From IMG/VR virus record IMGVR_UViG_3300026518_000007, positions 4,253-68,252 of that record: 64,000 bases of DNA; one strand, 5' to 3'. The DNA is from a virus. This document shows positions 1 through 64,000 of the stretch, one piece after another (positions within the stretch are counted from its first letter, which is position 1; each line of letters starts with the position of its first letter). Below the pieces are notes generated by a model. The model had not been told where the DNA came from and made no database searches. It worked only from the letters and a program-made list of their open reading frames with translations. Both the position numbers and the translations under genes were made by a program.

Positions 1-25
1 TGTTATTAAATAAGGATTTTTAAAA

Positions 26-643
26 ATGAGTAATAAATATAGTATAACGACATATAGAAATTTAATTAAAGAAGATATATATTTAAAAGGTATAATCGAT
101 ATAGGCTATAGTTTTAAATATAAAGGACCTGTATATGTATGGGCTAAATTAACTAAGAAAAAAATTAATAATAATAATATTAAAAAAAGACCTTGTTTCT
201 ATAGTGATAAAAGAATACCTAAACAGTATAGAAGTTATGTTAGCGATTATTTAAATAGTGGTTATGATAGAGGACATTTAATAAGTGATGCCTCTTTCGA
301 TAATAATAAAGAGAATTTAAAAGCAGTATATAAGTTAAGTAATATAGTACCACAGACACCATATCTTAATAGATATGTATGGAAAGGTATAGAACGTTAT
401 AGCAGATATGTCACTAATGTTTTAGGATATACCTATGTGATGAATATACTAATATATAAAGATGGTAAGATAGGTAATGGCATAGGCGTACCATACATCA
501 TGTTTAAGTTAATAATGAATAACAAACATAAGTTTTTAAAGGTATTTAGAGTTAGACAGGATAATATTACTAAAGGTTTAAAATATTACTTGTCCGATAT
601 AGATAGACTTAAAAAAGATATTAAAAAATATAACCAAGGATGA
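26..643 (+). CDS. DNA/RNA non-specific endonuclease (NucA/EndA, betabetaalpha-metal)
   Basis: SGYDRGHL, SNIVPQ and LNRYVW motifs; AAGGA RBS; no obvious signal peptide. Confidence 0.85.
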   Translation: MSNKYSITTYRNLIKEDIYLKGIIDIGYSFKYKGPVYVWAKLTKKKINNNNIKKRPCFYSDKRIPKQYRSYVSDYLNSGYDRGHLISDASFDNNKENLKAVYKLSNIVPQTPYLNRYVWKGIERYSRYVTNVLGYTYVMNILIYKDGKIGNGIGVPYIMFKLIMNNKHKFLKVFRVRQDNITKGLKYYLSDIDRLKKDIKKYNQG

Positions 644-647
644 AATA

Positions 648-860
648 ATGAAATGGATAGAGCTTACTAAAGAGAAATCTGATAATATCGAAAGATATGA
701 GAAAGGTATGGTGGTTGGTAATAACGTTATACTACATATAGAGACTAAATTTAGTACAGTACAGGGAATTAGTATAACTTCTACTACTACAGTTATACCC
801 GATGTTACTATAGTATTAAATAGTGGTAAATATAATATAATACCTAAAGAAGAGATATGA
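648..860 (+). CDS. hypothetical protein
   Basis: ORF tightly coupled to neighbours; AAGGA upstream. Confidence 0.6.
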   Translation: MKWIELTKEKSDNIERYEKGMVVGNNVILHIETKFSTVQGISITSTTTVIPDVTIVLNSGKYNIIPKEEI

Positions 861-1471
861 AAATATTATTCTTAGATGTAGATGGCGTACTTAACATCAT
901 GAGTAGTAGTTATTATACATATGCACACGGTATTAAACTAGAAGACCATCTCATACGTAGGTTAGAATTTATTTTTGAAAGAGTATCTAATTTATATATA
1001 GTTATAAGTAGTAGTTGGCGAACTGATGAGTTAATGTGTGAATTAGAAAAACATAATTTCAAATATTTAACAAAAATAATAGATAGAACATCTAGAGAAA
1101 AACAATATAGAGGCGAGCAGATATATGACTATATAGTTAATAATGACTTAATAGAAAATATGTGTATTTTAGAAGATGAACCGGATGATATTTGTGGGAC
1201 TAGATGTAATAAAATAGATAAAGAATTTGTTGTTAGAGTTAATATGGAGGTCGGGTTAAGTCATACTGATACTATTAAAGCTATACATATCCTAAATGAG
1301 ATAGATGATAATAGAGATGGGATGGATGTTAAGTATACTAATATAGGCTATGATACTTACATTAGTAAAGGATATAGACCACAAGTCATATATGACCCCA
1401 TTAAAGATAACGGTAAGTGGAAATATATGAGACTAGATAATAAGAATATGATTTTACACTTACATAACTAA
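857..1471 (+). CDS. HAD-superfamily hydrolase (RNA-repair-associated HAD_SAK_2-like)
   Basis: ILFLDVDGVLN motif I, IVISSSWR motif II, ILEDE motif IV. Confidence 0.8.
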   Translation: MKILFLDVDGVLNIMSSSYYTYAHGIKLEDHLIRRLEFIFERVSNLYIVISSSWRTDELMCELEKHNFKYLTKIIDRTSREKQYRGEQIYDYIVNNDLIENMCILEDEPDDICGTRCNKIDKEFVVRVNMEVGLSHTDTIKAIHILNEIDDNRDGMDVKYTNIGYDTYISKGYRPQVIYDPIKDNGKWKYMRLDNKNMILHLHN

Positions 1472-1492
1472 AATTAAATTAAGGAGTCTTTA

Positions 1493-1789
1493 ATGTGTAA
1501 TATAGAAACTGATATGAAAACATTAAAAGATAAGATTAAAACATACAATGGTGATAGTTTAATATATATTACTATTAATGAAGATTTTGAGGCTAATATA
1601 ATTTCTTTAGAGATATCCATAGGGTATTTAACATATGAACTTAAATGTAATAATGGTTATGAATATAATAATGGTACTAGTGAAAATTTGATTAAAGAGA
1701 TAACTAAACTTTTAAAAGAACAAAATATTAAATTTAAAAAGAAAAGAAATCTCATAACTACTAAAGAAGATGATATATTCATTTTTTAA
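1493..1789 (+). CDS. hypothetical protein
   Basis: AAGGAG RBS, in operon. Confidence 0.65.
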   Translation: MCNIETDMKTLKDKIKTYNGDSLIYITINEDFEANIISLEISIGYLTYELKCNNGYEYNNGTSENLIKEITKLLKEQNIKFKKKRNLITTKEDDIFIF

Positions 1790-1833
1790 TAATATGCATA
1801 TACTGAAAATATAATAAAAAAAGGAAATCTGAT

Positions 1834-2196
1834 ATGAGATACGTTAAAGATAAGGTAAATAAAATAGATGCTGTTATAGCTGATTTAAAAAATATTCAGG
1901 TATGGCATATTGAAAATGGTAAAGAGAAAAATCCTCTTATTAAATTTAATATAGAATACGCTTCTTCTTTAAGAGAGTATTTGTTAACAGGTACAGTTAA
2001 AAGTCACTTAGGTAGATTAGGCGGTACTTATAAGTTTAAAAATGATGTAGAGCGCTATTATCTAATAGAAGATAGTGATAAGCGAAGTGTTAGAAGTTTC
2101 GTTAGAAAGATGAACCATATTGCTTTTGATAATTTCAGAGATATGGACAGATTTAGAACATTGACAGTTAGAAGTATCGATACGTTTGATAAGTAG
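1834..2196 (+). CDS. hypothetical protein, possible WYL-like/SH3 fold
   Basis: AAAGGA RBS; C-terminal FDNFRDMDRFRTLTVRSI resembles the WYL D..wRsf...i pattern; followed by a terminator hairpin. Confidence 0.55.
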   Translation: MRYVKDKVNKIDAVIADLKNIQVWHIENGKEKNPLIKFNIEYASSLREYLLTGTVKSHLGRLGGTYKFKNDVERYYLIEDSDKRSVRSFVRKMNHIAFDNFRDMDRFRTLTVRSIDTFDK

Positions 2197-2234
2197 TTAG
2201 TAGCTAACGCTACTAACTATGCTTCTTCTTTTTT
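2194..2234 (+). terminator. hairpin terminator
   Basis: TAGTTAGTAGC-taac-GCTACTAACTA then tgcttcttc and a T-tract. Confidence 0.75.
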
Positions 2235-2239
2235 ACCAG

Positions 2240-2254
2240 TATATAGTTAATATG
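2240..2254 (+). promoter_or_regulatory. early-promoter-like motif (variant)
   Basis: TATATAGTTAATATG, near match to TATATTAYTAATATG. Confidence 0.4.
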
Positions 2255-2335
2255 TAATTATACTTAAGGAAGTTTTAATACATAGCGGAATTTAATTTCA
2301 TAGGTTTAACTTAATTGAAAATTTAATATAAGGAT

Positions 2336-2884
2336 ATGAATATGTGGGCCTACACTTTTAGTAAAATGAATGATGAGGATGAAGTTAAAGGGAGCTTAAG
2401 ATTACAGATACCTGATGTAAATTTCTTTTTACAATATATAGATAAAGCTAGTATCATGGATGTACTTACATTTAACGTATACGGTAAAAAGAGCGTAATA
2501 GAACTATATAATACTATAGTTAATAACGCTGAATCTAGACATGCGCAAATCGCTTTTAGACATGAACATGAGACTAAGCTCTTAAAAGATGATTTAAGAA
2601 AGCTTGAAGAGGAGTTAGAAAATTCTTTAGACTCGGTAAAAGCTGAAGAAGAAAAACGGGATGAGATGCGGGATATTGTTTTAAGCAAAGTAGATACTAT
2701 AGATGCCTTAACTGCTAAGTTAGAAGATGCTAATGAAATGATTAAAAAACTAACTGCTGAGAATTCCGAACTTAAAAAGAAGTTAAAAGATAATTCTAAA
2801 GTAGTTACTAAAAAAACTGTTAAAGTAAAACCCAGCAAGTTTAATACTACAACTGTACCGTCTAAGAGTACCGCTAAAATATAA
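2336..2884 (+). CDS. coiled-coil protein (N-terminal part of a possibly longer HTH protein)
   Basis: Heptad-rich E/K segment; AAGGA RBS; ends at a TAA followed in frame by an HTH. Confidence 0.75.
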   Translation: MNMWAYTFSKMNDEDEVKGSLRLQIPDVNFFLQYIDKASIMDVLTFNVYGKKSVIELYNTIVNNAESRHAQIAFRHEHETKLLKDDLRKLEEELENSLDSVKAEEEKRDEMRDIVLSKVDTIDALTAKLEDANEMIKKLTAENSELKKKLKDNSKVVTKKTVKVKPSKFNTTTVPSKSTAKI

Positions 2885-3061
2885 ACTAAAAAGATAGGTG
2901 TTAGAAAATTAAGTAATAGAGAAGTATTAGCTATACGTAAAGAATTAAATAAAGATAAGCTTAAACGTATGAGTAGAAAAGATTTAGCATCTAAATATAA
3001 AATATCACTAGGTACGCTATCTAGAATAGCTAATAGAGTTACCTATAAGAATGTTAAATAA
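2885..3061 (+). pseudogene. in-frame HTH domain after a single TAA (readthrough or nonsense-disrupted C-terminus)
   Basis: Same frame as 2336-2884: TKKIGVRKLSNREVLAIRKELNKDKLKRMSRKDLASKYKISLGTLSRIANRVTYKNVK*; no RBS or start of its own. Confidence 0.7.
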
Positions 3062-3084
3062 TTATTTCTAAATTATTTTATAGA

Positions 3085-3099
3085 TATATTATTAATATG
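3085..3099 (+). promoter_or_regulatory. phage early promoter motif
   Basis: TATATTATTAATATG; resembles the phiKZ early consensus TATATTAC. Confidence 0.65.
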
Positions 3100-3323
3100 A
3101 GATAATACATCTCCTAAGTTTAGATATACTTAGTAACGTGTTCCAATGCGTATTAAAAAATCTACCTCCTCAGTTATGTTTAACTGGATTTTGATACTAC
3201 CTCACTGTTATAGGAACTTATGCGACGGCTAAGTAACCTATAGCAACATGTACGACAAAGCATGTCGTATAATATTCTACCGATATATATTAAAATATAA
3301 ATATGTCGGTAGTTTTTTTTTTT
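3100..3323 (+). ncRNA. candidate small RNA with anti-SD motifs
   Basis: No ORF; bounded by the promoter motif and a hairpin plus 11 T; five hairpins; ACCTCCT at 3164-3170; CTACCTC twice. Confidence 0.5.
3277..3323 (+). terminator. intrinsic terminator
   Basis: CTACCGA...TCGGTAG stem followed by T11. Confidence 0.75.
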
Positions 3324-3324
3324 C

Positions 3325-3374
3325 TATATCTAAGGTATATCTACTTTGGTAGGTATACTTCAGATATTTTTTTT
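3325..3374 (+). terminator. second tandem hairpin plus T-tract
   Basis: ATATCT/AGATAT, GGTATA/TATACT and TCTAC/GTAGG stems then a T-run, just before the next RBS. Confidence 0.5.
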
Positions 3375-3391
3375 TAATAAGGACATGAGTT

Positions 3392-4177
3392 ATGGGAATT
3401 AACGTAAGTGTAACTGGAAGTAGGTCTATTAAAGACAGGGCTATGGTGTTTAAAATTTTGAATACTATTAATGATATGTATACTATATCTAAAATAATAC
3501 ATGGAGGAGCATCCGGAGTAGATACTATAGCTAATGAATATGGTATTAATAAGAATATACCTATTAAAATTATTAAACCTGATTGGGATACATATGGTAA
3601 AAGTGCAGGTATGATTAGGAATAATGATATAGTTAAAATAGGTGATTTAGTATTAGCTATATATGACGGTAGTAGTAAAGGAACGCTGAATGCTATAACT
3701 ACAGCTATTCGTATTAAGAAAAATATAATGACATTTGATAATGAAGGTAAACTTAATAATAAATATTGTAGGAATATAAGAGATTTAAATTACGAGTATG
3801 AATGGAAAAGAGTAGTTAAAAGAGGAGAACCTTATTTCGAGTGTAGTAGTAGAGGTAATAAACACTATAGCGCTTTATATGCTAAAATAGATAATAAATC
3901 TATAGAGGAGATATATCAGTTAGATATTAAAGGATATAGAGGTAAAGTTGACCATTGGACTAAAGCTAAAGGTAAACCTACGTTAAATGATAATGAAGAT
4001 ACACTATATGAAGAGTATATTAAACTATGGCAAACATATTTTAAAAAACATGATGATTTATATATGAATATATTAGAGAAAGCTAAAGGTAAAATTATAA
4101 CAGATATGTTCGGGGTTAGACCTATTAATCAAGCTAGGGCTATATGCGACTTATGTAATAATGGATACATATATTAG
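3392..4177 (+). CDS. SLOG (YspA/DprA-like) domain fused to a NADAR-like domain
   Basis: N-term VTGSR, IIHGGASGVD, GMIRN, GSSKGT (SLOG); C-term ECSSRGNKHYSALYA..IEEIYQ..KG..LWQ (NADAR-like, from memory). Confidence 0.7.
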   Translation: MGINVSVTGSRSIKDRAMVFKILNTINDMYTISKIIHGGASGVDTIANEYGINKNIPIKIIKPDWDTYGKSAGMIRNNDIVKIGDLVLAIYDGSSKGTLNAITTAIRIKKNIMTFDNEGKLNNKYCRNIRDLNYEYEWKRVVKRGEPYFECSSRGNKHYSALYAKIDNKSIEEIYQLDIKGYRGKVDHWTKAKGKPTLNDNEDTLYEEYIKLWQTYFKKHDDLYMNILEKAKGKIITDMFGVRPINQARAICDLCNNGYIY

Positions 4178-4210
4178 TATATTGAAAATATAATTTAAAT
4201 AGGAGATACA

Positions 4211-4396
4211 ATGACTAAAAAAGAGTACGATACGACCATAGCTCCTTTCATTAGGAATATTAGTTTAAGAAAATTTGACTTAGATGAAAATGGCATTCTG
4301 TCAGATACATTTTTCAATAACGGTACATTAAGTCCACTAATTATGAAAGAGCTTTTAATCATAACTAAAAATTATTACAAATCAAAAACTATGTAG
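4211..4396 (+). CDS. hypothetical protein
   Basis: AGGAG RBS; followed by a hairpin. Confidence 0.6.
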   Translation: MTKKEYDTTIAPFIRNISLRKFDLDENGILSDTFFNNGTLSPLIMKELLIITKNYYKSKTM

Positions 4397-4434
4397 TAGA
4401 TTAATTCTACTATATAGTAATATCTATTTTTTTT
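4394..4434 (+). terminator. hairpin terminator
   Basis: TAGTAGA-ttaat-TCTACTA; T-tract at 4427-4434. Confidence 0.6.
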
Positions 4435-4440
4435 CACATA

Positions 4441-4456
4441 TATATTATTAAAATAG
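4441..4456 (+). promoter_or_regulatory. early promoter motif (variant)
   Basis: TATATTATTAAAATAG directly after a terminator. Confidence 0.5.
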
Positions 4457-4498
4457 ATACTAAGGTAGTATCAATAATTCGCCAAGGAGGAAAAAATA

Positions 4499-4726
4499 AT
4501 GCGAAACAGATTTAGTGATAAAAGAAGTTACAATAGTAAGAAATTAATTGTATTCTTTTTATTGGAATTAATAGCAGTAGTGTTACTAGGAACTATACTA
4601 ATATATTTCGTACCTAAATGGTTATTAGTTATAATATGTATTACATTACTAATAAAACCATACGAACGTTTCATTATGAAGCTAGATGAAGCTAGAATTA
4701 AAGGAGATAGAAATGGCGTTATGTAA
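4499..4726 (+). CDS. small membrane protein (2 TM, holin-like topology)
   Basis: AAGGAGG RBS; basic N-term and two hydrophobic stretches. Confidence 0.65.
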   Translation: MRNRFSDKRSYNSKKLIVFFLLELIAVVLLGTILIYFVPKWLLVIICITLLIKPYERFIMKLDEARIKGDRNGVM

Positions 4727-4997
4727 GGCAGTTATTAAAATACTCTACTATCATGATGGTTTAGCATATTATGGAATTGACATAGTAGAAGGTATTTTAA
4801 AAGGTGATATGTCTAAGGAGTCCTACTATGTCACTAATAGTAAAAATAGGTTAAAAAGAATATTAAGTATGCGATACTTTAACGAAAACGTATATGAGGA
4901 ATTTGCATTCTTTACAGGTACGTCGTTAGGTATAGGGATAGATATTAAACGTAAGTTTAATATAGGTGATGAGATTTCATTCTTTAAACAAATATAA
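4713..4997 (+). CDS. hypothetical protein
   Basis: Start moved to ATG 4713 behind AAGGAG. Confidence 0.6.
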   Translation: MALCKAVIKILYYHDGLAYYGIDIVEGILKGDMSKESYYVTNSKNRLKRILSMRYFNENVYEEFAFFTGTSLGIGIDIKRKFNIGDEISFFKQI

Positions 4998-5107
4998 AAT
5001 GGAGGACTAAGAGTGTTAATAACATTAATAAAGGAATCTTTAGGAGATAAACCTAATAAAAAGATAGTAAGAAGTAAAGAGTACATTAAAATATTAGAGG
5101 AGAAAAA

Positions 5108-5197
5108 ATGAATGATGATATTATATACGCGTTAATACCAGCTATGTTATTGTTAGCCCTATTGTTACATTTCATTAAACTACCTGGTGGCGTTTAA
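5108..5197 (+). CDS. 29-aa hydrophobic peptide
   Basis: GAGGAG RBS; MNDDIIYALIPAMLLLALLLHFIKLPGGV; below the ORF-track cutoff. Confidence 0.5.
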   Translation: MNDDIIYALIPAMLLLALLLHFIKLPGGV

Positions 5198-5224
5198 CAT
5201 ATTCATATAGTTAAGAAAAAAATA

Positions 5225-5350
5225 ATGATGAATGTAGTTATAATATTACTATCTTACATATCTAGAATAGATGCTACTTTACTAGTATGTATTATAATAA
5301 TATTATTAAAGCTAATAAAAGAAAATACGTTAGTCCGAAGACAAATGTAA
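5225..5350 (+). CDS. 41-aa hydrophobic peptide
   Basis: MMNVVIILLSYISRIDATLLVCIIIILLKLIKENTLVRRQM; weak RBS. Confidence 0.35.
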   Translation: MMNVVIILLSYISRIDATLLVCIIIILLKLIKENTLVRRQM

Positions 5351-5370
5351 TACAAAAAAGGAAAATAAAA

Positions 5371-5955
5371 GTGAAAAAAGTAATATTATTTATATTAATG
5401 ATAAGTCCGTTATTCAGTAGTACTAATTATAACCTCATAAGACATAGTAAAACGTATATTAAAACTATTAATAATATAGAACATTTAGACTATAGACAAA
5501 GAGAATCATTGTTATATCTATATGAAAAATGTTATGAGTACGATTTAGCTAATACATGTGTAGCCATAGGTTATAAGGAATCTAGATTAGGTAAATATAT
5601 GTTTAATGACGTTACTGGTGATTATGGTCTTTTAGGAATAAATCTTAAAACATTCATGAATACTAATAACATTAAAAGAAGTTATTGGAAAGAGAGAGAG
5701 GTCGCTACTAGACTTATAACTGATAATGATTTTAATGTAAATGCATCCATAGCTAACCTAATGTTTTGGAAAAAACAGTATAAAAATAACTGGTTAAAAA
5801 TATGGGCTTCTTATAATGGAGGTTATAACCCTAACTACACATATGCTAAAGATATATTATTATACATTAAAGCATTTAAAGAGTTAATAAGAAATGATGA
5901 AGAACTCAGATATGAAGTTTTAAAAATAGAAAAAACATATACGCCGAAGCGTTAA
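5371..5955 (+). CDS. soluble lytic transglycosylase (SLT) with N-terminal signal peptide
   Basis: AIGYKES (catalytic Glu), GLLGIN and ASYNGG motifs; GTG start behind AAGGA gives signal-like MKKVILFILMISPLFS. Confidence 0.8.
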   Translation: MKKVILFILMISPLFSSTNYNLIRHSKTYIKTINNIEHLDYRQRESLLYLYEKCYEYDLANTCVAIGYKESRLGKYMFNDVTGDYGLLGINLKTFMNTNNIKRSYWKEREVATRLITDNDFNVNASIANLMFWKKQYKNNWLKIWASYNGGYNPNYTYAKDILLYIKAFKELIRNDEELRYEVLKIEKTYTPKR

Positions 5956-5982
5956 ATTATATTTTAAATAAGGAGAAACAAA

Positions 5983-6981
5983 ATGGAAAAAGTTATAAAT
6001 GTCTTAGGACACGAAATAAAAGTTAATGAGGTATTCGAACCAAGAATGATAGTAGGAGGAGCTAATAGTATAGAAAAGGCTTTACTGTGTAATGGACTAA
6101 TAAAAAATCTTACTAATTGTACTTATAGTATAAGTAATTTAATATTACTACAGGTAAAAAATGGAAAAGTTATAGTAGTAGAAAGACCAGATGAAAAAGT
6201 TAAGGATAAGATTCTTATAGTTAATCTTTTCACACAGGAAGGCGTTACGTTAACTAAAAGCGATATTATTGAAATTAAAGAAAGTATTGAAAAATACATT
6301 AACAATAATAACGTTATAAAAGTAAAGCTGCACTCTATAGATAGATATGATGAAATTGAAAATGTAGTAGTAACTGATAAAGCTAAGTCGGTAATCATAG
6401 GTGATTATACTCCTAAGTTATATGAAATTTGGAATAGGAAATCGTGTAATATAGATGATGATGAGTTTAAATCGTATATAGAAACATTTGAAAAAACGTT
6501 TAATAACTTAACATTAATAGAATTTGTTAAAGATGAAGTATATGCATTTGTTCCTAAGAGTAAATTTCTTAATGAAGATGTTAAGATAATTTTAAAAGTA
6601 GTAGACCCTCATATAACGTTAACTAAAGATAATAGATTAATCTATAATGGTAAGTATATAAAAATATATGAAGTTAAAAAAGCTTTAATAGAAAAAGCAG
6701 TTAATGTTTATAAACGCACTAAACCTAATATAGTTTTGACCTTTGTAGACGCGATTAGCCCTACTGATAAACTTAAAGCTAAATTATTAGAGTTATCTAA
6801 AGATGATGGTACCTATATAGTTACATTAAATAATGAAACTTATAATCTTAAAAATAGTAGACTATTTAGAAAAGGAAGACATGGTTTCTTAGTGGAAAGT
6901 TTAACTGCTAATATTTTAAGTGAGATAACTGAAATATCTGAAATTAAAACAATATGGAAATCTGATGAGTATAGATATTAA
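5983..6981 (+). CDS. hypothetical protein
   Basis: Long ORF; AAGGAG RBS. Confidence 0.75.
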   Translation: MEKVINVLGHEIKVNEVFEPRMIVGGANSIEKALLCNGLIKNLTNCTYSISNLILLQVKNGKVIVVERPDEKVKDKILIVNLFTQEGVTLTKSDIIEIKESIEKYINNNNVIKVKLHSIDRYDEIENVVVTDKAKSVIIGDYTPKLYEIWNRKSCNIDDDEFKSYIETFEKTFNNLTLIEFVKDEVYAFVPKSKFLNEDVKIILKVVDPHITLTKDNRLIYNGKYIKIYEVKKALIEKAVNVYKRTKPNIVLTFVDAISPTDKLKAKLLELSKDDGTYIVTLNNETYNLKNSRLFRKGRHGFLVESLTANILSEITEISEIKTIWKSDEYRY

Positions 6982-7144
6982 GAAAAGTCATGAAGGAATG
7001 TTTACTAAATGGTGTTTAGACCACGGGTTTAAAGGTGTTAATTGTTCATGTGTTAAAAAAGCATTACTTGTAGGCAATACTCTATTAAAGAAACAGGCTA
7101 ATTTCGCTAAGAATCTAGCATTGAAAGGTAAGTGTAATGACTGA
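6965..7144 (+). CDS. 59-aa basic Cys-containing protein
   Basis: MSIDIKKSHEGMFTKWCLDHGFKGVNCSCVKKALLVGNTLLKKQANFAKNLALKGKCND; resembles a phage IK..H.G.FT..C..GV...C...A.FA.N motif (from memory). Confidence 0.6.
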   Translation: MSIDIKKSHEGMFTKWCLDHGFKGVNCSCVKKALLVGNTLLKKQANFAKNLALKGKCND

Positions 7145-7186
7145 TAAAGATTTTTTAGATTTGTGGTGGCCTTTTAGTAAAGGTAT

Positions 7187-7468
7187 ATGATGGCTAGGGC
7201 TAAAGAGGGGGATACCCCATTTAAAAAGAAAATTTATAGTTTTATAGATTATCTAGTTAATGAAAAAGGTATAGCGTACGCTTCTATAGCTAGAGCTATA
7301 AATGCGCACGGTCATACCCATAGGATAAAACATAGAACTATAGGTAGTAAAATGTGTAATAATGTCATGAAGGCTTATAGTAATAATTACATTAATTGGT
7401 GTAATAAGAATAACTATGAAGTAGACTCTGAATTAACGGAGTATTTAGAAAAGTTATATGGAGGGTAG
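7187..7468 (+). CDS. hypothetical protein, possible HTH DNA-binding
   Basis: YLVNEKGIAYASIARAIN resembles an HTH. Confidence 0.55.
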   Translation: MMARAKEGDTPFKKKIYSFIDYLVNEKGIAYASIARAINAHGHTHRIKHRTIGSKMCNNVMKAYSNNYINWCNKNNYEVDSELTEYLEKLYGG

Positions 7469-7699
7469 TTGATGATAGAAACTGAAAAAGAAGAGATAGA
7501 TTTTTCTAAAATAGAAAATCTAAGAGAACTAATGTTTAATGTTCCACGTACTTATAATTTAGCTGATTATGAGGAGTACTATGTTAGGGTTATAATTAAG
7601 AAAGCATTAAGCTATGCTAACAAAGAAGATTGTATTAACTATCTAAATAATATCAGTCTTCTATATAAACGTAAATTGTTAAAAGTAATAGACATATAG
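7469..7699 (+). CDS. hypothetical protein
   Basis: GGAGGG RBS; ends in a palindrome. Confidence 0.6.
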   Translation: MMIETEKEEIDFSKIENLRELMFNVPRTYNLADYEEYYVRVIIKKALSYANKEDCINYLNNISLLYKRKLLKVIDI

Positions 7700-7739
7700 G
7701 TTAGCTTAAGCTAACCTATATGCTTACTCTTTTTTTTTT
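7693..7739. terminator. 30-bp perfect palindrome between convergent genes
   Basis: CATATAGGTTAGCTT/AAGCTAACCTATATG; T-tract at 7730-7739. Confidence 0.8.
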
Positions 7740-8961
7740 AATCTTTTAAACTTCTTAAAAATATATAATTAATATATATTAATGCTAATGTAGTTAATAC
7801 CCAGCTAGTTTTTTTACCAGTACATATTTTAGCTTCCGTAGCTAGGTAATCTTTTATATTAGTCATAGTCTCGTTTTTAACTTTACTAGATGAAAAATAA
7901 TATCTTATAAGTATAAGAGCTTTAGGTATATATTCTCTTTTCTCTATATTTATATCACTTCTTTGTAAATACTCGAATGATATAAGTATTATATCTTCAA
8001 CTACTTTTAATAATTTATCTGTATCTTTTATCTTATCAGGATTAGATATACATTTTAAGAATTTATATACGGTATCTTTTTCTATATTGTTAAATAATGA
8101 AGTTACAATATCAACTGTTTCTATATCTATAAAATCATTAGTTTGTAAAGCTATAGATTTTATATTATTAATATATCTACCAGCGCCTCCTGTTAATGAT
8201 TTCATTTGTGTTTCATTGTTTTCACCGCCAGTGAATGTAGATGATTCTTGTATGACAGCAGATGACTCTTCAGTTACTTTAGCTAGTACTCTATAGATAT
8301 ATTTTATCTGTCCTCTAAGTTTAGTTTGTATACCTGATAATATGCGTATACTATCTAAGGTATCTAATTTAACAAATCTTTTATACATAGGGTTTTTAGG
8401 ATTTAAACAATTATCTACTCTATGCATAAACGCTTCTTGCCAGCTATTAACTTGTTTAATTAAAAACTTATGAGATAAATTATTATAGACTGTGGTAGCT
8501 ATGCTTTCTGGTACTGTGAATTTAAAATTATTATAATAAAGAGAAGAGAACATTCTATATTGTATTAACAGGCAAATTTCTTTAATACCGGCATCTTTAT
8601 CGTCTCTAGTTAACGTTTTATCTATTTCATATAGATGTCCTAAATACGTCAATGTTTGATAGATTATATTACTAGCTATTTTAAAGTTCTTCTTAACTCC
8701 GGGAACGTTATAGATATCTTTTTGTAATATATCTCTATTAGTAACATTTAAAACATCTATCATTAGCATATCGTCATCTAGCGCAGAGAACACTATCTTA
8801 TGTACTCCTAATAGATTACTTCCTAAGAAATCTATATATTCATCGGACTTAGTAGACCAATTTAATCTAAACTCTTTTAATTGTCTAGTCATCGATTTAC
8901 TAGCTTTTAAATCAGGTACATTAGTTTTAAAAAACATTTTTATATCTTTATACTTACTCAT
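7738..8961 (-). CDS. conserved phiKZ-like virion structural protein (gp32-like)
   Basis: FLGSNLLGVHKIVF, KIASN, LSHKFLIKQVNSW match a remembered family pattern. Confidence 0.65.
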   Translation of the reverse strand: MSKYKDIKMFFKTNVPDLKASKSMTRQLKEFRLNWSTKSDEYIDFLGSNLLGVHKIVFSALDDDMLMIDVLNVTNRDILQKDIYNVPGVKKNFKIASNIIYQTLTYLGHLYEIDKTLTRDDKDAGIKEICLLIQYRMFSSLYYNNFKFTVPESIATTVYNNLSHKFLIKQVNSWQEAFMHRVDNCLNPKNPMYKRFVKLDTLDSIRILSGIQTKLRGQIKYIYRVLAKVTEESSAVIQESSTFTGGENNETQMKSLTGGAGRYINNIKSIALQTNDFIDIETVDIVTSLFNNIEKDTVYKFLKCISNPDKIKDTDKLLKVVEDIILISFEYLQRSDINIEKREYIPKALILIRYYFSSSKVKNETMTNIKDYLATEAKICTGKKTSWVLTTLALIYINYIFLRSLKD

Positions 8962-9058
8962 ACATATCCTTTTAAATATTAATTCAAAGAAAAAAGTTCA
9001 GTACCATAATTGATTGAAAATACGATTATTAATATAATAATCATTAAAGGATAACTAG

Positions 9059-10894
9059 ATGATACGAATGATAGATGGTAGGACTATTAGTGAAACTGAA
9101 TTAATAGATGATTTAAAAAAAGATAATATAATTAAGAATGAGCCTGATGCTGATTTATTCTCTTATTTAAGAAAATATTATACATCTTTTACACAACGTT
9201 CCATTATGGCTAATAGATTTAAAACTAAAGATAAATTAGACTTATACATTAATACTAAATTAAATACTATTATAAGTAATGAGTTTATAGAAGATAAATT
9301 ACCTTCTGTTAAAAAAGCCAGTGATGTACTTATAGATAATATAGTTAACAATAGGTTAATAGTAGTAGCTACTGATTATGATGTAGACGGAGTTACATCA
9401 GCAGTTATAGCTTATAAGATGTTCAAGAATTTATTTAAATATGATAATATAGATATCATAGTTAATAAAAGAGAGCATGGTAATGGTATTAATAACTATT
9501 TAACTAATGAACTTATAGAGTATAATAAGAAGATACCTATAGGTATGTTATATACTAGTGACCATGGAAGTCATGATAGGGTTAATTTAACTAGATTAAA
9601 AGAAGAAACTGGCATAGGAGTAGTAGTAACAGACCACCATATGTTCGATGATGAGGAAGCTCCTTTAAATATGGATGCATTCGTTAATCCTCAGATGTAT
9701 GATAATGAATTTACAGATATAACTGGAACACATGTTTCTTATTTAGTACTATTATACACATTAAGAAGATTAAAAGATGAACATCCTGAAGTAGAGATTA
9801 ATTATAATGTAGATTATTATTATTATTTATTAATATATGTAGGCATGACTACTATATCAGATTGTATGGATTTAAAATCTTATATAAATAGAAAAGTAGT
9901 TATAAAAGCATTAATAGATTTAAATAATGATACTATACAACACGATGTATTTTGGAAGCATATATTAAATAAGGTTGTTACATCATACGTGGTGGATGAA
10001 AGTACGTTAAGTTATAATGTTATACCTATGCTAAACACACCTGGTAGAATAGCTGACCCTAGATTATCATATGAACTTATGATATCAGAAGACCCTTTAA
10101 AAACTATAGATTTATATAACGATATAAAAGAGCTTAATGAAGAACGTAAAGATAAACAATCTATCGTAGTTAACTCTACTAAAAAAGAAGAGTATAGTAA
10201 TGATGTAGTTAAGGTCATGATGATAGAAGATAGTGAAGGTATACAAGGTATAGTAGCTAATAACGTTATGTATAATGAAGATTATAAAGTAGTTATATGT
10301 TTTACTAAGAAGAAGACTAAAGATGGTTTCATTTATATAGGTTCTGGTAGAGCGCAAGATGAAGAGATAAATATTAATAATATTTTAACTAGTATAGCAG
10401 AGTCATCCGATATCATCATACAACATGGTGGACATAAAAGTGCCATCGGCGCTAAAATAAAACCTGATTTAAAAAGATTCTATGATGCCTTAGTTAGTGA
10501 GATAAATAAGAAGAAAATATCTAAGATAGAGTATACTTATGTAGATGATTATATATACAGTATGAAGAAACTTATACTTAATATATTCGACATCATAGAG
10601 TTAGGACCTTATGGTATAGGATTTGAAAAACCATTATATGCTAGTGATTTTATTATAGTTAGTTACCGTATATTTAAAAAAGGTAATTATTATATATCTA
10701 TGAAAATAAAACTTAATAATAGCAGTAATAGTATTATAAGTGGTTTTAGTACTATTAAAGAAAAAGATTTAGATTATATAGAAGAAAACTTGTTGAAGAA
10801 TAAGAATGTCAGATTAGTATATTCTTTAAATGTTAATAGCTACAGAAACCTTAATAGTATACAGCTCAATATTGAGAAAATAATATTCATATAG
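9059..10894 (+). CDS. recJ: RecJ ssDNA 5'-3' exonuclease (DHH/DHHA1)
   Basis: TDYDVDG, SDHG, TDHH, TISD, NTPGR and HGGH motifs. Confidence 0.9.
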   Translation: MIRMIDGRTISETELIDDLKKDNIIKNEPDADLFSYLRKYYTSFTQRSIMANRFKTKDKLDLYINTKLNTIISNEFIEDKLPSVKKASDVLIDNIVNNRLIVVATDYDVDGVTSAVIAYKMFKNLFKYDNIDIIVNKREHGNGINNYLTNELIEYNKKIPIGMLYTSDHGSHDRVNLTRLKEETGIGVVVTDHHMFDDEEAPLNMDAFVNPQMYDNEFTDITGTHVSYLVLLYTLRRLKDEHPEVEINYNVDYYYYLLIYVGMTTISDCMDLKSYINRKVVIKALIDLNNDTIQHDVFWKHILNKVVTSYVVDESTLSYNVIPMLNTPGRIADPRLSYELMISEDPLKTIDLYNDIKELNEERKDKQSIVVNSTKKEEYSNDVVKVMMIEDSEGIQGIVANNVMYNEDYKVVICFTKKKTKDGFIYIGSGRAQDEEININNILTSIAESSDIIIQHGGHKSAIGAKIKPDLKRFYDALVSEINKKKISKIEYTYVDDYIYSMKKLILNIFDIIELGPYGIGFEKPLYASDFIIVSYRIFKKGNYYISMKIKLNNSSNSIISGFSTIKEKDLDYIEENLLKNKNVRLVYSLNVNSYRNLNSIQLNIEKIIFI

Positions 10895-10922
10895 TCTATA
10901 GAGCATTAGCTCTATAGACTAT
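10891..10922 (+). terminator. 14-bp hairpin (no U-tract)
   Basis: ATAGTCTATAGAGC-atta-GCTCTATAGACTAT. Confidence 0.55.
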
Positions 10923-10959
10923 GATAATTTGAATTAAATAATAAAAAAGGTATGAAGAA

Positions 10960-13050
10960 ATGAACATAAAAGCAGGATTAGAAACTATCTTCGAAGTTCA
11001 GAATGATGATAGTTTTATAACAGTTTTAAAAGAATTATATGTTAATTTAAAAAACATAACCATAGACTATAATGTAAATGGTGTAATTACTAAAGGCGAT
11101 TATGAAGAAGAGTTAAATACTATCATTAAGACATTTAAAGAAGACAGTACTGAAAGATTTGGTACGCCTATTATCTTAAGAAGTAGTAATACATTTGCAG
11201 TTATGCCTATCATGAATATGGATACTATGAAAAGTGGAATGGTTAGCTTTAAAAAAGATAGTAAGAAAGCCATGAAACAAATCAATGATTTTAAAAAATG
11301 GATTAGTAAGAATGAATTAGAGATAGATATAAAAAATATTAAAATAAATAATTTACCAGATGGTTTCTATTTTCCTTTATTTATAGATATTAAATCTATT
11401 TATACGACATTAGAAGAGGAGGAGTTTATAGCCATCATATTGCATGAGGTAGGCCATATCTTTACTCTATTAGAGATGTATAGTAAGACTACTGATACTA
11501 TAAGTAAATTAATAGATAGTTATTTAAAAGATTTTAGTTTAGATAAAACTATTACTAAGTTAAAGATAACTACTAATCCGTCTGATACTAAGTCAGATAC
11601 TATATATAAAATTTATGAAGCTATTTCTGACGATATGGGTATAACTGAAATAAATAATGGTAAAAGTAATGACTTTACCGATAGTGAATATGAAGCTGAT
11701 AACTTCGTAGCTTTATTTGGATATAGTGCTTATTTAACAACAGCTATTAACAAACTAACTGATATAGGAGCTTTAAAATATAGATACCTACCATTCTATC
11801 TTTTATTTGTTTTCTTATTAGATATATTAATAAGTTTAAGTTACCTATTTGTCATATTAGTCATAACAGGAACAGCCGCACAAGGTTTAGCTTTAATATT
11901 TATGATAGTTAACTTAGCCGCTATAGCTAAAATAGTTACTACTATGTATACAACTATAGAAGCACAAGGTAATAGAAACCCTACTGGTGATGAACATGGT
12001 GATGTTATGACAAGATATAAAAAAATAAGAATAGATATATTAAAAATAGTAAGAACACAACAGTTAGATAAGAAAGAATTAAATGCTTTAATTAAGCAAT
12101 TGGATATAGTAGATAAATCTATAACTGAAGTAGAGCAAACTCTTTTAAGTAGCTTGTTAGGTAGCTTAATATCACCTTTATTTAATATAAATATAAATAC
12201 TAGAGAACAGTTAGTTATGCTAATAGATAATTTAATCAATAATGAACAGCATCTCATGGCTAGTAAGTTTAAGAATGGATTAGAATATATGCGTGAGAAT
12301 GTCATAAATGTATCTAATACTAAATATTATACAGAAGTCGATATATGGAGTGATTATATTAAAAAATTGCTTATAGGCAATATTACAGCTTTAGAAAAAA
12401 TAAATAATAAAATAAATAAATATGGTTTAAGATTATTTTATAATAATACTAAACTAATGATAGAGAGTAACAGCATTGTTAATATTAAATCAGGTATATC
12501 GGGTTTTGGAGTATGGAAGATGAAAGGAAATACTACTGATGTTAAATCTGTTGTGAGTATTACCATAGATAGTGATAAAGTAGTATGGCAATTATTAAAT
12601 CCATATATTAAAGTATACGATATAGATTATATAGAAGTTAATAAAGTTAAAAATATGTATATAATGGAATTAGAATATCTATCTCCAGTATTAGATAAAA
12701 AACAAACTAAAGAGGTTTATGATATAGGTAAAGCTTTAGATAGTATTTATACGGATATAGGTATTAAGAATATAGATGATACTATATCTGCTTATTTTAA
12801 GTATTTTAAAGATAATAAAATAAAACTTAGTAAAGAAGTAGAAGAACAGTTTAATTTAATAAAAGAAGTTATTAATAAATTAGATTTTAAAGATAGAGCA
12901 TTAACATTAGATTTACATAAAGATAATTGGGGAATTAATGAGGATAAAAAGTTAGTTATGTTCGACCCTATATATGATAGAAACGGATTAGCGTTAGAAA
13001 CTAATAATAAGATAGATTTAAAACAATATAGCGATAACTTAAGCAAATAA
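10960..13050 (+). CDS. phiKZ-like head protein with HExxH, fused to a C-terminal protein-kinase-like domain
   Basis: LHEVGH, EYEADNF, TM block, then NGLE followed by SGISGFGVW, DLHKDNW and LVMFDP kinase-like motifs; paralog of 58367-59836. Confidence 0.7.
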   Translation: MNIKAGLETIFEVQNDDSFITVLKELYVNLKNITIDYNVNGVITKGDYEEELNTIIKTFKEDSTERFGTPIILRSSNTFAVMPIMNMDTMKSGMVSFKKDSKKAMKQINDFKKWISKNELEIDIKNIKINNLPDGFYFPLFIDIKSIYTTLEEEEFIAIILHEVGHIFTLLEMYSKTTDTISKLIDSYLKDFSLDKTITKLKITTNPSDTKSDTIYKIYEAISDDMGITEINNGKSNDFTDSEYEADNFVALFGYSAYLTTAINKLTDIGALKYRYLPFYLLFVFLLDILISLSYLFVILVITGTAAQGLALIFMIVNLAAIAKIVTTMYTTIEAQGNRNPTGDEHGDVMTRYKKIRIDILKIVRTQQLDKKELNALIKQLDIVDKSITEVEQTLLSSLLGSLISPLFNININTREQLVMLIDNLINNEQHLMASKFKNGLEYMRENVINVSNTKYYTEVDIWSDYIKKLLIGNITALEKINNKINKYGLRLFYNNTKLMIESNSIVNIKSGISGFGVWKMKGNTTDVKSVVSITIDSDKVVWQLLNPYIKVYDIDYIEVNKVKNMYIMELEYLSPVLDKKQTKEVYDIGKALDSIYTDIGIKNIDDTISAYFKYFKDNKIKLSKEVEEQFNLIKEVINKLDFKDRALTLDLHKDNWGINEDKKLVMFDPIYDRNGLALETNNKIDLKQYSDNLSK

Positions 13051-13055
13051 CATTC

Positions 13056-13103
13056 ATACACATTACCTGTGATGGGTAATGTGTATATGAATATTTTTTT
13101 TTT
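13056..13103 (+). terminator. hairpin terminator
   Basis: ATACACATTACC/GGTAATGTGTAT; T10 at 13094-13103. Confidence 0.75.
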
Positions 13104-13203
13104 ACTATGTGTGTTAATATTGAATTAAATATTGTCGAAGATGACCACAGTTAAATATAACATTATTGCATCAGTGTAGAAATATACTTGACCTAGTGTT
13201 GTT

Positions 13204-13408
13204 GCGCTCACTGCCATCTAGAGTACCTGTGAGGTGTATTCGTCCCATGACATAGCTTGTAGCTTATATCACTGGTCCTTGGAAAGGGACTGGTGATATA
13301 AGTAGTAGCGATACAAGTATCAATTCCAGCAGTTACTGGAACAGTGGGGGAAACGGGGGCAGGGTTTAAATACCTTATGGGTGGTGGTTGGGCGCTGGTG
13401 GTGAGCGT
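13204..13408 (+). ncRNA. candidate structured non-coding RNA, unknown class
   Basis: 49% GC island; 13-bp closing helix 13204-16/13396-408 with 3 G-U; 18-bp stem 13263-13302 capped by a GGAA tetraloop; no ORF. Confidence 0.55.
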
Positions 13409-13581
13409 TAAATATTAATGTTAAATATTAATGTTAATAATAGACAATAGTCTAATGTTATTATAGTGTTAAATATATATGATAATAAAATAATGATATA
13501 AGAGTGATAATAGATTACTATTAGACTATTGTTAATAATATATGATAGATAGATATAGACCAATATTAGACTATTGTTAAT
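13407..13581. repeat. AT-rich tandem and iteron-like repeats
   Basis: GTTAAATATTAAT x2 (13407-13432); TATTAGACTATTGTTAAT at 13519 and 13564; inverted 13-mer at 13444. Confidence 0.7.
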
Positions 13582-13750
13582 GGTAATAATAAAGAATGGA
13601 AAGTTATTAAGATAATAGTTTAACGTTATTTAATATTATATAGTTTAATATATACAAAGATATAATAGGTGTGAGATAATGATATATGTTATAGATAGTT
13701 TAGATGGTATATAGTGATACGGTATCTTAAGTTCTATAAGTATATAGTTA

Positions 13751-13765
13751 TATATTATTAAGATG
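13751..13765 (+). promoter_or_regulatory. early promoter motif upstream of phuZ
   Basis: TATATTATTAAGATG. Confidence 0.55.
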
Positions 13766-13847
13766 GGTACTTAGTATCTAAATTAAAAACAAAAGACTAT
13801 GATAGTACAATACGTAAGTACTATATGGTTAGTAAAGGATATAGAAG

Positions 13848-14876
13848 ATGAGTGATAGAAGTAATTTACATTTGATAGCATGCGGTGGTGCTGGTATAAA
13901 TATAGTTAGTGATATATATGGTAAGTTAAGTGGATTGGGTAAATCATACGCTAATGTTAGTGTTAGGAGTATAGATACTACCATTAAAACCATACAGGCG
14001 CATCCTATGTTAGGGGATACTTTTACTAGGATAGTGTCTTCTAAGTTATCTGGTAACGGGTTAGATGGTAGTGGTGGCGAAAGAGCTAACATGGACATCA
14101 TAGATGAGATACAGGGTTCTGTTAAAGAGTTCATGGATGTAGGGTTGTCTAATGAGAAGAACGATTATTACGTGATAGTTACTAGTGCTAGTGGTGGTTC
14201 TGGTAACCATATAGCTGCTGCATTATTAAAAAATATGTTGGCATTGGATTATAACGTTATAGTGGCTGCGGTTGGTGATGGTAGCAATGAGTTAACTCTT
14301 AATAATACTGTTAAAACATTAGCTACGTTTTATAAGGTGGCTGTAAAAGCTGGTGCTGCGTTGCCTGTTATATTTTATAATAATACATATAACGGTATGA
14401 CTACGTTAAGTACTGAACAAGGTGTTAATGATAAGATAGCTAAGATGTTAACCATCATATCAGCATTCATATCCGGTAGTGTGCAGAACATAGATAACCA
14501 GGACATGATAAACTTTTTTAAGCCTACCAACTATAGAACTTTTAAGATAGAACCAGGTATGTATAGTTTAGGTATCGCTAGAGGAGAGCTTAATGATGAG
14601 AATACGTTATTAGTAAGAACTCTTGTTAAAGAGGTAGCTGATGATGTTAAGATGTCTATAGTTCCTAGACATAACAAAACAGGTATAGTTAAAGGGGATA
14701 TGGCTGATGATTTTGATATCTATCCTATATATCTATTATATAGAAAACAGGTCATGAATGATGAGATGAGAAGACTTAAACAAGAGTTGGAGAGCATCAA
14801 ACGACAACATGAGACCGAGTCTAATGAGTTCGATGAGTTCGATGATATGGAAGATGATGATGGCATGGTATTGTAG
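13848..14876 (+). CDS. phuZ: PhuZ phage tubulin
   Basis: LIACGGAGINI, SASGGSG, IDNQD T7 loop; acidic C-tail DDDGMVL like the 201phi2-1 PhuZ tail. Confidence 0.95.
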   Translation: MSDRSNLHLIACGGAGINIVSDIYGKLSGLGKSYANVSVRSIDTTIKTIQAHPMLGDTFTRIVSSKLSGNGLDGSGGERANMDIIDEIQGSVKEFMDVGLSNEKNDYYVIVTSASGGSGNHIAAALLKNMLALDYNVIVAAVGDGSNELTLNNTVKTLATFYKVAVKAGAALPVIFYNNTYNGMTTLSTEQGVNDKIAKMLTIISAFISGSVQNIDNQDMINFFKPTNYRTFKIEPGMYSLGIARGELNDENTLLVRTLVKEVADDVKMSIVPRHNKTGIVKGDMADDFDIYPIYLLYRKQVMNDEMRRLKQELESIKRQHETESNEFDEFDDMEDDDGMVL

Positions 14877-14917
14877 GGTAAAACCTACAGTACCATACTG
14901 CATGAATTCTTTTTTTA
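14865..14917 (+). terminator. hairpin terminator
   Basis: ATGGTATTGTAGG/CCTACAGTACCAT (one U-G pair); T-tract from 14910. Confidence 0.7.
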
Positions 14918-14960
14918 ACATGGTGATTATACTGAATATACGGGGCTATAAGGATGAAAT

Positions 14961-15344
14961 ATGGATGAGAAAATGTATAAGTTAGCATTAAGTTTATCTA
15001 CAGTTATGGATGTTATAAAAACTTACTATATAGAAGATGTTATGTTAACTATATGGATATATAACATCATAGAGGATTTAGAACTACCTATAGATATATG
15101 TTTAAATAAATATATAAATATGGATGATAGAATAAACAACTCTATATATTATTCAAGCATATCTTTTTTATCTATGGTATATAAAAAGAATATTCCTGCA
15201 GCCGCTAGATTCAATAATAGAATATATCGTACATTATCAGATACGATTAATAATATTATTAATAAAGATAAGAAGGAAGTTATAACATTGGAAAATATAA
15301 TCATTAAGAAAACAGAATTACATTTAGTTATAAAGGCAGTATAA
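14961..15344 (+). CDS. hypothetical protein
   Basis: AAGGA RBS; operon with overlapping stop/start. Confidence 0.65.
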   Translation: MDEKMYKLALSLSTVMDVIKTYYIEDVMLTIWIYNIIEDLELPIDICLNKYINMDDRINNSIYYSSISFLSMVYKKNIPAAARFNNRIYRTLSDTINNIINKDKKEVITLENIIIKKTELHLVIKAV

Positions 15345-16201
15345 TGGGCATTACAATATTACCAGATGGGGAGTTATTAGATAAAACTGTTATAAATAAT
15401 AGTAGAGTACATTGTTTTAAAATAGACAATGGATTATTAGAGTTAAATGATATTTTTAATAGATATAAAAGTATGGTGGTACCAGGGCTATATTTAAATA
15501 ACTCGTTACACCCTTTCATACAGAGTAACACTATAATAGATAATACTAAAGGTAGATATGTTATATCAACAGTTAACGATTTCGTAAACTATATATTAGA
15601 AGATAACGAATATAAAGCAGATGAAATATTAATAACTAAGAATAACATCGGCATAATAAAAAAATATATATCTACTGTATCTAAGTCTAACTTATTGATA
15701 GTGGAGTTATTAAGATTTTTAGAGGCTGATTTAATGATTAATGAGAATGTAGAACATGAGTTGTTATTCAAAGATATTGCTAATATGAGTAATCATGTCT
15801 TATTAGAGAATCATTTATTTAAGGTGTATGATAATATAGTTAGTTATATATTCTATATATTTAACATAAATATTAATTTACCTGAACTTGATGATTTCTT
15901 AAATAAGGTAGAAGATGTATATAGTGAGTTACGTAAAACTATATTAAATAGCTTAACTAATAACTACCTATATAATTCAGTAAGTATAAAACTTACTAAT
16001 ATGAGTATAACAGTTACGGAATATGCTCCTCCATCTTCTAGACGTTATAATATCAATAAGGATATACTTAGCGATATAATGGACGAAGATGACGGAGTTA
16101 TAGACATAAATGAAGAAGTTATTAAAAGTTTAGGTGAATATGAAAAAGAAAATGCAAAAGATGAGGAAGATAGCTATGGAGGAACAAGCATATACTCTTA
16201 A
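15344..16201 (+). CDS. hypothetical protein
   Basis: TAATG coupling to the upstream gene; acidic C-terminus. Confidence 0.7.
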   Translation: MGITILPDGELLDKTVINNSRVHCFKIDNGLLELNDIFNRYKSMVVPGLYLNNSLHPFIQSNTIIDNTKGRYVISTVNDFVNYILEDNEYKADEILITKNNIGIIKKYISTVSKSNLLIVELLRFLEADLMINENVEHELLFKDIANMSNHVLLENHLFKVYDNIVSYIFYIFNININLPELDDFLNKVEDVYSELRKTILNSLTNNYLYNSVSIKLTNMSITVTEYAPPSSRRYNINKDILSDIMDEDDGVIDINEEVIKSLGEYEKENAKDEEDSYGGTSIYS

Positions 16202-16712
16202 TGATAGATTTATTAAGAGGAATATATTAAACCATAAAATAAAAGCAGAGTATTTAGTAACAGTAAACTATAGTATGCTGTATAAGGGTATGGGTAACTA
16301 TATAGATATCGATGAAGTTCCTGATGAGTATAGGGATGAAGTTATAAGTAATATAGAAGATACATTATCAGTAGCTATCATAAGAGCACTTTTAATATAT
16401 GGTATAGATAATGGTAGCGATGTTAACTATTTTAAATCTTATAAGAATTTCGTACTTAACTGGTTGGAGAGTGATTTAGGAGCTAAACGTATATTAACAT
16501 ATATTAAATTAGATAAGTTAAGTAATGATGCTTTTTTAACAGAAGTTATAACTGACGTAGTAGCTTCTATTTTAAAGACTATGTATGAGCATACTAAATC
16601 ACATATAGAGATATTGGATTTCTTTAATCTTTTAGAGAGTGATTACTTAGAGAATGAATTTGTTATGCATCGTATATATAAAAATAATATACTATCTATA
16701 TTAAAGTTTTAA
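16176..16712 (+). CDS. hypothetical protein
   Basis: Start moved to ATG 16176 behind GAGGA. Confidence 0.65.
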   Translation: MEEQAYTLNDRFIKRNILNHKIKAEYLVTVNYSMLYKGMGNYIDIDEVPDEYRDEVISNIEDTLSVAIIRALLIYGIDNGSDVNYFKSYKNFVLNWLESDLGAKRILTYIKLDKLSNDAFLTEVITDVVASILKTMYEHTKSHIEILDFFNLLESDYLENEFVMHRIYKNNILSILKF

Positions 16713-16714
16713 AC

Positions 16715-17044
16715 ATGGGTATAACTATTAATATAAATGTAACTGGTTATAGAACTTTTTTAAGAAAGGTATTATTAACAGAAGAGACAGAATGGTTCTT
16801 ATTAAAGAATTTCAAAACACCGGGCATATCGGAAACAATAGAATCTTATTATAAAGAGTTAGATAAAGTGAAACATGAGGCTGATTATGATTTAGGTAAA
16901 ATATTTTATATAACAACAGTTATACATAAGATGTTATTAAAGAAAGCTCCTAATAAGAACCAGCTATTAATAGGTATCAGGTGCGATGATATCTTCTTTA
17001 AAGATAACGGAACATTTTTAAGAGTTACATATACATATGAGTAG
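16715..17044 (+). CDS. hypothetical protein
   Basis: Last gene of the operon before a hairpin. Confidence 0.65.
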   Translation: MGITININVTGYRTFLRKVLLTEETEWFLLKNFKTPGISETIESYYKELDKVKHEADYDLGKIFYITTVIHKMLLKKAPNKNQLLIGIRCDDIFFKDNGTFLRVTYTYE

Positions 17045-17078
17045 GATTAAGTTCCTACTCATATGTATATATTTTTTT
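17029..17078 (+). terminator. 18-bp hairpin terminator
   Basis: Stem 17029-17046/17053-17070, loop TTAAGT, T-tract. Confidence 0.8.
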
Positions 17079-17103
17079 AATGAAATATAGGAGAGTAATA
17101 TAG

Positions 17104-17715
17104 ATGACAACATATGAACTTATTGAAGAGTGTAAATTATATTCTACTATAATAAATAATGATTTATATAGCAGTATAGAAGAAGAGGATGTAATGCCAC
17201 ACTATATAAATAGTGAATTAGGTAGTATACGTATAAAAATTGTAGAGATAGTTAACTTTATAATTAAAGAACTATATAAGGAGTTTGATAATAGTAATAA
17301 GATAGTTATTTTTAAATTAGTATTAGAGCATTTAATGTCATTAGAGACTATATTATTTATAACGGACGTTAATGATATAGATAAATTTGAAGTTATAGAG
17401 GTCATGGATATAGTTAGTTATAACATAATATTAGATTTAATTAATATAAAAATAGGAACCATGTCTAATGCCGCTAATAGTGATATACTTAGTGAGCTAT
17501 TAAAACAGGAATTAGTTAGTACTGTTATAAGTGTTCATTATGTAGATTTCTGTAAACGATTATATCTTTTAAATAGTGAATTAATAAGCGATGATGATTT
17601 TGTAGAAGTAGGACCATTAGTCTATAAAGTAATCTATAATTTAGAATTACCAGAGCAGAGATGTGTATTATCTTTATGTTACGGCATAGCTAAAGGAGGA
17701 GGCGTTGAATATTGA
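17104..17715 (+). CDS. hypothetical protein (paralog of 17705-18289)
   Basis: AGGAG RBS; shares INSEL, KIVIFKLVLEHL and DIVSYNIILDL blocks with the next gene. Confidence 0.7.
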   Translation: MTTYELIEECKLYSTIINNDLYSSIEEEDVMPHYINSELGSIRIKIVEIVNFIIKELYKEFDNSNKIVIFKLVLEHLMSLETILFITDVNDIDKFEVIEVMDIVSYNIILDLINIKIGTMSNAANSDILSELLKQELVSTVISVHYVDFCKRLYLLNSELISDDDFVEVGPLVYKVIYNLELPEQRCVLSLCYGIAKGGGVEY

Positions 17716-18289
17716 AAACATACTTAATAAGTATCCATCAGTATCTATGAATATACAATCACATATCCAAGAAGTAATCAATACTGAATTAGACCATGAT
17801 GTAATTATAGTACAAACTATCATAGGTAGTTTAAAACACGACATAGATGATATCATAATACTAATGGATGAGATATTAGATTATAGAATTCTAACGAATA
17901 CTGAGAAGCATATGGTATATAAATTAATATTAGAATACTTAGTTATGTATATAGATGATAGGAATGGTGTTGATTTTGAAGCTTATCTAGATATTATTTA
18001 TATTAATATTCTTGAAGATTTAAGAGAGGTATTTAAATCAGATATATTAGATAACGAATTAAGTCATAAAGATAAAACTAAATTACTTAATATATTAAAA
18101 GAAAAGTTAATTTATCTATTTAGCTATAAAAATACTAATGATTTTTTAAGTAAGTTAGAATATCTTAGAGATATTAAAACTAAAGAAGAGTTCCTAGATA
18201 GTAAGAAATATATAATGCCGTATCTTAAAAGTAGTATTAATAATAATAATAGTGTTATGGTTAGCATTCTCTTCATATATGTAATATGA
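17705..18289 (+). CDS. hypothetical protein (paralog of 17104-17715)
   Basis: TTG start behind AGGAGG; INTEL, KHMVYKLILEYL and DIIYINILEDL blocks. Confidence 0.7.
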   Translation: MNIENILNKYPSVSMNIQSHIQEVINTELDHDVIIVQTIIGSLKHDIDDIIILMDEILDYRILTNTEKHMVYKLILEYLVMYIDDRNGVDFEAYLDIIYINILEDLREVFKSDILDNELSHKDKTKLLNILKEKLIYLFSYKNTNDFLSKLEYLRDIKTKEEFLDSKKYIMPYLKSSINNNNSVMVSILFIYVI

Positions 18290-18343
18290 AGAGAGCGGTT
18301 CTTTCTTGAATAGAAAGATTATTTTTTTTTTTAAGGAGTTTAT

Positions 18344-18757
18344 ATGTTATTCGATATTGATAATACTTATAATTTTAATACTATAAGTAAAAGTGTTCTT
18401 AAACCTAATTACGAAGGTTTAAAAGTTACAAGTTACTTAGGATTTAAACAAGCTGTAAAATATACAGGTGTATTTAACGATGTAGTAACTGCTAATAGAC
18501 AGTTACAGACTGAAACAGGTTTACCGCTACTAGACCCTACGCAGGTTAAATATGTACTGTTTGAGGATACCTATGGTAATGAGGTATTATTAGCGGAAGA
18601 TTGGATAGACCCTGATAGTATTATATTAGTAGAAGGCATTAGCTTAAATATACGCATAAACAATATAACAAGTGATGATGCGACTATTATTAAAAATATG
18701 ATAGTAGCTATGAACTATACTGATATAGAAACAGATATCATAACTACTGGTGCATAA
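18344..18757 (+). CDS. conserved phiKZ-like hypothetical, probably virion protein
   Basis: AAGGAG RBS; DPTQVKYVLF..G....AEDWI..SI pattern recalled from phiKZ-like phages. Confidence 0.55.
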   Translation: MLFDIDNTYNFNTISKSVLKPNYEGLKVTSYLGFKQAVKYTGVFNDVVTANRQLQTETGLPLLDPTQVKYVLFEDTYGNEVLLAEDWIDPDSIILVEGISLNIRINNITSDDATIIKNMIVAMNYTDIETDIITTGA

Positions 18758-18759
18758 TC

Positions 18760-20856
18760 ATGGAAGATGATACAAATGTTAACATAGATAACTTATTTAA
18801 AAGTAATAGGGATGCTTCTAAAAAATATGATGATGAAATCTATTTTACAGATGATGCTTGGGTAAGCGATAGGTTCATGGTTAATAGTTCAGATTTAGAC
18901 GAACCATATAATACTAATAGATTTAATACATTAGTTAATAAGAAAATAACAGATACTAGTTTAGGCGGTAGTGTAGCCATTAATTGTTTTCCTCAGTTTA
19001 CTAGATACGCTGACCCTAGAAGTAAAGGAGCCTTATTAGATAGGAATGATGTAAGAGTGAATGACTTATCTGGTAATATAGGCATGGGTAGATATTATGG
19101 AGAGGCCATAGATGATAACGCAACAGATGTTTATTTCGAATTCGGTGTTAGAGAATTTAATAATATACTCTATTATTTAATATCTGCTGTAGATTATAAG
19201 AAAGCAGTTATAGCTAATACTGGTAGAAATCCTCTATTTTATGACGCTGGTTATGTATTTGGTTTAGGTGCTTTATTTTTAGCATTTCCTTTAATAACCA
19301 TAGGACTATTAGTAGCTAAAACAGTTTTTAATGTAGCTACTAATGTTTTAGCGTCTCCTGGTAAATTTGACCATTATTACTTAAAACCAACTATGTTCTT
19401 ATATTGGAGTACGGTTAACTCATTAGTAACTATGATGTCTACTGAGTTAGGTATATTAAGTCCTATATTCTTAGATGATAAAGCTGACCCTAATAAAGTA
19501 GGACAACCTATGACTATCCATAATGATGACTTAGATGCTATGCGTGAGATAATGCCTGGGTTAATAACAACTGGTAATGCTATTAATGTGCAAGCTATGG
19601 TATGTAAAACTCAGATGTTACATAGTAAAATGGTAGAGCAGAAATTAAAAGCTGCTGTTACACTAGAATCTATGCATCTAGATAAAGATGGCAGGTTACC
19701 ATTAGAAAAAAATACTAGTGATATACCTGAAGATTTATGGTCAAAGTTAAAAGGTAAATTAGATAAAGATGAGAATTATAAATCTAAAAAGAAGACTAAT
19801 GATTTAGGTAAATTAATAGATGAACTTAAGACTGATGCTAATGTCACATTAGATAAATTATTTGGAAGTGCTGATGATGGTACATATGATAGAAAGGCTA
19901 GAAAAGAAGATAGTGATAGTTGGTTAAGTAAAGCATGGGATACTCAAAAAGCAGTAGCTAATGAAGGTGCTAGATTTGCAGTATTCAGAGTTGACCATTT
20001 ACCTAGTACTAGTGAGTCATTTAGTAATAGTACAACTGAGACATCTATAGGTTCTACTGTTAATAACTTAGGCTCTAAGTGGAGAGAGATGGAATTTAAT
20101 TTAGGCGGAGGTGAGATACCTGGCGTTAAAGATGCAGCTGACGCATTATTAAGTTTTGCTGTAGGTGCATTAGATGGTGTTACATTAGGTGTTAGTAATG
20201 CTGTTGCAGGATTCTTATCAGGCGCTACTATAGAAACTAATAAAAGGTGGGATAAAAGTAATGCTAGTTTTCCATCTTTAAATTTTAGTATGGATTTAGT
20301 ATCGCCGTCAGCACACCCGTTAGCACAGTTAAGAAATATCTATATACCATTAGCATCTATTCTAGCAGGTACATTACCGCTAGCAACTGGTCCTAAATCG
20401 CACACTAGTCCATTCTTATGTAATATGTTTGTTAGAGGTAGACAGCGTATAAGTTTAGGTATGATAACTAATGTTAATATAACTAGAGGAACTAGTAATC
20501 TACCTTTTAATAAACAGAAAAGACCATTAGCAGTTAAAGTAACATTCACAGTAACTGATTTTTCAGAAGTAGTAGCTGCTCCTATAGTAGATGACTTATT
20601 GAGTTCTGGTAATGTTATGTTCGATGATGAATCTGGTATTAGTAGATATATACAATCTTTATGTGGTAGGGACTTATATTCAACTGTTCATGTTTTAGAT
20701 AAAGCTAAAATAAAAATAAGTAGAGGATTACAAGAAGCTTCTGTTATGATGACTCCAGAATATTGGGGTAGTAAAATAGGAGATATGACTACTAACACTG
20801 GTATATTCTCAGTTCTAGGTGATAAGAATGCTGTTAACTATAGCGAGCTATATTAA
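18760..20856 (+). CDS. phiKZ-like virion tail/baseplate structural protein (probably gp101-like)
   Basis: INCFPQFTRYAD, GMGRYYGEAIDDN, FGVREFN, NIYIPLASILAGTLP and LGMITNVNITRG motifs. Confidence 0.7.
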   Translation: MEDDTNVNIDNLFKSNRDASKKYDDEIYFTDDAWVSDRFMVNSSDLDEPYNTNRFNTLVNKKITDTSLGGSVAINCFPQFTRYADPRSKGALLDRNDVRVNDLSGNIGMGRYYGEAIDDNATDVYFEFGVREFNNILYYLISAVDYKKAVIANTGRNPLFYDAGYVFGLGALFLAFPLITIGLLVAKTVFNVATNVLASPGKFDHYYLKPTMFLYWSTVNSLVTMMSTELGILSPIFLDDKADPNKVGQPMTIHNDDLDAMREIMPGLITTGNAINVQAMVCKTQMLHSKMVEQKLKAAVTLESMHLDKDGRLPLEKNTSDIPEDLWSKLKGKLDKDENYKSKKKTNDLGKLIDELKTDANVTLDKLFGSADDGTYDRKARKEDSDSWLSKAWDTQKAVANEGARFAVFRVDHLPSTSESFSNSTTETSIGSTVNNLGSKWREMEFNLGGGEIPGVKDAADALLSFAVGALDGVTLGVSNAVAGFLSGATIETNKRWDKSNASFPSLNFSMDLVSPSAHPLAQLRNIYIPLASILAGTLPLATGPKSHTSPFLCNMFVRGRQRISLGMITNVNITRGTSNLPFNKQKRPLAVKVTFTVTDFSEVVAAPIVDDLLSSGNVMFDDESGISRYIQSLCGRDLYSTVHVLDKAKIKISRGLQEASVMMTPEYWGSKIGDMTTNTGIFSVLGDKNAVNYSELY

Positions 20857-20866
20857 TTAAAATACA

Positions 20867-20892
20867 TCATATATGACTTTTGTCATATATGA
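20867..20892 (+). terminator. hairpin terminator
   Basis: TCATATATGAC-tttt-GTCATATATGA. Confidence 0.65.
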
Positions 20893-20913
20893 GTATCCAT
20901 TTATTTTCACCGA

Positions 20914-20929
20914 TATATCATTAATATAG
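20914..20929 (+). promoter_or_regulatory. early promoter motif (variant)
   Basis: TATATCATTAATATAG right after a terminator. Confidence 0.45.
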
Positions 20930-20990
20930 ATATGTGGTAGTGTCTTGTTAAGTATCCTCGTATGATACCTCTAACTATAAGGAGATAACT

Positions 20991-21392
20991 ATGTTAAACA
21001 TAATCGAAGCTATAGAAAAAGCTATGGTGGTTGGGAATATCAAATTCGCTGAGTCTAATATTAGACCAGGTGAAAGTTTTGGTATTGGTACTAATAATGC
21101 AGTATATACTAAAGTAAGTGTTGTTGATTTAAACGGCACTGATGTTATAGTGTATACCCTTCCTATGGTTAGTAGTACTATCTATGCTACTGATTCATTA
21201 GAGGAGTTCCAAGCTACGCTTTTAAATGAGTATAACTTGGTAGTACTTGGCAGTAATCGTAAAGGTAATAGAAATAAACTTTCTATAGAACATTTACGCG
21301 AGTTGCAAAATCATTCAGGTATTTGTAATACTGATTATGGTTTTGTAGGGAATACTGAAGCTACTGAGATTTTATCTCAGTTAGCTTCTTAA
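20991..21392 (+). CDS. hypothetical protein
   Basis: AAGGAG RBS. Confidence 0.7.
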   Translation: MLNIIEAIEKAMVVGNIKFAESNIRPGESFGIGTNNAVYTKVSVVDLNGTDVIVYTLPMVSSTIYATDSLEEFQATLLNEYNLVVLGSNRKGNRNKLSIEHLRELQNHSGICNTDYGFVGNTEATEILSQLAS

Positions 21393-21403
21393 AGGAGTAT
21401 GTT

Positions 21404-21529
21404 ATGACTTATAAACAAATGAAAGCATTTAGAATATATTTAGAAGGTAAAGGTATACCATTATGTTTTTTAACAGTAAGCGAGTATGCTAAAATTTGGA
21501 ACCAATATAAAAGAATCTATAGTGTATAA
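21404..21529 (+). CDS. 41-aa hypothetical protein
   Basis: AAGGAG RBS; MTYKQMKAFRIYLEGKGIPLCFLTVSEYAKIWNQYKRIYSV; stop lies in the terminator loop. Confidence 0.55.
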   Translation: MTYKQMKAFRIYLEGKGIPLCFLTVSEYAKIWNQYKRIYSV

Positions 21530-21554
21530 CACTATAGACTCATTCTTTTTTTTT
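21516..21554. terminator. bidirectional hairpin
   Basis: TCTATAGTG-tataa-CACTATAGA between convergent genes, with a T-tract. Confidence 0.65.
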
Positions 21555-21555
21555 G

Positions 21556-22653
21556 TTATGCAGCTATTAAATTACTTAATGGATTTTTAGCTTTACCCAT
21601 TTTTATTACTTTATCTAACATGCTTATTTTTTGTCCTTTATTAACAACATTTCCAGTTAACCCACTAATTCCTAATTGACTCTCTTTACTAGCTTGTTTA
21701 GCATATTTAGCTATATTCGTAGTATGTGTCCTACTAACTAGGTTAGCATCGCTACCACTTAACTCTGATGCTAGTTTTAATGTACTATTCTTATCAGTAG
21801 TCTTACTATCTTCTTTAGCTATTTTAAATATATCCCCAGCTGATTTATTACTGCTTTTAATAGTATTTTTAAGAGACTGTTTTACTTTTTTATTAGTTAA
21901 CAAGCCTTTAGCGGATGCCACATTAAACTTACCTCCTACTAAAGAAGATGATATACCTGTTAATAATGAATTAGTATTACTAGATAACTCATTAGTATCA
22001 GATGCTATAGTATCCATATCTTTAAGACTTGATGAAGTAGCTTCTTTAGGACTCTTACTACAAAGCGTTGTGTCCATTAATGCTTTAACGGCTTTAGTGC
22101 CTATATGGGGACTATTTAAACCAGCGGTAGCGTCTAAACAATTTATGTTATTTAGTTTACCGAAATCATGTTTATATTTTAAACTTTTATTTTTAGGATT
22201 TAAATCAGCTTTTATAGAACACTTAAAGTTAGTATCTAGACCTTTAAGCTTAAGTCCATTAAATTTACCTTTAAACCAATCAGTATTTATAGGGCTATGT
22301 ATATCAGGTAGATTAAATTTACCTATATTCATATCTAACTTACTGAAAGCTGGTAAATTCATATCTGGTAATTTCCATTTAGGAATATCCATATTTGGTA
22401 AATCTAGCATAGTGAAGCTAGGAAGGTCTTTAGAGTTGAACATACCTGATATATTAGGCATACAGTCTTTAGTGCTTATAGTAGGCTTATAATAACGTAT
22501 AGAGCTATCTATATCTATCTTACTATTACCATTAACTATTTTGTTTAACTTAACCAATGTTTTGTCAGGTGTACTATTAATAGAACCTTTTAACGGATTA
22601 GTTATTTTACTAGTATTGAAACTAGGTATCTTTTGTGATATACCTAAACTCAT
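21556..22653 (-). CDS. basic K/S/N-rich hypothetical protein with LP-x-M repeats
   Basis: AAGGAG RBS; LPSFTMLDLPNMDIPKWKLPDMNLPAF..LPDI. Confidence 0.7.
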   Translation of the reverse strand: MSLGISQKIPSFNTSKITNPLKGSINSTPDKTLVKLNKIVNGNSKIDIDSSIRYYKPTISTKDCMPNISGMFNSKDLPSFTMLDLPNMDIPKWKLPDMNLPAFSKLDMNIGKFNLPDIHSPINTDWFKGKFNGLKLKGLDTNFKCSIKADLNPKNKSLKYKHDFGKLNNINCLDATAGLNSPHIGTKAVKALMDTTLCSKSPKEATSSSLKDMDTIASDTNELSSNTNSLLTGISSSLVGGKFNVASAKGLLTNKKVKQSLKNTIKSSNKSAGDIFKIAKEDSKTTDKNSTLKLASELSGSDANLVSRTHTTNIAKYAKQASKESQLGISGLTGNVVNKGQKISMLDKVIKMGKAKNPLSNLIAA

Positions 22654-22720
22654 ATGGTACTCCTTATATTAAAAATAATCAATCGAAGTTAAATATTTTA
22701 ATTCTAAAAAAAGTTATACA

Positions 22721-22735
22721 TATATTATTAACGTG
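22721..22735 (+). promoter_or_regulatory. early promoter motif (variant)
   Basis: TATATTATTAACGTG. Confidence 0.45.
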
Positions 22736-22817
22736 AGACAATAGTCTTGTATACAAAACTAAACATAAAGGATTCGTTATTTTAACAATACCTAATATCG
22801 ACCTAAAGGGTCTGTTA

Positions 22818-23177
22818 ATGGAAAAACGTAAAATCGTTATTAAAGAAAATGAGATTGTCATTAATGATTTCATACATATTAATACACCTTATCTTTATAA
22901 GGAGTGTATGCATATACTCACAGAAGAATGCGAGTATGATGATTTCTTAGATGCTGATACACAATCTTTAATAGAACACCTACACTCTAGAACCTTTATG
23001 TATCTAGATGTAGGTGCATCTAAGACTATGGTTAATCTGGTTATTAATAATATACTATCTAATACGGTAGGTATGAAAATATCTGATATTAAAACTATAG
23101 CTAAATATAAAGTAATGTATAACAGCATTAAGAAGGTAACGCACGATGATTGTATATCTGTGTATTCATGGAGTTAA
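22818..23177 (+). CDS. hypothetical protein
   Basis: AAGGG RBS. Confidence 0.6.
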   Translation: MEKRKIVIKENEIVINDFIHINTPYLYKECMHILTEECEYDDFLDADTQSLIEHLHSRTFMYLDVGASKTMVNLVINNILSNTVGMKISDIKTIAKYKVMYNSIKKVTHDDCISVYSWS

Positions 23178-23196
23178 ATGAAAAAAACTTTACATA

Positions 23197-23211
23197 GATA
23201 TTACTAATATG
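23197..23211 (+). promoter_or_regulatory. early promoter motif
   Basis: GATATTACTAATATG. Confidence 0.65.
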
Positions 23212-23250
23212 AACCTATAAAAGGTAAATCAAAAACATAAGGAAGAACGC

Positions 23251-23727
23251 ATGAAAAATGTAACTAAAGAAGAAGTAGTAGAAACAGCAGAGGTAGCATT
23301 CGATGATATCGAATTTAAAGTAGAAGCAGATGGCGAAAAAGCATCTATGACACTTAAAGATGAAAAATACTTTCCTGAAAAACTTAAAGAAGCTGGTATC
23401 GATAAAAAGACATTTGAAGCAGTTGCTGCATTTGAGAAAAAATACTTGAACCAAGTAACTGATGCTGCGATTAAAGAGACTGGTAAAGTCTTTAAAGATA
23501 ACAAAGATGTTAAAGTTGTTAATGGTCATCTATCATTCGGTTATAACAAATCAGAAGCTATTAAGCTTAATGTCGTTAAAGAGAAAACATATCCTATCCC
23601 TAACAGTGGCGGTAAAACAGTTACTAAACCTGCTGTTAATATTGCAGTTGAAACTCCTCGTTATTATATCCCAAAAGCACAGCGTAATCGTATGCGTGAT
23701 GCACTTGCAGAAGCAATCGCTAAGTAA
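23251..23727 (+). CDS. probably abundant conserved phiKZ-like small protein
   Basis: Own promoter and terminator; high-expression codon usage (CGT, TTC, AAC, ATC). Confidence 0.8.
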   Translation: MKNVTKEEVVETAEVAFDDIEFKVEADGEKASMTLKDEKYFPEKLKEAGIDKKTFEAVAAFEKKYLNQVTDAAIKETGKVFKDNKDVKVVNGHLSFGYNKSEAIKLNVVKEKTYPIPNSGGKTVTKPAVNIAVETPRYYIPKAQRNRMRDALAEAIAK

Positions 23728-23743
23728 GCGGTAAAGAACATAG

Positions 23744-23789
23744 TACATATAGGACTTAAGTCCTATATGTATCTATATCTTTTTTTTTT
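23744..23789. terminator. 28-bp perfect palindrome
   Basis: TACATATAGGACTT/AAGTCCTATATGTA; T-tract at 23780-23789. Confidence 0.8.
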
Positions 23790-24714
23790 ATTTTACATCT
23801 GCGGCAGATTTAACACCTTCGTAGTAAATAGCTTCATCTGGAGTTGATGCTATAGAAGGGTCTACGGATTCTACAGGTAGTAAAATCTCTTCAGGGTCTT
23901 TAGACCATAGCTCTAACTGTTCTATAGTAGCAGTAGCTAACTTATGAACGCGTTTGTTAGTATGTGGTACAGCGAAACCACCTAGCTCTAAAGAAATCTC
24001 TTTAAGCTCTCTTCCACTATTTTTATCTTTTTTACCGATTATATCCGGGTTACTAGTTGGAAACATATTAGAAACTAACCATGAATGGATAGGTTTTCTA
24101 TACATAACATCCGGCTCTATAAAAATAGCAGACATTGAATACCAATCAGCAGTCCAAGCTTTAGGAAGTTGGTCAGCAGAAGCAATACGTGTAATTAAAG
24201 GAGCTTTTAAATCAGGGTCCATCATACCGTATCTAATCCATACGTCTAAAAGAATCTCAAATGGTATACCATATTTTTCTTGTAATGTAATAGATACGCT
24301 TGTAGCTTCTCTTTTAACATCAGAAATCTCTTTAAATGTAGCACCACTTAATCCTAGTTCATGCTCAGTAGTATCTACCGTTAATGAACTATTAAGTCCA
24401 TCAATAGTTTTAGCATGTACTTCAAGCATAGCTTTAATAGCTTCTTTCCAATCTTTAGAATTAGGCATTAAATCGAACATACGCGGTACTTCTAAAACAA
24501 TAGGGATGATATCACGTTTAAGATAAGCTTGTTCATGCATCCATTCGTGGATAGGCTTCTCAGCACTAACACCACCTATACGAGGCAGTAACCCCCATTG
24601 TCCACCTAATCTAAGGTCAATGGTAGGGATATCATTTGCGCTATATTGGTCAGTATCATTAGCGTCCACATATTCATTGTTGACGTTAACTAATTTAACA
24701 TTTTCACTTGGCAT
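23788..24714 (-). CDS. tail tube protein (phiKZ gp30-like)
   Basis: IDLRLGGQWG, IVLEVP, IDGLNSSLT, EKYG, WIRYGMMDP, FIEPD; directly downstream of the sheath gene. Confidence 0.85.
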   Translation of the reverse strand: MPSENVKLVNVNNEYVDANDTDQYSANDIPTIDLRLGGQWGLLPRIGGVSAEKPIHEWMHEQAYLKRDIIPIVLEVPRMFDLMPNSKDWKEAIKAMLEVHAKTIDGLNSSLTVDTTEHELGLSGATFKEISDVKREATSVSITLQEKYGIPFEILLDVWIRYGMMDPDLKAPLITRIASADQLPKAWTADWYSMSAIFIEPDVMYRKPIHSWLVSNMFPTSNPDIIGKKDKNSGRELKEISLELGGFAVPHTNKRVHKLATATIEQLELWSKDPEEILLPVESVDPSIASTPDEAIYYEGVKSAADVK

Positions 24715-24759
24715 TGTAAATCCTTATTTATTTATTTATTTTTAATAGATAAGCAAACC

Positions 24760-26889
24760 TTAAAGGTCTGCTTTATTCCATGCTTCGATGTAGTGAGTCA
24801 TGACAGTTTTCATAACGTTACCACCAAGTTTACTTACAACAGTCCAGCTGTATCCGCGTTTAGCGTCATAATCAGAGATAAGTGCTTTAACGGTAACAGT
24901 GATTACTTGTGCAAACTTATCACCGAGTTCATTATTCATATATGTTTCAACAGCATCTATGAACTCATTAGGACTCATTGATGTATCGCCTGTAAACTTA
25001 CGTTGTGCAGCAGCGGCTACTTTGTTAGTTACAGTTAATGCTAAAGCCATAAAGATATTATTTAATACAGAAGTATCATTATCATAAACAGACTGCATTG
25101 CTGGAAAATGGTAAGCTCTTTCATCATAAGGTTGTGCCCAAACGATTCCTAAATTCCATAAATCAGGTTTAATTCCACCTGGAATAAATTCAGGCTGAAT
25201 ATCTTTATAGTTAAGGATGATGTTTTTATCACCTCTATCAAAGATAAGCTCTTTTTTCCATTTAGCACCACCCATCATACGAGCAGCTTTATATGCGATA
25301 TCTAGAAGAAGACCATAACGAGTTTCAGCAGGGTCTAAGATATCTATACCAGAACCAGCTACTACGATAGCACGTGTTACTGGAGTACCGAAGAAAGTAG
25401 ACTCAGGAGCTAAAGCTAGTCTAGCTTTTAAATTAGCAGCTATAGCTCTATCAGTTACTAAATCAGCATATTTATCACCTAACTTTTGAATACGAGTAGA
25501 TAGGCCTAGGAAAGTATCTTTTCTAACAGTAATGAAGTTAACTAAGTCTTTTTTAGTAGGAAGGTCAAAACCTGAATCATAGAGAGCATTCTCTAAGTTA
25601 ACGGCTAAATCCATAACTTCACTATTTTTATCTAAATATTTATCCATCCACGCAGAAACACCAGCTTCGTAGTTAGCATCAGATAGAGTACCATCTTTAC
25701 CAGCTCCTAAGTAAATAGGCGTAGAACCAGAAATATAAACTTCTTTAATTTCGTCACCACGAATTGCAGCAGGTGCATTATCTATAACGTATGTAAAAGC
25801 AGGAACGCGTTTGGTAGACATAGCGTTAAAAGGATTAATAATTCCGAATTGTTCAGACGCAGGTACATCAGTAACAAAATCCATCCATTCAGCAGTATTA
25901 ACGATTGTATCTTCTACAGTAGTAACATCAGCATTAACGTACTCAGCTTCAACTTCCATTATGTTTTTATTAATTAAATCTAAGTTACTATAATAAACAT
26001 ATGGTTTTTCAATATTAGGATATACTAAATCCATAAGAGGACTTGTAAGATTAGACCAATCTCCAAGAATACTTTCTAAGTTAACTTTTCTATTAGTACT
26101 AGGGTCTTTAGCATCTTTTTTAAATACGAATTGTTCTTTCTCCATACCGAAAAGGTTTTTGATAACTGAACCAGATGTTGTAGCATTAGGACGCTTGAAC
26201 ATAGTGAATTCAAATGGTAGTGCTAAGTTACCTTTAATATAACCTTCGTTAACAGTGTCGATAGTAGGTAAGTTAAGAGCATAACCTATATTGTTATATT
26301 TACTACCTTTATAACTACCGCGAACTTCAAGTATAGGATACATAGTAGAAGTATTACCATCAGCATCAGTCATATAACCAGGTCTTGATGTTTTAATGCC
26401 TACCGGAGTAGTAACATCATCTTGGTAAACTTGAGCTAGAACTTTAAGTTTATAACCTTTAACTGTTTTATCAACGATAGGATTTCCATCAGCATCATAT
26501 GCTACTGAGCCATCTTCATGACGTTTATAAACATCAACATCATCTTTTAAAACATCTAGGTATAAAGTACTATTAGCAATAGTGTCATTATCTTCAGGTA
26601 TGATTCTAACGAACATCATCGCATTACCCGCAGCTGCCATTAATTCAGCAACTCTAGCACCATGTGTGAAGTAAGGTAAGTTTCTATCAAAAGTTTCTTT
26701 ACCGTATAGACCCATAAGTCTACCACCATCTACTAATGTTTTAGTAGCAGGACCACTTGCAGCATAACCGAATATTAGAGGAGTATGCGTAGGTATAACA
26801 ATAGGTCTTGGAGGAGTCGGTTTAAGACTCATATCTTTAGCACCTAAGTTAATAATCTGCGGACTCGCATTAACTATAATATTATTCAT
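24760..26889 (-). CDS. tail sheath protein (phiKZ gp29-like)
   Basis: NASPQIINLGAKDMS, HTPLIF, GKDGT, YDSGF, PESTFFGTPVTRA, SVYDNDTSVL and GYSW match phiKZ gp29. Confidence 0.92.
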   Translation of the reverse strand: MNNIIVNASPQIINLGAKDMSLKPTPPRPIVIPTHTPLIFGYAASGPATKTLVDGGRLMGLYGKETFDRNLPYFTHGARVAELMAAAGNAMMFVRIIPEDNDTIANSTLYLDVLKDDVDVYKRHEDGSVAYDADGNPIVDKTVKGYKLKVLAQVYQDDVTTPVGIKTSRPGYMTDADGNTSTMYPILEVRGSYKGSKYNNIGYALNLPTIDTVNEGYIKGNLALPFEFTMFKRPNATTSGSVIKNLFGMEKEQFVFKKDAKDPSTNRKVNLESILGDWSNLTSPLMDLVYPNIEKPYVYYSNLDLINKNIMEVEAEYVNADVTTVEDTIVNTAEWMDFVTDVPASEQFGIINPFNAMSTKRVPAFTYVIDNAPAAIRGDEIKEVYISGSTPIYLGAGKDGTLSDANYEAGVSAWMDKYLDKNSEVMDLAVNLENALYDSGFDLPTKKDLVNFITVRKDTFLGLSTRIQKLGDKYADLVTDRAIAANLKARLALAPESTFFGTPVTRAIVVAGSGIDILDPAETRYGLLLDIAYKAARMMGGAKWKKELIFDRGDKNIILNYKDIQPEFIPGGIKPDLWNLGIVWAQPYDERAYHFPAMQSVYDNDTSVLNNIFMALALTVTNKVAAAAQRKFTGDTSMSPNEFIDAVETYMNNELGDKFAQVITVTVKALISDYDAKRGYSWTVVSKLGGNVMKTVMTHYIEAWNKADL

Positions 26890-26949
26890 AATTATTCCTT
26901 ATCTTTTTATTGTTGTGATTAAAAAATCATCAGTGTATATGTAAAAAAA

Positions 26950-26985
26950 GCATTATCCGTAGTATAGGTCTAAGACCTATACTAC
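26950..26985 (-). terminator. hairpin terminator
   Basis: GTAGTATAGGTC/GACCTATACTAC; A-run at 26943-26949 gives a minus-strand T-tract. Confidence 0.7.
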
Positions 26986-27001
26986 TTATGCAAATGTCTA
27001 A

Positions 27002-28840
27002 TTATGAAAATATCCAAATCTCTTTTTTATCGTCTAATACTAAACCATTAAGAATATATCCATTTCTAAGAGTAGTGATATTACTAATAACCCCACTGCC
27101 ATTATATAATAATTTTTTAACTTTAAAAGAATTATCACTTATATCTAAATAGAAATAATCTAATGTTTTATCAGTATCTTTTCTTTTAGTAGCTTTTATA
27201 TCGCCATTACTGAGAGTAGTAAGATATAAATCTTTATTTCTAAAATCTGATGGTATTACTAAAGAACTAACTATAGTATTATCATTAACGGAATATACAT
27301 ATGTTTTAATCTCACTAGATTTATTAGGAACTATTAAAACTTTATCTGTACCTAAATTAGTACTAGAAACTGATGTGGCTGATTCTACCATAGTTAAAGA
27401 TTGTTTTAGTACTAGCTCATGTATATAACTTTGATTTACTGTATCTATATAGAACACTAATTCATAAACATCAATTTGTTTATCATTGTCTTTATTAAGT
27501 ACTGTTACGAAATAACTATCCGCTACTTCAGAAACAACATTTAAATCCCCTGGATGTACATGAGGAGTTTCTATTGTAAGTGTCTTTAATATATAAATAG
27601 CATCTCTAATAGTATCATAATAGAATAAATCTAATTTAACTAGTTTATTATCGGTATCTACGGTTTGTAAGAAGCCCAAGTTACTATTTAGAAGACGTAT
27701 GGTAAAATCAGAATTAACTGTTAAGTTAGTATCAAATGCCTTAGCATATAGTTTTTCTACTTTATCTAAGATATAAAGAGATAGGTTATTAGTATATATA
27801 TCTACTAAAGGAATCAGGTTAGTAGCAAACTCTTCTGTATTAAATGCTAAATCAGTATTTATTAAATCATAAGGTCCGTCTTTATCTACTTCAGCAAACT
27901 TAGATATAATATAGTTATATGTGATATTTTCATTTATGATTTGTTCTTCTATAGTATTCATAGTTGATATTACGACAGTGTAATCTATAGTATCAGTATT
28001 ACCAGTACTATTAATATATGTTAATAGTAATTTAACTTTATAACTCTCATTGTATTCTAAATCTACAGGTAATGTTATTGTGTTATTAGATACGGTACAC
28101 TCTTCTATAAACACATCTCCCATATTGAAAACTTTAGCAGACGTTACTGTTATACCTATATTACTAGTAGATTTTATAGTTATAGTATTCGGAGTTCTAG
28201 GGTCTAAATTAAATGTATTACCTATTACATCGAAATATACTTTTTTAAGATAAAGTGTTTCTTTATAAACAGGAGAGACAACTGAATGTAATCCACTATG
28301 TGCTATAACTATGGTTACCTTATTCTCACTATTAAAATCTAAATCGTCAGAAGTTATAGATATAACATTCTCTGTTTCACGTATATCGAAAAACTTAGTT
28401 AGTATATATTCTCCATTACCATTAATAATAGATAATACAGTTTTTTCATAACCTATGTTACCATTATATGGAGAAAGTGTTATAGTTAACGACTCACCAG
28501 GCACATACGATAAGTCATCTATATATGGTGTATCTATGGTAAACTTAGGTGCTAAGTAGTCATTAACGTTAGACTCTTCGTTAAATACTGGTTTAGGACC
28601 AATCCATTTTGTATTATTAATGTCATTACCATCACTATCTTTTAAATGTCTTAATGCTTTTATATACCAAATTTCACCAGTAGGTATAATAACATCATTC
28701 TCCCAAGCTAATAAAAAATCACTACTTTTATCAACTTCTTCCTCAATAGTTATACAATCTTTATCTTTACATAATGCCCATGTAGTTGCATAATGCGTAA
28801 CATCACTATCATCGGGCCATTTAGGTATATTAAATATCAT
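27002..28840 (-). CDS. virion structural protein (phiKZ gp28-like; N-terminal Ig/FnIII-like domain)
   Basis: THYATTW..D..I.E..W..WYIKA pattern; upstream of the sheath gene as in phiKZ. Confidence 0.65.
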   Translation of the reverse strand: MIFNIPKWPDDSDVTHYATTWALCKDKDCITIEEEVDKSSDFLLAWENDVIIPTGEIWYIKALRHLKDSDGNDINNTKWIGPKPVFNEESNVNDYLAPKFTIDTPYIDDLSYVPGESLTITLSPYNGNIGYEKTVLSIINGNGEYILTKFFDIRETENVISITSDDLDFNSENKVTIVIAHSGLHSVVSPVYKETLYLKKVYFDVIGNTFNLDPRTPNTITIKSTSNIGITVTSAKVFNMGDVFIEECTVSNNTITLPVDLEYNESYKVKLLLTYINSTGNTDTIDYTVVISTMNTIEEQIINENITYNYIISKFAEVDKDGPYDLINTDLAFNTEEFATNLIPLVDIYTNNLSLYILDKVEKLYAKAFDTNLTVNSDFTIRLLNSNLGFLQTVDTDNKLVKLDLFYYDTIRDAIYILKTLTIETPHVHPGDLNVVSEVADSYFVTVLNKDNDKQIDVYELVFYIDTVNQSYIHELVLKQSLTMVESATSVSSTNLGTDKVLIVPNKSSEIKTYVYSVNDNTIVSSLVIPSDFRNKDLYLTTLSNGDIKATKRKDTDKTLDYFYLDISDNSFKVKKLLYNGSGVISNITTLRNGYILNGLVLDDKKEIWIFS

Positions 28841-28958
28841 AAACAGAACTCCTTGTTATTTTTTAATTAATCATCAAATTAACGATTAACGTACTCTCTT
28901 TAAATACATATTTTAACTAATACACTAAGATGAATAGAGTAAATTTAAAGGATAAATT

Positions 28959-30383
28959 ATGAATATAAAAACACCAAATCCGATGTTTAATAGACCGTTA
29001 ATAAATGTAGGAGCATTATTAGATGTACCTACTGGTTCTTTTGTAAAAGGAGCTAAAGGTGAGATGATATTAAACGGAGGATTAAGTGGGGTAGAAGGAG
29101 TATTAGGCGGAGGCAATACATTTAAATCAACTTTCCAACACTATATGATGTTATCAGCCGTTAACCGTATGAACTACTCGGGTATAGATACTGGGTTACA
29201 TACATATGATACTGAAGATAACATGGCACTTAATATAGAAAAGCTTAATAAACTAAGTAATAACATGGATTATATACCAGATGAACCGTTATACGATGAG
29301 TCAGTATGGAGTGTCATCCCTAAGTCACAAATGAATGCTGATAAATGGATAAACTTTATATATGATTTTGTAGAGAAAAAGAATAAGTCTAAGAAATTAA
29401 TAAAATATGAAGCTTTCTATAATAGGGTTTATAAAAAGATAACAGAGTTACCTAAACCTAACTTCATAGAGATAGATAGTTTTACAGAATTTGAACCAGC
29501 TTCTACTATAGACGTTTTAGAAAAAGGCGATATAGAAAATAGTAATACACTATTTATGAAACAAGGTCTTTTTAAAACTAAAGTATTAAAAGATTTACCT
29601 AGGATATCTAATACATCTAATGTATATTTCTTTTTAACAGCGCATGTCGCTACTAAGATAAATATGGCTACTGGACCATTCGCTTTACAACCTAAAAAAG
29701 ATTTACAGTTCATGAGAGCAGATGAACAGGCTAAGGGAGTAACAAGTAAACTATATTTCCTAACAACGCACTTATGGCAATCTACTGGCGCAACACCTCT
29801 TATTAAAAGAGAGACTAAAACTCCAGAATATCCTGTTAATGATAATGACGTGGAAACTGATTTAAATATATTAAAAATCAAAATGCTTCGCTCTAAATCA
29901 GGTCCATCAGGTTTTGTTTTAGAATTAGTAGTCAGCCAACGTGAAGGTGTATTACCTGCATTAACGGAATTTGATTTTATTAAAAAATCTAAAGAAGGAT
30001 TAGATGGTAATCTTAGATTTTATAACTTAGACATATATCCAGATGTAAAATTAAGTAGAACAACTGTAAGGAACCTTATTGGCAACGATAAGAAACTTAG
30101 AAGAGCTCTTAATATAACAGCAGAGCTTATACAAATGAAAAATTATATGCCACAGTATAAAAGTCTATATTGTACTACTAAAGAACTTTATGAAGATATT
30201 AAAGCATTAGGATATGATTGGGATGATATATTAGAGAACACTAGAGGGTGGTGGACTATTAATCAATATGACCCTAAACTTAAATTAAAATTTCTATCTA
30301 CTTTAGATTTATTAAGAATGAGGGCTCGGTTATACACACCATACTGGTATAAAAAAAATGATAAGAAAAAGGAGAGTAAATAA
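28959..30383 (+). CDS. uvsX: UvsX/RecA-like recombinase (phiKZ gp152-like)
   Basis: LDVPTG, Walker A GGGNTFKST, YDTE, IDSF, TAH, RSKSGPSG, VSQREG. Confidence 0.88.
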   Translation: MNIKTPNPMFNRPLINVGALLDVPTGSFVKGAKGEMILNGGLSGVEGVLGGGNTFKSTFQHYMMLSAVNRMNYSGIDTGLHTYDTEDNMALNIEKLNKLSNNMDYIPDEPLYDESVWSVIPKSQMNADKWINFIYDFVEKKNKSKKLIKYEAFYNRVYKKITELPKPNFIEIDSFTEFEPASTIDVLEKGDIENSNTLFMKQGLFKTKVLKDLPRISNTSNVYFFLTAHVATKINMATGPFALQPKKDLQFMRADEQAKGVTSKLYFLTTHLWQSTGATPLIKRETKTPEYPVNDNDVETDLNILKIKMLRSKSGPSGFVLELVVSQREGVLPALTEFDFIKKSKEGLDGNLRFYNLDIYPDVKLSRTTVRNLIGNDKKLRRALNITAELIQMKNYMPQYKSLYCTTKELYEDIKALGYDWDDILENTRGWWTINQYDPKLKLKFLSTLDLLRMRARLYTPYWYKKNDKKKESK

Positions 30384-30760
30384 TGGATACTGAAAAAATG
30401 TCTAAGGACGAGTTAGCGATAGCATCTATTAAATTAGGTGCTAAGTTATATGAAAATAATAATGGTGAAGGAGATTTGATACATAAAGTATTTAACCCTA
30501 TAGCTGATTCGCATCCTGAAATTTTAAATAAATTAAAAGAGTATTTACCAGATGATTCTGTTTATAAAAAAGATAACCTTTTCCAAAAGATAATCTTGAA
30601 TCACTTGTTTGTCTCTATTCTTCTGAAGAGACGCAGTGAGTCCGGTGACAATGTTGTTAATCTTATAGTTTACTGCGATAACAATTTAAAAAACGATATA
30701 TGGCTAGACGGCATTAATAAAGTAGTCATGCCTTATATATTAAAAATACTACAAGGATAG
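30383..30760 (+). CDS. hypothetical protein
   Basis: Coupled TAATG; AAGGAG RBS. Confidence 0.65.
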   Translation: MDTEKMSKDELAIASIKLGAKLYENNNGEGDLIHKVFNPIADSHPEILNKLKEYLPDDSVYKKDNLFQKIILNHLFVSILLKRRSESGDNVVNLIVYCDNNLKNDIWLDGINKVVMPYILKILQG

Positions 30761-30764
30761 ATAA

Positions 30765-31493
30765 ATGAGACTAGCTGATAAAGTTAAGGTACAAATAAGA
30801 AATGGTGATGTAGATACTAGTGATGTTAAAGTTAATTCTAGAAATAGAAATGTTTTACCGCTATTAGTATTAACCGATGATTTTGTTAATAATAAAAAGA
30901 TTAATGAAGTAACGGTAACGTCTACGGAGCCTAGTAATAAACCTTATTATAGTACTACTGATGAAGACGGTAATGTTACTAATACAGATTTAACATTCTT
31001 ACTAGAGTTAACTACTAGCGGCGGTAGACATAATGTCTTCTATCATGACGATAGATATAATACCTTAATATCGATACCTCTAGTGACTGATATAGAAACT
31101 AAGTATTGGAAAGATAGAGAGATTAATATAAATAGTGTTGTCTATGGTTATAGTAAATATACACAGGATAGCTTTAATCTAACCTTTATGAATGACGATA
31201 CCAACTATAGTTTACCTAAACCTACAGCATCCCTTAATAGTGTTAAGATTATAGATTTATCAATCAGAGGCATTAAAACAAATAATCCAGTTCATAGGGT
31301 TAAAACATCGCAAAATGTACAAGAGTACATAGATATGGATATTGTTACAGTCATAGAGATAAATACTGCTGATATTGGATGGGATAATGCTTTACTTCCA
31401 TTATTTACAATTTTACAAGATACTGAAGTAACACACACGTTAAAATATATTGGTTCTGCTAAAGTAGATAAAGTTTATATACCGCTACCTTAG
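30765..31493 (+). CDS. hypothetical protein
   Basis: AAGGA RBS, in operon. Confidence 0.7.
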   Translation: MRLADKVKVQIRNGDVDTSDVKVNSRNRNVLPLLVLTDDFVNNKKINEVTVTSTEPSNKPYYSTTDEDGNVTNTDLTFLLELTTSGGRHNVFYHDDRYNTLISIPLVTDIETKYWKDREININSVVYGYSKYTQDSFNLTFMNDDTNYSLPKPTASLNSVKIIDLSIRGIKTNNPVHRVKTSQNVQEYIDMDIVTVIEINTADIGWDNALLPLFTILQDTEVTHTLKYIGSAKVDKVYIPLP

Positions 31494-31528
31494 TAGTCGG
31501 TATATATTATAAAAAAGGTTTTTTGGTT

Positions 31529-32191
31529 ATGAAAAATAGAAAAAAAGTAGAAGACTTTATTTTAAAATGGATAGAGAAAATAACTAAGAGTAAAGAAAAT
31601 GTAGAACTATATAAAAATACATTTAAAAAAATGAATGATAAAGAATTCGATATCTTTATGAATAAATTAAGAGGCGGTGATATACTTAATGTTATCATTA
31701 ATCATGACTTATCTAAAAACATAACTGTAGAAAATAATTTAAAATTGGCTAAAGAGCTAGGATTTGCTTTCTTTCAAAAAGTATCTTTTAAAACTAATGA
31801 TGATTTACCTAGAGTTTTAAGTAATGAAAAAATGTTTATTTCATTAATGCCTTTTCGTAGAACTAAACAAACTTCTGATAAAGGTATATCTGTTTCTGAA
31901 AATAGTAAAAAAGTGGATTTACTAACAGGTCAGGTTACTGGTGATAGCAGGAGCTCTAAGATATCATTCCCTGAATTACAGTTACTTAACGGTATGGGTA
32001 TGAAAGATAGTATTAAAGAACTAACTATATATAGAAGTGGTGATACTGGAGCTATGAGAGCTATGAGACAATCTATGCTTAAATTTGGTAGAGTTAATAG
32101 CGACGTTATAGAAAACTACAGCACTGGTACTGTTGGCTCTAAAACACTTAAGTCATATTTTACAGCTATGCATTTAAAAATAAACTTATAA
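31529..32191 (+). CDS. virion RNA polymerase beta C-terminal subunit (phiKZ gp149-like)
   Basis: RRTKQ..K, TGQVTGDSRSSKISFPELQ, RSGD, AMHL. Confidence 0.85.
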   Translation: MKNRKKVEDFILKWIEKITKSKENVELYKNTFKKMNDKEFDIFMNKLRGGDILNVIINHDLSKNITVENNLKLAKELGFAFFQKVSFKTNDDLPRVLSNEKMFISLMPFRRTKQTSDKGISVSENSKKVDLLTGQVTGDSRSSKISFPELQLLNGMGMKDSIKELTIYRSGDTGAMRAMRQSMLKFGRVNSDVIENYSTGTVGSKTLKSYFTAMHLKINL

Positions 32192-32233
32192 CATATATGA
32201 GTCTAATGACTCATATATGTATTATATTTTTTT
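32191..32233. terminator. bidirectional hairpin
   Basis: ACATATATGAGTC-taat-GACTCATATATGT with a T-tract. Confidence 0.8.
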
Positions 32234-32235
32234 AA

Positions 32236-35157
32236 CTATTTAATAGTATATAGTAAATCTACTTCTATATCTTCTACATTACCTATAAAACCATCATTCT
32301 TTAATGTTTTGTTGCTTATATTATCGCTTACTAGTTCTATACTAACATCATCACTATTTAATGCTTCTGTAGTATTGCTATCTGTGGTATAAGTAGGTAA
32401 TAAATGTTTATTATAACTATCAGGTGCATATGTTTCAATATCATCTTTATTAATGTATGTTCTAGTATTATAATTAGGAGTAGTAGTCATTAAATTTTTA
32501 TCTCTTTCATTAGCATATAATGCGTTTTGTCCAGCAGATGTTGACCTAAACGATTTTGTTCTAACATTTTCACCATAAGCTATTTGCGGCATAATGACAG
32601 CTAAAGGAGTATTATTTATAGATTCTACGTCTGTTATAAATGTTTTAAGGTATTCTATATTAGAATTAACTAAATGTTTTTCATTACTATTACTAGTTAA
32701 TATATCATTCTTCATATATTCAGATTTCACATTAGTTTTATACATATTTCTATAAGCTGGTAGATTAGCCAATAGCGTAAAATATGAAATATCTCCGTTA
32801 TCTATCATCACACTATCGTCATTTATTCGTGAGCTATTAGTAACCTTATCGTTATAATTAGTTATCATTAAATCATCAGCTACTTCAACGCCATCGTCAT
32901 AACTGATTCCTCTAGTACCATAATTATAACCATATGCTTTATACGGTAAAACAGCACCTAATGACTCAGTATTAATACTATCTGCGAATGGTATATATGT
33001 TTTAATTTCTTCTATTTTATTATTTAATAATTTATTATCAAATTTACCAACATAAACATCATCATTAGTGTAGTCGGTAGATATTAAATTAGGCCTATAT
33101 AAAGGTTGGTACTGTAGGTTATTGCCTAATATAGGTATACCTGTTATAATGTCATTATACTCTACATAGATAGGTGATTTGTCTACTTTAATAGTATCTA
33201 CTATAAAATCTTCTTTATTAACATCTAAATACTCATCTTTAAAACCTGCTGATGTTATATAATAATCAGCTTCTTCTAAAAGAGTATAATACGCTTGTTT
33301 AACTTCTAGATATGATTTATAACTTAAAGATACATTATTTAAAGTATGGTTATTAATAAACGTATCTTTAAAGTTTATATCCATAAGAAGATTAACAGTA
33401 TAAGATGTAGTATCATTAAAGAAATTTATTACCTTAGTAAATCTAGCTATAACTTCTTCTAAATAGTTAGTGATTAAACCAGTGGTATTAAGAAGTAACC
33501 GTTCTAAAGTATGTTGTAGTAATCTATCTATAGTAAAACTACCTAAATCATTATCTTTAATATTATTCTCTAAATCAGTTTTAGTATACGTATACTCTTT
33601 TTGTATTAACAGATAATTTACTATTTTACGTATATCGTTTTTAGCAGTCAAATCGGTTATATTAGATAAAAGATACCATGCCTTAATCTCAATACCTCTA
33701 ATAGCTTCCATATATTTTTTAAGAGTATCATCATCGGTTATATTTATACTTAAATTAACATCACTTATTAGATAATCATAAATATTACTTAATTTCTCTT
33801 TATACCAAGTATTAGCTAATATAGTATCTTTATCAGGGTTACCTATATAAATACCTGATGTACCTATGGTAAAGTTTTCAGTAGTTATATTTTTTAATTT
33901 ATAAATAATGTATACTAATAGTTTTTCTAAAGCTTCAGGATTAACTTTATATATTTTTAAACTAGTCATACTGTATAGTGTCACTACGTAATTGATTCTT
34001 TTACTACGTATTAGATATATTAGATTACTTATACCTCTAACAATATTATTAGTTTCCGCTACTCTGATTTTTTCAGGTTGGTCTAATAGTAACATCTTAG
34101 TTTTACTATTATTTATAATAGAATCAGAAAGAACTCTATTATATTTCTTATTATCTACATATTTATCATTAATAGTTAAATCATTTTTAAAAAATAAATT
34201 CTGTATAGTTTCTAAATCATACTTAACATTTAATATATTAAATACCGTGTTATTGGCTCTTTTAACTACGAAGTCTACATCTTTTTCATAGAAGCCTTTA
34301 CTTATATTACTATAAGCGCCGTCTATTAAATACGGCTTATTACTATTCATCTCCATAGCACCTACACCATATATATTAGTATCTAAAACAGAAACTAAAA
34401 TTTCATTCAATGTTTTATTCTTACCTATATTATGTTTAAGTCTATCTATATTACCATATAGCCAAATGTTAGTAGGATAGTCAAAAACAGTTGTGTTATT
34501 ATAAATGTGTTTATAAGACAATAGTTTATTACCTAAATGAAACTCATCTACTTTATTAGTTAAAACATTATTAAATTTTAAAGATATAGTATATAGAACT
34601 AACCCGCTATAAAGATTACTTAAAAGAGCTGGTAGGTATAATTCGTCTACCATGTATTTAGGATTATGATAAGCAGCCATAAAGTTACTTATATACTCTT
34701 CTAATTTAGATATAATAGATAACTCATTGTCTTGCAAATACCCACTCTTATAAGATAATATACTATAATTCTCACTAGCTAAAATTGATTCTAAAGAAAA
34801 ATCATTTAAAACCCCTCTTATATAATCAGACATACCAGGGTTATCATTTATTAATTTATTAAATGTTTTATCGAATTTTAATAATTCTTTTTTCATATAT
34901 GGTTTATCTAGTAACAATTGTTTATTAAATAATACCGGATTGATTTCATTAGGTACACTAATATAGACATCGTTATCTAAATTTATTTTATTACCAATCA
35001 TATTCTGATAATACTTACTAAGATGTATCTCAGGAGGACGTTGGTTATTACTTACATATGTGTAATAATCATATTGTTTTCTAATTTCATCTATTTTAAT
35101 AGTTAAACTATTTATAAATATTATAGTTGCTTTGAAATAATCTTCTATGTTTAACAT
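32236..35157 (-). CDS. virion/baseplate structural protein (phiKZ gp128-like)
   Basis: KYYQNMIG, IRGVL, ENELS-like, WLYGNI.RL..NIGK pattern; head-to-head with the portal gene as in phiKZ. Confidence 0.7.
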   Translation of the reverse strand: MLNIEDYFKATIIFINSLTIKIDEIRKQYDYYTYVSNNQRPPEIHLSKYYQNMIGNKINLDNDVYISVPNEINPVLFNKQLLLDKPYMKKELLKFDKTFNKLINDNPGMSDYIRGVLNDFSLESILASENYSILSYKSGYLQDNELSIISKLEEYISNFMAAYHNPKYMVDELYLPALLSNLYSGLVLYTISLKFNNVLTNKVDEFHLGNKLLSYKHIYNNTTVFDYPTNIWLYGNIDRLKHNIGKNKTLNEILVSVLDTNIYGVGAMEMNSNKPYLIDGAYSNISKGFYEKDVDFVVKRANNTVFNILNVKYDLETIQNLFFKNDLTINDKYVDNKKYNRVLSDSIINNSKTKMLLLDQPEKIRVAETNNIVRGISNLIYLIRSKRINYVVTLYSMTSLKIYKVNPEALEKLLVYIIYKLKNITTENFTIGTSGIYIGNPDKDTILANTWYKEKLSNIYDYLISDVNLSINITDDDTLKKYMEAIRGIEIKAWYLLSNITDLTAKNDIRKIVNYLLIQKEYTYTKTDLENNIKDNDLGSFTIDRLLQHTLERLLLNTTGLITNYLEEVIARFTKVINFFNDTTSYTVNLLMDINFKDTFINNHTLNNVSLSYKSYLEVKQAYYTLLEEADYYITSAGFKDEYLDVNKEDFIVDTIKVDKSPIYVEYNDIITGIPILGNNLQYQPLYRPNLISTDYTNDDVYVGKFDNKLLNNKIEEIKTYIPFADSINTESLGAVLPYKAYGYNYGTRGISYDDGVEVADDLMITNYNDKVTNSSRINDDSVMIDNGDISYFTLLANLPAYRNMYKTNVKSEYMKNDILTSNSNEKHLVNSNIEYLKTFITDVESINNTPLAVIMPQIAYGENVRTKSFRSTSAGQNALYANERDKNLMTTTPNYNTRTYINKDDIETYAPDSYNKHLLPTYTTDSNTTEALNSDDVSIELVSDNISNKTLKNDGFIGNVEDIEVDLLYTIK

Positions 35158-35200
35158 TATTTAACCCTTTATACTTAATTTCAAATCAAAAAGGACACTT

Positions 35201-37564
35201 ATGAGAAAAATGAAAAAACCGTCTAAAAATATAGATGCTAGGAATAGTTTATTAAAATCAGCACATGGTTTTATTAATACTGACCAAAATAGTTCTGTAA
35301 AGGCTAAAGACTTAGCTTCTATACAGCAACATAGTAGAAATATATCAGGCATAGTATCCGATATAACGGAGATATTCCCAGATATAGAATTAGTAATAGA
35401 GATAATGACATCTTTAATTATATCACCCAACGATATGCAGAATAATGGGGTTTATTGTAAACTAAATAATTTTAAACTTCCTGTAAATGTGCAAAATATA
35501 ATAATGGATGTAAGTAGGACGTATATTAACGGGGAATATGATTATCTAGATAAATTAGATACCATCATTTCTGAAACCCTATATACACAAGGTTCATATG
35601 TGGAATTAAATATACCACCTAGTAATATAAAGAAACTTCTAGATACTATTAAGAAAACGCCTACTTCCGGGTTAGAAGATATTATGTCATCCAGTAAACC
35701 TATTTTTAGCGAATCTATATCTACATATAAAGAACCTAAAGATAGTCCTATAGAATTTTCAGATAATCCTTTAAATATATGCAGTGATATTTTAAACGAT
35801 ACTATGATTAAAGTAGGAAATGAAGCTTCGTTATTTAACACAGCATATAATGAAACTACTATAGCTTTAGAGAGTATGTTTATAGATAGTAATGGTTATG
35901 GTGTTATGGACGATACTGACATAGACTATAATAAACCTATCATTAAGAAAATGGATAGCTTTAACGTAATACCTGTTTGCGCTAAAAATGACCCTAATAA
36001 ACATTATGGTTATTTTATTTTTCTAGACGATAATGGACTACCTATTAAAGAAACTACATTAACGGTAGATGAGTCTGTTAACATATTTAAAAAAGTAAAA
36101 CATAATATAAAAGGTATAGCTAAAGATACACCTAATATTTCTAACATAGATGATGTTAGGAAAATATTCTTAGGTAATAAACTTAATAGTTATTTAAAAG
36201 AGAGCAAATATAAAAATTTGATAGATAGTAATATAGAAATAGATAATGGACTTCTCTTATCTATAGCTGATACTATTTTAAGCGAAAGTAAGCTTAAGAT
36301 TATTTTTATGCCGGAAGAGCTTGTTAGTTACTATGCCATTAATTATAGGAGTAACGGAACTGGTGAAAGTCTTTTAGAAAGAACAACTGTCCTAGCTAGT
36401 ATAAGAGGTATTATACTATTTACGAACCTTTTATCATATATTAAAAGTAGTACAACTACTACTGAAGTTAATGTAGATTTAGACCCAGAAGACCCTAATT
36501 TTAGAAAAACATCAGAGATGATAATGGGTAACATTATTTCTAATAGACAGGTTAGTCTACCTATAGGTATGCTAAAAGCAGATGACTTCGTAGACTGGAC
36601 ACATAAATTAGGTTATAGTTTCAATTTTAAGCATCCTAGTGCTCCTGATGTTAGCATAGATATAGATGAAAAAAGTGTAGATATAAGTCCTGTAGATAGT
36701 GACTTAAAAGAAAACATAGATAAACTACTTATAACTAGTTTATATTTAACTCCTGAAATATTAGATAATAGCTATAGTCCTGATTTTGCTACAACTGTTA
36801 TAGCTAATAATCTATTACTTAGTAAGAGAGTATCTAAACTGCAGAGAAAGTTTAATATACTTATAACAAAAGATATTAGAAAGAAATTATTATTAGATGG
36901 TAAATTTAAAAATAAAATAAAAGATATATTAGAAACTGAAATTAAAAGTATTAGAAAGTATATATTAAAATCTAATAATCCTAATGTAGATACTGAAATT
37001 ATTAAGAAAGTATCTGATGATGTTCTAATAGAATGGTTAGCTAGTACGACTATTAAACATTTAGTAATAGAATTACCTAAACCTGAAGTTACTGATGATA
37101 GTAATAGTAAGGATTTATTAGATGATTTTATAGATGAAATAGATAAAATAACAGATATATTAATGAGTACTGATGCTATACCTGATGATTTAATAGGTGA
37201 TTTTGGCGATAAGATGGATGATGCTAAAGCAGCTATTAAAGTAATGCTAACTAAGCGTTATATAAGCGAAAATAATATACTACCTGAATTAACTAATATA
37301 TTAACATTAGACGAAGATGGTAATCCTAATAATAATATATTAGAAGAGTTTACATCACATATAGATGTTTTAACAAAACTGATATTACCATTTGTAAAAG
37401 ATACTAATAAGACTAAGAAAATCTTAGATGAAAAAATAGATAAATTAGATAACGCTGAAGATGAGGCTGATGAAGATAACGATAATGATAATGTAGAAGA
37501 TAATGTAGAAGATAATAATGATAACGATACTGAAAATAGTGGAGATGAAACTGATGAGTTATAG
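35201..37564 (+). CDS. portal protein (phiKZ gp129-like)
   Basis: FPDIELVIEIMTSLIISPNDM, GYFIFLD, YYAINY..GTGESLLE, LASIR..LF, VDLDPEDP; acidic tail. Confidence 0.75.
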   Translation: MRKMKKPSKNIDARNSLLKSAHGFINTDQNSSVKAKDLASIQQHSRNISGIVSDITEIFPDIELVIEIMTSLIISPNDMQNNGVYCKLNNFKLPVNVQNIIMDVSRTYINGEYDYLDKLDTIISETLYTQGSYVELNIPPSNIKKLLDTIKKTPTSGLEDIMSSSKPIFSESISTYKEPKDSPIEFSDNPLNICSDILNDTMIKVGNEASLFNTAYNETTIALESMFIDSNGYGVMDDTDIDYNKPIIKKMDSFNVIPVCAKNDPNKHYGYFIFLDDNGLPIKETTLTVDESVNIFKKVKHNIKGIAKDTPNISNIDDVRKIFLGNKLNSYLKESKYKNLIDSNIEIDNGLLLSIADTILSESKLKIIFMPEELVSYYAINYRSNGTGESLLERTTVLASIRGIILFTNLLSYIKSSTTTTEVNVDLDPEDPNFRKTSEMIMGNIISNRQVSLPIGMLKADDFVDWTHKLGYSFNFKHPSAPDVSIDIDEKSVDISPVDSDLKENIDKLLITSLYLTPEILDNSYSPDFATTVIANNLLLSKRVSKLQRKFNILITKDIRKKLLLDGKFKNKIKDILETEIKSIRKYILKSNNPNVDTEIIKKVSDDVLIEWLASTTIKHLVIELPKPEVTDDSNSKDLLDDFIDEIDKITDILMSTDAIPDDLIGDFGDKMDDAKAAIKVMLTKRYISENNILPELTNILTLDEDGNPNNNILEEFTSHIDVLTKLILPFVKDTNKTKKILDEKIDKLDNAEDEADEDNDNDNVEDNVEDNNDNDTENSGDETDEL

Positions 37565-37581
37565 TAAATTATAGTTAAATG

Positions 37582-37620
37582 GATACATGGTCTTATGACC
37601 ATGTATCTCTAACTTTTTTT
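37582..37620 (+). terminator. hairpin terminator
   Basis: GATACATGGTC-ttat-GACCATGTATC; T7. Confidence 0.75.
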
Positions 37621-37625
37621 AGTTA

Positions 37626-37640
37626 TATATTATTAATATG
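37626..37640 (+). promoter_or_regulatory. early promoter motif
   Basis: TATATTATTAATATG. Confidence 0.65.
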
Positions 37641-37713
37641 CAGAAATGCTATATATATAACATTTTTAAGTTTTTTTCATTAAAAAAACTAATTAGAAAC
37701 AAAGGAGTTCTTT

Positions 37714-38448
37714 ATGAACACTAACAGACAACCGCAGCTCACGCCCGTTGGAATAGACAACGCTACAGGACAACCCTGGCTATGGCGTAATGTTGATGGG
37801 CGTTTTTATAGGCTTGACGCTAATCAAAATCTTATAGAAACAGATAACACAGGAAGACCGCTACAAGCAAATATGATGGGAGGACAGATGCCACAACAGC
37901 AGCCTAATCTAACTCCTATTAAAAATGACGCATATGGTAATCCAGTAGCATGGACAGATAACGCTGGTAAATTTTATAAGAATGACGGTAATGGATACTA
38001 TGAAGTTGACCAATATGGAAGACCTTTACAGCATCAGCAACCTAATAATCAGTATACCGCTTTTAACCAAAATACTGCAACAGTAGGATTTAATAGTCCT
38101 AGAAATTATAATAATGATACTGCTGTGAATGACTTAGGCTTTGGTAGCAGCGGTAATGCTAATAGAGGGTCACATGGAGTTAAAGTGCCTCGTACTTATA
38201 TCGATGAGTTAGAAGCTTTTAATAATAATGCAGAATCCGTCGATAGACCTATGAGTGAACAGTATGAGCGAGTTATGACTAAACCTGAATTAAAAGCCGA
38301 ATCATCATTATTGGTGTTAAGTGAAGATGAAGGTTGGGTACCAGAGGAAACTGATAGCCCGTACTTATACGATGAAGAAAAAGAAAGATTAGAGCTTATC
38401 TTAAATAGAGATGCTAAAACTTTCAAATATATAATAGTTAATAAATAA
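37714..38448 (+). CDS. protein with two tandem ~45-aa repeats and Q/N-rich linkers
   Basis: QPxLTP...G.P..W....G.FY..D.N...E.D..GRPLQ twice; AAGGAG RBS. Confidence 0.8.
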   Translation: MNTNRQPQLTPVGIDNATGQPWLWRNVDGRFYRLDANQNLIETDNTGRPLQANMMGGQMPQQQPNLTPIKNDAYGNPVAWTDNAGKFYKNDGNGYYEVDQYGRPLQHQQPNNQYTAFNQNTATVGFNSPRNYNNDTAVNDLGFGSSGNANRGSHGVKVPRTYIDELEAFNNNAESVDRPMSEQYERVMTKPELKAESSLLVLSEDEGWVPEETDSPYLYDEEKERLELILNRDAKTFKYIIVNK

Positions 38449-38459
38449 AAGGAAAAAAT

Positions 38460-39215
38460 ATGTTAATAGTAAAATCTATACAAGAGTTAAGAGAAGTGAG
38501 TGAAAAACATAACATTACTGATAGTGAAAGTAAGTTACTAGATGTAGTTATTTTAAATACTAAATATGTAACTGGTTCTGGAAATATCGTAACGTTGAAG
38601 GATGCTATCGAATTTGTAGATGATGAAAAGCTACCTATAGTTAAGGAGAGCCTACGTAAAGATGTTTATGATTATTATAATGCGCAGCTTACTAATTATA
38701 TTAACTTTAAGTTAATTAATGCTGTTTGTGATATTGCGACTAATGAAAATCATGAAATCTTCCAATATCCTATCTTTACAGAAAGTTATATGCTAGACAG
38801 AGAAGAACTCTTAGAGATGGGCGAATCAGAAACGCGTATAGCTGTGATTCTAAAAGAGATTGATTGGAAAGAGCTATATGAGCTAGCTGATAAATTAGCT
38901 AACGCAGAGGAAGCTATGGTCGAAGCACCTGGTGATAATATGGATGTTTTAACATTTGCATATCCGGTATCAGTCACAAAAACAGATAGACTTAAATTAC
39001 CTACTAATGAAAGATTAGTACAAGGTCATTTACTAACTACTAATAAACCAGAAGAGCATTTGTCTGGAACTGGTATAAAAGTAGGTAATCTAAAAGATGT
39101 TATAATGTTTATAGGTGACGATACTTATATCATCAGACATAACTTCTTAAAAATGGCTACTATCCGTAAGAGTAATCTTATAGAGTGTTTTGCGCAAAAT
39201 ATTCATAAATACTAA
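38460..39215 (+). CDS. hypothetical protein
   Basis: AAGGA RBS, co-transcribed. Confidence 0.75.
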   Translation: MLIVKSIQELREVSEKHNITDSESKLLDVVILNTKYVTGSGNIVTLKDAIEFVDDEKLPIVKESLRKDVYDYYNAQLTNYINFKLINAVCDIATNENHEIFQYPIFTESYMLDREELLEMGESETRIAVILKEIDWKELYELADKLANAEEAMVEAPGDNMDVLTFAYPVSVTKTDRLKLPTNERLVQGHLLTTNKPEEHLSGTGIKVGNLKDVIMFIGDDTYIIRHNFLKMATIRKSNLIECFAQNIHKY

Positions 39216-39223
39216 AATACATA

Positions 39224-39270
39224 CATATGTGTCTATTAAGACACATATGATGTTTAGTTTTATTTTTTCT
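39224..39270. terminator. bidirectional hairpin
   Basis: CATATGTGTC-tattaa-GACACATATG. Confidence 0.7.
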
Positions 39271-40708
39271 TTTTAGGCATTTTTTTAACTATTTTATTAG
39301 CATATAAAGATGCTGAAAAGATATAGTCATCATCATTAGTATTAACTATAGTAAAATACTCTATAAGTGGTCCTCTATCTTTTATTACAAGAATTACTTT
39401 AGGAGTTTTACTCTCAAATCTTTTTAATGTATTTCTAGGAGGTAAATCACTATTCATATGTATCTTAAGTTTAAACGTATCTGCTTTATATTCTATTTTA
39501 ACTTTATCGTTTATTAACTCAGGCTGTATTATACATTTACCTTTAGCATTACTAGTATAAATCATATCTGTTATATCTATATACTCTATCTTTTCTTTTT
39601 CTGTACCATTTACGTAATCAGCTAACTCTTCCTCGAACCCTAGCATATTCTCCATAAGCATGGCTGATAAACCAGGTGGATTTAACTCTCTAGCTACTTC
39701 TATATTATTAATAGTCATGAGACTTAAAAAAGGTCTTTTAATAATGCGTAAGAAATCTTTACCATATTTAAAATAATCTCTTAATATATCTTTACTTAAA
39801 AGATTACGCAAGTTAATGACATATGGTACATGATGTGTGCCTAAAGTATCTCTAATAATTTTAAGTATATCATTAATTAACTCATCGCCTTCGCGTAGGT
39901 TAACTAAAGTATATGTTATATAATTTATATGTTTACCAAAATCAGATAACTCTTTATAGTTAACCCCATAATAAACTTTATTTTTACTTTGGTTTTCTGG
40001 AAAGAAATTAAATAATTGTTTAAAATAAAATGTATCTACATCTATCTTAACGTCACTCCAATATTTATCATCGAAGTGCATAACTTTCTCTTGTTTAATA
40101 TCTGTTACGGTAACATCTTTATTTCTAAAAATACCCATAGTAGCTAATGCATCAGCTTTATTATTACCTACATTAACATCATGCGCTAGAACTTTATCTA
40201 TTTTAATATTAAAAGCATGTTTAAAAGCATTTACTATTTCAGCTAGTCTTATAACTAAATCTTTATTAATAGTCACTTCATTAATACTTAAAGTATCATT
40301 AAGTATCTTGTTAACATAATTGATACTATATGTACTATCTGATAATATAAGAATATCTTCTATTTCAGCATCATGTTTATCAGCTACCTCAGTAGCTTTT
40401 TCTAATGCAGTTATAATAGCTTGTAGCTCAGCCATGTTGTTAGTATTTAATCTTTTATCAAACCCTATGATATCAGTATAGCCTTTAGCTACCATCAACT
40501 TTAAATCCTGATTAGCTTTATATTCAGTCTTAGTTTTATAACCCATATCTGTTATATGATTATTACCTAAAACTAATTTAGGTTTACCTTTATTAGTAAG
40601 TATACAAAAATGTATACCATAGCCACTGCTACCTGGATTTGGTCTAGCTCCGCCGTCTGTATATATTACTAATTTATTATACTCTTTTTCTTCTATCTCT
40701 TTACTCAT
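39260..40708 (-). CDS. rnhA: ribonuclease HI with C-terminal extension (phiKZ gp155-like)
   Basis: IYTDGG, TNNMAEL, SDSTY, KVLAH, GNNKADALA. Confidence 0.88.
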   Translation of the reverse strand: MSKEIEEKEYNKLVIYTDGGARPNPGSSGYGIHFCILTNKGKPKLVLGNNHITDMGYKTKTEYKANQDLKLMVAKGYTDIIGFDKRLNTNNMAELQAIITALEKATEVADKHDAEIEDILILSDSTYSINYVNKILNDTLSINEVTINKDLVIRLAEIVNAFKHAFNIKIDKVLAHDVNVGNNKADALATMGIFRNKDVTVTDIKQEKVMHFDDKYWSDVKIDVDTFYFKQLFNFFPENQSKNKVYYGVNYKELSDFGKHINYITYTLVNLREGDELINDILKIIRDTLGTHHVPYVINLRNLLSKDILRDYFKYGKDFLRIIKRPFLSLMTINNIEVARELNPPGLSAMLMENMLGFEEELADYVNGTEKEKIEYIDITDMIYTSNAKGKCIIQPELINDKVKIEYKADTFKLKIHMNSDLPPRNTLKRFESKTPKVILVIKDRGPLIEYFTIVNTNDDDYIFSASLYANKIVKKMPKKKK

Positions 40709-40772
40709 AATTTAAGCCTTTATATTTCATCTTTTTCATTAGATGAGTATAACACCAAAAAGGATATAACGT

Positions 40773-41381
40773 ATGGATTACATAATACCACCTATAAATT
40801 TAGTAGGACAATTTAAATTAAAGCAACCATTAACACCTATACTAAATGATAACGTAACATATACCGTAACTAATATACAAACAATACCTAATCTATTAAA
40901 CGATGATATAGATGTAGAGCAGTTAATATATTTAGACCAAGGATTAACTAGTGACGATTATAATAACGCATTAATTAATAATATACCTATTATAACCTTA
41001 ACTACTGAAGGTGATAGTGTTTTTAACATACCTAGTGATTATATAGAAAATATACCACAAGTAGTAGGTAAAGTATTTATAAATAAAGCTTTACTTGTTA
41101 ACTTAGATTATTTACCAGATGATATAAATGTAGATTTTATTAAAGATGAAGTAAATGATTTAATAGCCACACTAATAGGTATAACTCCTACTTCTGAAAT
41201 AGAAGAGATATCTGGTAAATATATAGCTAGTTATGAGGAAGCAGATGTATTCGAAGCTAAACGCTTAGCTAATATTAGAAATAATAAAACATGTAGGAGT
41301 ATGCTAAAAGAAATTACTAAAACACTACAGGAATATAAAGATAAGAATAAATTACTTATACGTAAAATTGAGAATATCTAG
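40773..41381 (+). CDS. virion structural protein (phiKZ gp157-like)
   Basis: PPIN..GQFKL..P, IY...GL, IP..YI..P and LP pattern; next to RNase H as in phiKZ. Confidence 0.65.
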   Translation: MDYIIPPINLVGQFKLKQPLTPILNDNVTYTVTNIQTIPNLLNDDIDVEQLIYLDQGLTSDDYNNALINNIPIITLTTEGDSVFNIPSDYIENIPQVVGKVFINKALLVNLDYLPDDINVDFIKDEVNDLIATLIGITPTSEIEEISGKYIASYEEADVFEAKRLANIRNNKTCRSMLKEITKTLQEYKDKNKLLIRKIENI

Positions 41382-41417
41382 TAGTTGGTTTAAACCAACT
41401 ACTAGTATGCTTTTTTT
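41378..41417 (+). terminator. 28-bp perfect palindrome
   Basis: CTAGTAGTTGGTTT/AAACCAACTACTAG, then TATGC and T7. Confidence 0.8.
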
Positions 41418-41457
41418 CTAACTAATATATTATATTAACTCTATTTCTTTTTGTGCG

Positions 41458-41472
41458 TATATTACTAATATG
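41458..41472 (+). promoter_or_regulatory. early promoter motif
   Basis: TATATTACTAATATG (contains the exact phiKZ early TATATTAC). Confidence 0.7.
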
Positions 41473-41512
41473 ATATCGAGTTACGTAACATATAATATTA
41501 AAAGGAGCATGT

Positions 41513-42589
41513 ATGATGATGAACCCCATGATGTCTTTTCCAGGCATATATGAACTTAAACAAATACACGGAGAATATACATTAAATTATGTATCGTTTA
41601 AATTTAAAGAGCCAGAAAAGCTATATGGCAAATTACCTAAGTATATTAATTTCTACTGGAATGCATTCGTAAGAAGAAAATTTAATAGCGGGGTAATATT
41701 AACGGGCCAAGCAGGAGCTGGTAAATCTGAGATGGCTAAAATTTTATCTAACTTATGTGTAGAGAAAAATGCCATGAAAGTTATTTTACTATCTAATATA
41801 CAATTCAATCAGAAACTTATAACATATCTAGACTTAATGGATAATGTAGTATTTTTCTTCGATGAGTTCGGTAAATCATTTAATACTAGTCAACAGGATA
41901 AAATGCTGACTATGCTTTCTAATACTTTAGGAATGAATAGGATAGTTATAATAACAGAGAACCATAAAAATAGGATATCTCCGTTTATACTTAATAGACC
42001 AGGTAGGATAACTTATGCTTTACATTTTGGTAAGTTAGACGTAGAGACTATTACCGAGTACTGTGAGGAATTTAAAGTACTTAGTGATTTCTACGATGAT
42101 TTACTAGACGCTTATAGGGGGTTAGTAACTTTTACAATAGACCACCTTAAAGCTATAGTAGAAGAACATATATCGAATAGGGATATGAAATTAAAAGAGT
42201 TATTAGAATTGCTTAATTTAGATTTTATATCTGGTAATGATATACTTAAATTATATAAGTTAGAAGAGATAGGCGATGAGGATGAAGTTAAAATAGAGTT
42301 CGATTTCACTAAACTTAGAATATACCCTAATGAGATACTTATGAGTCATTTAGAACTACCTAGATTTACCATAAATTTAGATGGTTTTGTTATAGACCCT
42401 ACTATAGAAATGAAGGAAGAAGATAATGAAGCTAAACCAAGTACGCCTTTTGGTAATAGTCAAATACGAAAAAATGAACGTAGGATTGATATTGGTTTAA
42501 ATAATAAAAATATCTTAGACTTAAATAGTGAATTCGTTGTATTTAAGAAAGATAATTATAAAATAACATTTAAAATACTTAAAGGATAA
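41513..42589 (+). CDS. AAA+ ATPase
   Basis: Walker A GQAGAGKS, Walker B FFFDE, sensor TEN, NRPGRI arginine finger. Confidence 0.88.
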   Translation: MMMNPMMSFPGIYELKQIHGEYTLNYVSFKFKEPEKLYGKLPKYINFYWNAFVRRKFNSGVILTGQAGAGKSEMAKILSNLCVEKNAMKVILLSNIQFNQKLITYLDLMDNVVFFFDEFGKSFNTSQQDKMLTMLSNTLGMNRIVIITENHKNRISPFILNRPGRITYALHFGKLDVETITEYCEEFKVLSDFYDDLLDAYRGLVTFTIDHLKAIVEEHISNRDMKLKELLELLNLDFISGNDILKLYKLEEIGDEDEVKIEFDFTKLRIYPNEILMSHLELPRFTINLDGFVIDPTIEMKEEDNEAKPSTPFGNSQIRKNERRIDIGLNNKNILDLNSEFVVFKKDNYKITFKILKG

Positions 42590-42591
42590 AT

Positions 42592-44025
42592 ATGCCAGTT
42601 ATACAGAATATAATAAGTCTAGATGATTTACACTCTAGAGTAGAGAAGAAGATAATGCTAAATGATTTAAAGTTAGAGGAGAGCGGCATCAAGGATTTAA
42701 TATACTCTACCTATGATGACGAGATATCATTGATACCCCAGTGCTCATGCGGTCATTATGCTAAAGGTTACTTATTAGACCGGATATGTCCTGTATGCGG
42801 TACGCCTGTTGTAGATATGTCATCTTCTATAGACCCTATCTTATGGGTTAGAAAGTTTGATGATGAGTTACCTTTTGTTAATCCTAAATTCTGGGTTGAT
42901 TTAACTAAACTTATTAATACTAAAGTAGACAGTCTACGTTGGCTATCAGATAGTAGTTATAATCCTCCTAAAGTACCTCCTGTTTTACATAATATAAAAG
43001 AACTTATAGGAGGTAGGGAATATATCAATGTTATTAATAATTTAGAGAAAATCATCATCTATCTTAAACATAACAGTCAGTTCAAAGCTTTTAATAAGCA
43101 GATGAAACTTGAGAAATTACATAAGTATTTCATTAAGAAGAAAGATGATATATTTTCTACTAATCTACCTCTTATTAATAAGAAACTGTTCGTAGTTGAA
43201 AATACTAATAAAGGTAATTATACTAACCTACTATTAGCAGATATCATAGATTTAGCACTACTAGCTATAACTACTAACACTGATGTCAATGCTACTAAGA
43301 AAAAGTTAGGTAGGAATACAGCTAAACTTATATCATTATCTGCTAATCTTTATGTGGATTATGTTAAGAACTTTGTTAGTAAGAAAGGAGGATTATCTAG
43401 AAAGAATATATTCGGTACTAGAGCACACTTCACATTTAGAACAGTTATCTCAACATTACGTTCTGAATTTGAATATGATACTATACATGTACCATGGGAT
43501 ATAGGACTAACTACTTTTAGACCACATGTGCTAAATAAACTTTATGCATTAGGTTATAATCATAAAGATGCTAGTGCGTTAGTGTATGAATCTACATTTA
43601 ACTATAACGAAGTTATAGATAAAATTTTACAGGAACTCATAGATGAATCTCCGTATAAAGGAATACCTGTTCTAGCTAATAGAAATCCTAGTTTGGGTGT
43701 AGGTAGTATAGTTAAAGTTTTTATAACTAGATTTAAGACTAATGTACATGACCATACTACAGGTTTTCCATTACCGCTGATGCCATCGTTAAACGCAGAT
43801 GTGGATGGAGATGAATTAAACTTTACAGTATTAACGGACAATATGCTAGCAGAGTTGGCTGAGGCATTTAACCCATTTAGAAATGTACCAGAGTTGGATA
43901 TATACAAAATAAGTGGTAACCTTAATATAGCTAAAACTTCTATATTAACACTTATGTCTTACTTGGATACTAATGAAGAAGCTGAGGATGAAGAAGACTT
44001 AGTTTATGACATGTTAACTATGTGA
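42592..44025 (+). CDS. non-virion RNA polymerase beta-prime N-terminal subunit (phiKZ gp55-like)
   Basis: Zn finger CSCG..CPVC, KKGG..RKNIFGTRAHFTFR, NRNPSL, catalytic NADVDGD. Confidence 0.9.
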   Translation: MPVIQNIISLDDLHSRVEKKIMLNDLKLEESGIKDLIYSTYDDEISLIPQCSCGHYAKGYLLDRICPVCGTPVVDMSSSIDPILWVRKFDDELPFVNPKFWVDLTKLINTKVDSLRWLSDSSYNPPKVPPVLHNIKELIGGREYINVINNLEKIIIYLKHNSQFKAFNKQMKLEKLHKYFIKKKDDIFSTNLPLINKKLFVVENTNKGNYTNLLLADIIDLALLAITTNTDVNATKKKLGRNTAKLISLSANLYVDYVKNFVSKKGGLSRKNIFGTRAHFTFRTVISTLRSEFEYDTIHVPWDIGLTTFRPHVLNKLYALGYNHKDASALVYESTFNYNEVIDKILQELIDESPYKGIPVLANRNPSLGVGSIVKVFITRFKTNVHDHTTGFPLPLMPSLNADVDGDELNFTVLTDNMLAELAEAFNPFRNVPELDIYKISGNLNIAKTSILTLMSYLDTNEEAEDEEDLVYDMLTM

Positions 44026-44070
44026 CGTATAGTACAGCCTAAGCTGTACTATATGGACATCTCTTTTTTT
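44026..44070 (+). terminator. hairpin terminator
   Basis: TATAGTACAGC-ctaa-GCTGTACTATA; T-tract at 44064-44070. Confidence 0.75.
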
Positions 44071-44103
44071 CTTTGAATAAATATAAGAAAAGGATTTTAA
44101 ATC

Positions 44104-45216
44104 ATGCTAGATAGAAAAATAGATTTGAAGATAGAGCCTGTTATTAAACAGAAAACTATGTTGCAAGAAGGTAATGAGATTATAGATGATTCTATAGAGA
44201 ATTACTATAAAGCCGTTAGTGAAAGTAATGATAAAAGTATAAGCGTTACTAGTGACACTGATACCGGTAGCGTATCCGATGATACTGAAGAGTATACTAG
44301 TTATAACGATGACTATACTACCTATACTAATGGTCAAGAAGCATTTGAGTTTATAGATAAGGCTTTTTATAAAGTAGATAAAGCTTTTGAAAAAGGTGTA
44401 TCTGGTATCATGGATTACTTTAACACTATGAATATAGCGATAGATGGACTCATAGATTATAAAACTAAAACTCCTAATATAAAAGACTTATATGTAGCTA
44501 GAACTACATTAGTGACACATATGAAGAACGGTTTTAAATTCTATAAAATAGCAGATAAGAAATCACCTGTTATGTTAGGATTAAATGTAACGTTACCAGA
44601 ACTATATAATATCGTTAATGATAACAGTTATTTTGTTAAAAGTACATTAACAGTTTTAGATAACTTTAATAGTCTACTAGATGATATCTTAGATAGTAAA
44701 GCTGATAGTATATCCGTTAATATAGATAAGAATGAATTACACTCTCTTAATAAAGCAGTTGTAGCTATGAATAAAAATTTAGATAAGGTAACTTCTAATA
44801 AAGTTTTAGTAGATAGAAAACCCGTTAAAGAGTTAGTTAAAAATCTTAATGAATTAAATACATTAACTAAAAATAACTTACACTTAGGTAGTAATTATAG
44901 AATGGAAGATTTAGAAGATATATACAGCATGAATGAAACTATCTTAGTTAAATTAAAAGCTATATATGATAGTATTAATAAAAACAAAGGAGCTATGGAT
45001 AGAGCTACTCTTAATATGTTTTCTGATTATATAAGTAATGTAGCTAAATACATAACTGCAGTCGCTTATAGTAACTATGTATATTACCAGTTAATAAATA
45101 TGAACATAGCCGTTATTAAAATAATGGATATAACTAAAGAAGACCATACTGTTATAGATACTTTAGCATATGGTATACGTGATGGCTATAATGTAATCAA
45201 AGATATTTTTAAATAA
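44104..45216 (+). CDS. probable internal head protein with acidic propeptide
   Basis: Acidic N-term ending in G-Q-E-A-F-E (S/A/G-X-E protease-type sites), helical body, KSPVMLGL. Confidence 0.55.
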   Translation: MLDRKIDLKIEPVIKQKTMLQEGNEIIDDSIENYYKAVSESNDKSISVTSDTDTGSVSDDTEEYTSYNDDYTTYTNGQEAFEFIDKAFYKVDKAFEKGVSGIMDYFNTMNIAIDGLIDYKTKTPNIKDLYVARTTLVTHMKNGFKFYKIADKKSPVMLGLNVTLPELYNIVNDNSYFVKSTLTVLDNFNSLLDDILDSKADSISVNIDKNELHSLNKAVVAMNKNLDKVTSNKVLVDRKPVKELVKNLNELNTLTKNNLHLGSNYRMEDLEDIYSMNETILVKLKAIYDSINKNKGAMDRATLNMFSDYISNVAKYITAVAYSNYVYYQLINMNIAVIKIMDITKEDHTVIDTLAYGIRDGYNVIKDIFK

Positions 45217-45217
45217 T

Positions 45218-45245
45218 CTCTATAAGGTCATAAGACCTTATAGAG
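45218..45245. terminator. bidirectional hairpin
   Basis: CTCTATAAGGTC-ataa-GACCTTATAGAG. Confidence 0.75.
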
Positions 45246-45251
45246 TTATCT

Positions 45252-47417
45252 TTATTTTTTAAATATTATTTTCTTCATAAGTGTTTTAATAAGGTTCTCT
45301 TTACTATCATCATTTAGATTAACATTTAACTCTTTAACCATATCTATATTTATAAATGATGTTAATCCTTCTTCTATCTCTTCCTCTATCTCCTCTATGA
45401 TTTCATCTTCTACATTCTCCTCTAACTCTAACGGTATAACTTGTTCAGGTATATCTATAGATTTTTCATTACCTGTTATATCGACTACGTTCATCTGGCT
45501 AGTATTTACTATGTATAAATCTCTCTCTGTTATATTAAACTTATTACCTGTATCTAATTTAACCATGAAAACAACAACATCCTCATCATTACCTATACGC
45601 CATGCTCTAGCTATAGCTTGTTCTAAAAGATAACTTCTTAATGCAGTATCTATTAAAATAACTACATTAGCACTAGTTAAAGGGACACCGGTACTTAAAG
45701 ATTTATAAGTAGCTACTATAGGGTTAGAGGGGCTATCTAAATTATTAAAGTCTTTAACGGTATTAGTTAAATCTTTAGTATTATCACCATAAACTCCAAC
45801 TGGTTGATAACCTTCTTTAATAGTGCGTTCTATAACTGTTTTACAGACTGATACATAGTTACTAAATATAAGACCTTTCTTATTAGTTAAACTTAATAAG
45901 TTTTTATAGGATAGCTCTTTAGCTAATGCGTTATAACATTCTATCCTAGAGCCTAATAGTATTTTACCTAATGCTTCTCCTAAAACTTTAAGCTCTGGAT
46001 ATTTTATAATAGATTTAACATTATTAAAAGCTTTAGTATCACCACTACTTAAATATTTAGTTATGATGTTTTTTTCCATTAACGTAGTCTCTGTTAATAT
46101 ATCCTGTATCATATATAGTTTTTTAGATTTACTATGTTGTTGTATTACTTTTATATTAGATTTATAATCTCTTATAATATTATTAATATCCCTATGTTTA
46201 TATCCTTTATTAAGCATATTCATTTTCATATTCTGTAACAATGTTTCGAATTGACTTTCATATAGGTCATAAGAGTCCCATATCTCCATCATACGCTTAT
46301 TTTTATAATCTTCCATACGTTTACGTATATTAGCTATAGTGAACCTCTCAGCGTCCTCTATGCGTAATTTATATTCACTTATAGTAATATTAGGCATATT
46401 AGATTTATCTTTAACTATTCTCTCTTTATATAAACCAAATCTATAATGTAACATATCTTTTTTAATAGGAGTTAATCTTCTATAAAAATCATCAAATCTA
46501 TCTACCACTGGAGGGAACTTATCATCTAGTATATATAACATAGGTTTAAGTTCTGTTAAACTCATTTTTATAGGCGTACCTGTTAATAAAACTATATCCT
46601 CTAATCTCATGTATGTGACTAACTCTAAAAGCTTTTGTGTCCTCATAGACGTTATCTCGTTAAAGTTATGGAACTCATCTATGATTAACATAGGTTTCAG
46701 TTTTTTCAATCTCCTCATAAGCTTCTTATCTTCTAATATTTTACTTATATACTCATAATGCGTCACAATGAATTTTTCACCATGATATACATCATTCTTA
46801 GCATCCAGCTTGATAACGCTCTGAGGGCTCTTAAATAGACTCTCAGTAACACTTTTAACCCATACCTCATCTAACGTAGCTTTAGGAGCTAATATAATAA
46901 AATAGTTATACTCTAAAGCTTCCCCTAAACTTAAACTCATATAGGTCTTACCAACGCCAGCTTCAGCATCTAATAAATATCCTCTTAAATTACCCATACG
47001 TTTAACTTCTTCATATTTCTTATAACTCAACATCTGATGTTCTAATGGACTATATTTCATATATCTTATTATATTACCCTTATTAAGAACTTCCATACTA
47101 GTATTACTATATCTATCACTAACCCAACTTCTCTTTCTTATAAAACCTAATAAATCATTTATAAAAGGACCACCTAACAACATCCCTAAGTCAGGTCTAC
47201 TATCTTTTAATTCTCTTAATAAAAATTCTAACTCTAATAAGAAGAATTCGTATATATCAAAACTACTCTTATTTACTTTAACCATTATAACATTACAACT
47301 ACTCTTACCTATTAGTTTACTTATAACGTTAAACAGTTCTAAGCTTTTATTAGTTAGTATAGTATATCTTTTAGTTCTACTGCCATAACTGTATTTAATA
47401 CTTCTATATTTATCCAT
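45252..47417 (-). CDS. SNF2-like SF2 helicase
   Basis: LLDAEAGVGKT, IIDEFHN, LLTGTP, STGVPL, QAIARAWRIG. Confidence 0.88.
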   Translation of the reverse strand: MDKYRSIKYSYGSRTKRYTILTNKSLELFNVISKLIGKSSCNVIMVKVNKSSFDIYEFFLLELEFLLRELKDSRPDLGMLLGGPFINDLLGFIRKRSWVSDRYSNTSMEVLNKGNIIRYMKYSPLEHQMLSYKKYEEVKRMGNLRGYLLDAEAGVGKTYMSLSLGEALEYNYFIILAPKATLDEVWVKSVTESLFKSPQSVIKLDAKNDVYHGEKFIVTHYEYISKILEDKKLMRRLKKLKPMLIIDEFHNFNEITSMRTQKLLELVTYMRLEDIVLLTGTPIKMSLTELKPMLYILDDKFPPVVDRFDDFYRRLTPIKKDMLHYRFGLYKERIVKDKSNMPNITISEYKLRIEDAERFTIANIRKRMEDYKNKRMMEIWDSYDLYESQFETLLQNMKMNMLNKGYKHRDINNIIRDYKSNIKVIQQHSKSKKLYMIQDILTETTLMEKNIITKYLSSGDTKAFNNVKSIIKYPELKVLGEALGKILLGSRIECYNALAKELSYKNLLSLTNKKGLIFSNYVSVCKTVIERTIKEGYQPVGVYGDNTKDLTNTVKDFNNLDSPSNPIVATYKSLSTGVPLTSANVVILIDTALRSYLLEQAIARAWRIGNDEDVVVFMVKLDTGNKFNITERDLYIVNTSQMNVVDITGNEKSIDIPEQVIPLELEENVEDEIIEEIEEEIEEGLTSFINIDMVKELNVNLNDDSKENLIKTLMKKIIFKK

Positions 47418-47489
47418 AAGTTCATATCCTTTAATATTATATTCAGTATATCATCTTTCTCTTATAAGATATGTATATACTAGAAAGAA

Positions 47490-47850
47490 AGAGAAGCAGA
47501 TAGCCAAGCAGCTTCCGCCGCCTGACCATCGCTGAAAAAAAAATTTCCTTTAAAACACTATTCTTCTATTAGACTACCGTCAATCTTCTTAACGTTTTTG
47601 TAAAATTAAAATTTAAAATTAAAAAATAAATCTATAAAAATAAATCTTAAAAAATTAAAAAAAAAATAGTTGACTTAAAAATTTTAATTTTTAAAGTCAT
47701 CCTCAATATATATATAATATAAAGAGGAGGCTTCGCCTCCTATACAGGTTTCTAATATTCCTTCACTTACGCTCGTTCCGTTGGCTCGCTTCAGTTCATC
47801 CATATATAGGGTGCCCCAATGAAAAGGTCATTGGTCCTGTATACCCGAAA
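47490..47850. other. long structured intergenic element (origin- or packaging-like)
   Basis: A-tracts at 47610-47700; AGGAGGC-GAA-GCCTCCT hairpin (minus strand); TATACAGG/CCTGTATA and CCAATGA/TCATTGG stems. Confidence 0.45.
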
Positions 47851-47969
47851 TATATATTAACTGTTAATAAACTATTTATATACTATTTCATATAATAGGT
47901 TAATATAATAATAATAACAATAATAAGATAGTAATAGATAATAAGTAGATGTTAATAGATTAAGGTTAA

Positions 47970-49136
47970 ATGTTTTTTTTTAATTTAAAAAATAATAAGA
48001 AGAAAGTTAGAATAACAATCAGCTATAGTACAGATGATGTATTGAATAATATATTAAAGGAGATAACAATAATGTTACAGTTATTCCATTTAACAGATAC
48101 TGAAGATATTAGAGTTAAATATAAGTATCCACATTATGATAGAATAGAACATTATCTAAATACATATCTATACGCTATAAGAGATTATTATAGTAGTAAT
48201 GGTTTATATGTTAAAAGACCTAATGTTTTAGTTACACTTATAGAGAGTTTAGATGTCGATATGAATATAGATATATTAGAACTATATAACATATTAGATA
48301 GTGATGGATATTACATATGTAACCAGTTAGGAATAACTACTAACAATAATAATAGTAAACCATTTGAAAATACTATACTAGATGATGTTAATGAATATCT
48401 ATATTATACTAGAGAGAGTTTTGATATATATGAAACAGATTATAGAAAGATAGTAGGTTGTTATATGTTACATACTTCTATAAGTGATATATTAATAACA
48501 CATCCTAAAAGATATGACCATGGTAACTTCATGGATATAGGTATATATGCTATAGACCCAGTTAAGTTAGGTATACAGTTCAGGCTTTGGTATAAGGAGC
48601 AGTTAGAAGAGGATAAGGATGTTGATGCTGCTAGATTCGTATATGAGGTAGTATTGGTTAATATCATACCTAGTATAATAGAGAAAACGTCTATAAGTAG
48701 ATATATGAATATAAGAGATGATGTATATGTTAGTAAATATTATAATTACAATCCTTTTACATTACCAGATATAGGTAAGCATATAGATGAGATGTTGAAG
48801 TGGTTTATGGATAATTTTAAAAAGCATAATAGGATAACTTATAAAGAGTATCTTAAAACTATCATAGCTCCTACTGGAGAGGATTTCTTAAGTATAGAAC
48901 AATTACCTAACGATAGGGTTAATAGAAAGAATGCTTGGCTTATATGGCTATCTAGAATAGATATAATCATACACCTATTAAAATATATAGATGAGAAGAT
49001 GAATAAGGATGTTATAAATGAAATAAGATATGCGCTTAAGTTGGCCAACCGAAACAAATATTTTGAAGTAGACTATTTTTTAACTAAAGAAATACTAGAT
49101 GAGAAAATAGATAAACTAAATGAAATATTAAAATAG
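47970..49136 (+). CDS. conserved phiKZ-like protein (gp42-like)
   Basis: DYY...G.YV..PNVLV.L, PFTLPD, WLSR pattern recalled from core Chimalliviridae genes; start uncertain. Confidence 0.6.
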   Translation: MFFFNLKNNKKKVRITISYSTDDVLNNILKEITIMLQLFHLTDTEDIRVKYKYPHYDRIEHYLNTYLYAIRDYYSSNGLYVKRPNVLVTLIESLDVDMNIDILELYNILDSDGYYICNQLGITTNNNNSKPFENTILDDVNEYLYYTRESFDIYETDYRKIVGCYMLHTSISDILITHPKRYDHGNFMDIGIYAIDPVKLGIQFRLWYKEQLEEDKDVDAARFVYEVVLVNIIPSIIEKTSISRYMNIRDDVYVSKYYNYNPFTLPDIGKHIDEMLKWFMDNFKKHNRITYKEYLKTIIAPTGEDFLSIEQLPNDRVNRKNAWLIWLSRIDIIIHLLKYIDEKMNKDVINEIRYALKLANRNKYFEVDYFLTKEILDEKIDKLNEILK

Positions 49137-49146
49137 GAGTTAGAAA

Positions 49147-49395
49147 ATGAGAGATGCTAAAGGTTTTTTTAATGGGTCATTAGTTAACCCAAGTGCCTTA
49201 TATAAAACAGGTGATGTTGTTAAGTTGTTGAAAGTATTAAGACATGATTATTCTATAACTAGTAATACTAATGATATTAGTAATTTACCAGTTAAATATG
49301 TTATGGAGAATTCACGAGGTGAGTGTGAGTTGTTAAATGTTCTTAATGCAATTATACCTAACTGTTATTTCCAACATTGTAATAAGGTAGCATAA
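49147..49395 (+). CDS. hypothetical protein
   Basis: AGGAG RBS; coupled TAATG. Confidence 0.6.
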   Translation: MRDAKGFFNGSLVNPSALYKTGDVVKLLKVLRHDYSITSNTNDISNLPVKYVMENSRGECELLNVLNAIIPNCYFQHCNKVA

Positions 49396-50195
49396 TGTCT
49401 GCCGTTAAGTATGCCTTAGATAGATTATCTTTAGAGATACCATCTGAGATATTGAATTTAGCTTTTATGCGTAAAGCTACAGTTTATAGCATACCTACGA
49501 CTTTAGAGAAACAGATAACTGATTTAGTTATAGAACCTATCGTTTTAAAAGACTGTAATCTTATAGGAGGTATAGAATTAACTATACCTGTTAATGGATG
49601 TAATGTAACATATTACGAACACGCTATGAATCAGAGAAACTTAGTCATAAGCGTTCCTTATGAACTTACTAATAATAAGAAGGTATTAAATGCATTATCA
49701 TTAACAGCTAATGTTACATATACTAATATGACTAATACATCTGGTAACCCACTTATTAATAGTGCTAATAATGTAATGTACCATATGGGTAGTGTCGGCT
49801 CGTCTACAGTTATAACTAACTTGGAGCTTATAGCGCCTAACGTTATATTAGTACATGATAACGTAATGGCTATAGCGAACGGGTTCCTAAGAATCATAGT
49901 TGAGAATAATAGTAACCTTAGTAATTTACAACCATCTTCTTATATAGCATTTTCTGAATTAGTAACATATGCTGTTAAAGCTTTTATTTATAATAAGTTA
50001 GTTATAGCTTTAGATAAAGGTGAGTTATATAACGGTCATGAACTAAGTAAAGTTAGTGATATAGTTGATGATTACTCCTCTGCATTAGAGGATTATAAAA
50101 CATTCTTAAAAGAGAAAATGGCTAAGATACTATTTATGAATAATTCGGTATCTATGTCTAGATATATACAAGGTATGGTTAGCCCATTTATTTAA
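49395..50195 (+). CDS. conserved phiKZ-like protein (gp49-like)
   Basis: ALDRL..EIP.EIL..AF, LELIAPN, AVKAFIYN, GELYNGHEL. Confidence 0.7.
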   Translation: MSAVKYALDRLSLEIPSEILNLAFMRKATVYSIPTTLEKQITDLVIEPIVLKDCNLIGGIELTIPVNGCNVTYYEHAMNQRNLVISVPYELTNNKKVLNALSLTANVTYTNMTNTSGNPLINSANNVMYHMGSVGSSTVITNLELIAPNVILVHDNVMAIANGFLRIIVENNSNLSNLQPSSYIAFSELVTYAVKAFIYNKLVIALDKGELYNGHELSKVSDIVDDYSSALEDYKTFLKEKMAKILFMNNSVSMSRYIQGMVSPFI

Positions 50196-50196
50196 C

Positions 50197-50238
50197 AGTG
50201 TATGTCCCATATGGGACATACACTATGTGTATTTTTTT
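50197..50238 (+). terminator. 28-bp perfect palindrome
   Basis: AGTGTATGTCCCAT/ATGGGACATACACT; T7. Confidence 0.8.
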
Positions 50239-50260
50239 AATCTCTATAGTTATATAGCTA

Positions 50261-50515
50261 TATATTATTAATATGTGCACATGTTCTTTTTAATATATAA
50301 ATATATTTTTTATACATATATATTACTATTGAACAAATAAATAAAAAACATCTTTTAGCGAAGATGTTAGGTTATAGTATACAGACAAAGATATACTATT
50401 ATTTGAATAAACTATTAAAGTTAATAACTAACCCTAATAAGGTTAGTTAGTATATACTCTAGTATAGTAGTAACTTTTTAATTCGAAAATAATTTAAAGA
50501 GATATTACTAATATG
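50261..50515 (+). promoter_or_regulatory. three stacked early promoter motifs upstream of chimallin
   Basis: TATATTATTAATATG at 50261, TATATTAC at 50319, GATATTACTAATATG at 50501. Confidence 0.7.
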
Positions 50516-50562
50516 AGAGTTAGGAACTCTAATAGAAAACATAACATTAAAAGGAAGTCCAA

Positions 50563-52374
50563 ATGGCAATTCAAAGAGGAATTAAAACAGGCGTAGAAAC
50601 AGAAGTAAATGTAGAACAAGCAACTGCAGCACAAAACAATTTAGAAGATATGTTCGTAGATGACCAACGTACAGATAACGGTGAGCAGTTTCAAGATTTG
50701 ATTAGTCTTGATAGTATCCTTATCTCTGATAAAGCGGATGGTGAAGTTTTAGAAGATGCGGGTAAAGCATTTTTGAAAGGTATCGAGTCTAAAAAGATTG
50801 ATGTTAAAATAGCAACTATTAATAAAGATGCATATGACTTAGGTTATTCATTCGTACTTATGTATTATAAAGGAAGTAATGGTAAGGTTTACTACTTCAT
50901 GTCACTACTTGAAGCTACAGGTCGTGCGCCAGTTACAGTTAAACAAATCATTGCAGAAATGAACATTAAAAACAGTATTGCTATCCTTGTAACATCTGAT
51001 GCATTTAATGATTATCTATATGAGCAAATTGAAAAGACTCTTAGAAAAGAGTTCAATGATGCACCACTTGTATCTTTAGAGGGCGTAGTTATCCCTACTG
51101 ATGCTAACATTGAGACAACATGCGAAATCATTGCTAAATATGGCCATGACCTTATCGCTCTTAAAGAGCTAGTTGAAACTGGTAAGGCTAGAGATATCAC
51201 TGCTGCTGATATTCGTAAAGTAACTTCAAACTCAAATCTTACACTTGATGTAATCATGAACACTGGTCTTACTATCAATAAGTTAGGTAGAACGGTTCGT
51301 ACAGATTTCAATGTTGAAACTAACGTAGTCCGTAATGGTAATGTTCGTGATTTTCACGGAACTAACTCTAGAAAAATGCTTGCTACAACTGCTGGTTATT
51401 TAGAGTATATCATTTCTGAAGATGTTATTCCATATACACAACAAATCAAACGTACAGCAAAACCAATGATTATACTTAATGAGTTCTTAGGTAAAGCTCC
51501 AACTATGGGTTATACTTTACTATCTCTTATCAATGCTGCAACATTCACTAACAGACAACAACTAAGTGCTCTTATCATTGAGAAAGATGCTGGCCCACTT
51601 AACTACTTGTTTAACTATAAAGGTGATGGTGCTGGTTTTGGAGATAAGCTATCTTTTAAAGACCCTAAAGCTAAACCTGAAATCATCAATGATATCATTC
51701 GTACGCATATCAGCTCTTCTCCTATCTTCGCAGTTGAAGTTGAATTATATGGTGCAAGTTATTCATATATGACTCCGTTCGTAGGTTTAAGTATTCCAAG
51801 TGCTACACAACGTGCTACTAATGATATCTTATCTGCTGCAGAACGTTTAGTCGGAAGTAAGTTTGAAACTAACGCAGTTGCAGCTAATGAAGGTTTCTTA
51901 GTACCTATTGGTAACTATGTAGATGCTGATGGTAATACAAGAGATATTCGTGAAATCGATACAACATTTATCGCTAAGTATACTAATGAACCAGCGTTGA
52001 TTTTTGAATGGATTTTCTCTAACTTACCATCTCACATTTGTGAAAGTCATACTGGTAAACAACCTTATATTCTTAAATTAGAAGTGATTGATAAAATTGC
52101 TACTATTCTTAACTTACAGGTTACTATTACTGGTAAAGCGGTACGTGTTCCACTACATGGTAGATTTGTAGAAGAGTTAGTACAAAAAGCTATGGCTGCT
52201 GGTTATGCTCCAAGTACTGAAGGTAATCCAATCGGTTATAACGATTTCAATAACTTACAATTTGTAGCGCAAGCATACAACGGTGCTTCTGTATCTAATA
52301 CAGGTTTCGCAGCACAGCAAATGGGTAGCGCAGGTTTCATGGGTAATTTCAATAACATGAAATATCGCGGTTAA
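50563..52374 (+). CDS. chmA: chimallin, phage nuclear shell protein
   Basis: GRTVRTDF, LVPIGNYVDADGNTRDIREID and VTITGKAVRV...RFVEEL align by eye to 201phi2-1 gp105; G/N/F-rich C-tail; high-expression codons. Confidence 0.88.
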   Translation: MAIQRGIKTGVETEVNVEQATAAQNNLEDMFVDDQRTDNGEQFQDLISLDSILISDKADGEVLEDAGKAFLKGIESKKIDVKIATINKDAYDLGYSFVLMYYKGSNGKVYYFMSLLEATGRAPVTVKQIIAEMNIKNSIAILVTSDAFNDYLYEQIEKTLRKEFNDAPLVSLEGVVIPTDANIETTCEIIAKYGHDLIALKELVETGKARDITAADIRKVTSNSNLTLDVIMNTGLTINKLGRTVRTDFNVETNVVRNGNVRDFHGTNSRKMLATTAGYLEYIISEDVIPYTQQIKRTAKPMIILNEFLGKAPTMGYTLLSLINAATFTNRQQLSALIIEKDAGPLNYLFNYKGDGAGFGDKLSFKDPKAKPEIINDIIRTHISSSPIFAVEVELYGASYSYMTPFVGLSIPSATQRATNDILSAAERLVGSKFETNAVAANEGFLVPIGNYVDADGNTRDIREIDTTFIAKYTNEPALIFEWIFSNLPSHICESHTGKQPYILKLEVIDKIATILNLQVTITGKAVRVPLHGRFVEELVQKAMAAGYAPSTEGNPIGYNDFNNLQFVAQAYNGASVSNTGFAAQQMGSAGFMGNFNNMKYRG

Positions 52375-52383
52375 TTATTATAA

Positions 52384-52422
52384 ATATGCATAGACTTAAT
52401 TGTCTATGTGTATTTATTTTTT
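52384..52422 (+). terminator. hairpin terminator
   Basis: ATGCATAGAC/GTCTATGTGT with two G-U pairs; T-tract. Confidence 0.7.
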
Positions 52423-52465
52423 CATCGTAATAAGTAATATGAATTAAATAAATAAGGATAGAAAG

Positions 52466-53014
52466 ATGGATATATATACATACGTAGAAGAGGCTAAGAA
52501 AACTGAGTCTATTAAACAACCACTTAAAGAATTAGTTGTAGAAGATACTGGATTAACGAATCGTATGTTGCATTCGATTATGGGAATTGTTACAGAGTCT
52601 ACTGAAATAATGGCAGCAGCACGCGCTAATGATAGAGTTAATTTTTTAGAAGAGTGCGGTGATACATTTTGGTATCTAGCTATTTTAGCAGATGAGTTAG
52701 ATATTGTAAGTGAGCTAGAAAATATAGATGATTTTGAACCAGCTGTTAAAGAGAGAACTGATTTATTAGATGTTTGTAAAAAAGCTCTATTTTATGGCTC
52801 TAAAGTAAATTTAGATGTTTTTAAACTAGAAACTATTAAAATGTATAAAGGCATTTGCTCATCTGTAGAGATAAATGGCGGAGATGTTGAAACTGTACAA
52901 CTTACCAACATCAAAAAATTAAAAGCTAGATACCCTGATAAGTTCACTGATAGAGATGCTGAAAATAGAGATTTAACTAAAGAGCGTGAGATACTTGAAG
53001 ACGGTCTTAACTAA
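52466..53014 (+). CDS. mazG: MazG-like nucleotide pyrophosphohydrolase
   Basis: GIVTESTE, EECGDTFWY, NIKKLKARYPDKF. Confidence 0.88.
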   Translation: MDIYTYVEEAKKTESIKQPLKELVVEDTGLTNRMLHSIMGIVTESTEIMAAARANDRVNFLEECGDTFWYLAILADELDIVSELENIDDFEPAVKERTDLLDVCKKALFYGSKVNLDVFKLETIKMYKGICSSVEINGGDVETVQLTNIKKLKARYPDKFTDRDAENRDLTKEREILEDGLN

Positions 53015-53026
53015 AGGACATATGTA

Positions 53027-54067
53027 ATGTATATAATATATAAGCAGATATTTGAAGAAGGTTATGTTAGAGAGATTTCTAATAAATTAGGTTTGGAATA
53101 TGCAGAATTTAATTCTTCCGAAGATAACCGTATACGTATAGCTACGAGTATAGCGGCCGTTAGTAGAGGTAAAGATAATGCTAATAGCCCTAAAAAAAGA
53201 TATAGTAGCTTATTAGCAGAAGCAGCGCCTAATATATCTATTAATGATATAGAAAAAAGTAATAAGACTATTAGTAATAAAGCAGGTAGACCTATAGAAT
53301 ATATTCCCGTTATCCTAGATGCTAGGTTAAGTAAAAAAGTAATAGGTGATGAAAATGAAGTATTCTATTTATTATCATCTACCGATATAGAAAATTTTGA
53401 TGAGCCTATACAAGTTTCTTTAGATGTATTCCTAAATGAGATAATGCCGTATAGTTATTTAGAAGGCAACATCCTATATACTAATCTAAGAGCTTTAGTA
53501 AACGCGGGTATAGACTATGAACTTATACCATATGGTGAAGTATATAATTATAGAGCCGTAGAAGTAAAAGCTCCATATTTTGTATTCGCACAAATAAGAA
53601 CGCATTCTAGAATATCACAGATAGCTCTTTCTGAAAGAGTAGTAACTGAAGATGAGTATTGGTTACCTGATGATATTTTAGTTAGGATTAAAGATAGATT
53701 AGATATTTCATTTATAGAAAACAATAATCTAAACTGTATAGGTTGTGAAAATTGTAAATATGGTAAACGTTTATTAGATGCTAGAATTATTGAAGATGTG
53801 GTTGATATATTCTTAGAATTATCCCCTAAATTAGTACAGAAAATAATGAAGCATTTAGGTTATCATAAAGAGATATATAATAGGTGGCCTAACCATCTTA
53901 AGTATAAAACATGGATAATGGGCGGTTATACTAATGACCCTAAAGCATGGGGACATTTCCTATTAGAGAGAGAAGTATTTCCAGATATCTGTAAATCATG
54001 GGTTCAAGCTGAAACAAAAATAACAGCTGAAGCCATAGGTGACATTATAATGGGCGATATAGATTAG
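53027..54067 (+). CDS. thyX: divergent ThyX-like flavin-dependent thymidylate synthase
   Basis: AAVSRG, PIEY, APYFVFAQIRTHSRISQIALSER (ThyX spacing with RHR replaced by THS), QAET. Confidence 0.65.
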   Translation: MYIIYKQIFEEGYVREISNKLGLEYAEFNSSEDNRIRIATSIAAVSRGKDNANSPKKRYSSLLAEAAPNISINDIEKSNKTISNKAGRPIEYIPVILDARLSKKVIGDENEVFYLLSSTDIENFDEPIQVSLDVFLNEIMPYSYLEGNILYTNLRALVNAGIDYELIPYGEVYNYRAVEVKAPYFVFAQIRTHSRISQIALSERVVTEDEYWLPDDILVRIKDRLDISFIENNNLNCIGCENCKYGKRLLDARIIEDVVDIFLELSPKLVQKIMKHLGYHKEIYNRWPNHLKYKTWIMGGYTNDPKAWGHFLLEREVFPDICKSWVQAETKITAEAIGDIIMGDID

Positions 54068-54101
54068 GTTTTCCTAATCTATATCGTATAACTCTTTTTT
54101 T
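54055..54101 (+). terminator. hairpin terminator
   Basis: CGATATAGATTAGG-tttt-CCTAATCTATATCG; T-tract. Confidence 0.8.
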
Positions 54102-54132
54102 CTTTTGAATAAACAAATAATAAGGATTTATA

Positions 54133-55086
54133 ATGTTAAATATATACGACGGCACATTAGGTATGCTGGCCAATATGGATAAAGTAGAGCACGAACTAAA
54201 TAAATATATATCATCTACTACTGATGATTTATCTTACGAGATTAAAGAAGATAAATCTAAAGTAGTTATCATCACTGGTAAGAATGAAGAAGAGAAAGAA
54301 TTACCTATATGGGGTAATCCATTAATCTTTAAAGATGTTAGAGGTAATGATGTCGTAGCTGTCGACCTTAGACCATATATGAAAGCTAAGCTGGACGATA
54401 TGATTGTAGTAACCGATATGCTACAAGATAAATATAATGGCATGATGCAGTTATATAGGTTAGTATTCACTAAGCTTATGTTAGATGATGATATAGCATG
54501 GTTATCATCTGTTAATCTTTTTATAGAAGAGTCATTCGCATCTATAATAACAACAACTACGACTATGATGACATTTGATAATTCTATAGCTGATAAAGTT
54601 AATATAATAGCTAAGCTTCATTATTTAACTATGGATGAAGAGGAGCTATCTAAGATAGAGGACTACATATATAGATTACCTAAGAGTGACATAAATGCTT
54701 TAGTTAAAGGAGACCTTAAAGATTTAGGTAATGCTTTAATAACTAAATTCAGAGCAGGTGAACTTATGTTTCCTAGTAGAACTATTGGTTCTTTAGTAGA
54801 GAATATTAAAGTACTGTTAGATACTCCTAGAACAGATGGATTAGAACCCGATTTATATTTACAGACATTAAGTAGAAGTTTCTATAGTATGGATAGTAAA
54901 AGTTTAAGTATAGGGTTTATAGAAAATAAGCCTACACTATTAGCTGTTCTGATTATGGTTACTACAGAAGGTATTAATAGTAAATCTAGTTTACGTAAAA
55001 TACTTAATAGTAATAAGCGCGCATGTAAGCCGAATGAAACAGCCAAAACATTAATGGAAGTATATAAAGACCAGATACTGAGTTAG
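54133..55086 (+). CDS. conserved phiKZ-like protein (gp52-like)
   Basis: LPIWGNPL, VAVDLRPY, ENKPTL pattern; near chimallin and PolB. Confidence 0.6.
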   Translation: MLNIYDGTLGMLANMDKVEHELNKYISSTTDDLSYEIKEDKSKVVIITGKNEEEKELPIWGNPLIFKDVRGNDVVAVDLRPYMKAKLDDMIVVTDMLQDKYNGMMQLYRLVFTKLMLDDDIAWLSSVNLFIEESFASIITTTTTMMTFDNSIADKVNIIAKLHYLTMDEEELSKIEDYIYRLPKSDINALVKGDLKDLGNALITKFRAGELMFPSRTIGSLVENIKVLLDTPRTDGLEPDLYLQTLSRSFYSMDSKSLSIGFIENKPTLLAVLIMVTTEGINSKSSLRKILNSNKRACKPNETAKTLMEVYKDQILS

Positions 55087-55120
55087 TAAGACTATGTCTT
55101 ACTAACTAGTATTCTTTTTT
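55081..55120 (+). terminator. hairpin terminator
   Basis: AGTTAGTAAGAC-tat-GTCTTACTAACT; T6. Confidence 0.75.
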
Positions 55121-55165
55121 ACCCGATTATTCTTAAATGAATATAGATTTTTAAAGGCGAGATGA

Positions 55166-57292
55166 ATGAAAAAAATAAGCAAGTATTTTAAAAATAAGCC
55201 AGAATTTTATGTGAATGATGTTGACCCAATAAGACATTATTTAGAAATAGGTAATTACTTTTTAAAAACTATGAAAGATAGTACATTAGATTATAAAGAT
55301 AAAATAAAAACTTTTATTAAAGAAATAAAAAGCTTTAAAGACCCTACTGTCTATTTTTACGAACGGGATATTAATGGTAAAAAGAATAAAAGTAAAACAT
55401 CTTTATCTTCATATATTAAATATGTTAAAGATACTGGTGATATCATAGTACCGTCATTTACGGTATATTTTAGTAAGGATAAGAAAGCTTCACTACACGC
55501 TGACTTTATTGGGAACAATATTAAAGAGCGCTCTAAACATAAAAAGCTTGCGTTTAAATACAAGATGAATAAGCAATTCGAACAATTCGAGTATCATAAT
55601 ACCATACAGAAAGTTAAGAAGATTTTTAATAACTCATTATCAGGAGCATATGCATCAGCGGGTACTGTTTTAAATAACCCATCTGCACATTATACATTAA
55701 CATCTATAACAAGATGTGTTTCAGGAATAGGTAATGCATTAAGTGAATCTATCATATCTGGTAATAAACATTATAAGGACCCTGATGTTACATTAGAACA
55801 TTTAGTAACCATAGCTTATTCAACTCCTACTGAAGAAGTTGAACGAGTCATACATAAATATAATATTCATATACCTACGGCAGATGAGGTCATGGCTTCA
55901 GTTATTAAATCATCTAGTAAGTATTGGAGGAATTTAGAAAAAGAGAGAATAATATTTGATTTTTTAAATAGAATAGACGGATTTAAAAGAGCATTTATTT
56001 TATATAGTAATGACATGTATCATTTTAGAACATATAACCCTGACTTAATGAGAGGAGTTATAGCAGAAGCTACTACAAAAGTCCTTATAACCAAAACAGA
56101 AGAAGAGTATGATGATATTTTAAACTTAACGGATGAATGGATTTATAATACTGCTGCTCTAATGTGTATTAGTGATTTAAGAGGTAAGAAAAGGGATGAT
56201 TTTACTTTAGTAGATAAACGTAATATGGCTTCAGCTATAATTGGTTTTACTAATACTATAGATAAGTATGGTGATATATTTAAATTATTTTTAGTAACTA
56301 ATATATTTCCAGTTTCTATAACCGATATTAAAGATATGGTTAGGGAAGCTATAGTATTATCAGATACAGATAGTACTTGTTCCAGTTATGGTAGCTGGGT
56401 AGATTGGTATTTTAATAAACCTACATTTAGTGATAATGGGTTAGCCGTTAGTTCAGTTATCATTGCGTTAGTTACACAATCTATGGACCATTACATTAAA
56501 CTATTTGCAGGTAACATGAACGTTAAGTATGAAGATGCTCAATCTTTAGAAATGAAGAATGAGTTCGTATGGGATGTTTTTGTTAATACTAATGTCTCTA
56601 AACATTATTTTGCTAATGTAGTATCTCAAGAGGGTAACATTTATGCTATAGATTTAAAGAAATCATTAGAGCGTAAAGGCGTTAACTTAATAGCGCCTAA
56701 TGCATACCAGCCTATACGTGATATGGCTGAAGAGATGATGATAGATATCATGAACACTACATTTAAAAAAGAGACGGTTCCATTAACTAAATATCTTAAT
56801 AAAGTATTAGAAGCAGAAGAGATTATTAAAGACCTAGTATATAAAGGTTCGCCTGATGTTTTAAAACTTGAAAAGATAAAGGATGCTAAAGGTTATAAGA
56901 AAGGGGAATTAGAATCTCCTTATACACACTATATTTTATGGAATAAAGTTTTTAAGCCATTATACGGAGATGCACCTAAACCTACATTTATGGCTGTTAA
57001 ATTTCCTACTACCATAAATAGTAAAAATGATATGAATATATTCTTAGATAGCTGCGATGAAGAGTTCCGTAATAACTTTAAAGATTACTTAACATTAAGT
57101 GGTAAAAGTGAGATTAAGGTTTTTAGACTACCGTTAATAGTAACGCACACTAAAGGTATACCTAAAGAGTTACTACCTATTATATCTACAGATAGGGTTA
57201 TCATAGATAATTGTAGAGTTCTTTATATGGTATTAGAGACATTAGGATTTTTTATAAAACCTGATGAAACTTTAACTAATATGTTAAAATGA
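55166..57292 (+). CDS. family B DNA polymerase, polymerase-domain subunit (phiKZ gp50-like, split enzyme)
   Basis: KIFNNSLSGA (motif B), VLSDTDS (motif C), KHYFA, KGV; no exonuclease or motif A seen. Confidence 0.85.
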   Translation: MKKISKYFKNKPEFYVNDVDPIRHYLEIGNYFLKTMKDSTLDYKDKIKTFIKEIKSFKDPTVYFYERDINGKKNKSKTSLSSYIKYVKDTGDIIVPSFTVYFSKDKKASLHADFIGNNIKERSKHKKLAFKYKMNKQFEQFEYHNTIQKVKKIFNNSLSGAYASAGTVLNNPSAHYTLTSITRCVSGIGNALSESIISGNKHYKDPDVTLEHLVTIAYSTPTEEVERVIHKYNIHIPTADEVMASVIKSSSKYWRNLEKERIIFDFLNRIDGFKRAFILYSNDMYHFRTYNPDLMRGVIAEATTKVLITKTEEEYDDILNLTDEWIYNTAALMCISDLRGKKRDDFTLVDKRNMASAIIGFTNTIDKYGDIFKLFLVTNIFPVSITDIKDMVREAIVLSDTDSTCSSYGSWVDWYFNKPTFSDNGLAVSSVIIALVTQSMDHYIKLFAGNMNVKYEDAQSLEMKNEFVWDVFVNTNVSKHYFANVVSQEGNIYAIDLKKSLERKGVNLIAPNAYQPIRDMAEEMMIDIMNTTFKKETVPLTKYLNKVLEAEEIIKDLVYKGSPDVLKLEKIKDAKGYKKGELESPYTHYILWNKVFKPLYGDAPKPTFMAVKFPTTINSKNDMNIFLDSCDEEFRNNFKDYLTLSGKSEIKVFRLPLIVTHTKGIPKELLPIISTDRVIIDNCRVLYMVLETLGFFIKPDETLTNMLK

Positions 57293-57313
57293 AATTAATT
57301 AAGGAGTTATAAA

Positions 57314-57883
57314 ATGGATATTAAAATCATTTATGTCGTAATGGGCTGGTCTAGATTAGCTAATACTAAAGTTACTAAATATTTACAAGGTAGATTAACT
57401 TCGTTAGGATATAAAGTAAAATATCCTGACCCTGACAAAGTAGTGTTTTACTCATTATCTAAATTATTAGGTATAGATGTCGGAGAAGTAGAGTCTGCCT
57501 TAAAAAGAGATGATTATTTTACCTTCTATAGTAAATTCACTAATATGGAAGATATTTTTAAAATACATAAAGAAGTATTATATACTTTACATTCTGATAT
57601 ATTCATTAATGCTATAATAGATTCTATTAAAAAATCTACTCTAGATAATGCAGTTATCATAGATAAACTTAACACATATTCGGAATATGAAAAACTAAAA
57701 GCTTTTTGCATTAATAACGATATAACTATTAAGCTACTTAACCCGCATTCAGAGCACGGTAATGAAAGAAATATTATTAATCATACATTATCACTAGTTA
57801 AGCCGGATTATAGGTTCAACGTTGCTGAGAATGACGATTACATGCTTAAGATAGATGATATAGTAGATGAGAATAAAATATGA
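57314..57883 (+). CDS. dNMP-kinase-like protein with degenerate P-loop
   Basis: GWSRLANT in place of GxxxSGK; VIIDK..SE, H..E and PDY..N match dNMP kinase spacing. Confidence 0.5.
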   Translation: MDIKIIYVVMGWSRLANTKVTKYLQGRLTSLGYKVKYPDPDKVVFYSLSKLLGIDVGEVESALKRDDYFTFYSKFTNMEDIFKIHKEVLYTLHSDIFINAIIDSIKKSTLDNAVIIDKLNTYSEYEKLKAFCINNDITIKLLNPHSEHGNERNIINHTLSLVKPDYRFNVAENDDYMLKIDDIVDENKI

Positions 57884-57910
57884 TGATACATACGACTTAT
57901 GCCGTATGTA

Positions 57911-58282
57911 TCACCAGACTCTTTTTAACCCATTTTCAGTTATATTATATTCCCCTATAACCTCTCCTTTAGGATTAGTTAATTTTATATTATTTATTCT
58001 ATCTTTATTAAGTTCAGCTATAAACCAATCGCTTTCGCTTATAACATTATTATTATTAGAATATATTTTAACTCTAACAAATAGAGGGTCGTTTTCAGTA
58101 TAGAAATCCCAGTTATCTAATCTATGTAATGGAGTATGCCACATAGCGATATCGTCAGTATTATATATAGTTTCATCTACTATAAACTTAAATTCACTAT
58201 CTAAAGATATTTGCCAACTAACTGCTATTATATCATTAAAACTATTGAACGATGCATAATCTTTTAAATAAAATTTAGCCAT
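57911..58282 (-). CDS. stand-alone Ig/FnIII-like virion domain protein
   Basis: AVSWQISLDSEF..IVDE..W..VRVK..SDW resembles the N-term of 27002-28840; start moved to ATG 58282 behind AAGG. Confidence 0.6.
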   Translation of the reverse strand: MAKFYLKDYASFNSFNDIIAVSWQISLDSEFKFIVDETIYNTDDIAMWHTPLHRLDNWDFYTENDPLFVRVKIYSNNNNVISESDWFIAELNKDRINNIKLTNPKGEVIGEYNITENGLKRVW

Positions 58283-58366
58283 ATTATTAACCTTTGTATA
58301 TATTTTCAAAATAACAGCTGTTGAATTAATGTTAATAGCTTGAATTTAACATCTAAAGGAGCCGAC

Positions 58367-59836
58367 ATGTTAACACAAGGCATCGAAAGCATTAATACAC
58401 AAACAAATACTAAATTTATATTAAGACTAAATAAAGAAGCTACAGAACTTTTTGATGAGATTAGATTAACGCTACCTGATATAGTAGGAACTAATTTCGA
58501 TAGTAAGAAAACATATAAAGAGTATGAGCATTATAAAGCAACTATGAAGGTAGATATGATATCTAAGAGATTAACTAAGATAAGTGAAATACTTAAAGAT
58601 AGATTTGGTCTTAACGTAAATATAGAAAATTCTAAAAGAAATCTTAATAGTATAACATATTTAGTAACACCTCCAATGAACTATAAAGTAATTAATATGG
58701 CTATGGATAACTTAGATAGTCTTTTTCCTAAAAAAAGAGCTAATAATATAATATGGGAGACTCTAGCTACTAAAGCAGAACAAAATAGTTATAATACTTT
58801 AAATAATTTAAAAACAGCTATATCAGAAGGTAAGTTTAAATTAGATTTTAAAAGAGCATATGTTACTGGTTTAGAAAGTTCTATTTTTACTATAAGAACA
58901 GATGTATTAGCCGCTACTGTTGTTAATCTTAATCCTGATGAATTTATTTCATTATTATTAAAAGAGATAGGTTATCTATTTTCTTATTTAGAATATATGT
59001 ATACTAGTACTAGAAATACATTAAGTCTATTAGATAATTTTATAACAGAGAAATTCTCTAAGAATAAGAATCCAATAGAGAGCTTATCTATAGCTTTAAA
59101 GAAATCAGGAACAGATACTGAGAGCGATACGGCTATAGGAGTATTAGAAGAGTTAGATGTATTTATATTAAAAACATATAGGATAGATAAGAATAAGAAC
59201 TCTGTTAAATTAGATTTACAACAAGAGTCAGATAAGTTTGTAGTTAAATTAGGATTAGCGGATACATTATCATCAGCGCTAGTTAAGATTTCTACACTAG
59301 GTACTATACGACCTAATGATACTAATTATAAAGAGATAGATAATCCTATATTAACTTTCTTATATACAGTAGTAGGATTAATAGTATTTGCTATATCGGT
59401 AGCTATATTTTCTATATTCGGTATTCTAATTTTACTATTAGTAGCTGGTGTTAAAATAGTTAGTTTCTTTTTTAGTTATTTAGCTAAGATGGTATTAACT
59501 ATCTTTAATAGAATATTTAATAATGACATAGACCAAAATATAACCTATAGAGATATAGGTAAGAGGCTTAAGAAAATAAAATTACAACTTATAAAAGAGT
59601 TACGTAGTGATGATTTAGAGAACGAAGATAAGAAATATATAATGGAACAAATAGATAACGTAAATAAGTCTATATCATTAATAGATGAACGTTTTTCTAT
59701 ATTAGGAAGATATGGTGATTCAACATTATCACTTAACTCTACACATTATGAAGAGGTCATTAATGATAGACTTGAAAACTTAGAAGATAATGAACTTTAT
59801 CTTTTAACTGAAAAATTTAAAAATATAAGGAATTAA
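58367..59836 (+). CDS. phiKZ-like head protein, HExxH-degenerate paralog of 10960-13050
   Basis: EFISLLLKEIGYLF vs EFIAIILHEVGHIF, ESDKF, TM block, RLKKIK..IK, E.NELY..KFKN; ATG 58367 behind AAGGAG. Confidence 0.7.
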   Translation: MLTQGIESINTQTNTKFILRLNKEATELFDEIRLTLPDIVGTNFDSKKTYKEYEHYKATMKVDMISKRLTKISEILKDRFGLNVNIENSKRNLNSITYLVTPPMNYKVINMAMDNLDSLFPKKRANNIIWETLATKAEQNSYNTLNNLKTAISEGKFKLDFKRAYVTGLESSIFTIRTDVLAATVVNLNPDEFISLLLKEIGYLFSYLEYMYTSTRNTLSLLDNFITEKFSKNKNPIESLSIALKKSGTDTESDTAIGVLEELDVFILKTYRIDKNKNSVKLDLQQESDKFVVKLGLADTLSSALVKISTLGTIRPNDTNYKEIDNPILTFLYTVVGLIVFAISVAIFSIFGILILLLVAGVKIVSFFFSYLAKMVLTIFNRIFNNDIDQNITYRDIGKRLKKIKLQLIKELRSDDLENEDKKYIMEQIDNVNKSISLIDERFSILGRYGDSTLSLNSTHYEEVINDRLENLEDNELYLLTEKFKNIRN

Positions 59837-59837
59837 T

Positions 59838-60296
59838 ATGTTAATATATAATAGCATTGATGTAGGTACAGGGTTGAGTCCTGATGAGATGGTTGATATT
59901 CTTTTTAATACACTGGTTCTTCCAGTTAAACGAGAGTATCCTAATTTTGATACTTTAAGACAAGAAGAGAAAGACACTATCATTATAGCTACTGTTGTTA
60001 ACTTCGTAGGTAACAGTGTAGTAAATGTTGAAGATGTTGTAGGTGTTGATAATGGAAGAATAAGAGATTATGTAGCATATGTAGCTAATAATATTCTTAT
60101 CGCATTAAGCGAGTCATTTATTATTAACCATAGTAGATATAAAACTATTGTTAATAACATAGTTGAATCTAAGTTTAATTTTGTTTTAAACACTACTAAT
60201 CCAGTAAATGTACAATTAGGTTTTTATAAAATATTACCTGATGAAATGGCTACTGCGATTAAAGATAATGTCTATATCTATTCAAGTATCATATAG
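59838..60296 (+). CDS. hypothetical protein
   Basis: AAGGA RBS, coupled. Confidence 0.65.
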   Translation: MLIYNSIDVGTGLSPDEMVDILFNTLVLPVKREYPNFDTLRQEEKDTIIIATVVNFVGNSVVNVEDVVGVDNGRIRDYVAYVANNILIALSESFIINHSRYKTIVNNIVESKFNFVLNTTNPVNVQLGFYKILPDEMATAIKDNVYIYSSII

Positions 60297-60329
60297 TATA
60301 AGGATGACTTAAGTCATCCTTATACTATA
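60292..60329. terminator. 38-bp perfect palindrome between convergent genes
   Basis: TATAGTATAAGGATGACTT/AAGTCATCCTTATACTATA. Confidence 0.8.
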
Positions 60330-60335
60330 CTTATT

Positions 60336-63158
60336 TTATATTTTAATTATATTTATAGTTAAGTCAGGTTTAACTACTAAACTACCGTCTGTATATGTTA
60401 CTAATTTTTTATCTATAACGAATTTACTACTATTAACTTCATAATTTATAATATTGATATTATCATCTCTCGTTATATTCTCTATATTAACAGATAGGAT
60501 TTCGTCCCCTATATTTTCAGCTATAGTTTTCTCTATTTCGCTTATAACAGGTTCCCCTAATAAAGATGTTTGTACTATGTTAAATATAGTCTTCTCTATA
60601 TCATCTGTTAATAAGAATGATGTTTCATTATTGATGTATAAATTAACTATAGGTTTAACAAAGTTATCATATGCTATTTTATTATAGTTAATATTTAGCG
60701 TAATAGTATCTAGGTCGTTACTAGGTAAGAATTTAAATATACTATTATCTAGTAAGTTATCATTTATACTAGTTATTTCAGTATCTATGACTTTAGTTAG
60801 TTCTTTAAAGAAATCTACTCTATATGATTTATAAATATCATTATTAGTTCTTAAGAAAGAATCCTCCATTAATAATAAATCTAGATTATGTATAATTCCT
60901 AATGTGTTATCTATTATAGGTTGGTTATCTTCGTCTAATATAATATCGCCTTCTTTATGTAATACTATCTTATTTCCATTATCATCTAGTACAAATTCGC
61001 CTATATTATGTTTTATATCTAAGATTATGTCATCATCTGTACCATCTCCATCAGTATCTATATATGTTATATTAGGTAAACCATTCTCATCTAGGTTATA
61101 AACATTTTCTTTATATGTTAAATAAACATCTTCCGTATATTTCTTAAACTTACGCTCCGTGTATTCTATATAATAATTTTTATAAAGATGTGTTAGATGT
61201 ATACCAAGTGTTCCATCAAACTCTTCCTCATATAGTAATACATTAAAATCATCATCTATGATATTTATGCTATTATAAAGCACAGTATCATTTATAGCTT
61301 GGTCATTACTATATACGTCTAAAAATAATTTACTTTCTAAATCAACAGTAGCTACTTTAACCTCTCCTATATCTGTTCTAAATATTATTTCATCTTTTTC
61401 AGTTATGTAATTATCAGTTTCTAAATCTATTACTAAAGTATAGGTATTATTATTTAATACTAAATCACCTTTAAAATATATAAAGTTATTAGCATTTAAC
61501 GGTATCGATATTTGACATTTTATTTTAGTAGCATCCATACTTAATAACTCATTAGTAGGTAGAAGATTATAAACTATCCTATAGCCAGTTAAAGTTTTTA
61601 TAATGTGTCTACTATTAATAGCTATAGGTGAATTTAATTCATCATTACTAAATCTTCTCTTATAATTACTTATAGTAGGTTGGTTAACGTCATATATTCT
61701 AACATTAAGTGTATCTTTGTAATCTACTATATATTTATATAATGTAAAGAAGTATTTATTTTTATTATATTCTAAAATATCTAGATTTGTTTTAAGGATA
61801 GTAGCTTCATATGTGGTTAAAGGAGTTAGACTACTATCTTCGTTATATTTAAATATTTGAAAAGGTTCTATGACTATGATATTATCATCTATGCTTTTTA
61901 TTTTATCACTATTAATATTAGGTAAATATAGTTTTGTGTTATTATGGAAAACATCAATACTACTATATACATTGTAATCTAGATTACCAATCTCTTTATT
62001 AACTAAGAGTTCGCGTTCTAAAATAGTATTAGAAGCTTTTTTAAATGTGAAACCGCTTTCAGCTACTTTATCTTTAATGTCATAAATGGTAATAGGTACT
62101 TCATTATCGCCTGTACTATAATTTATTATCTTAGTCTTAAGTTCTTCAAAACTTAATTCATCTATACCGCCGAATGTTTTAGTGCTAGCGTTTATTACAT
62201 AGTTTATATTTTTTGTACCTATCATCCGTTCATCAGTAGTACTAGGTAACTCTATAGAGAATACGAAATCTTTACTAACGTATTTATTAATAAAAAGTTC
62301 TATATTACCTTTAGTAGTATATAGCTCTATGTTAATATAGCTATTAACCATCTTATTTAATAGATAGACGCTAGGTATTTCTATATTTAGAATATTATCC
62401 ATAGGTCTAATGATTACCGTAGGTACATTAGGGTTATACATGAAATTACTATAGGTACTATTTAAAGTAAATATGCTATTATTATTATTAACAGATTTAG
62501 TAGTTAGAAAAGTATAGCGCTCATCAGCATCTAATGTCATTGTATTTTCATATGGTTTAGATTGTATAATAGTGTCTTTATAATTGTAGTACTTAATTTG
62601 TTTAACACTTATGTTAAGCATAATCCACTCTAAACCATCGTTATCTGTAACCGTATTACTTTCTATAATGGTATCTTTATTTTCAGCAATAGGTATATCA
62701 TTAGCTATTAGCTTACTGAATATACTATTATTTTTATAAACTCTTACATAAATATCGTTAAGTATCGTAAATACAGTATCAGCTACAGTTATATTAGAAA
62801 ACTTAGGAATAATGATTTCGCTATAAGTTCCTGTATTTTTACCATACAATTCTAAATCTTTTTTATTTATATGTAGATTAAAGAAAGCCTTACTAGGAAC
62901 ACTAAAGATATCTAATATTTCACTAGAGTTTATATGTGGGTATAAATCTTCTTTATTTTTAGCTAAATAAGGATACATTTTTCGCATAGTTATTTTAGTA
63001 TCCTGTAGAGCTGCGCTTGTTACTAAAGCATTATTCTCTAATAAAAATGTAAATGGGTTAGTAGGGTCTGGTAGGTCTATTTCATTATTTAAACCTTTAG
63101 ATAAAAGTTCTAAAGATTTAACCTGTATCATATTTGGGTCATAGATATATTTATTCAT
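60336..63158 (-). CDS. baseplate wedge-like structural protein (phiKZ gp27-like)
   Basis: DPTNPFTFLLE, RKMYP.LA..KEDLY.H, FS.PS, IELYTTKG, GG.DELSFEELK. Confidence 0.8.
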   Translation of the reverse strand: MNKYIYDPNMIQVKSLELLSKGLNNEIDLPDPTNPFTFLLENNALVTSAALQDTKITMRKMYPYLAKNKEDLYPHINSSEILDIFSVPSKAFFNLHINKKDLELYGKNTGTYSEIIIPKFSNITVADTVFTILNDIYVRVYKNNSIFSKLIANDIPIAENKDTIIESNTVTDNDGLEWIMLNISVKQIKYYNYKDTIIQSKPYENTMTLDADERYTFLTTKSVNNNNSIFTLNSTYSNFMYNPNVPTVIIRPMDNILNIEIPSVYLLNKMVNSYINIELYTTKGNIELFINKYVSKDFVFSIELPSTTDERMIGTKNINYVINASTKTFGGIDELSFEELKTKIINYSTGDNEVPITIYDIKDKVAESGFTFKKASNTILERELLVNKEIGNLDYNVYSSIDVFHNNTKLYLPNINSDKIKSIDDNIIVIEPFQIFKYNEDSSLTPLTTYEATILKTNLDILEYNKNKYFFTLYKYIVDYKDTLNVRIYDVNQPTISNYKRRFSNDELNSPIAINSRHIIKTLTGYRIVYNLLPTNELLSMDATKIKCQISIPLNANNFIYFKGDLVLNNNTYTLVIDLETDNYITEKDEIIFRTDIGEVKVATVDLESKLFLDVYSNDQAINDTVLYNSINIIDDDFNVLLYEEEFDGTLGIHLTHLYKNYYIEYTERKFKKYTEDVYLTYKENVYNLDENGLPNITYIDTDGDGTDDDIILDIKHNIGEFVLDDNGNKIVLHKEGDIILDEDNQPIIDNTLGIIHNLDLLLMEDSFLRTNNDIYKSYRVDFFKELTKVIDTEITSINDNLLDNSIFKFLPSNDLDTITLNINYNKIAYDNFVKPIVNLYINNETSFLLTDDIEKTIFNIVQTSLLGEPVISEIEKTIAENIGDEILSVNIENITRDDNINIINYEVNSSKFVIDKKLVTYTDGSLVVKPDLTINIIKI

Positions 63159-63174
63159 ATTTTTCCTTTTAATT

Positions 63175-63999
63175 TCATAATGTTAGAAGAGGGTCTTCGG
63201 TAGACATTTGACTATCACCATCTATAGTTATACCGTTAGCCTCTAGCTCATCTTGTTGCGTACTCATACCTACTGATTCGTTTAAATCATTATTAGGTAT
63301 ACCATTATCTTCCGTATCTGCATTTATTAATCTTTTATAAGTAGGACTATCTTTACTAAGTAACCATTTTAACTCATATGTTTTTAAATCAACTATAGGA
63401 TATCCTCTATTACTTAATACAGGTAAAAGGTCGTATGGTATCTCAATCATGTTACTAGTATTACCTTGTAGATATGCTCTAACTTCTGGATTAAATGCAG
63501 CTACAGTATCGTTAAAGTCTAATAACGTTAAATCATCATTTATTCTAGCTCCCATACATTTAAACGTTATGTTAATCTCTTCAGTTTGTGAAGAGTATGG
63601 TTTATCTACAGATAAGTCGAAGAATTTTCCAACTGGAACAGATGTAGGAAAAGCCGCTCCAGTACATGCCGATTTTTTAATATATCTACCGCTAGTATCC
63701 ATGACAAATCTATAGATTCTAGTATTATAATCAAATTCATTTTCAGTAACCATATCTATATATGGATATAACATACCTTCGAATACTAACGCACTATATT
63801 GCGTCCATGTTTGAAATAATGTAGTTAGTGGTTCATTAATGAAACTTTTAAATGTGGCAGATAAATCAAAGACATCAAATATCTCAAATGTTCCATCTAC
63901 CATAGCTAATTGTTCTTTTCGTAATCCTGAGTTAGAAGTAAATGTAGGTAGAGCTATATCAGGCCATCCTGATAAATTAGTTAATGTATTACTTAATAT
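63175..63999 (-). CDS. baseplate structural protein (phiKZ gp26-like), 5'-partial
   Basis: Frame open to the window edge (LSNTLTNLSGWPD..TS..G..EQ..MVDG); DYNTRIYRFVMD, AAFP. Confidence 0.8.
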   Translation of the reverse strand: MLSNTLTNLSGWPDIALPTFTSNSGLRKEQLAMVDGTFEIFDVFDLSATFKSFINEPLTTLFQTWTQYSALVFEGMLYPYIDMVTENEFDYNTRIYRFVMDTSGRYIKKSACTGAAFPTSVPVGKFFDLSVDKPYSSQTEEINITFKCMGARINDDLTLLDFNDTVAAFNPEVRAYLQGNTSNMIEIPYDLLPVLSNRGYPIVDLKTYELKWLLSKDSPTYKRLINADTEDNGIPNNDLNESVGMSTQQDELEANGITIDGDSQMSTEDPLLTL

Positions 64000-64000
64000 A

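Follow-up and report, generated by a model that had tools for sequence, protein, structure and literature searches.

A Probable AT-Rich Chimallivirus from Deep-Sea Hydrothermal Chimney Deposits

Results and Discussion

The DNA analysed here, a 64-kb window of a 99-kb IMG/VR contig, derives, with a probability of roughly 80%, from an uncultured chimallivirus of deep-sea hydrothermal chimney deposits, a phiKZ-like jumbo phage that is predicted to form a nucleus and has an expected genome of ~275 kb. The contig corresponds to ~36% of this roughly 275-kb genome, as estimated from a CheckV completeness of 36% for 99 kb; another contig of this phage, 166.7 kb long, is on record. GC content was 0.26-0.32 along the window and 0.284 over the whole contig. 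Chimalliviridae have been described as sharing a 72-gene core genome in conserved blocks (Prichard 2023, PMC10299810). Among the contig ORFs, 28 matched phiKZ and 29 matched Bacillus phage AgentSmith (E below 1e-5, the phiKZ side being its first 200 kb), and several phiKZ gene blocks were kept within the portion recovered. Genes for the major capsid protein, the terminase and the polymerase exonuclease were not found in the 99-kb contig, about a third of the genome.

Megablast against 50,697 phage records returned no match, and the highest identities of its proteins to those of an isolate were ~31% (chimallin, ~21%). The phage has no close described relative, bearing out an earlier, preliminary description of the window as a divergent, very AT-rich nucleus-forming phage lineage. 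The close syntenic relative from Gammaproteobacteria that would, according to that description, count against it was not found. The chimallivirus family itself is already known; what is new here is the vent habitat of the phage, its recurrence in 2005 and 2015, and its DNA polymerase placement beside AgentSmith.

Habitat

Contigs carrying the exact window chimallin came from two samples, SAMN10217895 and SAMN10217874, and from run SRR7968105. According to PMC9793634 (Table S1), these originate from the Mariner field of the Eastern Lau Spreading Center (Lau Basin), in 2015 and 2005. The Mariner contigs were 99.92-99.99% identical to that of the window, and the same phage (99.9% identity) is newly found here in Mariner chimney deposits sampled in both years. 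Such persistence of one genotype for a decade at one vent field is consistent with the reported endemism of vent viruses. Bacterial MAGs of the deposits are dominated by Campylobacterota and Gammaproteobacteria, and 25% of the predicted hosts of the deposit viruses are Campylobacterota.

Chimallin and the Nucleus Machinery

Two genes of the window have products related to the phage nucleus:

50563-52374, + strand: chimallin (phage nuclear shell protein), 603 aa; phrog_4795 at 1.6e-27, fold and clade profile
13848-14876, + strand: PhuZ tubulin; phrog_4733 at 3.4e-44, phiKZ gp39 at E 9e-6

The AF2 model of the former had a core pLDDT of about 90, and the nine best Foldseek matches in the PDB were all chimallins (E 1e-23 to 1e-21, TM 0.69-0.78), the first non-chimallin match having an E of only 1e-2. 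In its predicted structure, the protein thus folds as chimallin, and the preliminary call held in the structural check named for it. Window chimallin matched annotated nuclear shell proteins in tblastn at E 1e-8 to 8e-4. An hmmscan against Pfam returned nothing for this protein, which scored 21.1 bits against PF25677.1 (Chimallin_Phikzvirus), under the cut-off of 27, a shortfall caused by divergence rather than by a different fold; precomputed matches to PF25677 version.3 are on record. The earlier identification of PhuZ was likewise upheld. Further along the contig, outside the window, was a homologue of phiKZ gp69, the nuclear import factor according to the literature.

By homology to phiKZ-like phages, the phage DNA would be injected together with the virion RNA polymerase, and the chimallin shell would enclose the replicating DNA and be positioned by PhuZ filaments. 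Replication would be carried out by a divergent family B polymerase of the phiKZ type, and late genes would be transcribed by the second, non-virion RNA polymerase.

Transcription and Replication Genes

The window encoded the following proteins of transcription and DNA metabolism:

31523-32191, + strand: virion RNA polymerase subunit, gp149 homologue; phrog_3233 at 3.2e-61, tblastn
42592-44025, + strand: non-virion RNA polymerase beta-prime N-terminal subunit, gp55 homologue; phrog_2987 at 1.3e-105, tblastn
55166-57292, + strand: divergent family B DNA polymerase, gp50 homologue; PF20286 at 1.6e-161, tree
18344-18757, + strand: SH3 domain protein associated with phage DNA polymerases (SH3DP); PF20287 at 4e-16
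28959-30383, + strand: UvsX/RecA-like recombinase, gp152 homologue; phrog_97, 43% identical to AgentSmith gp7
39260-40708, - strand: RNase H-like nuclease, gp155 homologue; phrog_3265 at 8.1e-59, tblastn
45252-47417, - strand: SNF2-type helicase; PF00176, PF04851, PF00271
9059-10894, + strand: exonuclease of the RecJ family, conserved across the phage clade; DHH, DHHA1 and RecJ_OB domains

Both RNA polymerase types are thus represented within the window, as the preliminary description had reported and as in Chimalliviridae, with only part of the subunits in the 99 kb; gp71 and gp74 homologues lie further along the contig. The split PolB that it also reported was reduced to the polymerase gene and the separate SH3DP gene, the contig lacking an exonuclease domain.

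The RecJ-family protein had been regarded as host-like and hence as a pointer to the host, a reading that we rejected. It scored 213 bits against the bacterial RecJ equivalog TIGR00644, below the cut-off of 396.9, and about 45 homologues from the phage clade were 34-54% identical to it, identities thereafter being at most 28%, including those to cellular RecJ. By these comparisons, the product of 9059-10894 is an enzyme of the RecJ family that is peculiar to the phage clade.

Structural Genes and Gene Order

Homologues of phiKZ structural and other block genes were distributed across the window:

7738-8961, - strand: gp32 homologue (virion protein); phrog_2921 at 4.7e-71, tblastn to phiKZ 25272-26471
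18760-20856, + strand: gp182 homologue (virion-associated); phrog_3181 at 1.3e-126, tblastn
23788-24714, - strand: gp30 homologue (virion/tail structural protein); phrog_3185 at 1.6e-62, tblastn
24760-26889, - strand: tail sheath, gp29 homologue; phrog_3242 at 3.5e-153, tblastn
32236-35157, - strand: gp128 homologue, oriented divergently to the portal gene like its phiKZ counterpart; phrog_3222, tblastn
35201-37564, + strand: gp129 homologue (gp129 being the portal of phiKZ according to the literature); phrog_3004 at 8.7e-100, tblastn
47970-50195, + strand: gp52 and gp42 homologues; phrog_3938, phrog_3179, tblastn
54133-55086, + strand: gp28 vertex-binding protein homologue; PF25614 at 3.1e-13
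60336-63158, - strand: gp87 homologue; phrog_3248 at 3.6e-121
63175-64000, - strand: gp88 homologue, continuing past the window to 64461; phrog_3196, tblastn to phiKZ 87968-88936

The sheath, gp30 and portal homologues agree with the phiKZ-type tail and portal genes described earlier. A split of the gp26-gp32 block into three pieces, also described, stood only in part: gp29/gp30 and gp32 were located apart as claimed, but the piece at 60.3-64 kb proved to be gp87/gp88, gp28 was at 54133, and the gene at 27002-28840 matched nothing. A gp27 identity for 60336-63158 was rejected, as its tblastn matches were to the phiKZ gp87 region (85004-87856) only, and 60336-64461 had no similarity to gp26-28.

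The gene order departs from that of phiKZ in that conserved blocks have been moved. Most of the block order was common to the window and its metagenomic relatives, and we therefore regard it as a clade trait, not as disorder of this one genome. The gp52/gp42 pair was inverted relative to both phiKZ and clade relatives, the relatives having both genes on the minus strand, gp42 first and gp52 second. Strand switches numbered 21 when all ORFs of at least 45 aa were counted, matching the earlier figure of about 20, but ~15 per 64 kb among credible genes, modestly above the 10-12 or so per 64 kb in phiKZ and AgentSmith (manual count from gene tables). As a product of metagenomic assembly with a gene order unlike that of phiKZ, the contig might be suspected of being chimeric. 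This is, however, very improbable, in that contigs of four further origins (two 2015 samples as assembled, another ENA assembly, and the 2005 run as assembled by Logan) were collinear with it over stretches of 6.7 to 21.8 kb at 99.9%, and the block order recurred in relatives.

Phylogenetic Placement

In the DNA polymerase reconstruction, of which the backbone was unresolved and the outgroup branch very long, the window and four AT-rich IMG/VR relatives formed a clade (support 100/100) that was sister to AgentSmith (100/99) and fell inside the chimallivirus ingroup. The clade chimallin profile scored 175 bits against AgentSmith versus 91 bits against phiKZ, and 17 of 23 shared proteins scored higher against the former. 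The chimallin tree placed the window in a clade of 120 sequences from which AgentSmith was excluded; at least 120 chimallin sequences are nearer to that of the window than AgentSmith's is. Judging from these proteins, the phage falls in an AT-rich branch of Chimalliviridae that is large and wholly uncultured, with AgentSmith its nearest cultured relative. The contrast drawn earlier with other chimalliviruses, as phages mostly of Gammaproteobacteria with higher GC and co-oriented genes, was overstated, given the strand switches of phiKZ and AgentSmith, the Ralstonia, Burkholderia and Bacillus phages among chimalliviruses reported in PMC10299810, and the chimallin phages down to 27% GC listed in the 2025 survey (PMC12625630).

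The Host

As the host, we tentatively favour an AT-rich bacterium of the vent community that possesses an outer membrane, and among these Campylobacterota, at somewhat less than even odds, because of the habitat, the AAGGA site, a Campylobacterota-like SLT protein and a Campylobacter-prophage-like nuclease. The genes concerned, with others of an accessory or putative nature, were:

26-643, + strand: NucA-type DNA/RNA non-specific endonuclease (accessory gene); PF01223 at 1.3e-28
5287-5955, + strand: T4 vs.1-like SLT lytic transglycosylase that begins with a signal or anchor segment at its N terminus; PF01464 at 4.8e-7
52466-53014, + strand: MazG-like pyrophosphatase; phrog_229 at 4.1e-27, phage homologues found
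53027-54067, + strand: 346-aa protein with ThyX-like motifs, at most a putative ThyX; two motif-like stretches in alignment

The SLT, MazG and RecJ-family genes of the preliminary description are thus present. Its low-GC host, such as Campylobacterota, gains independent circumstantial support from the habitat, SLT and nuclease but loses two of its four arguments, that from RecJ, which is clade-specific, and that from ThyX rather than ThyA, a call without statistical support in profile or sequence searches. Specifically, 53027-54067 had no match in Pfam, PHROGs, NCBIfam or PDB sequences, nor in BLASTP to phage ThyX; hhalign gave a probability of 0.17, and the AF2 model (pLDDT 39.5) was unusable. 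Two ThyX motif-like stretches were visible in alignment, but the RHR arginines were replaced by THS.

The AAGGA ribosome-binding sites were confirmed upstream of 68% of window genes (background, 1%) and characterized 67-83% of clade genes versus 13-15% in AgentSmith and phiKZ, although they may simply reflect AT-richness. The best phage-database matches of the nuclease were Campylobacter prophages (35.7% identity, E 3e-21). For the SLT protein, the nearest Atlas clusters by features and by structure were all Campylobacterota, a lead that comes without statistics; its homologues occurred in 711 phage records, and phages of Gram-negative hosts accounted for the ten most frequent organism names and for each of the 30 records listed. 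Chimallin and SLT relatives were not found among 185,579 species genomes.

A low-GC Gram-positive host (Bacillota, e.g., vent Clostridia), as for the nearest cultured relative, is improbable. The clade is sister to AgentSmith, with which the chimallin profile agrees, and the weak phage-database matches of RecJ were mostly in Bacillus, Lactococcus and Listeria phages. However, identity to AgentSmith is only ~30%, too distant to inform on the host; GAGG preceded 4% of genes in the window phage versus 22% in AgentSmith, and AAGGA 68% versus 13%. Moreover, SLT, nuclease and MazG homologues in phage and plasmid collections pointed, among the matches listed, to hosts with an outer membrane, and no lysin bearing a C-terminal cell-wall-binding domain was found in the window. 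Less remote, though still rather unlikely, is another AT-rich outer-membrane vent bacterium (e.g., Thermotogota, Aquificota, Fusobacteriota or AT-rich Gammaproteobacteria). Many such lineages occur in this habitat, neither the GC, the AAGGA site nor the outer-membrane gene families are specific to Campylobacterota, and whole-proteome IVYWREL suggested ~46 C; yet this thermophily signal was gone on orthologous aligned regions (0.393 vs 0.393), and the SLT and nuclease leads point to Campylobacterota in particular.

The clade may comprise the first nucleus-forming phages of Campylobacterota (or of another vent chemolithoautotroph lineage), bringing the phage nucleus into deep-sea hydrothermal chimney communities, with one genotype almost unchanged (99.92% identity) for a decade at one vent field. 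To our knowledge, all phage-nucleus experiments have used Gammaproteobacteria hosts, and a well-defined, wholly uncultured AT-rich branch rooted in vent communities shows where to seek chimalliviruses in very different cells. Vent Campylobacterota such as Nautilia, Caminibacter and Sulfurimonas are culturable, making a host search practical. Additionally, chimallins at 15-20% identity to solved ones reveal where the shell protein is genuinely under constraint.

Comparison with Known Chimalliviruses

Metagenomic catalogues (Prichard 2023, PMC10299810; Sun 2025, PMC12625630) present chimalliviruses as widespread and diverse, with 1,103 non-redundant genomes of 27-59% GC, partly from IMG/VR. The main text of neither mentions hydrothermal vents or Campylobacterota, and no paper in the literature collection searched combined 'chimallin' and 'hydrothermal'.

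The model chimalliviruses (phiKZ, 201phi2-1, PhiPA3, Goslar and RAY), all with Gammaproteobacteria hosts, share with the window the chimallin fold (TM 0.69-0.78), PhuZ, two multisubunit RNA polymerases and the divergent PolB, while identity to them is 15-21% for chimallin and 21-34% for other core proteins. Local phiKZ blocks were kept (gp29-30, gp128/129, gp149-152 and gp87-88; beyond the window, gp62-75 and gp98-101) but in a different order, with gp28 and gp32 displaced.

AgentSmith (vB_BspM_AgentSmith, MW749006), the one chimallivirus with a Gram-positive host, has, like the window, chimallin, a tubulin and both RNA polymerases, and shares its sheath/gp30 pair and gp87-gp88 block. Their mean identity is nevertheless ~30%, and AgentSmith differs from the window phage in its GC (37% versus 28%), its ribosome-binding register (GGAG/GAGG versus AAGGA), its terrestrial source (Davis, USA), and in keeping the divergent gp27-gp28 / gp29-gp30 arrangement that the window has lost.

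Genome and Core Genes

The window spans bases 4253-68252 of an IMG/VR virus record. The record is linear and 99,325 bp long, and its CheckV completeness of 36% implies a genome of ~275 kb. GC ranged from 0.26 to 0.32 along the window and was 0.284 for the whole contig, in agreement with the very low GC first reported for it. ORFs covered 92% of the window, no tRNA genes were found within its 64 kb, and a megablast search with 24 kb of the window returned zero matches among 50,697 phage records. The genome is tightly packed apart from two long noncoding gaps, at 47418-47969 (~550 bp) and 13051-13847 (~800 bp). Additionally, the proteins encoded at 10960-13050 and 58340-59836 are apparent paralogues, since tblastn placed both in the same region (16077-17555) of the relative L009.

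Gene calls were tested with PHROG, Pfam, and tblastn against phiKZ, the Pseudomonas phage that serves as the model chimallivirus. Most of those made in the preliminary description, from sequence alone, were borne out, and PHROG/Pfam also recovered the RecJ-family gene, MazG, and the lytic transglycosylase (SLT) gene.

Core genes in the window (gpN, counterpart of the numbered phiKZ gene product; a, identified by PHROG, Pfam, and/or tblastn against phiKZ)
50563-52374, chimallin (a, and structure)
13848-14876, PhuZ (a)
31523-32191, virion RNA polymerase (RNAP) subunit, gp149 homologue (a)
42592-44025, nonvirion RNAP subunit, gp55 homologue (a)
55166-57292, divergent family B DNA polymerase, gp50 homologue (PF20286 at 1.6e-161)
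23788-26889, tail sheath and gp30 homologues (a)
32236-37564, divergent gp128/gp129 pair (a), gp129 being the phiKZ portal in the literature
7738-8961, gp32 homologue (a)
18344-18757, SH3DP domain gene, separate from the polymerase

Chimallin was the weakest call by sequence, being ~21% identical to annotated shell proteins (tblastn E 1e-8 to 8e-4) and scoring 21.1 bits against PF25677.1, under the 27-bit cut-off, and was therefore tested by structure. In the AF2 model, for which 23 metagenomic homologues were used, the core (residues 57-552) had a pLDDT of ~90, whereas both the N-terminal tail (residues 1-57) and the C-terminal one (residues 553-603) were disordered. Its best nine PDB matches were all chimallins, from Goslar, 201phi2-1, and PhiPA3 (E 1e-23 to 1e-21, TM 0.69-0.78), the next match having an E of 1e-2. 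Judged by this predicted fold, the chimallin call stands.

The split family B polymerase that had been proposed did not hold up: only the polymerase gene and the separate SH3DP gene were found, and no family B exonuclease domain was found in the 99-kb contig. Elsewhere, the C-terminal domain (phrog_9995) of a SLOG-fusion protein (3392-4177) was 42.5% identical to phiKZ 79879-80241, a largely unannotated stretch just 3' of gp82, which is itself annotated as a DNA polymerase. In relative L012 (17794-18171), a free-standing copy (62.7% identity) lies directly 3' of the polymerase gene, and phrog_9995 appears to be a small, conserved domain that moves in company with polymerase genes.

The gene at 53027-54067 had been called ThyX. 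Two ThyX-like motifs are visible by eye, IRTHSRISQIALSER and WPNHL...NDPKAWGHFLLER, and keep ThyX a candidate identity, but the RHR arginines are absent, and statistical support was lacking in all six sequence tests (Pfam, PHROGs, NCBIfam, PDB sequences, BLASTP with the ThyX of Bacillus phage vB_BspM_AgentSmith, and hhalign). The AF2 model of the 346-aa protein (pLDDT 39.5) was of insufficient quality for fold searching.

All steps of the proposed infection cycle are drawn by homology from phiKZ, 201phi2-1, and Goslar. The virion RNAP would enter the cell along with the phage DNA, and chimallin tetramers, linked via their flexible N- and C-terminal tails, would build a shell around the genome. 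PhuZ filaments would center this shell, inside which the nonvirion RNAP and the divergent polymerase would act, while a gp69 homologue located farther along the contig may serve as an import factor.

Relatives and Phylogenetic Placement

Every conserved protein in the window was ~26-32% identical to its counterpart in each isolate chimallivirus. AgentSmith (MW749006), the nearest cultured relative, was the top match for the polymerase and the gp182 homologue and was level with Ralstonia and Burkholderia phages for the tail sheath. Prichard et al. (PMC10299810) count a single phage with a Gram-positive Bacillus host among the Chimalliviridae. AgentSmith encodes a chimallin, which scored 175 bits against the profile of the window's clade, compared with 91 bits for phiKZ gp54.

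Scanning IMG/VR for chimallin with a single protein as query gave zero matches, and an alignment query was needed to recover relatives, of which there were five, all with 28-32.5% GC. Metagenomic relatives formed 24 clusters, most of them 39-53% identical, and several were on contigs of 106-186 kb. A DNA polymerase phylogeny inferred by maximum likelihood (LG+C20, 19 rows) grouped the window with four IMG/VR relatives in one clade (100/100) that was sister to AgentSmith (100/99). The family backbone was not resolved, and the branch to the outgroup, Bacillus phage BpSp, was very long. Among 1.84 billion representative proteins, 1,289 chimallins were detected at E <=1e-3. A FastTree reconstruction of the best 150 of these, together with the metagenomic relatives, AgentSmith, and phiKZ gp54 (the last an arbitrary root), placed the window in a clade of 36 sequences (support 100), nested within a clade of 120 that did not contain AgentSmith. 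Hence the lineage is one twig of a large radiation without a cultured member, rather than an isolated oddity.

The phage has the tested hallmarks of Chimalliviridae, namely chimallin, both RNAPs, and its placement in the trees; for a core-genome comparison, the contig offers about a third of the genome.

Gene Order

The phiKZ gp26-gp32 block, described earlier as shuffled into three pieces, is truly dispersed, but not in those pieces. The region 60336-64461 encodes gp87 and gp88 homologues and has no similarity to gp26-28, the gp28 vertex-protein homologue (PF25614) is at 54133-55086, adjoining the polymerase, and the 612-aa product of 27002-28840 had no match. Frequent strand switching was also recovered, with 21 switches in the window when all ORFs of at least 45 aa were counted and ~15 among credible genes. 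However, manual counts from annotation tables gave ~32 switches in 200 kb for phiKZ and ~38 for AgentSmith, equivalent to 10-12 per 64 kb; the contrast with "co-oriented" relatives was therefore overstated.

Around chimallin, the order in the clade was gp149, gp128, gp129, gp42 and gp52 (both on the minus strand), chmA, gp28, and the polymerase, with gp87 further on; some members also carry MazG and the ThyX-like gene ahead of the polymerase. In the window's phage, unlike its clade relatives, gp52/gp42 are inverted and an insertion of ~9 kb occupies 39.2-47.9 kb. Collinearity with phiKZ gp98-101 and gp62-75 is seen in the part of the contig outside the window. Given the order common to the clade and these collinear blocks, the "shuffling" relative to phiKZ is a movement of conserved blocks, mostly inherited within the clade. 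Four further sources yielded contigs with the identical order, which rules out an assembly chimera.

Habitat and Persistence

An identical chimallin sequence was present on contigs of samples SAMN10217895 and SAMN10217874 and run SRR7968105, all taken from chimney deposits at ~1,914 m in the Mariner vent field on the Eastern Lau Spreading Center (Table S1, PMC9793634). Both samples date from 2015, whereas the sample behind the run dates from 2005 (Zhou, St. John, Anantharaman, Reysenbach 2022, PMC9793634). Contigs linked to the 2005 run were 99.99% identical to the window's contig and those from 2015 showed 15 mismatches over 21.8 kb (99.92% identity). Near-clonal persistence at Mariner is thus seen across window positions 40563-62374, for which the phage's other contigs (L003-L006) are 99.92-99.99% identical. 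A farther clade member, with a chimallin 32% identical, came from a thermocouple-array biofilm in Guaymas Basin, and it was through chimallin that 3300026488, the only IMG/VR relative tied to a habitat, was connected to that basin.

Our literature search did not find chimallin and hydrothermal mentioned jointly. A vent-virus survey of the same samples mentions neither jumbo phages nor chimallin, and the vent virus paper's supplements contain no entry for the window's contig by chimallin/PhuZ annotation.

Potential Hosts

No relative was detected in 185,579 species genomes scanned with the chimallin alignment and with the SLT protein. Campylobacterota, the group initially put forward, are our leading candidate, tentatively, at a probability a little under one half. 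Bacterial MAGs of the deposits are dominated by Campylobacterota and Gammaproteobacteria, and Campylobacterota account for 25% of the hosts predicted for viruses of the deposits. The SLT protein (5287-5955) carries a signal or anchor segment at its N terminus, and the ESM Atlas clusters nearest to it (the first three by features and the first four by structure) were all commonest in Campylobacterota. It had only six relatives in a set of 5.8 billion proteins and no match among plasmids. The closest matches of a NucA-type nuclease (26-643) were Campylobacter prophage nucleases (35.7% identity, E 3e-21), the next group being at 5e-12.

Other homologues point more broadly to hosts with an outer membrane. 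Phages of Gram-negative hosts made up the ten commonest organism names among 711 phage-database homologues of SLT and all 30 of the matches listed. Plasmid homologues of the nuclease were from bacteria with an outer membrane, both by tally and among the matches listed, and MazG homologues, among the matches listed, followed the same pattern. These observations would also suit an AT-rich, outer-membrane-bearing host from some other lineage, which, set beside the Campylobacterota affiliations of SLT and the nuclease, we consider rather unlikely. The nearest cultured relative infects Bacillus, which either counts against Campylobacterota as host or is neutral; a host in Bacillota, towards which that relationship would lead and away from which the outer-membrane pattern leads, appears improbable.

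Returning to Campylobacterota, the ribosome-binding consensus reported for Campylobacter and Helicobacter is AAGGA. The AAGGA sites remarked on at the outset were confirmed, lying 5' of 68% of the genes in this phage and of 67-83% of those in clade relatives, versus 13-15% in AgentSmith and phiKZ, and GAGG and GGAGG were almost absent upstream of the window's genes. AT-richness alone could be the source of this prevalence.

The RecJ, in contrast, is not host-like as had been suggested. It falls well under the RecJ equivalog cut-off, and its ~45 homologues with 34-54% identity were all on phage-sized contigs of the clade, versus at most 28% identity for cellular RecJ. Separately, a clade-type RecJ (47% identical) occurs in GenBank as a hypothetical protein on an 8.3-kb contig of a 'Candidatus Woesearchaeota archaeon' MAG, probably a clade phage fragment misplaced in an archaeal bin. 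Finally, whole-proteome IVYWREL was 0.406, corresponding to ~46 C, and a thermophile reading was dropped because the difference disappears on orthologous aligned regions.

Comparison with Known Chimalliviruses

A diverse set of metagenomic chimalliviruses has already been catalogued, with genomes down to 27% GC (PMC12625630), so the kind of phage is known. The definition of the AT-rich clade, its placement as sister to AgentSmith, and its occurrence in the deposits of hydrothermal chimneys appear to be new, as do the persistence of one genotype for a decade at one vent field and, circumstantially, the host leads towards Campylobacterota.

Follow-up and report, generated by a model that had tools for sequence, protein, structure and literature searches.

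What does the stretch between a promoter motif and a terminator encode in a phage that is known only from metagenomes, and on what might its product act? We addressed this question for positions 3100-3323 of the window (i.e., the whole 64,000-nt stretch of DNA that was analysed), for which a preliminary description had proposed a stand-alone early transcript acting as a translation-silencing small RNA (sRNA).

The phage, the locus and its relatives

The window is part of a 99,325-nt IMG/VR virus record that is estimated to be 36% complete, and its G+C content lies between 24 and 35%. A 940-aa virion protein had matches in 288 phiKZ-type jumbo phages (identity ~23%), and PHROGs assignments included chimallin, PhuZ, and RNAP beta. 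These genes, together with the gene that follows the locus, are as follows.

50563-52374: chimallin, the nuclear shell protein (PHROGs)
13848-14876: tubulin PhuZ (PHROGs)
42592-44025: RNA polymerase (RNAP) beta subunit (PHROGs)
3392-4177, + strand: downstream gene for a YspA-type SLOG domain protein (PF10686, E = 1.6e-12)

Judging by the virion-protein matches and the PHROGs chimallin, PhuZ and RNAP beta assignments, the phage is a very AT-rich, distant and uncultured nucleus-forming (phiKZ-like) jumbo phage. Contigs of this phage and of related phages originate from hydrothermal-vent metagenomes (including ERZ27262636, ERZ23491061, ERZ23495891, and SRR10312496). The locus itself sits amid early accessory genes (nuclease, HAD, SLOG). 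An identical copy of the downstream SLOG protein was found in the protein database on three further contigs. On these contigs, which belong to the same phage, region 3100-3323 was identical except for the length of the terminal T-run (T10 vs. T11). The upstream coiled-coil/HTH gene carries lesions that differ from contig to contig, while the RNA unit is unaltered.

Among all collections searched, one diverged relative (L008/L034) was identified, through a 75%-identical SLOG homologue on a 34-kb vent contig in the protein database. Its flanking proteins are 59-75% identical to those of our phage, and the third codon positions of the corresponding genes are 57-69% identical. The upstream gene of the relative encodes 275 aa. 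No match to the region was obtained by blastn against 50,697 phage records, and scanning IMG/VR by flanking proteins (SLOG, coiled-coil protein, PhuZ, and HAD) and by four DNA patterns returned no relatives. Three IMG/VR matches were rejected as chance occurrences within coding DNA, and 13 JGI metagenome pattern matches were likewise attributed to chance because all were in unrelated, mostly GC-rich DNA. Within the 99 kb of the phage itself there is no second copy, i.e., the RNA unit is single-copy.

A promoter-to-terminator unit for a predicted structured RNA

The features of the unit, as found in the sequence and in the predicted fold, are listed below (SD, Shine-Dalgarno).

3063-3099, + strand: early-type phage promoter, with core TATATTATTAATATG at 3085-3099 and a T-rich upstream part (motif copy)
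3100-3323, + strand: predicted non-coding transcript of ~215-224 nt (fold, no conserved ORF, no Rfam family)
3110-3133, + strand: UCUCCU motif and 5' hairpin A, CTAAGT/ACTTAG, stem 3114-3119 with 3128-3133 (predicted fold)
3136-3151, + strand: possible small hairpin ACGUG/UGCGU, site of a variable domain (found by eye; absent from the predicted fold)
3162-3170, + strand: CUACCUCCU, an anti-SD-like motif (predicted unpaired, P = 0.86; not conserved)
3171-3186, + strand: hairpin B, CAGUUA, loop UGUU, UAACUG, stem 3171-3176 with 3181-3186 (predicted fold)
3187-3205, + strand: single-stranded linker with UUGAUACUACCU(C), a candidate seed (UACCU predicted unpaired)
3206-3245, + strand: hairpin C, TGTTATAGG/CCTATAGCA with inner ACTTA/TAAGT (predicted fold)
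3219-3231, + strand: apical sequence of hairpin C, UAUGCGACGGCUA (identical in the relative)
3249-3271, + strand: hairpin D, TACGACA/TGTCGTA (predicted fold)
3277-3323, + strand: intrinsic terminator T1, 12-bp stem 3277-3288 with 3301-3312 and U11 at 3313-3323 (sequence, fold)

The perfect early-promoter motif that had been reported at 3085-3099 is present there as a perfect copy of a recurring phage motif, TATATTAYTAATATG, and the window holds three perfect copies of TATATTATTAATATG (3085-3099, 37626, and 50261). When up to two mismatches were allowed, we counted 21 matches vs. 7.2 expected (~3-fold), a number reached by none of 100 shuffles. Across the whole record, copies on the + strand mostly lie 30-90 nt before a ribosome binding site (RBS) and ATG, and the same motif precedes the genes of chimallin (50563) and PhuZ (13848) as well as the ATPase/RNAP-beta operon (41513). 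In phiKZ, 28-32 early promoters have a common conserved AT-rich element, and the phiKZ counterparts of the motif-preceded genes are early (PMC8244752). Because the AT-rich motif of our phage also heads genes whose phiKZ counterparts are early, the promoter can be placed, by analogy, in the early (virion-RNAP type) class, and transcription would start near 3100.

The 224-nt + strand folds with a minimum free energy of -57.2 kcal/mol (z = -5.28), which none of 200 shuffles matched, while the fold of the minus strand is weaker (z = -3.54). The four consecutive hairpins noted previously are all found at their coordinates and are all part of the minimum-free-energy fold. Likewise, the terminator with T11 was recovered as a 12-bp hairpin (3277-3312) followed directly by the U-tract (3313-3323), the arrangement of a stable hairpin and adjoining U-tract that defines intrinsic terminators, so that phage RNAPs would be expected to stop at T1.

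We also found the C-rich motifs where they had been placed (TCTCCT at 3110, ACCTCCT at 3164, and CTACCTC at 3162 and 3197). CCTC and CTCC together occur five times in the region vs. 0.37 expected at the genome + strand rate (13-fold), and five such words were reached in 11 of 1983 224-nt windows (0.55%). According to prediction, most bases of the motifs are free of pairing, with mean P(unpaired) values of 0.57, 0.86, and 0.85, and the C-rich segments are predicted to be open in the RNAs of both phages.

With regard to coding potential, the statement that the region has no ORF holds for conserved ORFs but not literally, as ORFs of 28 aa (3146-3232) and 34 aa (3248-3352) exist. Neither has an SD sequence, neither is conserved in the relative, and the 34-aa ORF crosses the terminator. 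Small-ORF coding was rejected on these grounds and on account of an indel in a block that is otherwise identical between the phages. When Rfam 15, which covers C4 antisense RNA, 6S, riboswitches, leaders, and group I introns, was searched with the whole window, no family reached its gathering threshold; at permissive E-values, the best scores for the region and its counterpart in the relative were ≤22.6 bits vs. thresholds of 40-115. A group I intron or TnpB guide RNA was rejected in view of the missing family match, of a promoter and a terminator that belong to the unit itself, and of the lack of an adjacent TnpB. The sequence and predicted fold thus support the earlier view of a stand-alone unit that runs from an early-type promoter to a terminator and specifies a structured non-coding RNA in which C-rich motifs are exposed.

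Conservation in the diverged relative

The diverged relative retains the whole unit, and its RNA is 412 nt long (z = -4.79). The promoter region is 87.5% identical over 80 nt, and the promoter together with the first 45 nt of the RNA, including UCUCCUAAGU and hairpin A, is ~87% identical. Within hairpin A, the stem and UCUCCUAAGU are invariant and the loop differs. Hairpin B is invariant (7 of 7 pairs never vary) and forms, together with the linker, a 33-nt block that is identical in the two phages save for a 1-nt deletion at the start of the linker, as compared with just 57-69% identity at flanking third codon positions. The block is not coding, since the 1-nt indel would shift every reading frame.

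Other parts of the RNA have changed in sequence and kept their pairing. In hairpin C, 8 of 16 pairs (6 of 9 in the lower stem) are changed on both sides and all still pair, with the apex UAUGCGACGGCUA identical. T1 also covaries and includes G-U pairs, and at the place of hairpin D the relative has a hairpin of unrelated sequence. Near 3136-3151 the relative carries a ~190-nt insertion, closed by a 9-bp stem and containing two copies of a ~47-nt GC-rich direct-repeat hairpin; no homologue of this insertion was found in the 99 kb of our phage, including the GC-rich RNA candidate at 13204-13408.

A covariance model (R1) built from our phage alone found the relative with 52 bits (E = 1e-10) and aligned all four 3' hairpins. 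In the R1 alignment, 98.8% of cells pair and 13 of 44 pairs are changed on both sides, as compared with 0-2 both-side changes when partners were slid by 1-3 columns as a control; this covariation is that of two sequences in a model-fitted alignment. The alignment contains six G-U cells, which favour the + strand as the RNA because the opposite strand would have C-A mismatches.

As judged from this comparison, the conservation pattern is that of a functional RNA, unlike that of neutral intergenic DNA or of a protein gene, and selection keeps the hairpin scaffold, the 5' end UCUCCUAAGU, hairpin B with the open linker UUUUGAUACUACCUC, and the apex of hairpin C. We consider it highly probable that 3100-3323 is a real gene of an early non-coding RNA. 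The element very probably represents a new family of early non-coding RNAs within a type of system that is already known.

Leader hairpins as candidate targets

When complements of the conserved C-rich sequence were sought in both phage genomes, the best ones were leader hairpins, not RBSs. Of the earlier proposal that an sRNA uses its C-rich motifs against host RBSs, the early structured RNA is supported, and the targeting is not supported as stated. The leader hairpin, GAUACU(A/U)AGGUAGUAUC, comprises 17 nt with an AGG loop, GAUACU(A/U)-AGG-UAGUAUC (leaders are also denoted GAUACUNAGGUAGUAUC), and is placed where the mRNAs of small early genes presumably begin. Three such hairpins occur in the 99 kb of our phage and three in 20 kb of the relative. 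Those of our phage and the candidate target region are located as follows.

Window 4456-4472, G000:82337-82353 and G000:1807-1823: leader hairpins after the same promoter type (sequence)
4441-4498, + strand: candidate target, comprising promoter, hairpin GAUACUA-AGG-UAGUAUC (4456-4472), and AAGGAGG before ATG 4499

The linker shows 11-12 nt of perfect complementarity to each of the three leaders (window 4463-4474, G000:82344-82355, and G000:1814-1824), where it complements both the loop and the 3' arm as well as two bases beyond them. With the leader as the given target, a 12-nt match was equalled in length by 2 of 2000 dinucleotide shuffles, a figure to be read knowing that the leader was chosen as target after the match had been seen; across the genome, 12-nt matches of such composition are ordinary, as 457 of 500 shuffles had one at least as good. 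The predicted duplex of the sRNA with the 4441-4498 target has an energy of -17.7 kcal/mol, which was reached by 4 of 300 shuffles. In cofold energy gain, the leader-headed genes ranked 5th (the 4499 gene), 6th, and 11th of 97 gene starts, although these three ranks are not independent because the leader copies are repeats. As a seed candidate, the linker offers UUGAUACUACCUC, which is identical in both phages and has a UACCU core that is predicted to be unpaired. In addition, CCUAAGU of hairpin A complements 7 nt (ACUUAGG) in leader hairpins of the T type. Each of the anti-leader segments contains CCU, i.e., the anti-loop sequence, and not AGG.

In the relative, three separate segments of at least 10 nt complement the leader, an outcome that none of 2000 shuffles reached. 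Two of these segments belong to parts that the phages do not have in common (the insertion and the 5' arm of hairpin C, which has changed), and the linker and this 5' arm together cover the entire leader. Duplex energies for two of its three leaders were -18 to -20 kcal/mol (0-5 of 300 shuffles); the third, at -17.4 kcal/mol, was not distinguishable from shuffles, 53 of 300 of which were as good.

These results need to be interpreted with caution. No co-variation was seen between linker and leader in the two phages, as both are invariant between them, and complementarity is hard to separate from sequence kinship because the leader is near-palindromic. The anti-leader segments could be relics of recombined promoter-hairpin cassettes, and one of those in the relative pairs mainly with bases that are probably upstream of the transcription start. 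Other candidate targets fared less well. A 16-nt perfect complement of sRNA positions 3102-3117 lies inside ORF G000:1854-2201 (p ~0.05 by shuffles), the mRNA of which also has a leader hairpin; it was rejected because it is lost in the relative's homologue (L034:16882-17229), itself in a leader-headed operon, and the match was therefore treated as chance or lineage-specific. A search in both phages for complements of the hairpin C apex (GCCGUCGC) yielded no convincing conserved site, and a genome-wide RNAduplex scan with no length limit gave only meaningless long duplexes.

Our overall reading, which we put forward tentatively and would not yet call probable, is that of an early structured non-coding RNA acting as an anti-leader regulator. 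Transcription would begin at an early-type phage promoter of consensus sequence and end at the strong intrinsic terminator, and the RNA would comprise five hairpins (A, B, C, D, and the terminator) as well as the possible small hairpin between A and B. It would act in trans by base pairing via exposed CCU-containing segments, with the phage's own early mRNAs starting with the GAUACU(A/U)AGGUAGUAUC hairpin as preferred partners. The linker would pair with the SD-like AGG loop and the 3' arm of the leader, and CCUAAGU(AU) with its 5' arm; binding would open or mask the 5' leader and so affect how well this subset of the early messages is translated or how stable it is. For action by base pairing through the C-rich segments, we regard the case as nearly balanced, leaning slightly against. 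That the leader hairpins are the targets, as their complementarity suggests, is possible but the less likely outcome. As a candidate, anti-leader pairing is the most specific and testable mechanism among those considered here.

Alternative explanations

The main rival to anti-leader pairing takes the 3085 promoter as that of the SLOG gene and the RNA as its 5' UTR, or as the product of premature termination at T1 and at a second hairpin.

3326-3375, + strand: second hairpin H2 (18 bp) with U9, directly before the SLOG RBS at 3379-3383 (fold z = -3.85)

Read-through would then set the expression of the gene, as in attenuation or a riboswitch-like leader. No early-type promoter occurs between T1 and ATG 3392, and the layout is the one by which 5'UTR-derived sRNAs are recognised (promoter, terminator, and same-orientation gene with no promoter between). 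The order of RNA, H2, and SLOG is the same in the relative, and H2, which immediately precedes the RBS, is almost invariant there (79 nt with ~86% identity, which exceeds that of third codon positions). In phage 201phi2-1, 8 of the 11 sRNAs are products of premature termination within 5' UTRs (PMC11512511). On the other hand, T1 (12 bp and U11) followed by H2 (18 bp and U9) amounts to a double stop, no conserved antiterminator pairing was found in a by-eye comparison of the two phages, and no riboswitch or leader family was matched. More distant SLOG homologues (47-57% identity) on six further contigs lie 0-85 nt behind upstream genes without such a leader or a comparable upstream gap, and model R1 found no copy at these six loci. 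H2, which is flagged as terminator-like, may either form a terminator in tandem with T1 or head the SLOG mRNA as its 5' hairpin. We regard it as unlikely, on balance, that the RNA is the 5' UTR or a premature-termination product of SLOG, and a role of read-through in setting SLOG expression as similarly unlikely. The leader and trans-acting readings are compatible, however, since a terminated leader can act in trans.

The preliminary description also offered sponging of an RNA-binding regulator. It appears improbable to us that the RNA sequesters an RNA-binding protein or nuclease of host or phage, as decoys and sponges do, or serves as an anti-defence RNA mimic, and so does the corresponding view of the invariant hairpin B with linker and of the hairpin C apex as protein recognition sites. 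Such a function would suit the fact that the invariant hairpin B and the loop of hairpin C have no convincing RNA target in either phage, and the setting among early accessory genes (nuclease, HAD, SLOG) would fit it as well. Sponges often multiply their sites, and the relative gained two copies of a further hairpin; these repeated hairpins are, however, missing from our phage. No partner can be named, and the RNA is unlike any Rfam family, known decoy RNAs included.

According to the first interpretation of the locus, the RNA pairs with AGGAGG-type RBSs of the host and silences host translation, sparing the AAGGA sites of the phage. ACCUCCU is the anti-SD core of 16S rRNA, the C-rich words of the region are strongly enriched and exposed, and the view that phage RBSs are mostly of the AAGGA type was borne out (AAGGA in 71 of 97 gene starts, GGAGG in just 4). 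The preliminary description had itself named paired and non-conserved CCUCC motifs as evidence against this role. The motifs are predicted to be unpaired, and UCUCCU and CUACCUC are kept in the relative. But ACCUCCU (3164), the sole motif that truly equals the anti-SD core, reads CAACCAUAUAC there and is thus absent as an anti-SD element, and the 412-nt RNA of the relative contains just two CCUC/CUCC words. The conserved motifs have just 5 nt in common with the anti-SD, and the kept UCUCCU (3110) and CUACCUC (3197) are embedded in the longer invariant CCUAAGU and UUUUGAUACUACCUC; a generic five-base SD target would leave the frozen UUUUGAUACUACCUC unexplained. We therefore find a host-directed anti-SD function very doubtful.

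That there is no functional RNA at all, i.e., that the palindromes and terminators act at the DNA level as leftovers of cassette recombination (PeSL-like) in phages that are merely close, is most improbable: promoter-plus-hairpin cassettes do recur and flank variable early genes, and cassette fragments lie within the RNA region, but compensatory changes maintain pairing despite changed sequence, the + strand is favoured by G-U pairs and by its better fold, identical blocks stand far above neutral identity, and the unit is intact in contigs with a differently disrupted upstream gene.

Relation to known systems

To our knowledge, small RNAs of jumbo phages have been mapped in a few cultured phiKZ-like phages, and none has a known function or target. 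In 201phi2-1 (Chimalliviridae), ONT-cappable-seq detected 11 sRNAs, three intergenic and eight 5'UTR-derived, among which sRNA005 corresponds to the phiKZ sRNA upstream of gp182 (PMC11512511). The RNA described here resembles these Chimalliviridae sRNAs (PMC11512511) in belonging to the same phage group and in its layout, with a promoter that is shortly followed by a terminator, a structured RNA of <250 nt, a position upstream of a same-orientation gene, and a structure that is conserved between related phages. It differs in that those sRNAs were found by transcript mapping, whereas ours is predicted and is likened to them by description. Moreover, sRNA005 precedes a tail gene, while our RNA lies in an early accessory region under an early-type promoter and, unlike the Chimalliviridae sRNAs, complements a recurrent leader.

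In terms of the proposed mechanism, the closest system is the c4 antisense RNA of phages P1 and P7, in which two short exposed segments pair with two adjacent leader sites and block expression; P22 sar and lambda OOP are looser analogues. c4 is ~77 nt long, occurs in temperate phages, is processed from the transcript of its own target, and serves immunity. Unlike c4, our RNA is ~215 nt long, belongs to a lytic-type jumbo phage, would have several dispersed putative early mRNA targets, and has no Rfam match.

RNAIII and RsaE/RoxS of Bacillota use repeated UCCC/CCCC in loops against the true RBSs of many host mRNAs. Our RNA is similar to these in that several of its C-rich motifs, located in hairpins or between them, are predicted to be unpaired and could pair with G-rich SD regions. 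It is unlike them in that two of three motifs are conserved, these contain CCU(C), and the best partner is a 5' hairpin with an AGG loop; there is no homology.

The candidate targets have a parallel of their own in the PeSL (promoter-early stem-loop) cassettes of T4-type phages, which are recombination and regulatory DNA cassettes (PMC2839356, PMC4122927). The likeness concerns the combination of a conserved early promoter and a stem-loop, repeated before variable early genes in plastic regions. The RNA unit itself is not PeSL-like, being single-copy and far longer. We know of no RNA that is complementary to PeSL cassettes. Lastly, T4 RegB endoribonuclease is an early protein that inactivates a subset of early mRNAs via an SD-like GGAG. 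This is a functional analogy only, as our phage would employ an RNA as the recogniser, with the motif in the loop of a 5' hairpin.

Implications for jumbo phage biology

The locus provides a clean case from an uncultured, very AT-rich vent lineage, combining a consensus early promoter, a strong terminator, a structure maintained by compensatory changes, and a testable target hypothesis. Even if the anti-leader proposal is false, the element would still enrich the annotation of jumbo phages by a covariance model and by a family of structured RNA that is new. If the proposal is true, a phage with its own transcription machinery would also time early expression post-transcriptionally, and the small RNA-leader pair would be usable as an orthogonal regulatory module. 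More speculatively, and with the balance clearly against it for now, a dedicated early RNA may serve nucleus-forming jumbo phages as the switch by which they control their early regulon. One abundant sRNA would pair, in two parts, with the AGG-loop hairpins of early accessory-gene mRNAs and, once accumulated, would turn the leader-headed mRNAs off or else stabilise them. Such a switch, if true, would be an RNA counterpart of T4 RegB.

Genes and hairpins flanking the predicted early RNA

The predicted early non-coding RNA is followed by a further structured element (window 3326-3375), an 18-bp hairpin with U9 that stands immediately 5' of the ribosome binding site of the SLOG gene. This element is ~86% identical to its counterpart in the relative phage, a level above that of synonymous sites, and CTAAGGTA is common to it and the leader hairpins. 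The hairpin could be a tandem terminator or, alternatively, a 5' hairpin of the SLOG mRNA.

On the other side of the RNA lies a coiled-coil/HTH gene, found at the following positions:

Window 2336-3061: coiled-coil and HTH gene
L006:2939-3509: the same gene in a near-identical contig
L008:2660-3487: the same gene in the relative phage

In the relative, the coiled-coil and HTH parts form a single 275-aa ORF, and in the window the HTH lies behind an in-frame TAA (2882-2884). Differing lesions break the gene among near-identical contigs of the phage: it is interrupted by TAA in the window and in L005, while L006 carries GAA at this codon, yet its frame is shifted by a run at 2810-2816 that has grown from A7 to A8.

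The relative's version of the RNA contains a ~190-nt insertion (L008:3586-3760). It carries a third hairpin besides a ~47-nt GC-rich direct-repeat hairpin that is present twice with a period of 68 nt; no counterpart was found in the 99 kb of the window's phage. Among its early accessory genes the relative also has an IS200/IS605-type pair (TnpB-like OrfB and Y1 transposase; L034:17556-19219), which is missing at the corresponding place in the window's phage.

Further candidate RNA genes

A second perfect promoter copy (window 50261-50275) is followed by ~200 nt without an ORF. The locus (50261-50500) contains several hairpins (fold z = -3.31), stops just 5' of a further promoter copy (50501) serving the chimallin gene, and may encode another stand-alone early RNA. 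Beyond the window, at G000:C1:90108-90170 (window coordinates 85856 onward), a near-perfect promoter copy precedes unusually G+C-rich sequence instead of a ribosome binding site, which makes the site one more possible RNA gene.

A recurrent promoter-hairpin cassette

Both phages carry a recurrent cassette in which the early-type promoter is directly followed by a 17-nt hairpin, GATACT(A/T)AGGTAGTATC:

Window 4441-4472: cassette
G000:C1:82322-82353 and 1790-1823: cassettes elsewhere in the whole record
L034:4759-4790, 11190-11225 and 16510-16546: cassettes of the relative phage

Small early genes of varied content stand behind it in both phages. One such cassette-headed gene is the ORF at G000:1854-2201, whose homologue (L034:16882-17229) likewise lies inside a leader-headed operon. 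The arrangement closely resembles the PeSL cassettes of T4-type phages.

Follow-up and report, generated by a model that had tools for sequence, protein, structure and literature searches.

An uncultured chimallivirus gene joining a conserved head-protein module to a predicted phage T7-type kinase domain at a conserved G-x-E motif

Chimalliviruses have to survive the interval between entry of their DNA and assembly of the phage nucleus, and the means known so far are an RNA polymerase that is ejected and a vesicle of lipid. No protein kinase is known to us as cargo of a phage capsid, and full-text literature searches for such a kinase found none. The kinase of bacteriophage T7 is a broad anti-defence kinase, which disables many defence systems of bacteria through mass phosphorylation; it is expressed early and is not carried in the virion, and T7 must first make it (PMC13645617). 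Homologues of the T7 kinase are recognized by the signature DPV (residues 213-215), the Val of which is less conserved outside Autographiviridae (PMC13645617).

The giant phages related to phiKZ and SPN3US process their head proteins with a homologous prohead protease, which is present in all analysed giant phages of the group and varies in specificity between phages (A-X-E, S/A/G-X-E, or S/A/G/T-X-E), the motif in phiKZ being S/A/G-X-E (PMC5694885). One of its substrates in SPN3US is gp45, a "Head" protein (PMC10052503 Table 2, PMC5694885), for which mass spectrometry has proven a cut by the protease gp245 after ASE-20 (PMC10052503 Table 2). All proven cuts in SPN3US, except that of the protease itself, remove an N-terminal propeptide and not a C-terminal domain (PMC10052503).

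The window that we analysed is a stretch of 64,000 nucleotides from an uncultured nucleus-forming jumbo phage (chimallivirus) with a GC content of 28%, and is part of a 99-kb record that is 36% complete. The open reading frame at positions 10960-13050 encodes, from an ATG start, an 80-kDa protein of 696 aa, which is a conserved head-protein module and a phage T7-type kinase joined at a conserved G-x-E motif. It has three parts, which, like all other features given below with coordinates, lie on the plus strand: a leader of 8 residues ending in A-G-L-E8 (10960..10983), putatively a propeptide or a sequence of the capsid-targeting kind; the head-protein module with a predicted M48-like zinc-metallopeptidase fold (aa 9-442, 10984..12285); and the T7-kinase-like domain (aa 443-696, 12286..13047, 29.7 kDa, pI 7.8). 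Direct searches of 50,697 phage records by tblastn and megablast at default thresholds gave no match to it, phmmer and family-profile searches of PDB sequences gave nothing significant, and a scan of viral_contigs found no relatives of the single protein.

A preliminary description, made by eye, had already taken this gene for a head protein fused to a kinase-like domain, and its reading of the layout holds. All its landmarks are found where it placed them, namely the junction G440-L-E442 (12277..12285), SGISGFGVW (aa 511-519), MELEYL (aa 569), DLHKDN (12910..12927) and LVMFDP (aa 665). The paralogy that it noticed with a gene farther along the window is borne out by BLASTP (E 7e-24; 28% identity, residues 99-439 against 145-495); that paralog starts at 58340, or at the ATG at 58367, and ends at 59836 with KFKNIRN. 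Both proteins do begin with a G-x-E motif, AGLE in the fused protein and QGIE in the paralog. Judged by their conservation among relatives, given below, these features go beyond what chance would produce.

As that description supposed, the N-terminal part is a head protein by its sequence family. It matches profile phrog_2767 (E 3e-16, profile positions 35-440 of 442), which also matches phiKZ gp84 (E 1e-121), annotated as "structural head protein", and SPN3US gp45 (E 4e-169). By profile similarity, it thus belongs to the proven head-protein family of phiKZ gp84 and SPN3US gp45, and by homology the 696-aa protein would be expected in the virion. Besides the full-length profile match, the module has in common with gp84 and gp45 the motifs HExxH and ExxAD, a hydrophobic block and a C-terminal NNDL helix, and the short leader ends in x-x-E, aligned to the proven ASE-20 cut. 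However, phiKZ gp84, SPN3US gp45 and Goslar gp67 stop right after the NNDL helix, with neither G-x-E nor kinase, and the kinase domain was absent from all cultured chimalliviruses tested. The fused gene also differs from gp84 and gp45 in being an additional paralog located elsewhere in the genome, and its relatives may hold two tandem modules.

The same module is probably a zinc metalloprotease of the M48-like type that carries a membrane hairpin of two helices, as judged from its motifs and model. HEVGH (aa 162-166, 11443..11457), which the preliminary description used as an alignment anchor alone, is an M48-type zinc-protease motif, missed there together with its partner EYEAD, and is predicted to be the zinc-binding and catalytic HExxH. 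In an alignment of 22 modules, E163 is invariant and H162 and H166 are at least 90% conserved; the HExxH is lost only in the paralog of the same window, where it reads KEIGY. The M48-type ExxAD (E243-Y-E-A-D247, 11686..11700), a candidate for the third zinc ligand, follows about 80 aa downstream, and within it D247 is invariant and E243 and A246 nearly so; the complete set of H162, E163, H166, E243 and D247 is conserved in 21 of the 22. A spacing of about 80 aa between HExxH and ExxAD is typical of M48 peptidases. The AlphaFold2 (AF2) model of the module has a pLDDT of 74, and its best Foldseek matches are ZMPSTE24/Ste24 and HtpX (30 of 30), at E 6e-3 to 6e-2 and TM of about 0.2. The Pfam family PF01435 is matched at E<0.1 (best 2e-4) by 7 of the 22 modules and by SPN3US gp45 with 17.7 bits, all below the gathering score, and the 696-aa protein reaches 10.4 bits versus the cut-off of 20.3.

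The hydrophobic block (aa 275-331, 11782..11952) has Kyte-Doolittle 19-residue means of up to 2.8 and is modelled as two helices of membrane length (274-303 and 306-336), a predicted hairpin. The aligned position is hydrophobic in the paralog too and, by eye, in the gp84, gp45 and Goslar sequences. The likeness to M48 enzymes (HtpX, Ste24/ZMPSTE24, BepA) consists in the order and spacing of the two motifs, in membrane association and in the best structure matches, which are to M48 only. Unlike in M48 enzymes, where the helices flank the catalytic motifs, the membrane helices of the module come after them, and nothing in M48 corresponds to the long helical regions at its N- and C-terminal ends. 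The preliminary description saw in the head domain a "packaging tag": membership of a head-protein family agrees with this, but a probable protease with a membrane hairpin is likely to be an effector in its own right and not a mere tag.

The kinase-like character assigned earlier to the C-terminal part is confirmed and can be made specific: these 254 aa are predicted to be a small protein-kinase fold related to T7 gp0.7. The AF2 model of aa 443-696 has a pLDDT of 91 and a pTM of 0.88. In Foldseek searches of PDB, the best 50 matches are all kinases or aminoglycoside phosphotransferases (APH), at E of about 1e-2; VIA gives a Z score of 6.6 to Mps1 kinase, its best rows being mostly kinases; and BFVD yields 25 matches at E<=1e-3, down to 3e-6, with many T7-like "protein kinase" entries among them. 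The shape search of the ESM Atlas returns Phage_T7_kinase and APH clusters at TM 0.50-0.70. At the sequence level, hhalign relates the domain to T7 gp0.7 with a probability of 84% (E 7e-6), pairing DLHKDN with DMHSGN of T7 and DPI with DPV. Of the two PHROG families matched by T7 gp0.7 itself, phrog_15752 (a T7-kinase family) is matched by 12 of 21 kinase-domain relatives, the best at E 3e-7 and the domain studied here weakly at E 0.015, and phrog_2828 (T7's own family) by 4 of the 21, the best at E 3e-5. None of the 21 domains matches a Pfam kinase family, and neither does T7 gp0.7 in the same Pfam search.

Across the 21 sequences, which are 21-38% identical, G512, N547, Y567, D651, N656 and D669 are invariant, and K540 and P670 are at least 90% conserved. 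D651-L-H-K-D-N656 (12910..12927) is the presumed equivalent of the catalytic loop, and D669-P-I (12964..12972), whose third residue is Ile or Val among the relatives, that of the DPV (DFG-like) magnesium-binding motif of T7 kinase. The candidate nucleotide-binding loop with Gly, SGISGFGVW (12490..12516), lies between model strands 65-69 and 73-78 (domain numbering). K540 (12577..12579) is a candidate ATP-contacting Lys, the role of which is uncertain because the model places it outside the canonical strand position, at the start of helix 96-104 (domain numbering).

With gp0.7 (phrog_2828/phrog_15752; PF27024 Phage_T7_kinase) the domain thus has in common a small kinase-like fold, the D-x-H-x-x-N loop and DPI/DPV. 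It differs in its very divergent sequence, in its chimallivirus setting and in the absence of the C-terminal shut-off/DNA-binding domain, since the protein stops 27 residues past DPI. Moreover, T7 gp0.7 is a free early gene, whereas here the kinase is fused to, or directly follows, a head-protein module. We take the jumbo phages Munch and G17 not to be phiKZ-like. Both have been named as carrying T7 kinase homologues, and jumbo-phage and prophage homologues also are without the shut-off/DNA-binding domain (PMC13645617).

The missing shut-off domain is among the observations that would fit a domain other than a host-directed kinase, be it a pseudokinase, an APH-like phosphotransferase of small molecules, or a kinase of phage head proteins or of the adjacent protease, whose tight genetic link to the domain could make it the substrate. 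Matches in PDB and the Atlas to aminoglycoside and amicoumacin phosphotransferases are as strong as those to protein kinases, the conserved Lys is in a non-canonical position, and the His of DLHxxN varies among the sequences. A dead enzyme is nevertheless argued against by the catalytic Asp, the Asn and the Asp of DPx, each invariant in 21 of 21, and the sole sequence-level relatives are T7-type protein kinases, so that we regard this group of explanations as quite improbable.

About 17 metagenomic relatives combine one or two protease-like modules with a kinase, and three relatives have the kinase as a separate gene. An identical copy of the 696-aa protein is carried by a 166-kb contig, and there are contigs of relatives that measure 106-116 kb. 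In both of those with readable upstream DNA, this gene comes directly after a two-module gene, and neither of the two genes carries a G-x-E leader; a ribosome-binding site of its own is seen for the stand-alone kinase in one of the two. A stand-alone kinase without the leader makes it less likely that the kinase has to be covalently targeted to the capsid. The kinase-domain tree resolves few of its branches and does not show how often fusion or fission took place. Two relatives, P0014 and P0015, have extra domains, which match no Pfam family.

Where proteolytic processing is concerned, E8 shares an invariant alignment column with E20 of SPN3US gp45, the proven cut residue. Composition predicts G-x-E at a frequency of about 0.003 per position, and 0.0047 is observed overall; 14 of 18 fused relatives have the motif among their first 25 residues, and most module ends carry it too, counts that are not independent trials as the sequences are related. 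At the equivalent junction of module and kinase, or a few residues from it, [G/A/S]-x-E is found in 16 of 17 fused relatives, and it also stands between the tandem modules of the 1150-aa forms. P0015 has lost its N-terminal, inter-module and junction sites all together and kept the fusion. Of the prohead-protease-type sites in the preliminary description, the N-terminal one aligns with a proven site, and the putative junction site (12277..12285) is conserved in relatives, but as N-G-L-E-Y it is less canonical, without the P4 Val or Ala and the P1' Ser that are found in the relatives and preferred in SPN3US. We infer cleavage after E8 from the alignment to the proven site, and after E442 from motif and conservation.

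The portal homolog (35201..37564; tblastn to phiKZ gp129, E 1e-54) serves as an internal control for the cleavage motif of this phage. It has five [SAG]-x-E motifs in 787 aa, three of them just before the conserved core; SGLE, VGNE and IALE are clustered at aa 157-226. VGNE aligns with IATE of phiKZ, and SGLE is at most 5 columns away from ATE-161, the cleavage site of the SPN3US portal (PMC10052503). At places where the portals of SPN3US and phiKZ carry A/S-x-E sites, that of this phage carries G-x-E. Within the 99-kb record (36% complete), tblastn with phiKZ gp175 finds no prohead protease, and the record is without major capsid genes as well.

We propose that the 696-aa protein is a head-targeted precursor of two enzymes, which is cut at residues 8 and 442 and both products of which are injected, a reading whose chance we put a little short of even. 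The leader (AGLE8) and the gp84/gp45-type module would put the precursor into the prohead, where an S80 prohead protease of the phiKZ gp175/SPN3US gp245 type would cut after Glu8 and Glu442, the latter cut freeing inside the capsid a T7-gp0.7-like Ser/Thr kinase of 29.7 kDa. At infection, protease module and kinase would both exit with the DNA; the protease, by way of its hairpin, would become embedded in a membrane, and the kinase would phosphorylate host proteins before any phage transcription, for takeover or anti-defence as shown for T7 kinase. Ejection, kinase activity and kinase targets are all predictions here. The scheme resembles the T4 internal proteins, which have capsid-targeting sequences, and the ejection proteins of phiKZ and SPN3US, which the S80 prohead protease processes; in these, a short N-terminal leader is removed after Glu by the head protease and head-carried enzymes are ejected with the DNA (PMC5694885, PMC10052503); unlike in those ejected proteins, a second cut is proposed, which would release a C-terminal enzyme domain.

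That second cut is where an otherwise similar explanation diverges: the protein may be packaged and stay uncut at E442, and the intact membrane-anchored protease-kinase would then, once ejected, use its hairpin to enter the inner membrane of the host or the vesicle of early infection, where the kinase would act. We consider this rather unlikely. The hydrophobic hairpin between the two enzymes, the less canonical junction, the N-terminal nature of the known SPN3US substrate cuts (PMC10052503) and the retained fusion of P0015 in the absence of its sites are all in its favour, yet G-x-E at nearly every module boundary, tandem ones included, is hard to explain without cleavage, and some relatives make do with the kinase as a polypeptide of its own.

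The genomic position of the gene bears on whether it is a virion gene at all. The paralog, which has lost the HExxH histidines and has no kinase, lies in the order DNA polymerase, paralog, 152-aa gene and 940-aa reverse-strand gene, matching phiKZ gp82-gp84-gp85-gp87 and SPN3US gp44-gp45, and it, rather than the fused gene, is the gp84 ortholog by synteny. The fused gene is absent from this slot by the DNA polymerase and the gp85 and gp87 homologs, and is located between a RecJ-like gene and PhuZ, among replication and PhuZ genes. Across relatives, the kinase is fused to, or directly after, a protease-module gene in the same RecJ-to-PhuZ slot. The 270-aa genes gp36 and gp37 upstream of PhuZ in phiKZ were considered as counterparts of the kinase and rejected (hhalign probability <1%); phiKZ gp38 sits between them and PhuZ. 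Searches for phrog_3809 found it absent from phiKZ, SPN3US and Goslar, and the same search gave no match in any control genome either. A scan for sigma-70 promoters gave fewer than expected from shuffled sequence, and k-mer enrichment was uninformative at 28% GC.

Such a position, outside the syntenic head-gene slot, would suit an M48-like protease that is bound to a membrane inside the cell and has a T7-like kinase attached to it or co-translated with it, both made during infection, the G-x-E motifs being a relic or structural. The leaderless stand-alone kinase genes agree with this, as does the precedent of T7, whose kinase is expressed early and is not in the virion (PMC13645617). We nonetheless judge it unlikely, since the N-terminal Glu is invariant at the SPN3US head-protease cut across 25-40% identity, where a relic would have drifted, and since phiKZ-like phages have their virion genes dispersed over the genome.

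If the precursor is indeed processed and injected as we propose, this chimallivirus clade would pre-load its capsid with a promiscuous T7-type kinase and a membrane-inserting M48-like protease from one precursor, cut apart and injected, so that host targets in defence and takeover would be phosphorylated, and perhaps cleaved, within the first seconds, before there are virion RNA polymerase transcripts, vesicle or nucleus; we advance this broader picture only tentatively, at clearly less than an even chance. A kinase delivered as protein would, if this is true, remove the expression delay of the T7 style. A specific and testable identity, that of a membrane-hairpin M48-like metalloprotease, is also gained for gp84/gp45, the conserved but uncharacterised head protein found in phiKZ, SPN3US and Goslar, and the layout punctuated by G-x-E, in which a kinase and a further domain may or may not accompany one or two protease modules, suggests a general route by which cargo may be added to the head.

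The window DNA (28% GC) belongs to a viral metagenome record of 99 kb whose completeness is rated at 36%. Its genes for PhuZ tubulin (13848-14876), the nuclear shell protein chimallin (50563-52374), a tail sheath, a portal homolog and an RNA polymerase beta subunit in split form mark the source as a nucleus-forming jumbo phage of the phiKZ-like type (chimallivirus). No close cultured phage was found among the 50,697 records of a phage collection, and prohead protease and capsid genes do not lie within the 99-kb fragment. The ORF at 10960-13050 is clean, starts with ATG and specifies 696 amino acids. Its residues 1-439 are paralogous to the product of the ORF at 58340-59836 (BLASTP E 7e-24, 28% identity, residues 99-439 versus 145-495); the paralog terminates in KFKNIRN, whereas the fused protein has KFKN-G-L-E at this place and continues with another 254 residues. 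The motifs and coordinates on which the preliminary description had based a head protein fused to a kinase-like domain were all recovered on re-checking the sequence, and the fused architecture is very probably real.

A full-library phmmer search with the C-terminal domain gave 20 proteins, and the resulting alignment of 21 domains (21-38% identity) has G512, N547, Y567, D651, N656 and D669 invariant, and K540, T535, Q630, P670 and N683 nearly so. The AF2 model built from this alignment (pLDDT 91, pTM 0.88) retrieves from PDB with Foldseek, among the best 50 matches, only protein kinases or aminoglycoside/macrolide phosphotransferases, at E about 1e-2; an independent structure search places Mps1 kinase at Z 6.6, with most of the top rows taken by kinases, among them OspG and Rio2, which are minimal kinases. 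The kinase-like fold proposed earlier is thus upheld by the model and by structure searches that return kinases. Viral structure models give 25 matches at E<=1e-3, many of them annotated protein kinases from T7-like phages, a shape search of the ESM Atlas leads to Phage_T7_kinase and APH clusters (TM 0.50-0.70), and a feature search likewise points at the T7-kinase family. In hhalign, the domain family matches T7 gp0.7 with probability 84% (E 7e-6), pairing D651-L-H-K-D-N with D-M-H-S-G-N and D669-P-I with D-P-V, and DPV at 213-215 is the distinctive DFG equivalent of T7-kinase homologues (PMC13645617). The T7-kinase family phrog_15752 is matched by 12 of the 21 relatives (best 3e-7) and T7's own family, phrog_2828, by four; for the domain of the window protein, the profile match is no better than E 0.015. 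Three features qualify the assignment: the model puts the conserved Lys at the start of a helix rather than within a strand, the His of DLHxxN varies among the 21 domains, and the shut-off domain of T7 gp0.7 is absent. A kinase fold with T7-kinase kinship is nonetheless, in our judgement, highly likely. One of the main alternatives concerns the target, which might be a non-protein substrate or a component of the phage: phosphotransferases of small molecules stand among the structural matches next to the protein kinases. Nothing corresponding to the kinase domain is present in phiKZ, SPN3US or Goslar.

The N-terminal module matches phrog_2767 over nearly the whole profile (E 3e-16), and the same profile finds phiKZ gp84 (1e-121), annotated as a structural head protein, SPN3US gp45 (4e-169) and Goslar gp67 (1e-80). 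M48 peptidases such as HtpX, Ste24 and BepA carry as their signature an HExxH motif and, some 80 residues further on, ExxAD. H162-E-V-G-H166 and E243-Y-E-A-D247 are kept in 21 of 22 modules, and both motifs are likewise present in gp84, gp45 and gp67. The top structure matches of the module's AF2 model (pLDDT 74) are M48 enzymes only, ZMPSTE24/Ste24 in PDB and HtpX in 30 of 30 Swiss-Prot models; since these matches are marginal (E 6e-3 to 6e-2, low TM-scores) and all Pfam M48 matches fall below the gathering score, we call the module M48-like rather than a proven M48 member. Judged from motifs and model, it looks like an enzyme, a point absent from the preliminary description. The paralog, in contrast to the fused copy, has lost both zinc-binding histidines (KEIGY) and looks like a catalytically dead copy; QQESD replaces ExEAD there. 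Gene order (DNA polymerase, paralog, a 152-aa gene, a 940-aa gene on the reverse strand; matched by phiKZ gp82-84-85-87 and SPN3US gp44-45) makes it the positional ortholog of gp84/gp45, the fused gene being an extra copy with its active-site motifs kept. An uncharacterised zincin-like metallopeptidase conserved across phiKZ-group phages (Iyer et al., PMC7824862) may be this same family.

SPN3US gp45 is a head protein confirmed by mass spectrometry, of unknown function, whose first 20 residues form a propeptide that the prohead protease gp245 cuts off after ASE-20 (PMC10052503 Table 2; PMC5694885); A-S-E indeed occupies residues 18-20 of the translated gene. In a 13-sequence alignment, the cleavage Glu falls in a column that has Glu throughout: E8 in the window protein (AGLE) and the Glu of QGIE in the paralog, of SNE in phiKZ and of TME in Goslar. 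Homology and this retained Glu make a head location of the fused protein fairly likely. Relatives take several forms: a single module with the kinase (about 680 aa), two HExxH modules in tandem with the kinase (about 1150 aa), this latter form extended by an additional unknown domain (about 200 aa), and the kinase alone (253-263 aa); one- and two-module forms interleave in a poorly resolved kinase tree. The additional domain, shared by two relatives (P0014, aa 1150-1358; P0015, aa 1000-1236), matches no Pfam family and follows the kinase with no intervening G-x-E.

G-x-E, expected from composition at about 0.003 per position, occurs within the first 25 residues in 14 of 18 fused relatives (S-T-E in one more), and [G/A/S]-x-E lies at or near the module-kinase junction in 16 of 17, and it also occurs between tandem modules; its typical form is V/A-G-L/I-E-S/A. 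In P0015 the motifs are missing from the N-terminus, the inter-module position and the junction alike, a single case that fits one shared function of the sites. In SPN3US, Val or Ala is favoured at P4 and Ser at P1' (PMC10052503), in agreement with the junctions of the relatives; the window junction, N-G-L-E-Y, agrees less well. Specificity varies by phage (A-X-E in SPN3US, S/A/G-X-E in phiKZ, S/A/G/T-X-E in 201phi2-1; PMC5694885), so that this clade may plausibly prefer G-x-E. The portal homolog (35201-37564) serves as an internal control: three of its only five [SAG]-x-E motifs (SGLE, VGNE, IALE) lie close together at residues 157-226, right in front of the conserved core, VGNE aligning with IATE of phiKZ and SGLE lying within five columns of the proven ATE-161 cut of SPN3US. 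The three are candidate maturation sites and point to a propeptide of some 225 residues, such as SPN3US gp81 has. For cleavage at E442 we see the chances as evenly balanced; the main alternative here is a fusion that stays uncleaved and membrane-anchored, and the module does carry two membrane-length hydrophobic helices at residues 275-331.

The gene lies between the RecJ-like exonuclease and PhuZ in every relative examined with upstream DNA. In phiKZ (NC_004629), the same neighbourhood holds gp40 (32968-33450), a dual-specificity protein phosphatase family protein, directly after PhuZ. An inverted repeat (10895-10922) with perfectly paired 12-bp arms around a 4-nt loop (AGTCTATAGAGC atta GCTCTATAGACT) directly follows the RecJ-like stop codon, 38 nt ahead of the fused-gene start; no T-run follows it, and it could be a terminator, processing site or regulatory hairpin. 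Immediately 3' of the fused-gene stop codon, a hairpin with a 13-bp stem (13055-13087), scored as terminator-like on the minus strand, precedes a GC-rich RNA candidate (13204-13408).

At two metagenomic loci (L009, 3144-6789; L010, 3181-6762), the kinase gene is separate, 2-4 bases past the stop of a two-module gene, with its ribosome-binding site, at the L009 junction that was read, inside the end of the module gene. Such separate genes confirm where the domain boundary lies and that module and kinase are closely linked in function, and they show that the kinase can do without covalent attachment. Both separate kinases are without a leader, and the L009 module protein, the one translated, has neither leader nor terminal G-x-E, as though loss of the fusion had taken the leader with it; the protein begins exactly at the would-be mature N-terminus (MSFIQPQLND). 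The remaining main alternative, a protease-kinase pair acting inside the cell and not carried in the virion, is to be weighed against the retained cleavage Glu and the head homology of the fused form. On the reading that we prefer, with the module directing the protein to the head, the kinase, which was first proposed to be split off by the prohead protease and injected from the capsid, may tentatively, and with some doubt, be one that is ejected and acts on the host.

Follow-up and report, generated by a model that had tools for sequence, protein, structure and literature searches.

What is the GC-rich element that lies between genes, upstream of the tubulin gene phuZ, in the genome of an uncultured phage from a deep-sea vent? 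We analysed a window of 64,000 nt (the whole stretch of DNA examined here) from a viral record of 99,325 bp, in which the structured core of the element spans 205 nt on the + strand (13204..13408). The genome that carries it encodes PhuZ and is very AT-rich, with a G+C content of 28% over the whole record. A preliminary description, made from the sequence alone, counted 103 G+C among 210 nt over 13201-13410; a recount gives exactly 103. The content was also rightly described as about twice that of the surroundings, since it reaches 0.485 in 200-nt windows at the element against 0.20-0.26 in the flanks, and the element is the top 120-nt GC peak of the record (0.508; mean 0.284, sd 0.055). In two independent assemblies of 166.6 kb the locus is internal, at a different position in each. 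It is therefore not a contig or genome end, a possibility that the preliminary description had raised.

The element does not appear to encode a protein. No ORF of at least 40 aa overlaps it, stop-to-stop frames across it reach at most 38 aa on the + strand and 68 aa, with no start codon, on the - strand, and the open frames have no match in Pfam or PHROGs, in agreement with the earlier statement that the region contains no ORF. A pseudogene or hidden ORF was rejected because the open frames lack a family match and do not resemble the small ORFs that fill the site in relatives.

The predicted + strand fold has a minimum free energy (MFE) of -91.6 kcal/mol (range -89 to -91.6; z -6.33), and none of 200 dinucleotide shuffles equalled it. 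Ranked by raw MFE, the element comes first among all 210-nt windows of the 99-kb record, whichever strand is folded; a regression-based fold z-score was dropped because the element dominates the high-GC end of such a regression. Two other GC-rich non-coding islands fold about as well as their shuffles (z about -1.5). It is thus highly improbable that the locus is a chance GC-rich patch or a signal acting only as DNA, such as a cruciform or a packaging or recombination site. Inverted repeats do exist at the DNA level, and folds of the two strands with DNA parameters beat shuffles, but with z of only -3.8 and -3.2; folds under RNA parameters are far more stable, and one strand clearly exceeds the other. 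The shuffles, the differing internal positions in the two assemblies and a conservation far above that of the flanks (see below) also argue against this explanation.

The two strands differ markedly, with the - strand reaching an MFE of -56.3 kcal/mol (z -3.76). The gap is about 33-35 kcal/mol (32.9 in the composition test), whereas composition alone predicts 20.5 (sd 4.6), so that the G+U-rich composition accounts for about two-thirds of the asymmetry. The preliminary description had favoured a + strand RNA on the grounds that the non-Watson-Crick pairs are G-U on that strand; the direction of this argument holds, with its force reduced by the share that composition explains. G-U pairs make up 19 of the 73 predicted pairs (26%), and no A-C mismatches occur inside the + strand helices. 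Could the functional product nevertheless be an antisense RNA from the - strand? It would start at an exact copy of the early-promoter 12-mer ATATATTATTAA (13532..13543, -), since no other exact copy of a recognised promoter motif faces the element, and would end at the upstream terminator hairpin, which scores on this strand too and gives the sole terminator-like match of the scan (-, 13087-13055). The - strand also still beats its shuffles. On that strand, however, 35 kcal/mol are lost and 19 pairs become C-A mismatches, a natural variant described below (13289 A>G) keeps its pair on the + strand only, and the CAATAG that follows the 12-mer agrees only loosely with what follows the six + strand copies. 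We consider an antisense product very improbable. The fold models thus support a + strand RNA as a better explanation than a - strand RNA or DNA.

The + strand is predicted to form a closed three-way junction composed of a closing stem, an apical arm, a small hairpin and a G-rich single strand. The closing stem has 41 bp with interruptions: in the helix table its 5' strand (13204..13246) is divided into P1 (13204-16), 13217-21, 13224-37, 13238-41 and 13242-46, and pairs with a G-rich 3' strand (13356..13408). The terminal helix P1 (13204-16/13396-408; 13 bp, 3 G-U), already recognised in the preliminary description, is part of the MFE structure with a probability of 0.98. Two shorter stems proposed there, UACCU/AGGUG and CCCAUG/UAUGGG, are possible as alternatives, but both the MFE structure and the ensemble prefer the long-range helices 13224-37/13370-83 and 13242-46/13356-60. 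Because so many of the predicted pairs are G-U (14 of 41 in the closing stem), the middle of this stem is the least certain part of the fold.

The apical arm (13255..13318) is a near-perfect duplex of 26 bp, in segments of 7 and 19 bp. Its longer segment had been given as an 18-bp stem; the stem stands, but it measures 19 bp (13262-80/13285-303, 4 G-U). Its GGAA tetraloop (13281-84) and its extension by GCUUGUA/UACAAGU are as first noted, with the extension crossing an 8-nt 3' bulge, AGUAGCGA (13304-11). The small hairpin UUCCAG-CAGUUA-CUGGAA (13324..13341) has a 6-bp stem, likewise seen before, with a probability of 0.91, and is followed by the 14-nt G-rich single-stranded junction CAGUGGGGGAAACG (13342..13355). 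The + strand of the record contains seven G5 runs, of which two lie in this junction and positions 13355-59. At 37 C the 7-bp segment at the foot of the apical arm (13255-61/13312-18) pairs with a probability of 0.71 and every other helix with 0.88-0.99, and at 70 C P1 and the apical stem retain at least 0.93. No pseudoknot of at least 5 bp was found among the unpaired segments.

Signals upstream of the element favour a transcription unit of its own. The preceding head-protein/kinase gene ends in an intrinsic terminator (13056..13101, +), recovered as an inverted repeat and by the terminator scan; it consists of a 12-bp hairpin (13056-13086), with a stem ending CATA...TATG, and a displaced T-run. 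Similar hairpins at gene ends across the genome form one family with it. A terminator followed by a TTGAAT motif at 13120 had been reported, and both are present, the latter as part of a longer recurring motif, TGAATTAAATA. This motif occurs four times in the window, always on the + strand, against 0.46 expected, and three of the four copies lie just before a gene or the element.

Located between the terminator and the core is a 45-nt module, TTGAATTAAATA-N6-AGATGACCACAG (13107..13150, +), which resembles a promoter or the 5' leader of an RNA. The same stretch provides the best local alignment of the element region with a second GC-rich non-coding island, island B (score 30; shuffles 19 +/- 2.5, maximum 29). 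The composite module occurs twice in the 99 kb, once before the element and once before island B, and as an exact word it had no match in viral contigs. We read it as a promoter shared by the two islands, although it may instead be the 5' leader of the RNA. The cores of the element and island B have no significant likeness (z 0.5-1.5). A consensus fold of the two is no more than suggestive (z -2.7 relative to column shuffles), and we therefore claim no shared structure. An AU-rich linker or leader (13151..13203, +) separates the module from the core; a fold of 13098-13450 gives it a possible hairpin of its own (13157-13202). In a sigma-70-type promoter scan, sites were no commoner than in shuffles.

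The element might alternatively be a cis-acting structure, a processing or stabilising element or a late/early insulator, and not a free RNA; it could, for example, contain a site for RNase III or cap the 3' end of read-through transcripts from the late head gene. RNase III takes long duplexes as its substrate, and the near-perfect 26-bp duplex would suit it. Its position would also fit, with a structural gene of late type on one side and an early-promoter region on the other, as would the many UTR-derived short RNAs of phiKZ (PMC10914365, PMC8545117). A strong terminator nevertheless separates the upstream gene from the element, phuZ has a promoter of its own 340 nt downstream, and island B has the same module but no co-directional gene upstream from which transcription could read through. 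A 205-nt RNA with a three-way junction, moreover, far exceeds the needs of such sites. A cis-acting role is accordingly judged quite improbable, and the arrangement of terminator and module points to a separate RNA gene.

The element also contrasts with its surroundings in a diverged relative, represented by pieces of 11.8 and 19.5 kb in runs X4 and X5. In 202 nt of coding sequence just upstream this relative has 20 substitutions (about 10%), 15 of them at third codon positions, whereas over 13112-13388 it has only 2 substitutions and 1 deletion (Fisher p 1e-4, core versus coding stretch). The comparison covers 13112-13388, with 13389-13419, including the 3' strand of P1, lying outside it. No difference is listed for the linker 13151..13203. 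From 13419 on the sequence is replaced, and the AT-rich region beyond has been exchanged wholesale while the RNA element is kept.

All four natural variants are compatible with the predicted fold. In the apical arm, 13274 G>A converts G-U to A-U and keeps the pairing, and 13289 A>G converts U-A to U-G; in the 3' strand of the closing stem, a 1-nt deletion at 13368 and 13385 T>G fall in predicted bulges or internal loops. The preliminary description had proposed covariation among homologues near phuZ as a check, and no pair changed on both sides among the near-identical copies to which the homologues are limited, which accounts for the lack of compensatory changes. The low divergence could also reflect recent recombination between lineages and not constraint. 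The element is nonetheless real, its + strand folds far beyond chance and it is nearly unchanged in a diverged relative; together these observations make it probably, on the modelled fold, a gene for a non-coding RNA outside the known families. We put the probability that it functions as a + strand RNA at about 0.65.

The distribution of the element is narrow. A search with PhuZ returned 17 proteins, only one of which lies between 48% and 100% identity, and the contig of this lone intermediate begins within an intron. Searching with the head-protein/kinase yielded one new syntenic relative, which lacks the element, and no relatives when its C-terminal 250 aa were the query; the 603-aa ORF taken for chimallin in the preliminary description found none among viral contigs. 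In four syntenic relatives the element is missing upstream of phuZ, and a short spacer or small ORFs occupy the site, so that it appears to be a lineage-specific insertion with no tie to PhuZ. Immediately 3' of the core lie tandem GTTAAATATTAAT repeats (13407..13432, +), which align to the short spacer of one syntenic relative, L050 (25 nt, 88%). From this alignment the motif is taken to be ancestral, and it forms the right boundary of both the insertion and the conserved block.

This distribution raises the possibility of a selfish or relict insertion (GC-rich palindromic, MITE-like or a foreign scrap) with no function for the phage, in which inverted repeats fold by construction and near-identity reflects recent spread or recombination. 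Its confinement to one sublineage, its 49% GC in a 28% genome and the sharp edges of the conserved block at about 13112 and about 13419 would suit such an origin, as would a 9-nt word, GTTAAATAT, found on both sides (13150 and 13407). That word, however, belongs to the local, ancestral repeated motif and hence need not be a target duplication. As DNA repeats the arms of P1 are identical at 10 of 13 positions, but the left arm is set 45 nt in from the edge of the candidate insertion. The element has a single copy in the 99-kb record (BLAST and covariance model) and none in the other contigs searched, which speaks against a MITE-like element in particular, and the neighbouring genes include none for a transposase, reverse transcriptase or homing enzyme. 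Nor would inverted repeats in DNA be expected to give 19 G-U pairs with no A-C mismatch and a stability excess specific to RNA, or to share an upstream module with a different island. We regard a functionless insertion as improbable and prefer a functional RNA gene that was inserted in one sublineage.

The RNA has no recognisable relatives. None of the 4227 covariance models of Rfam 15, including those of RNase P, SRP, Y RNA, riboswitches and small ribozymes, reached its gathering score in the whole window, and at E<=10 stretches of 901 nt and 341 nt gave only miRNA, snoRNA and lncRNA noise far below gathering. ARAGORN predicted no tRNA or tmRNA gene in the window or the rest of the record. 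The initial view of a discrete structured element of no recognisable class, with no match to RNase P, SRP, tmRNA or hammerhead RNAs, is thus upheld. BLASTN of the element and its 4-kb context against 50,697 phage records found no match. R1, a single-sequence covariance model with 73 pairs, detected nothing in the rest of the window and record, the loci of eight relatives (L050 and L051 also with filters off), the L002 record or phiKZ. Among exact words, GGGGGAAACGGGGGCAGGG had one match in viral contigs, a chance occurrence in coding sequence of a GC-rich phage, and 23 in JGI metagenomes, none of which fits R1; GGTGGTGGTTGGGCGCTGG had none. The nine matches of TTCCAGCAGTTACTGGAAC in viral contigs all encode an I/L-P-A-V-T-G-T peptide in three unrelated gene families and are therefore regarded as coincidence. 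None of the RNA runs searched contained the element.

Several known classes of RNA were considered and rejected. A group I intron does occur at this locus in the same phage group, where it interrupts the phuZ of a close relative (L013) at about codon 77 (RF00028, E 6.2e-7), and like the element it is a GC-richer structured RNA. The element, however, is intergenic, lacks an RF00028 match and has no sequence in common with the intron; the gene before it has a stop codon and then a terminator, and phuZ (13848..14876, +; 342 aa) is complete, spanning positions 3-323 of the 323-position profile phrog_4733 (tubulin PhuZ, E 3.4e-44). The ribozyme suggested in the preliminary description is disfavoured in the same way, as the Rfam search that finds this intron is silent at the element. 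A retron RNA was dismissed because the 99-kb record encodes no PF00078 reverse transcriptase, while control genomes were positive. An RNA anti-CRISPR acting as a repeat mimic found no support in CRISPR-DR families, and the 17-mer GGAACAGTGGGGGAAAC gave 36 single scattered matches but no arrays in 185,579 species genomes, though this is a weak test. The genes beside the element are the head-protein/kinase gene and phuZ, with no RNA-guided enzymes.

A spindle-associated or packaging RNA was also among the first suggestions. Several observations speak against these roles and against any functional tie to phuZ, in addition to the four relatives of the same gene order without the element. phuZ has its own early-promoter 12-mer (13750..13761, +) about 90 nt before its ATG, and in phiKZ (NC_004629) a gap of only 50 nt, with no match to R1, precedes phuZ. 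No complementary loop pair that would allow ring formation of the kind seen in packaging RNA was found in the element.

How might such an RNA act? Tentatively, and at somewhat less than even odds, we propose that the element specifies a + strand RNA of its own, which would bind protein and so act in trans. The module at 13107-13150 would serve as the promoter, with transcription starting at around 13135-13150, and the closed ends would yield a stable RNA of about 200-280 nt. This RNA would bind a protein as a decoy or scaffold and would not base-pair to phage mRNAs. Indeed, targets of at least 9 nt for its unpaired segments were limited within the record to scattered chance matches, and a base-pairing regulator was rejected for this reason. 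Comparable architectures are known from adenovirus VA RNA I and the phi29 packaging RNA. These RNAs, about 120-175 nt long, work through a bound protein; as in the predicted fold of the element, their two ends pair in a stem, a junction occupies the centre and the apical part is a long duplex. The element resembles neither of them in sequence or by model (pRNA, as a family in Rfam, gave no match), and their hosts and partners are different.

The most concrete version of a trans-acting RNA would be a 6S-like trap for the host RNA polymerase, as the preliminary description had suggested. Such a trap would suit a phage with polymerases of its own, which the unchecked gene list of that description includes. 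The element resembles 6S RNA (RF00013) in its length of about 200 nt, in the pairing of both ends in a long irregular closing stem, and in an unpaired centre that carries a small hairpin on the 3' side and leads to an apical stem. 6S RNA itself has a large central bubble open on both sides, binds the sigma-70 holoenzyme and serves as template for a short product RNA. In contrast to 6S RNA, the centre of the element is a three-way junction with only 8 nt on the 5' side and 5 + 14 nt plus a hairpin on the 3' side, its apical arm forms a regular duplex of 26 bp closed by a GNRA loop, and no 6S model matched at E<=10 in 901 nt or 341 nt. The likeness is thus one of overall architecture and does not extend to covariance-model membership, and the specifically 6S-like version, an analogy, seems improbable.

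Alternatively, the locus could be a replication origin primed by a transcript: driven by the module, a structured and G-rich RNA would end at an adjacent AT-rich repeat region, where it would act as a primer or in an R-loop. Such origins are known from ColE1 RNA II, T4 oriF/oriG and the mitochondrial CSB region. The order found here recalls the ColE1 and T4 examples: a promoter-like module is followed by a G-rich RNA and by an AT-rich tract of 440 nt that contains both direct and inverted repeats, and the 3' half of the element, with its G5 runs and GGUGG repeats, abuts this tract. Island B, with the same module, also has a G-rich 3' end before an A-rich tract, and it sits at the cumulative GC-skew minimum of the record and at a divergent gene switch. 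The element departs from those origins in that its G-rich 3' half is fully locked in intramolecular helices (at least 0.88), which would compete with an R-loop, and in that no GC-skew turning point occurs there. Furthermore, the AT-rich region is not conserved together with the RNA in the close relative, its promoter- and operator-like motifs recur at other promoters, and syntenic relatives lack the element. On balance, a transcript-primed origin seems unlikely, and a protein-binding RNA is the explanation that we prefer.

The nearest precedents in PhuZ-encoding jumbo phages are the short non-coding RNAs of phiKZ, detected by Grad-seq and ONT-cappable-seq: the ~100-nt 3'UTR_PHIKZ298, the ~180-nt 5'UTR-p40 and 17 further 5'UTR-derived candidates, which are structured, 70-200 nt long, without an ORF and with no assigned role (PMC8545117, PMC10914365). 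The element, too, is a structured RNA candidate without an ORF in such a phage. Whereas the phiKZ RNAs derive from UTRs and are described as pairs of stem-loops, it lies behind a terminator and has closed ends and a three-way junction.

To our knowledge, nucleus-forming jumbo phages have been studied almost wholly through their proteins, their known RNAs are a few phiKZ UTR fragments, and neither their replication origins nor their means of shutting off host transcription are known. It is a further, doubtful idea that the element and island B, with their common promoter-like module, are the first members of a set of phage-specific structured RNAs in a PhuZ-encoding phage of the nucleus-forming type; they would act on core machinery of the cell or the phage, as traps for the host polymerase or as primer RNAs that mark origins. 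The value of the finding is limited for now, as the phage is uncultured and the element occurs in one sublineage, without covariation. A screen that combines GC content with fold stability picks out candidate genes of this type in very AT-rich phage genomes. If the proposal is true, the element would be a new RNA family, since nothing in Rfam resembles it, and a stable, conserved RNA with its own upstream signal would provide a handle on the origins or the host shut-off of these phages.

The element at 13204-13408 lies in a stretch (13201-13410) where 103 of 210 nt are G+C, against a record mean of 28%, and it forms the top 120-nt GC peak of the 99,325-bp IMG/VR virus record to which the window belongs. 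The preliminary description had called it GC-rich and free of ORFs. Both points hold: no ORF overlaps it, and no open frame of the element has a match in Pfam or PHROGs. The + strand has a minimum free energy of -91.6 kcal/mol, compared with a shuffle mean of -63.8 (z -6.33; 0 of 200 dinucleotide shuffles as low). No 210-nt window elsewhere in the record, on + or -, is as stable, and those with 40-46% GC reach only -40 to -62 kcal/mol. The element is a real, non-random feature. The second most stable window (3169-3378, -66.6 kcal/mol at only 29% GC) is also non-coding, with an exact early-promoter word before it at 3084 and a T11 terminator at its end.

The items listed earlier from inspection are all present in the sequence, and the predicted + strand fold includes the 13-bp terminal helix P1 (13204-16/13396-408) and the GGAA-capped stem. 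From P1, the closing stem is extended in four parts down to 13242-46/13356-60. The apical arm (13255-61/13312-18 plus 13262-80/13285-303) has the GGAA loop and an 8-nt bulge, and the model is completed by a small hairpin (13324-29/13336-41) and a G-rich single strand of 14 nt. Pair probabilities across the helices are 0.71-0.99 at 37 °C, and those of P1 and the apical stem are still at least 0.93 at 70 °C. Such stability is relevant for a vent phage, and three studies of hydrothermal vents yielded metagenomes that contain this same phage. With its high share of G-U pairs, the model is least secure in the middle of the closing stem.

Several comparisons favour a + strand RNA, the earlier preference, rather than a - strand RNA or a DNA structure. 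The - strand folds to only -56.3 kcal/mol (z -3.76), DNA folding parameters give a z of about -3.5 on either strand, and G-U pairs, which become C-A mismatches if read on the other strand, make up 19 of the 73 in the + strand fold. The strand asymmetry stems partly from composition, since the + strand is G+U-rich, but the gap of 32.9 kcal/mol exceeds that in shuffles (20.5 +/- 4.6) by about 2.7 sd. An antisense product is possible, given that an exact - strand copy of the early-promoter word ATATATTATTAA (13532-13543) is directed at the element; phuZ has its own copy at 13750.

In keeping with the view that the RNA belongs to no recognisable class, Rfam gave no match at the gathering threshold or at E<=10. 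The positive control for this search was a group I intron in phuZ of a close relative (RF00028, E 6.2e-7; L013:6-541, ENA contig REYS20-1_SAMN12239315 scaffold_28061). This intron lies at about codon 77; the contig starts inside it, exon 1 being outside the contig, and residues 78-342 of the relative's PhuZ show 85% identity. A covariance model derived from the element matched nothing but the element itself in the record, the relatives' loci, metagenome and viral candidates, and phiKZ. Exact 17-19-mers gave chance matches only in IMG/VR, JGI metagenomes and 185,579 species genomes. We did not find such an RNA described in the literature, nor, in the library searched, a paper pairing chimallin with hydrothermal vents. 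On this subject a 2026 jumbo phage review goes no further than noting non-coding RNA expression by phiKZ (PMC13282480); the RNAs concerned are fragments of UTRs to which no role has been assigned (PMC8545117, PMC10914365).

The element occurs once in the record. Upstream are a RecJ-like gene (9059-10894) and a 696-aa gene (10960-13050), which has been read earlier as a head-protein/kinase fusion; the only match seen for it was phrog_2767 (function unknown). The element, which might instead be a cis-acting processing element, is separated from this gene by a hairpin terminator with a T-run (13056-13086). It belongs to a family of gene-end hairpins, found in the window at 2218, 7719, 10920, 13086, 17062, 20888, 23766, 32216 and 39246. 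Their stems start with CATA and end with TATG, with a T-run 4-8 nt after; they are terminators with a fixed stem base and possibly double as another signal. Downstream, 440 nt of AT-rich repeats lead to phuZ (13848-14876; phrog_4733, E 3.4e-44). Two independent ENA assemblies, L004 (166,679 bp) and L005 (166,563 bp), are nearly equal in length and carry the locus at very different coordinates (~84.5 kb and ~8.6 kb), which suggests a complete, circularly permuted genome of ~166.5 kb. At 36%, the CheckV completeness of the 99-kb record may thus be an underestimate.

The proposed link to phuZ did not survive comparison with syntenic relatives, which lack the element; it does not belong to a conserved phuZ module. 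Two relatives with the same gene order (L008 and L011, PhuZ 45% identical) have two small ORFs in its place, and ORFs also occupy the site in L014 (PhuZ 48%). In L050 and L051 the order is RecJ, the head-protein/kinase gene (34% identical), phuZ and the downstream genes, and the site holds only a 233-nt AT-rich spacer. The gap before phuZ in phiKZ is 50 nt. The L050/L051 spacer retains a tandem GTTAAA.ATTA..GTTAAATATTAA motif that is found directly 3' of the element in the window, which places the insertion of the element and its leader between the end of the upstream gene and an older regulatory motif. A functionless insertion is possible.

Natural variation was compared using a relative for which a third study provides contigs from two runs. 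In the last 202 coding nt of the 696-aa gene, up to its stop codon, 20 positions are listed as different, 15 of them third codon positions as counted from the gene frame, and 13051-13111 has five, plus one indel that only one run shows. Between 13112 and 13388 the only listed differences are two substitutions (13289 A>G and 13385 T>G) and the loss of 1 nt at 13368 (Fisher's test, core versus coding stretch, p = 1e-4); the listed differences exclude piece ends, and 13389-13419 falls outside the comparison. The phage itself also occurs as a second haplotype, with 13274 G>A. All four variants are compatible with the predicted fold, since 13274 converts G-U to A-U, 13289 converts U-A to U-G, and the changes at 13385 and 13368 fall in an internal loop and a bulge. 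Among them are no compensatory double changes, and 13289 alone discriminates between strands. Constraint or recent recombination between lineages would produce the same low divergence. In this ~90%-identical relative, 272 unrelated letters stand in place of the repeat-rich AT tract at 13419-13700 upstream of phuZ, and two independent assemblies of another phage of the group (L009 and L010) each break off exactly 95 nt upstream of the gene. The tract resembles a junction that is hypervariable or prone to recombination.

The motif TGAATTAAATA, at 13121 before the element, has four copies in the window against 0.46 expected, all on the + strand and three directly before a gene or the element. Copies at 10930, 13121, 52440 and, beyond the window in the whole record, at window coordinate 93637 are all on the + strand; three genes have one 15-35 nt ahead of their start codon, and the RNA core has one 83 nt upstream. 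This may be a promoter class separate from the early one. The best local alignment between the element region and the record's second GC-rich island, island B (record positions 1510-1705), covers 45 nt upstream of each (score 30, shuffles 19 +/- 2.5). The composite TTGAwTTAAATA-N5-8-AGATrACCAyAG occurs only upstream of these two islands in 99 kb, and island B has no co-directional gene upstream; this is modest evidence that the module serves two non-coding units as a promoter, with or without a 5' leader. The cores have no significant likeness. Island B (G000:C1:1447-1705, equal to L015:1447-1705, upstream of the window) is non-coding, ~44-48% GC, at a divergent gene switch, and without an Rfam match; its fold (+ strand -62, - strand -38 kcal/mol; z -1.5) is not significant.

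Island B also sits where the cumulative GC skew of the record is lowest, an argument for the main rival, in which the element would be the primer or R-loop RNA at a replication origin. The layout of promoter-like signal, G-rich RNA and AT-rich repeats would suit such an RNA, but the G-rich half is locked in predicted helices. Within the repeats, palindrome-like AGACAATAGTCT / TTAGACTATTGTTAAT has three copies before phuZ (13444-13459, 13519-13536 and 13564-13581) and another at 22736, just 3' of an early-promoter word at 22720; it resembles an operator at which a regulator of early promoters would bind more than it does a centromere.

We hypothesize that the element is a stable RNA that would act through being bound, because its ends are closed and its predicted fold is stable and well defined, the neighbouring genes include no RNA-guided enzyme, no reverse transcriptase was found, and no convincing base-pairing targets were identified in the phage. 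In outline the element comes nearest to 6S RNA: its closing stem leads through an asymmetric open centre, which has a small hairpin on the 3' side, to an apical stem. The earlier suggestion of a 6S-like decoy thus keeps the overall outline, but the 6S covariance model does not match and the architecture differs in detail, which makes a 6S-like trap for the host polymerase unlikely. Such a trap would suit this phage, which presumably brings its own polymerases. The element is probably an RNA gene that represents a new family and is restricted to its lineage.
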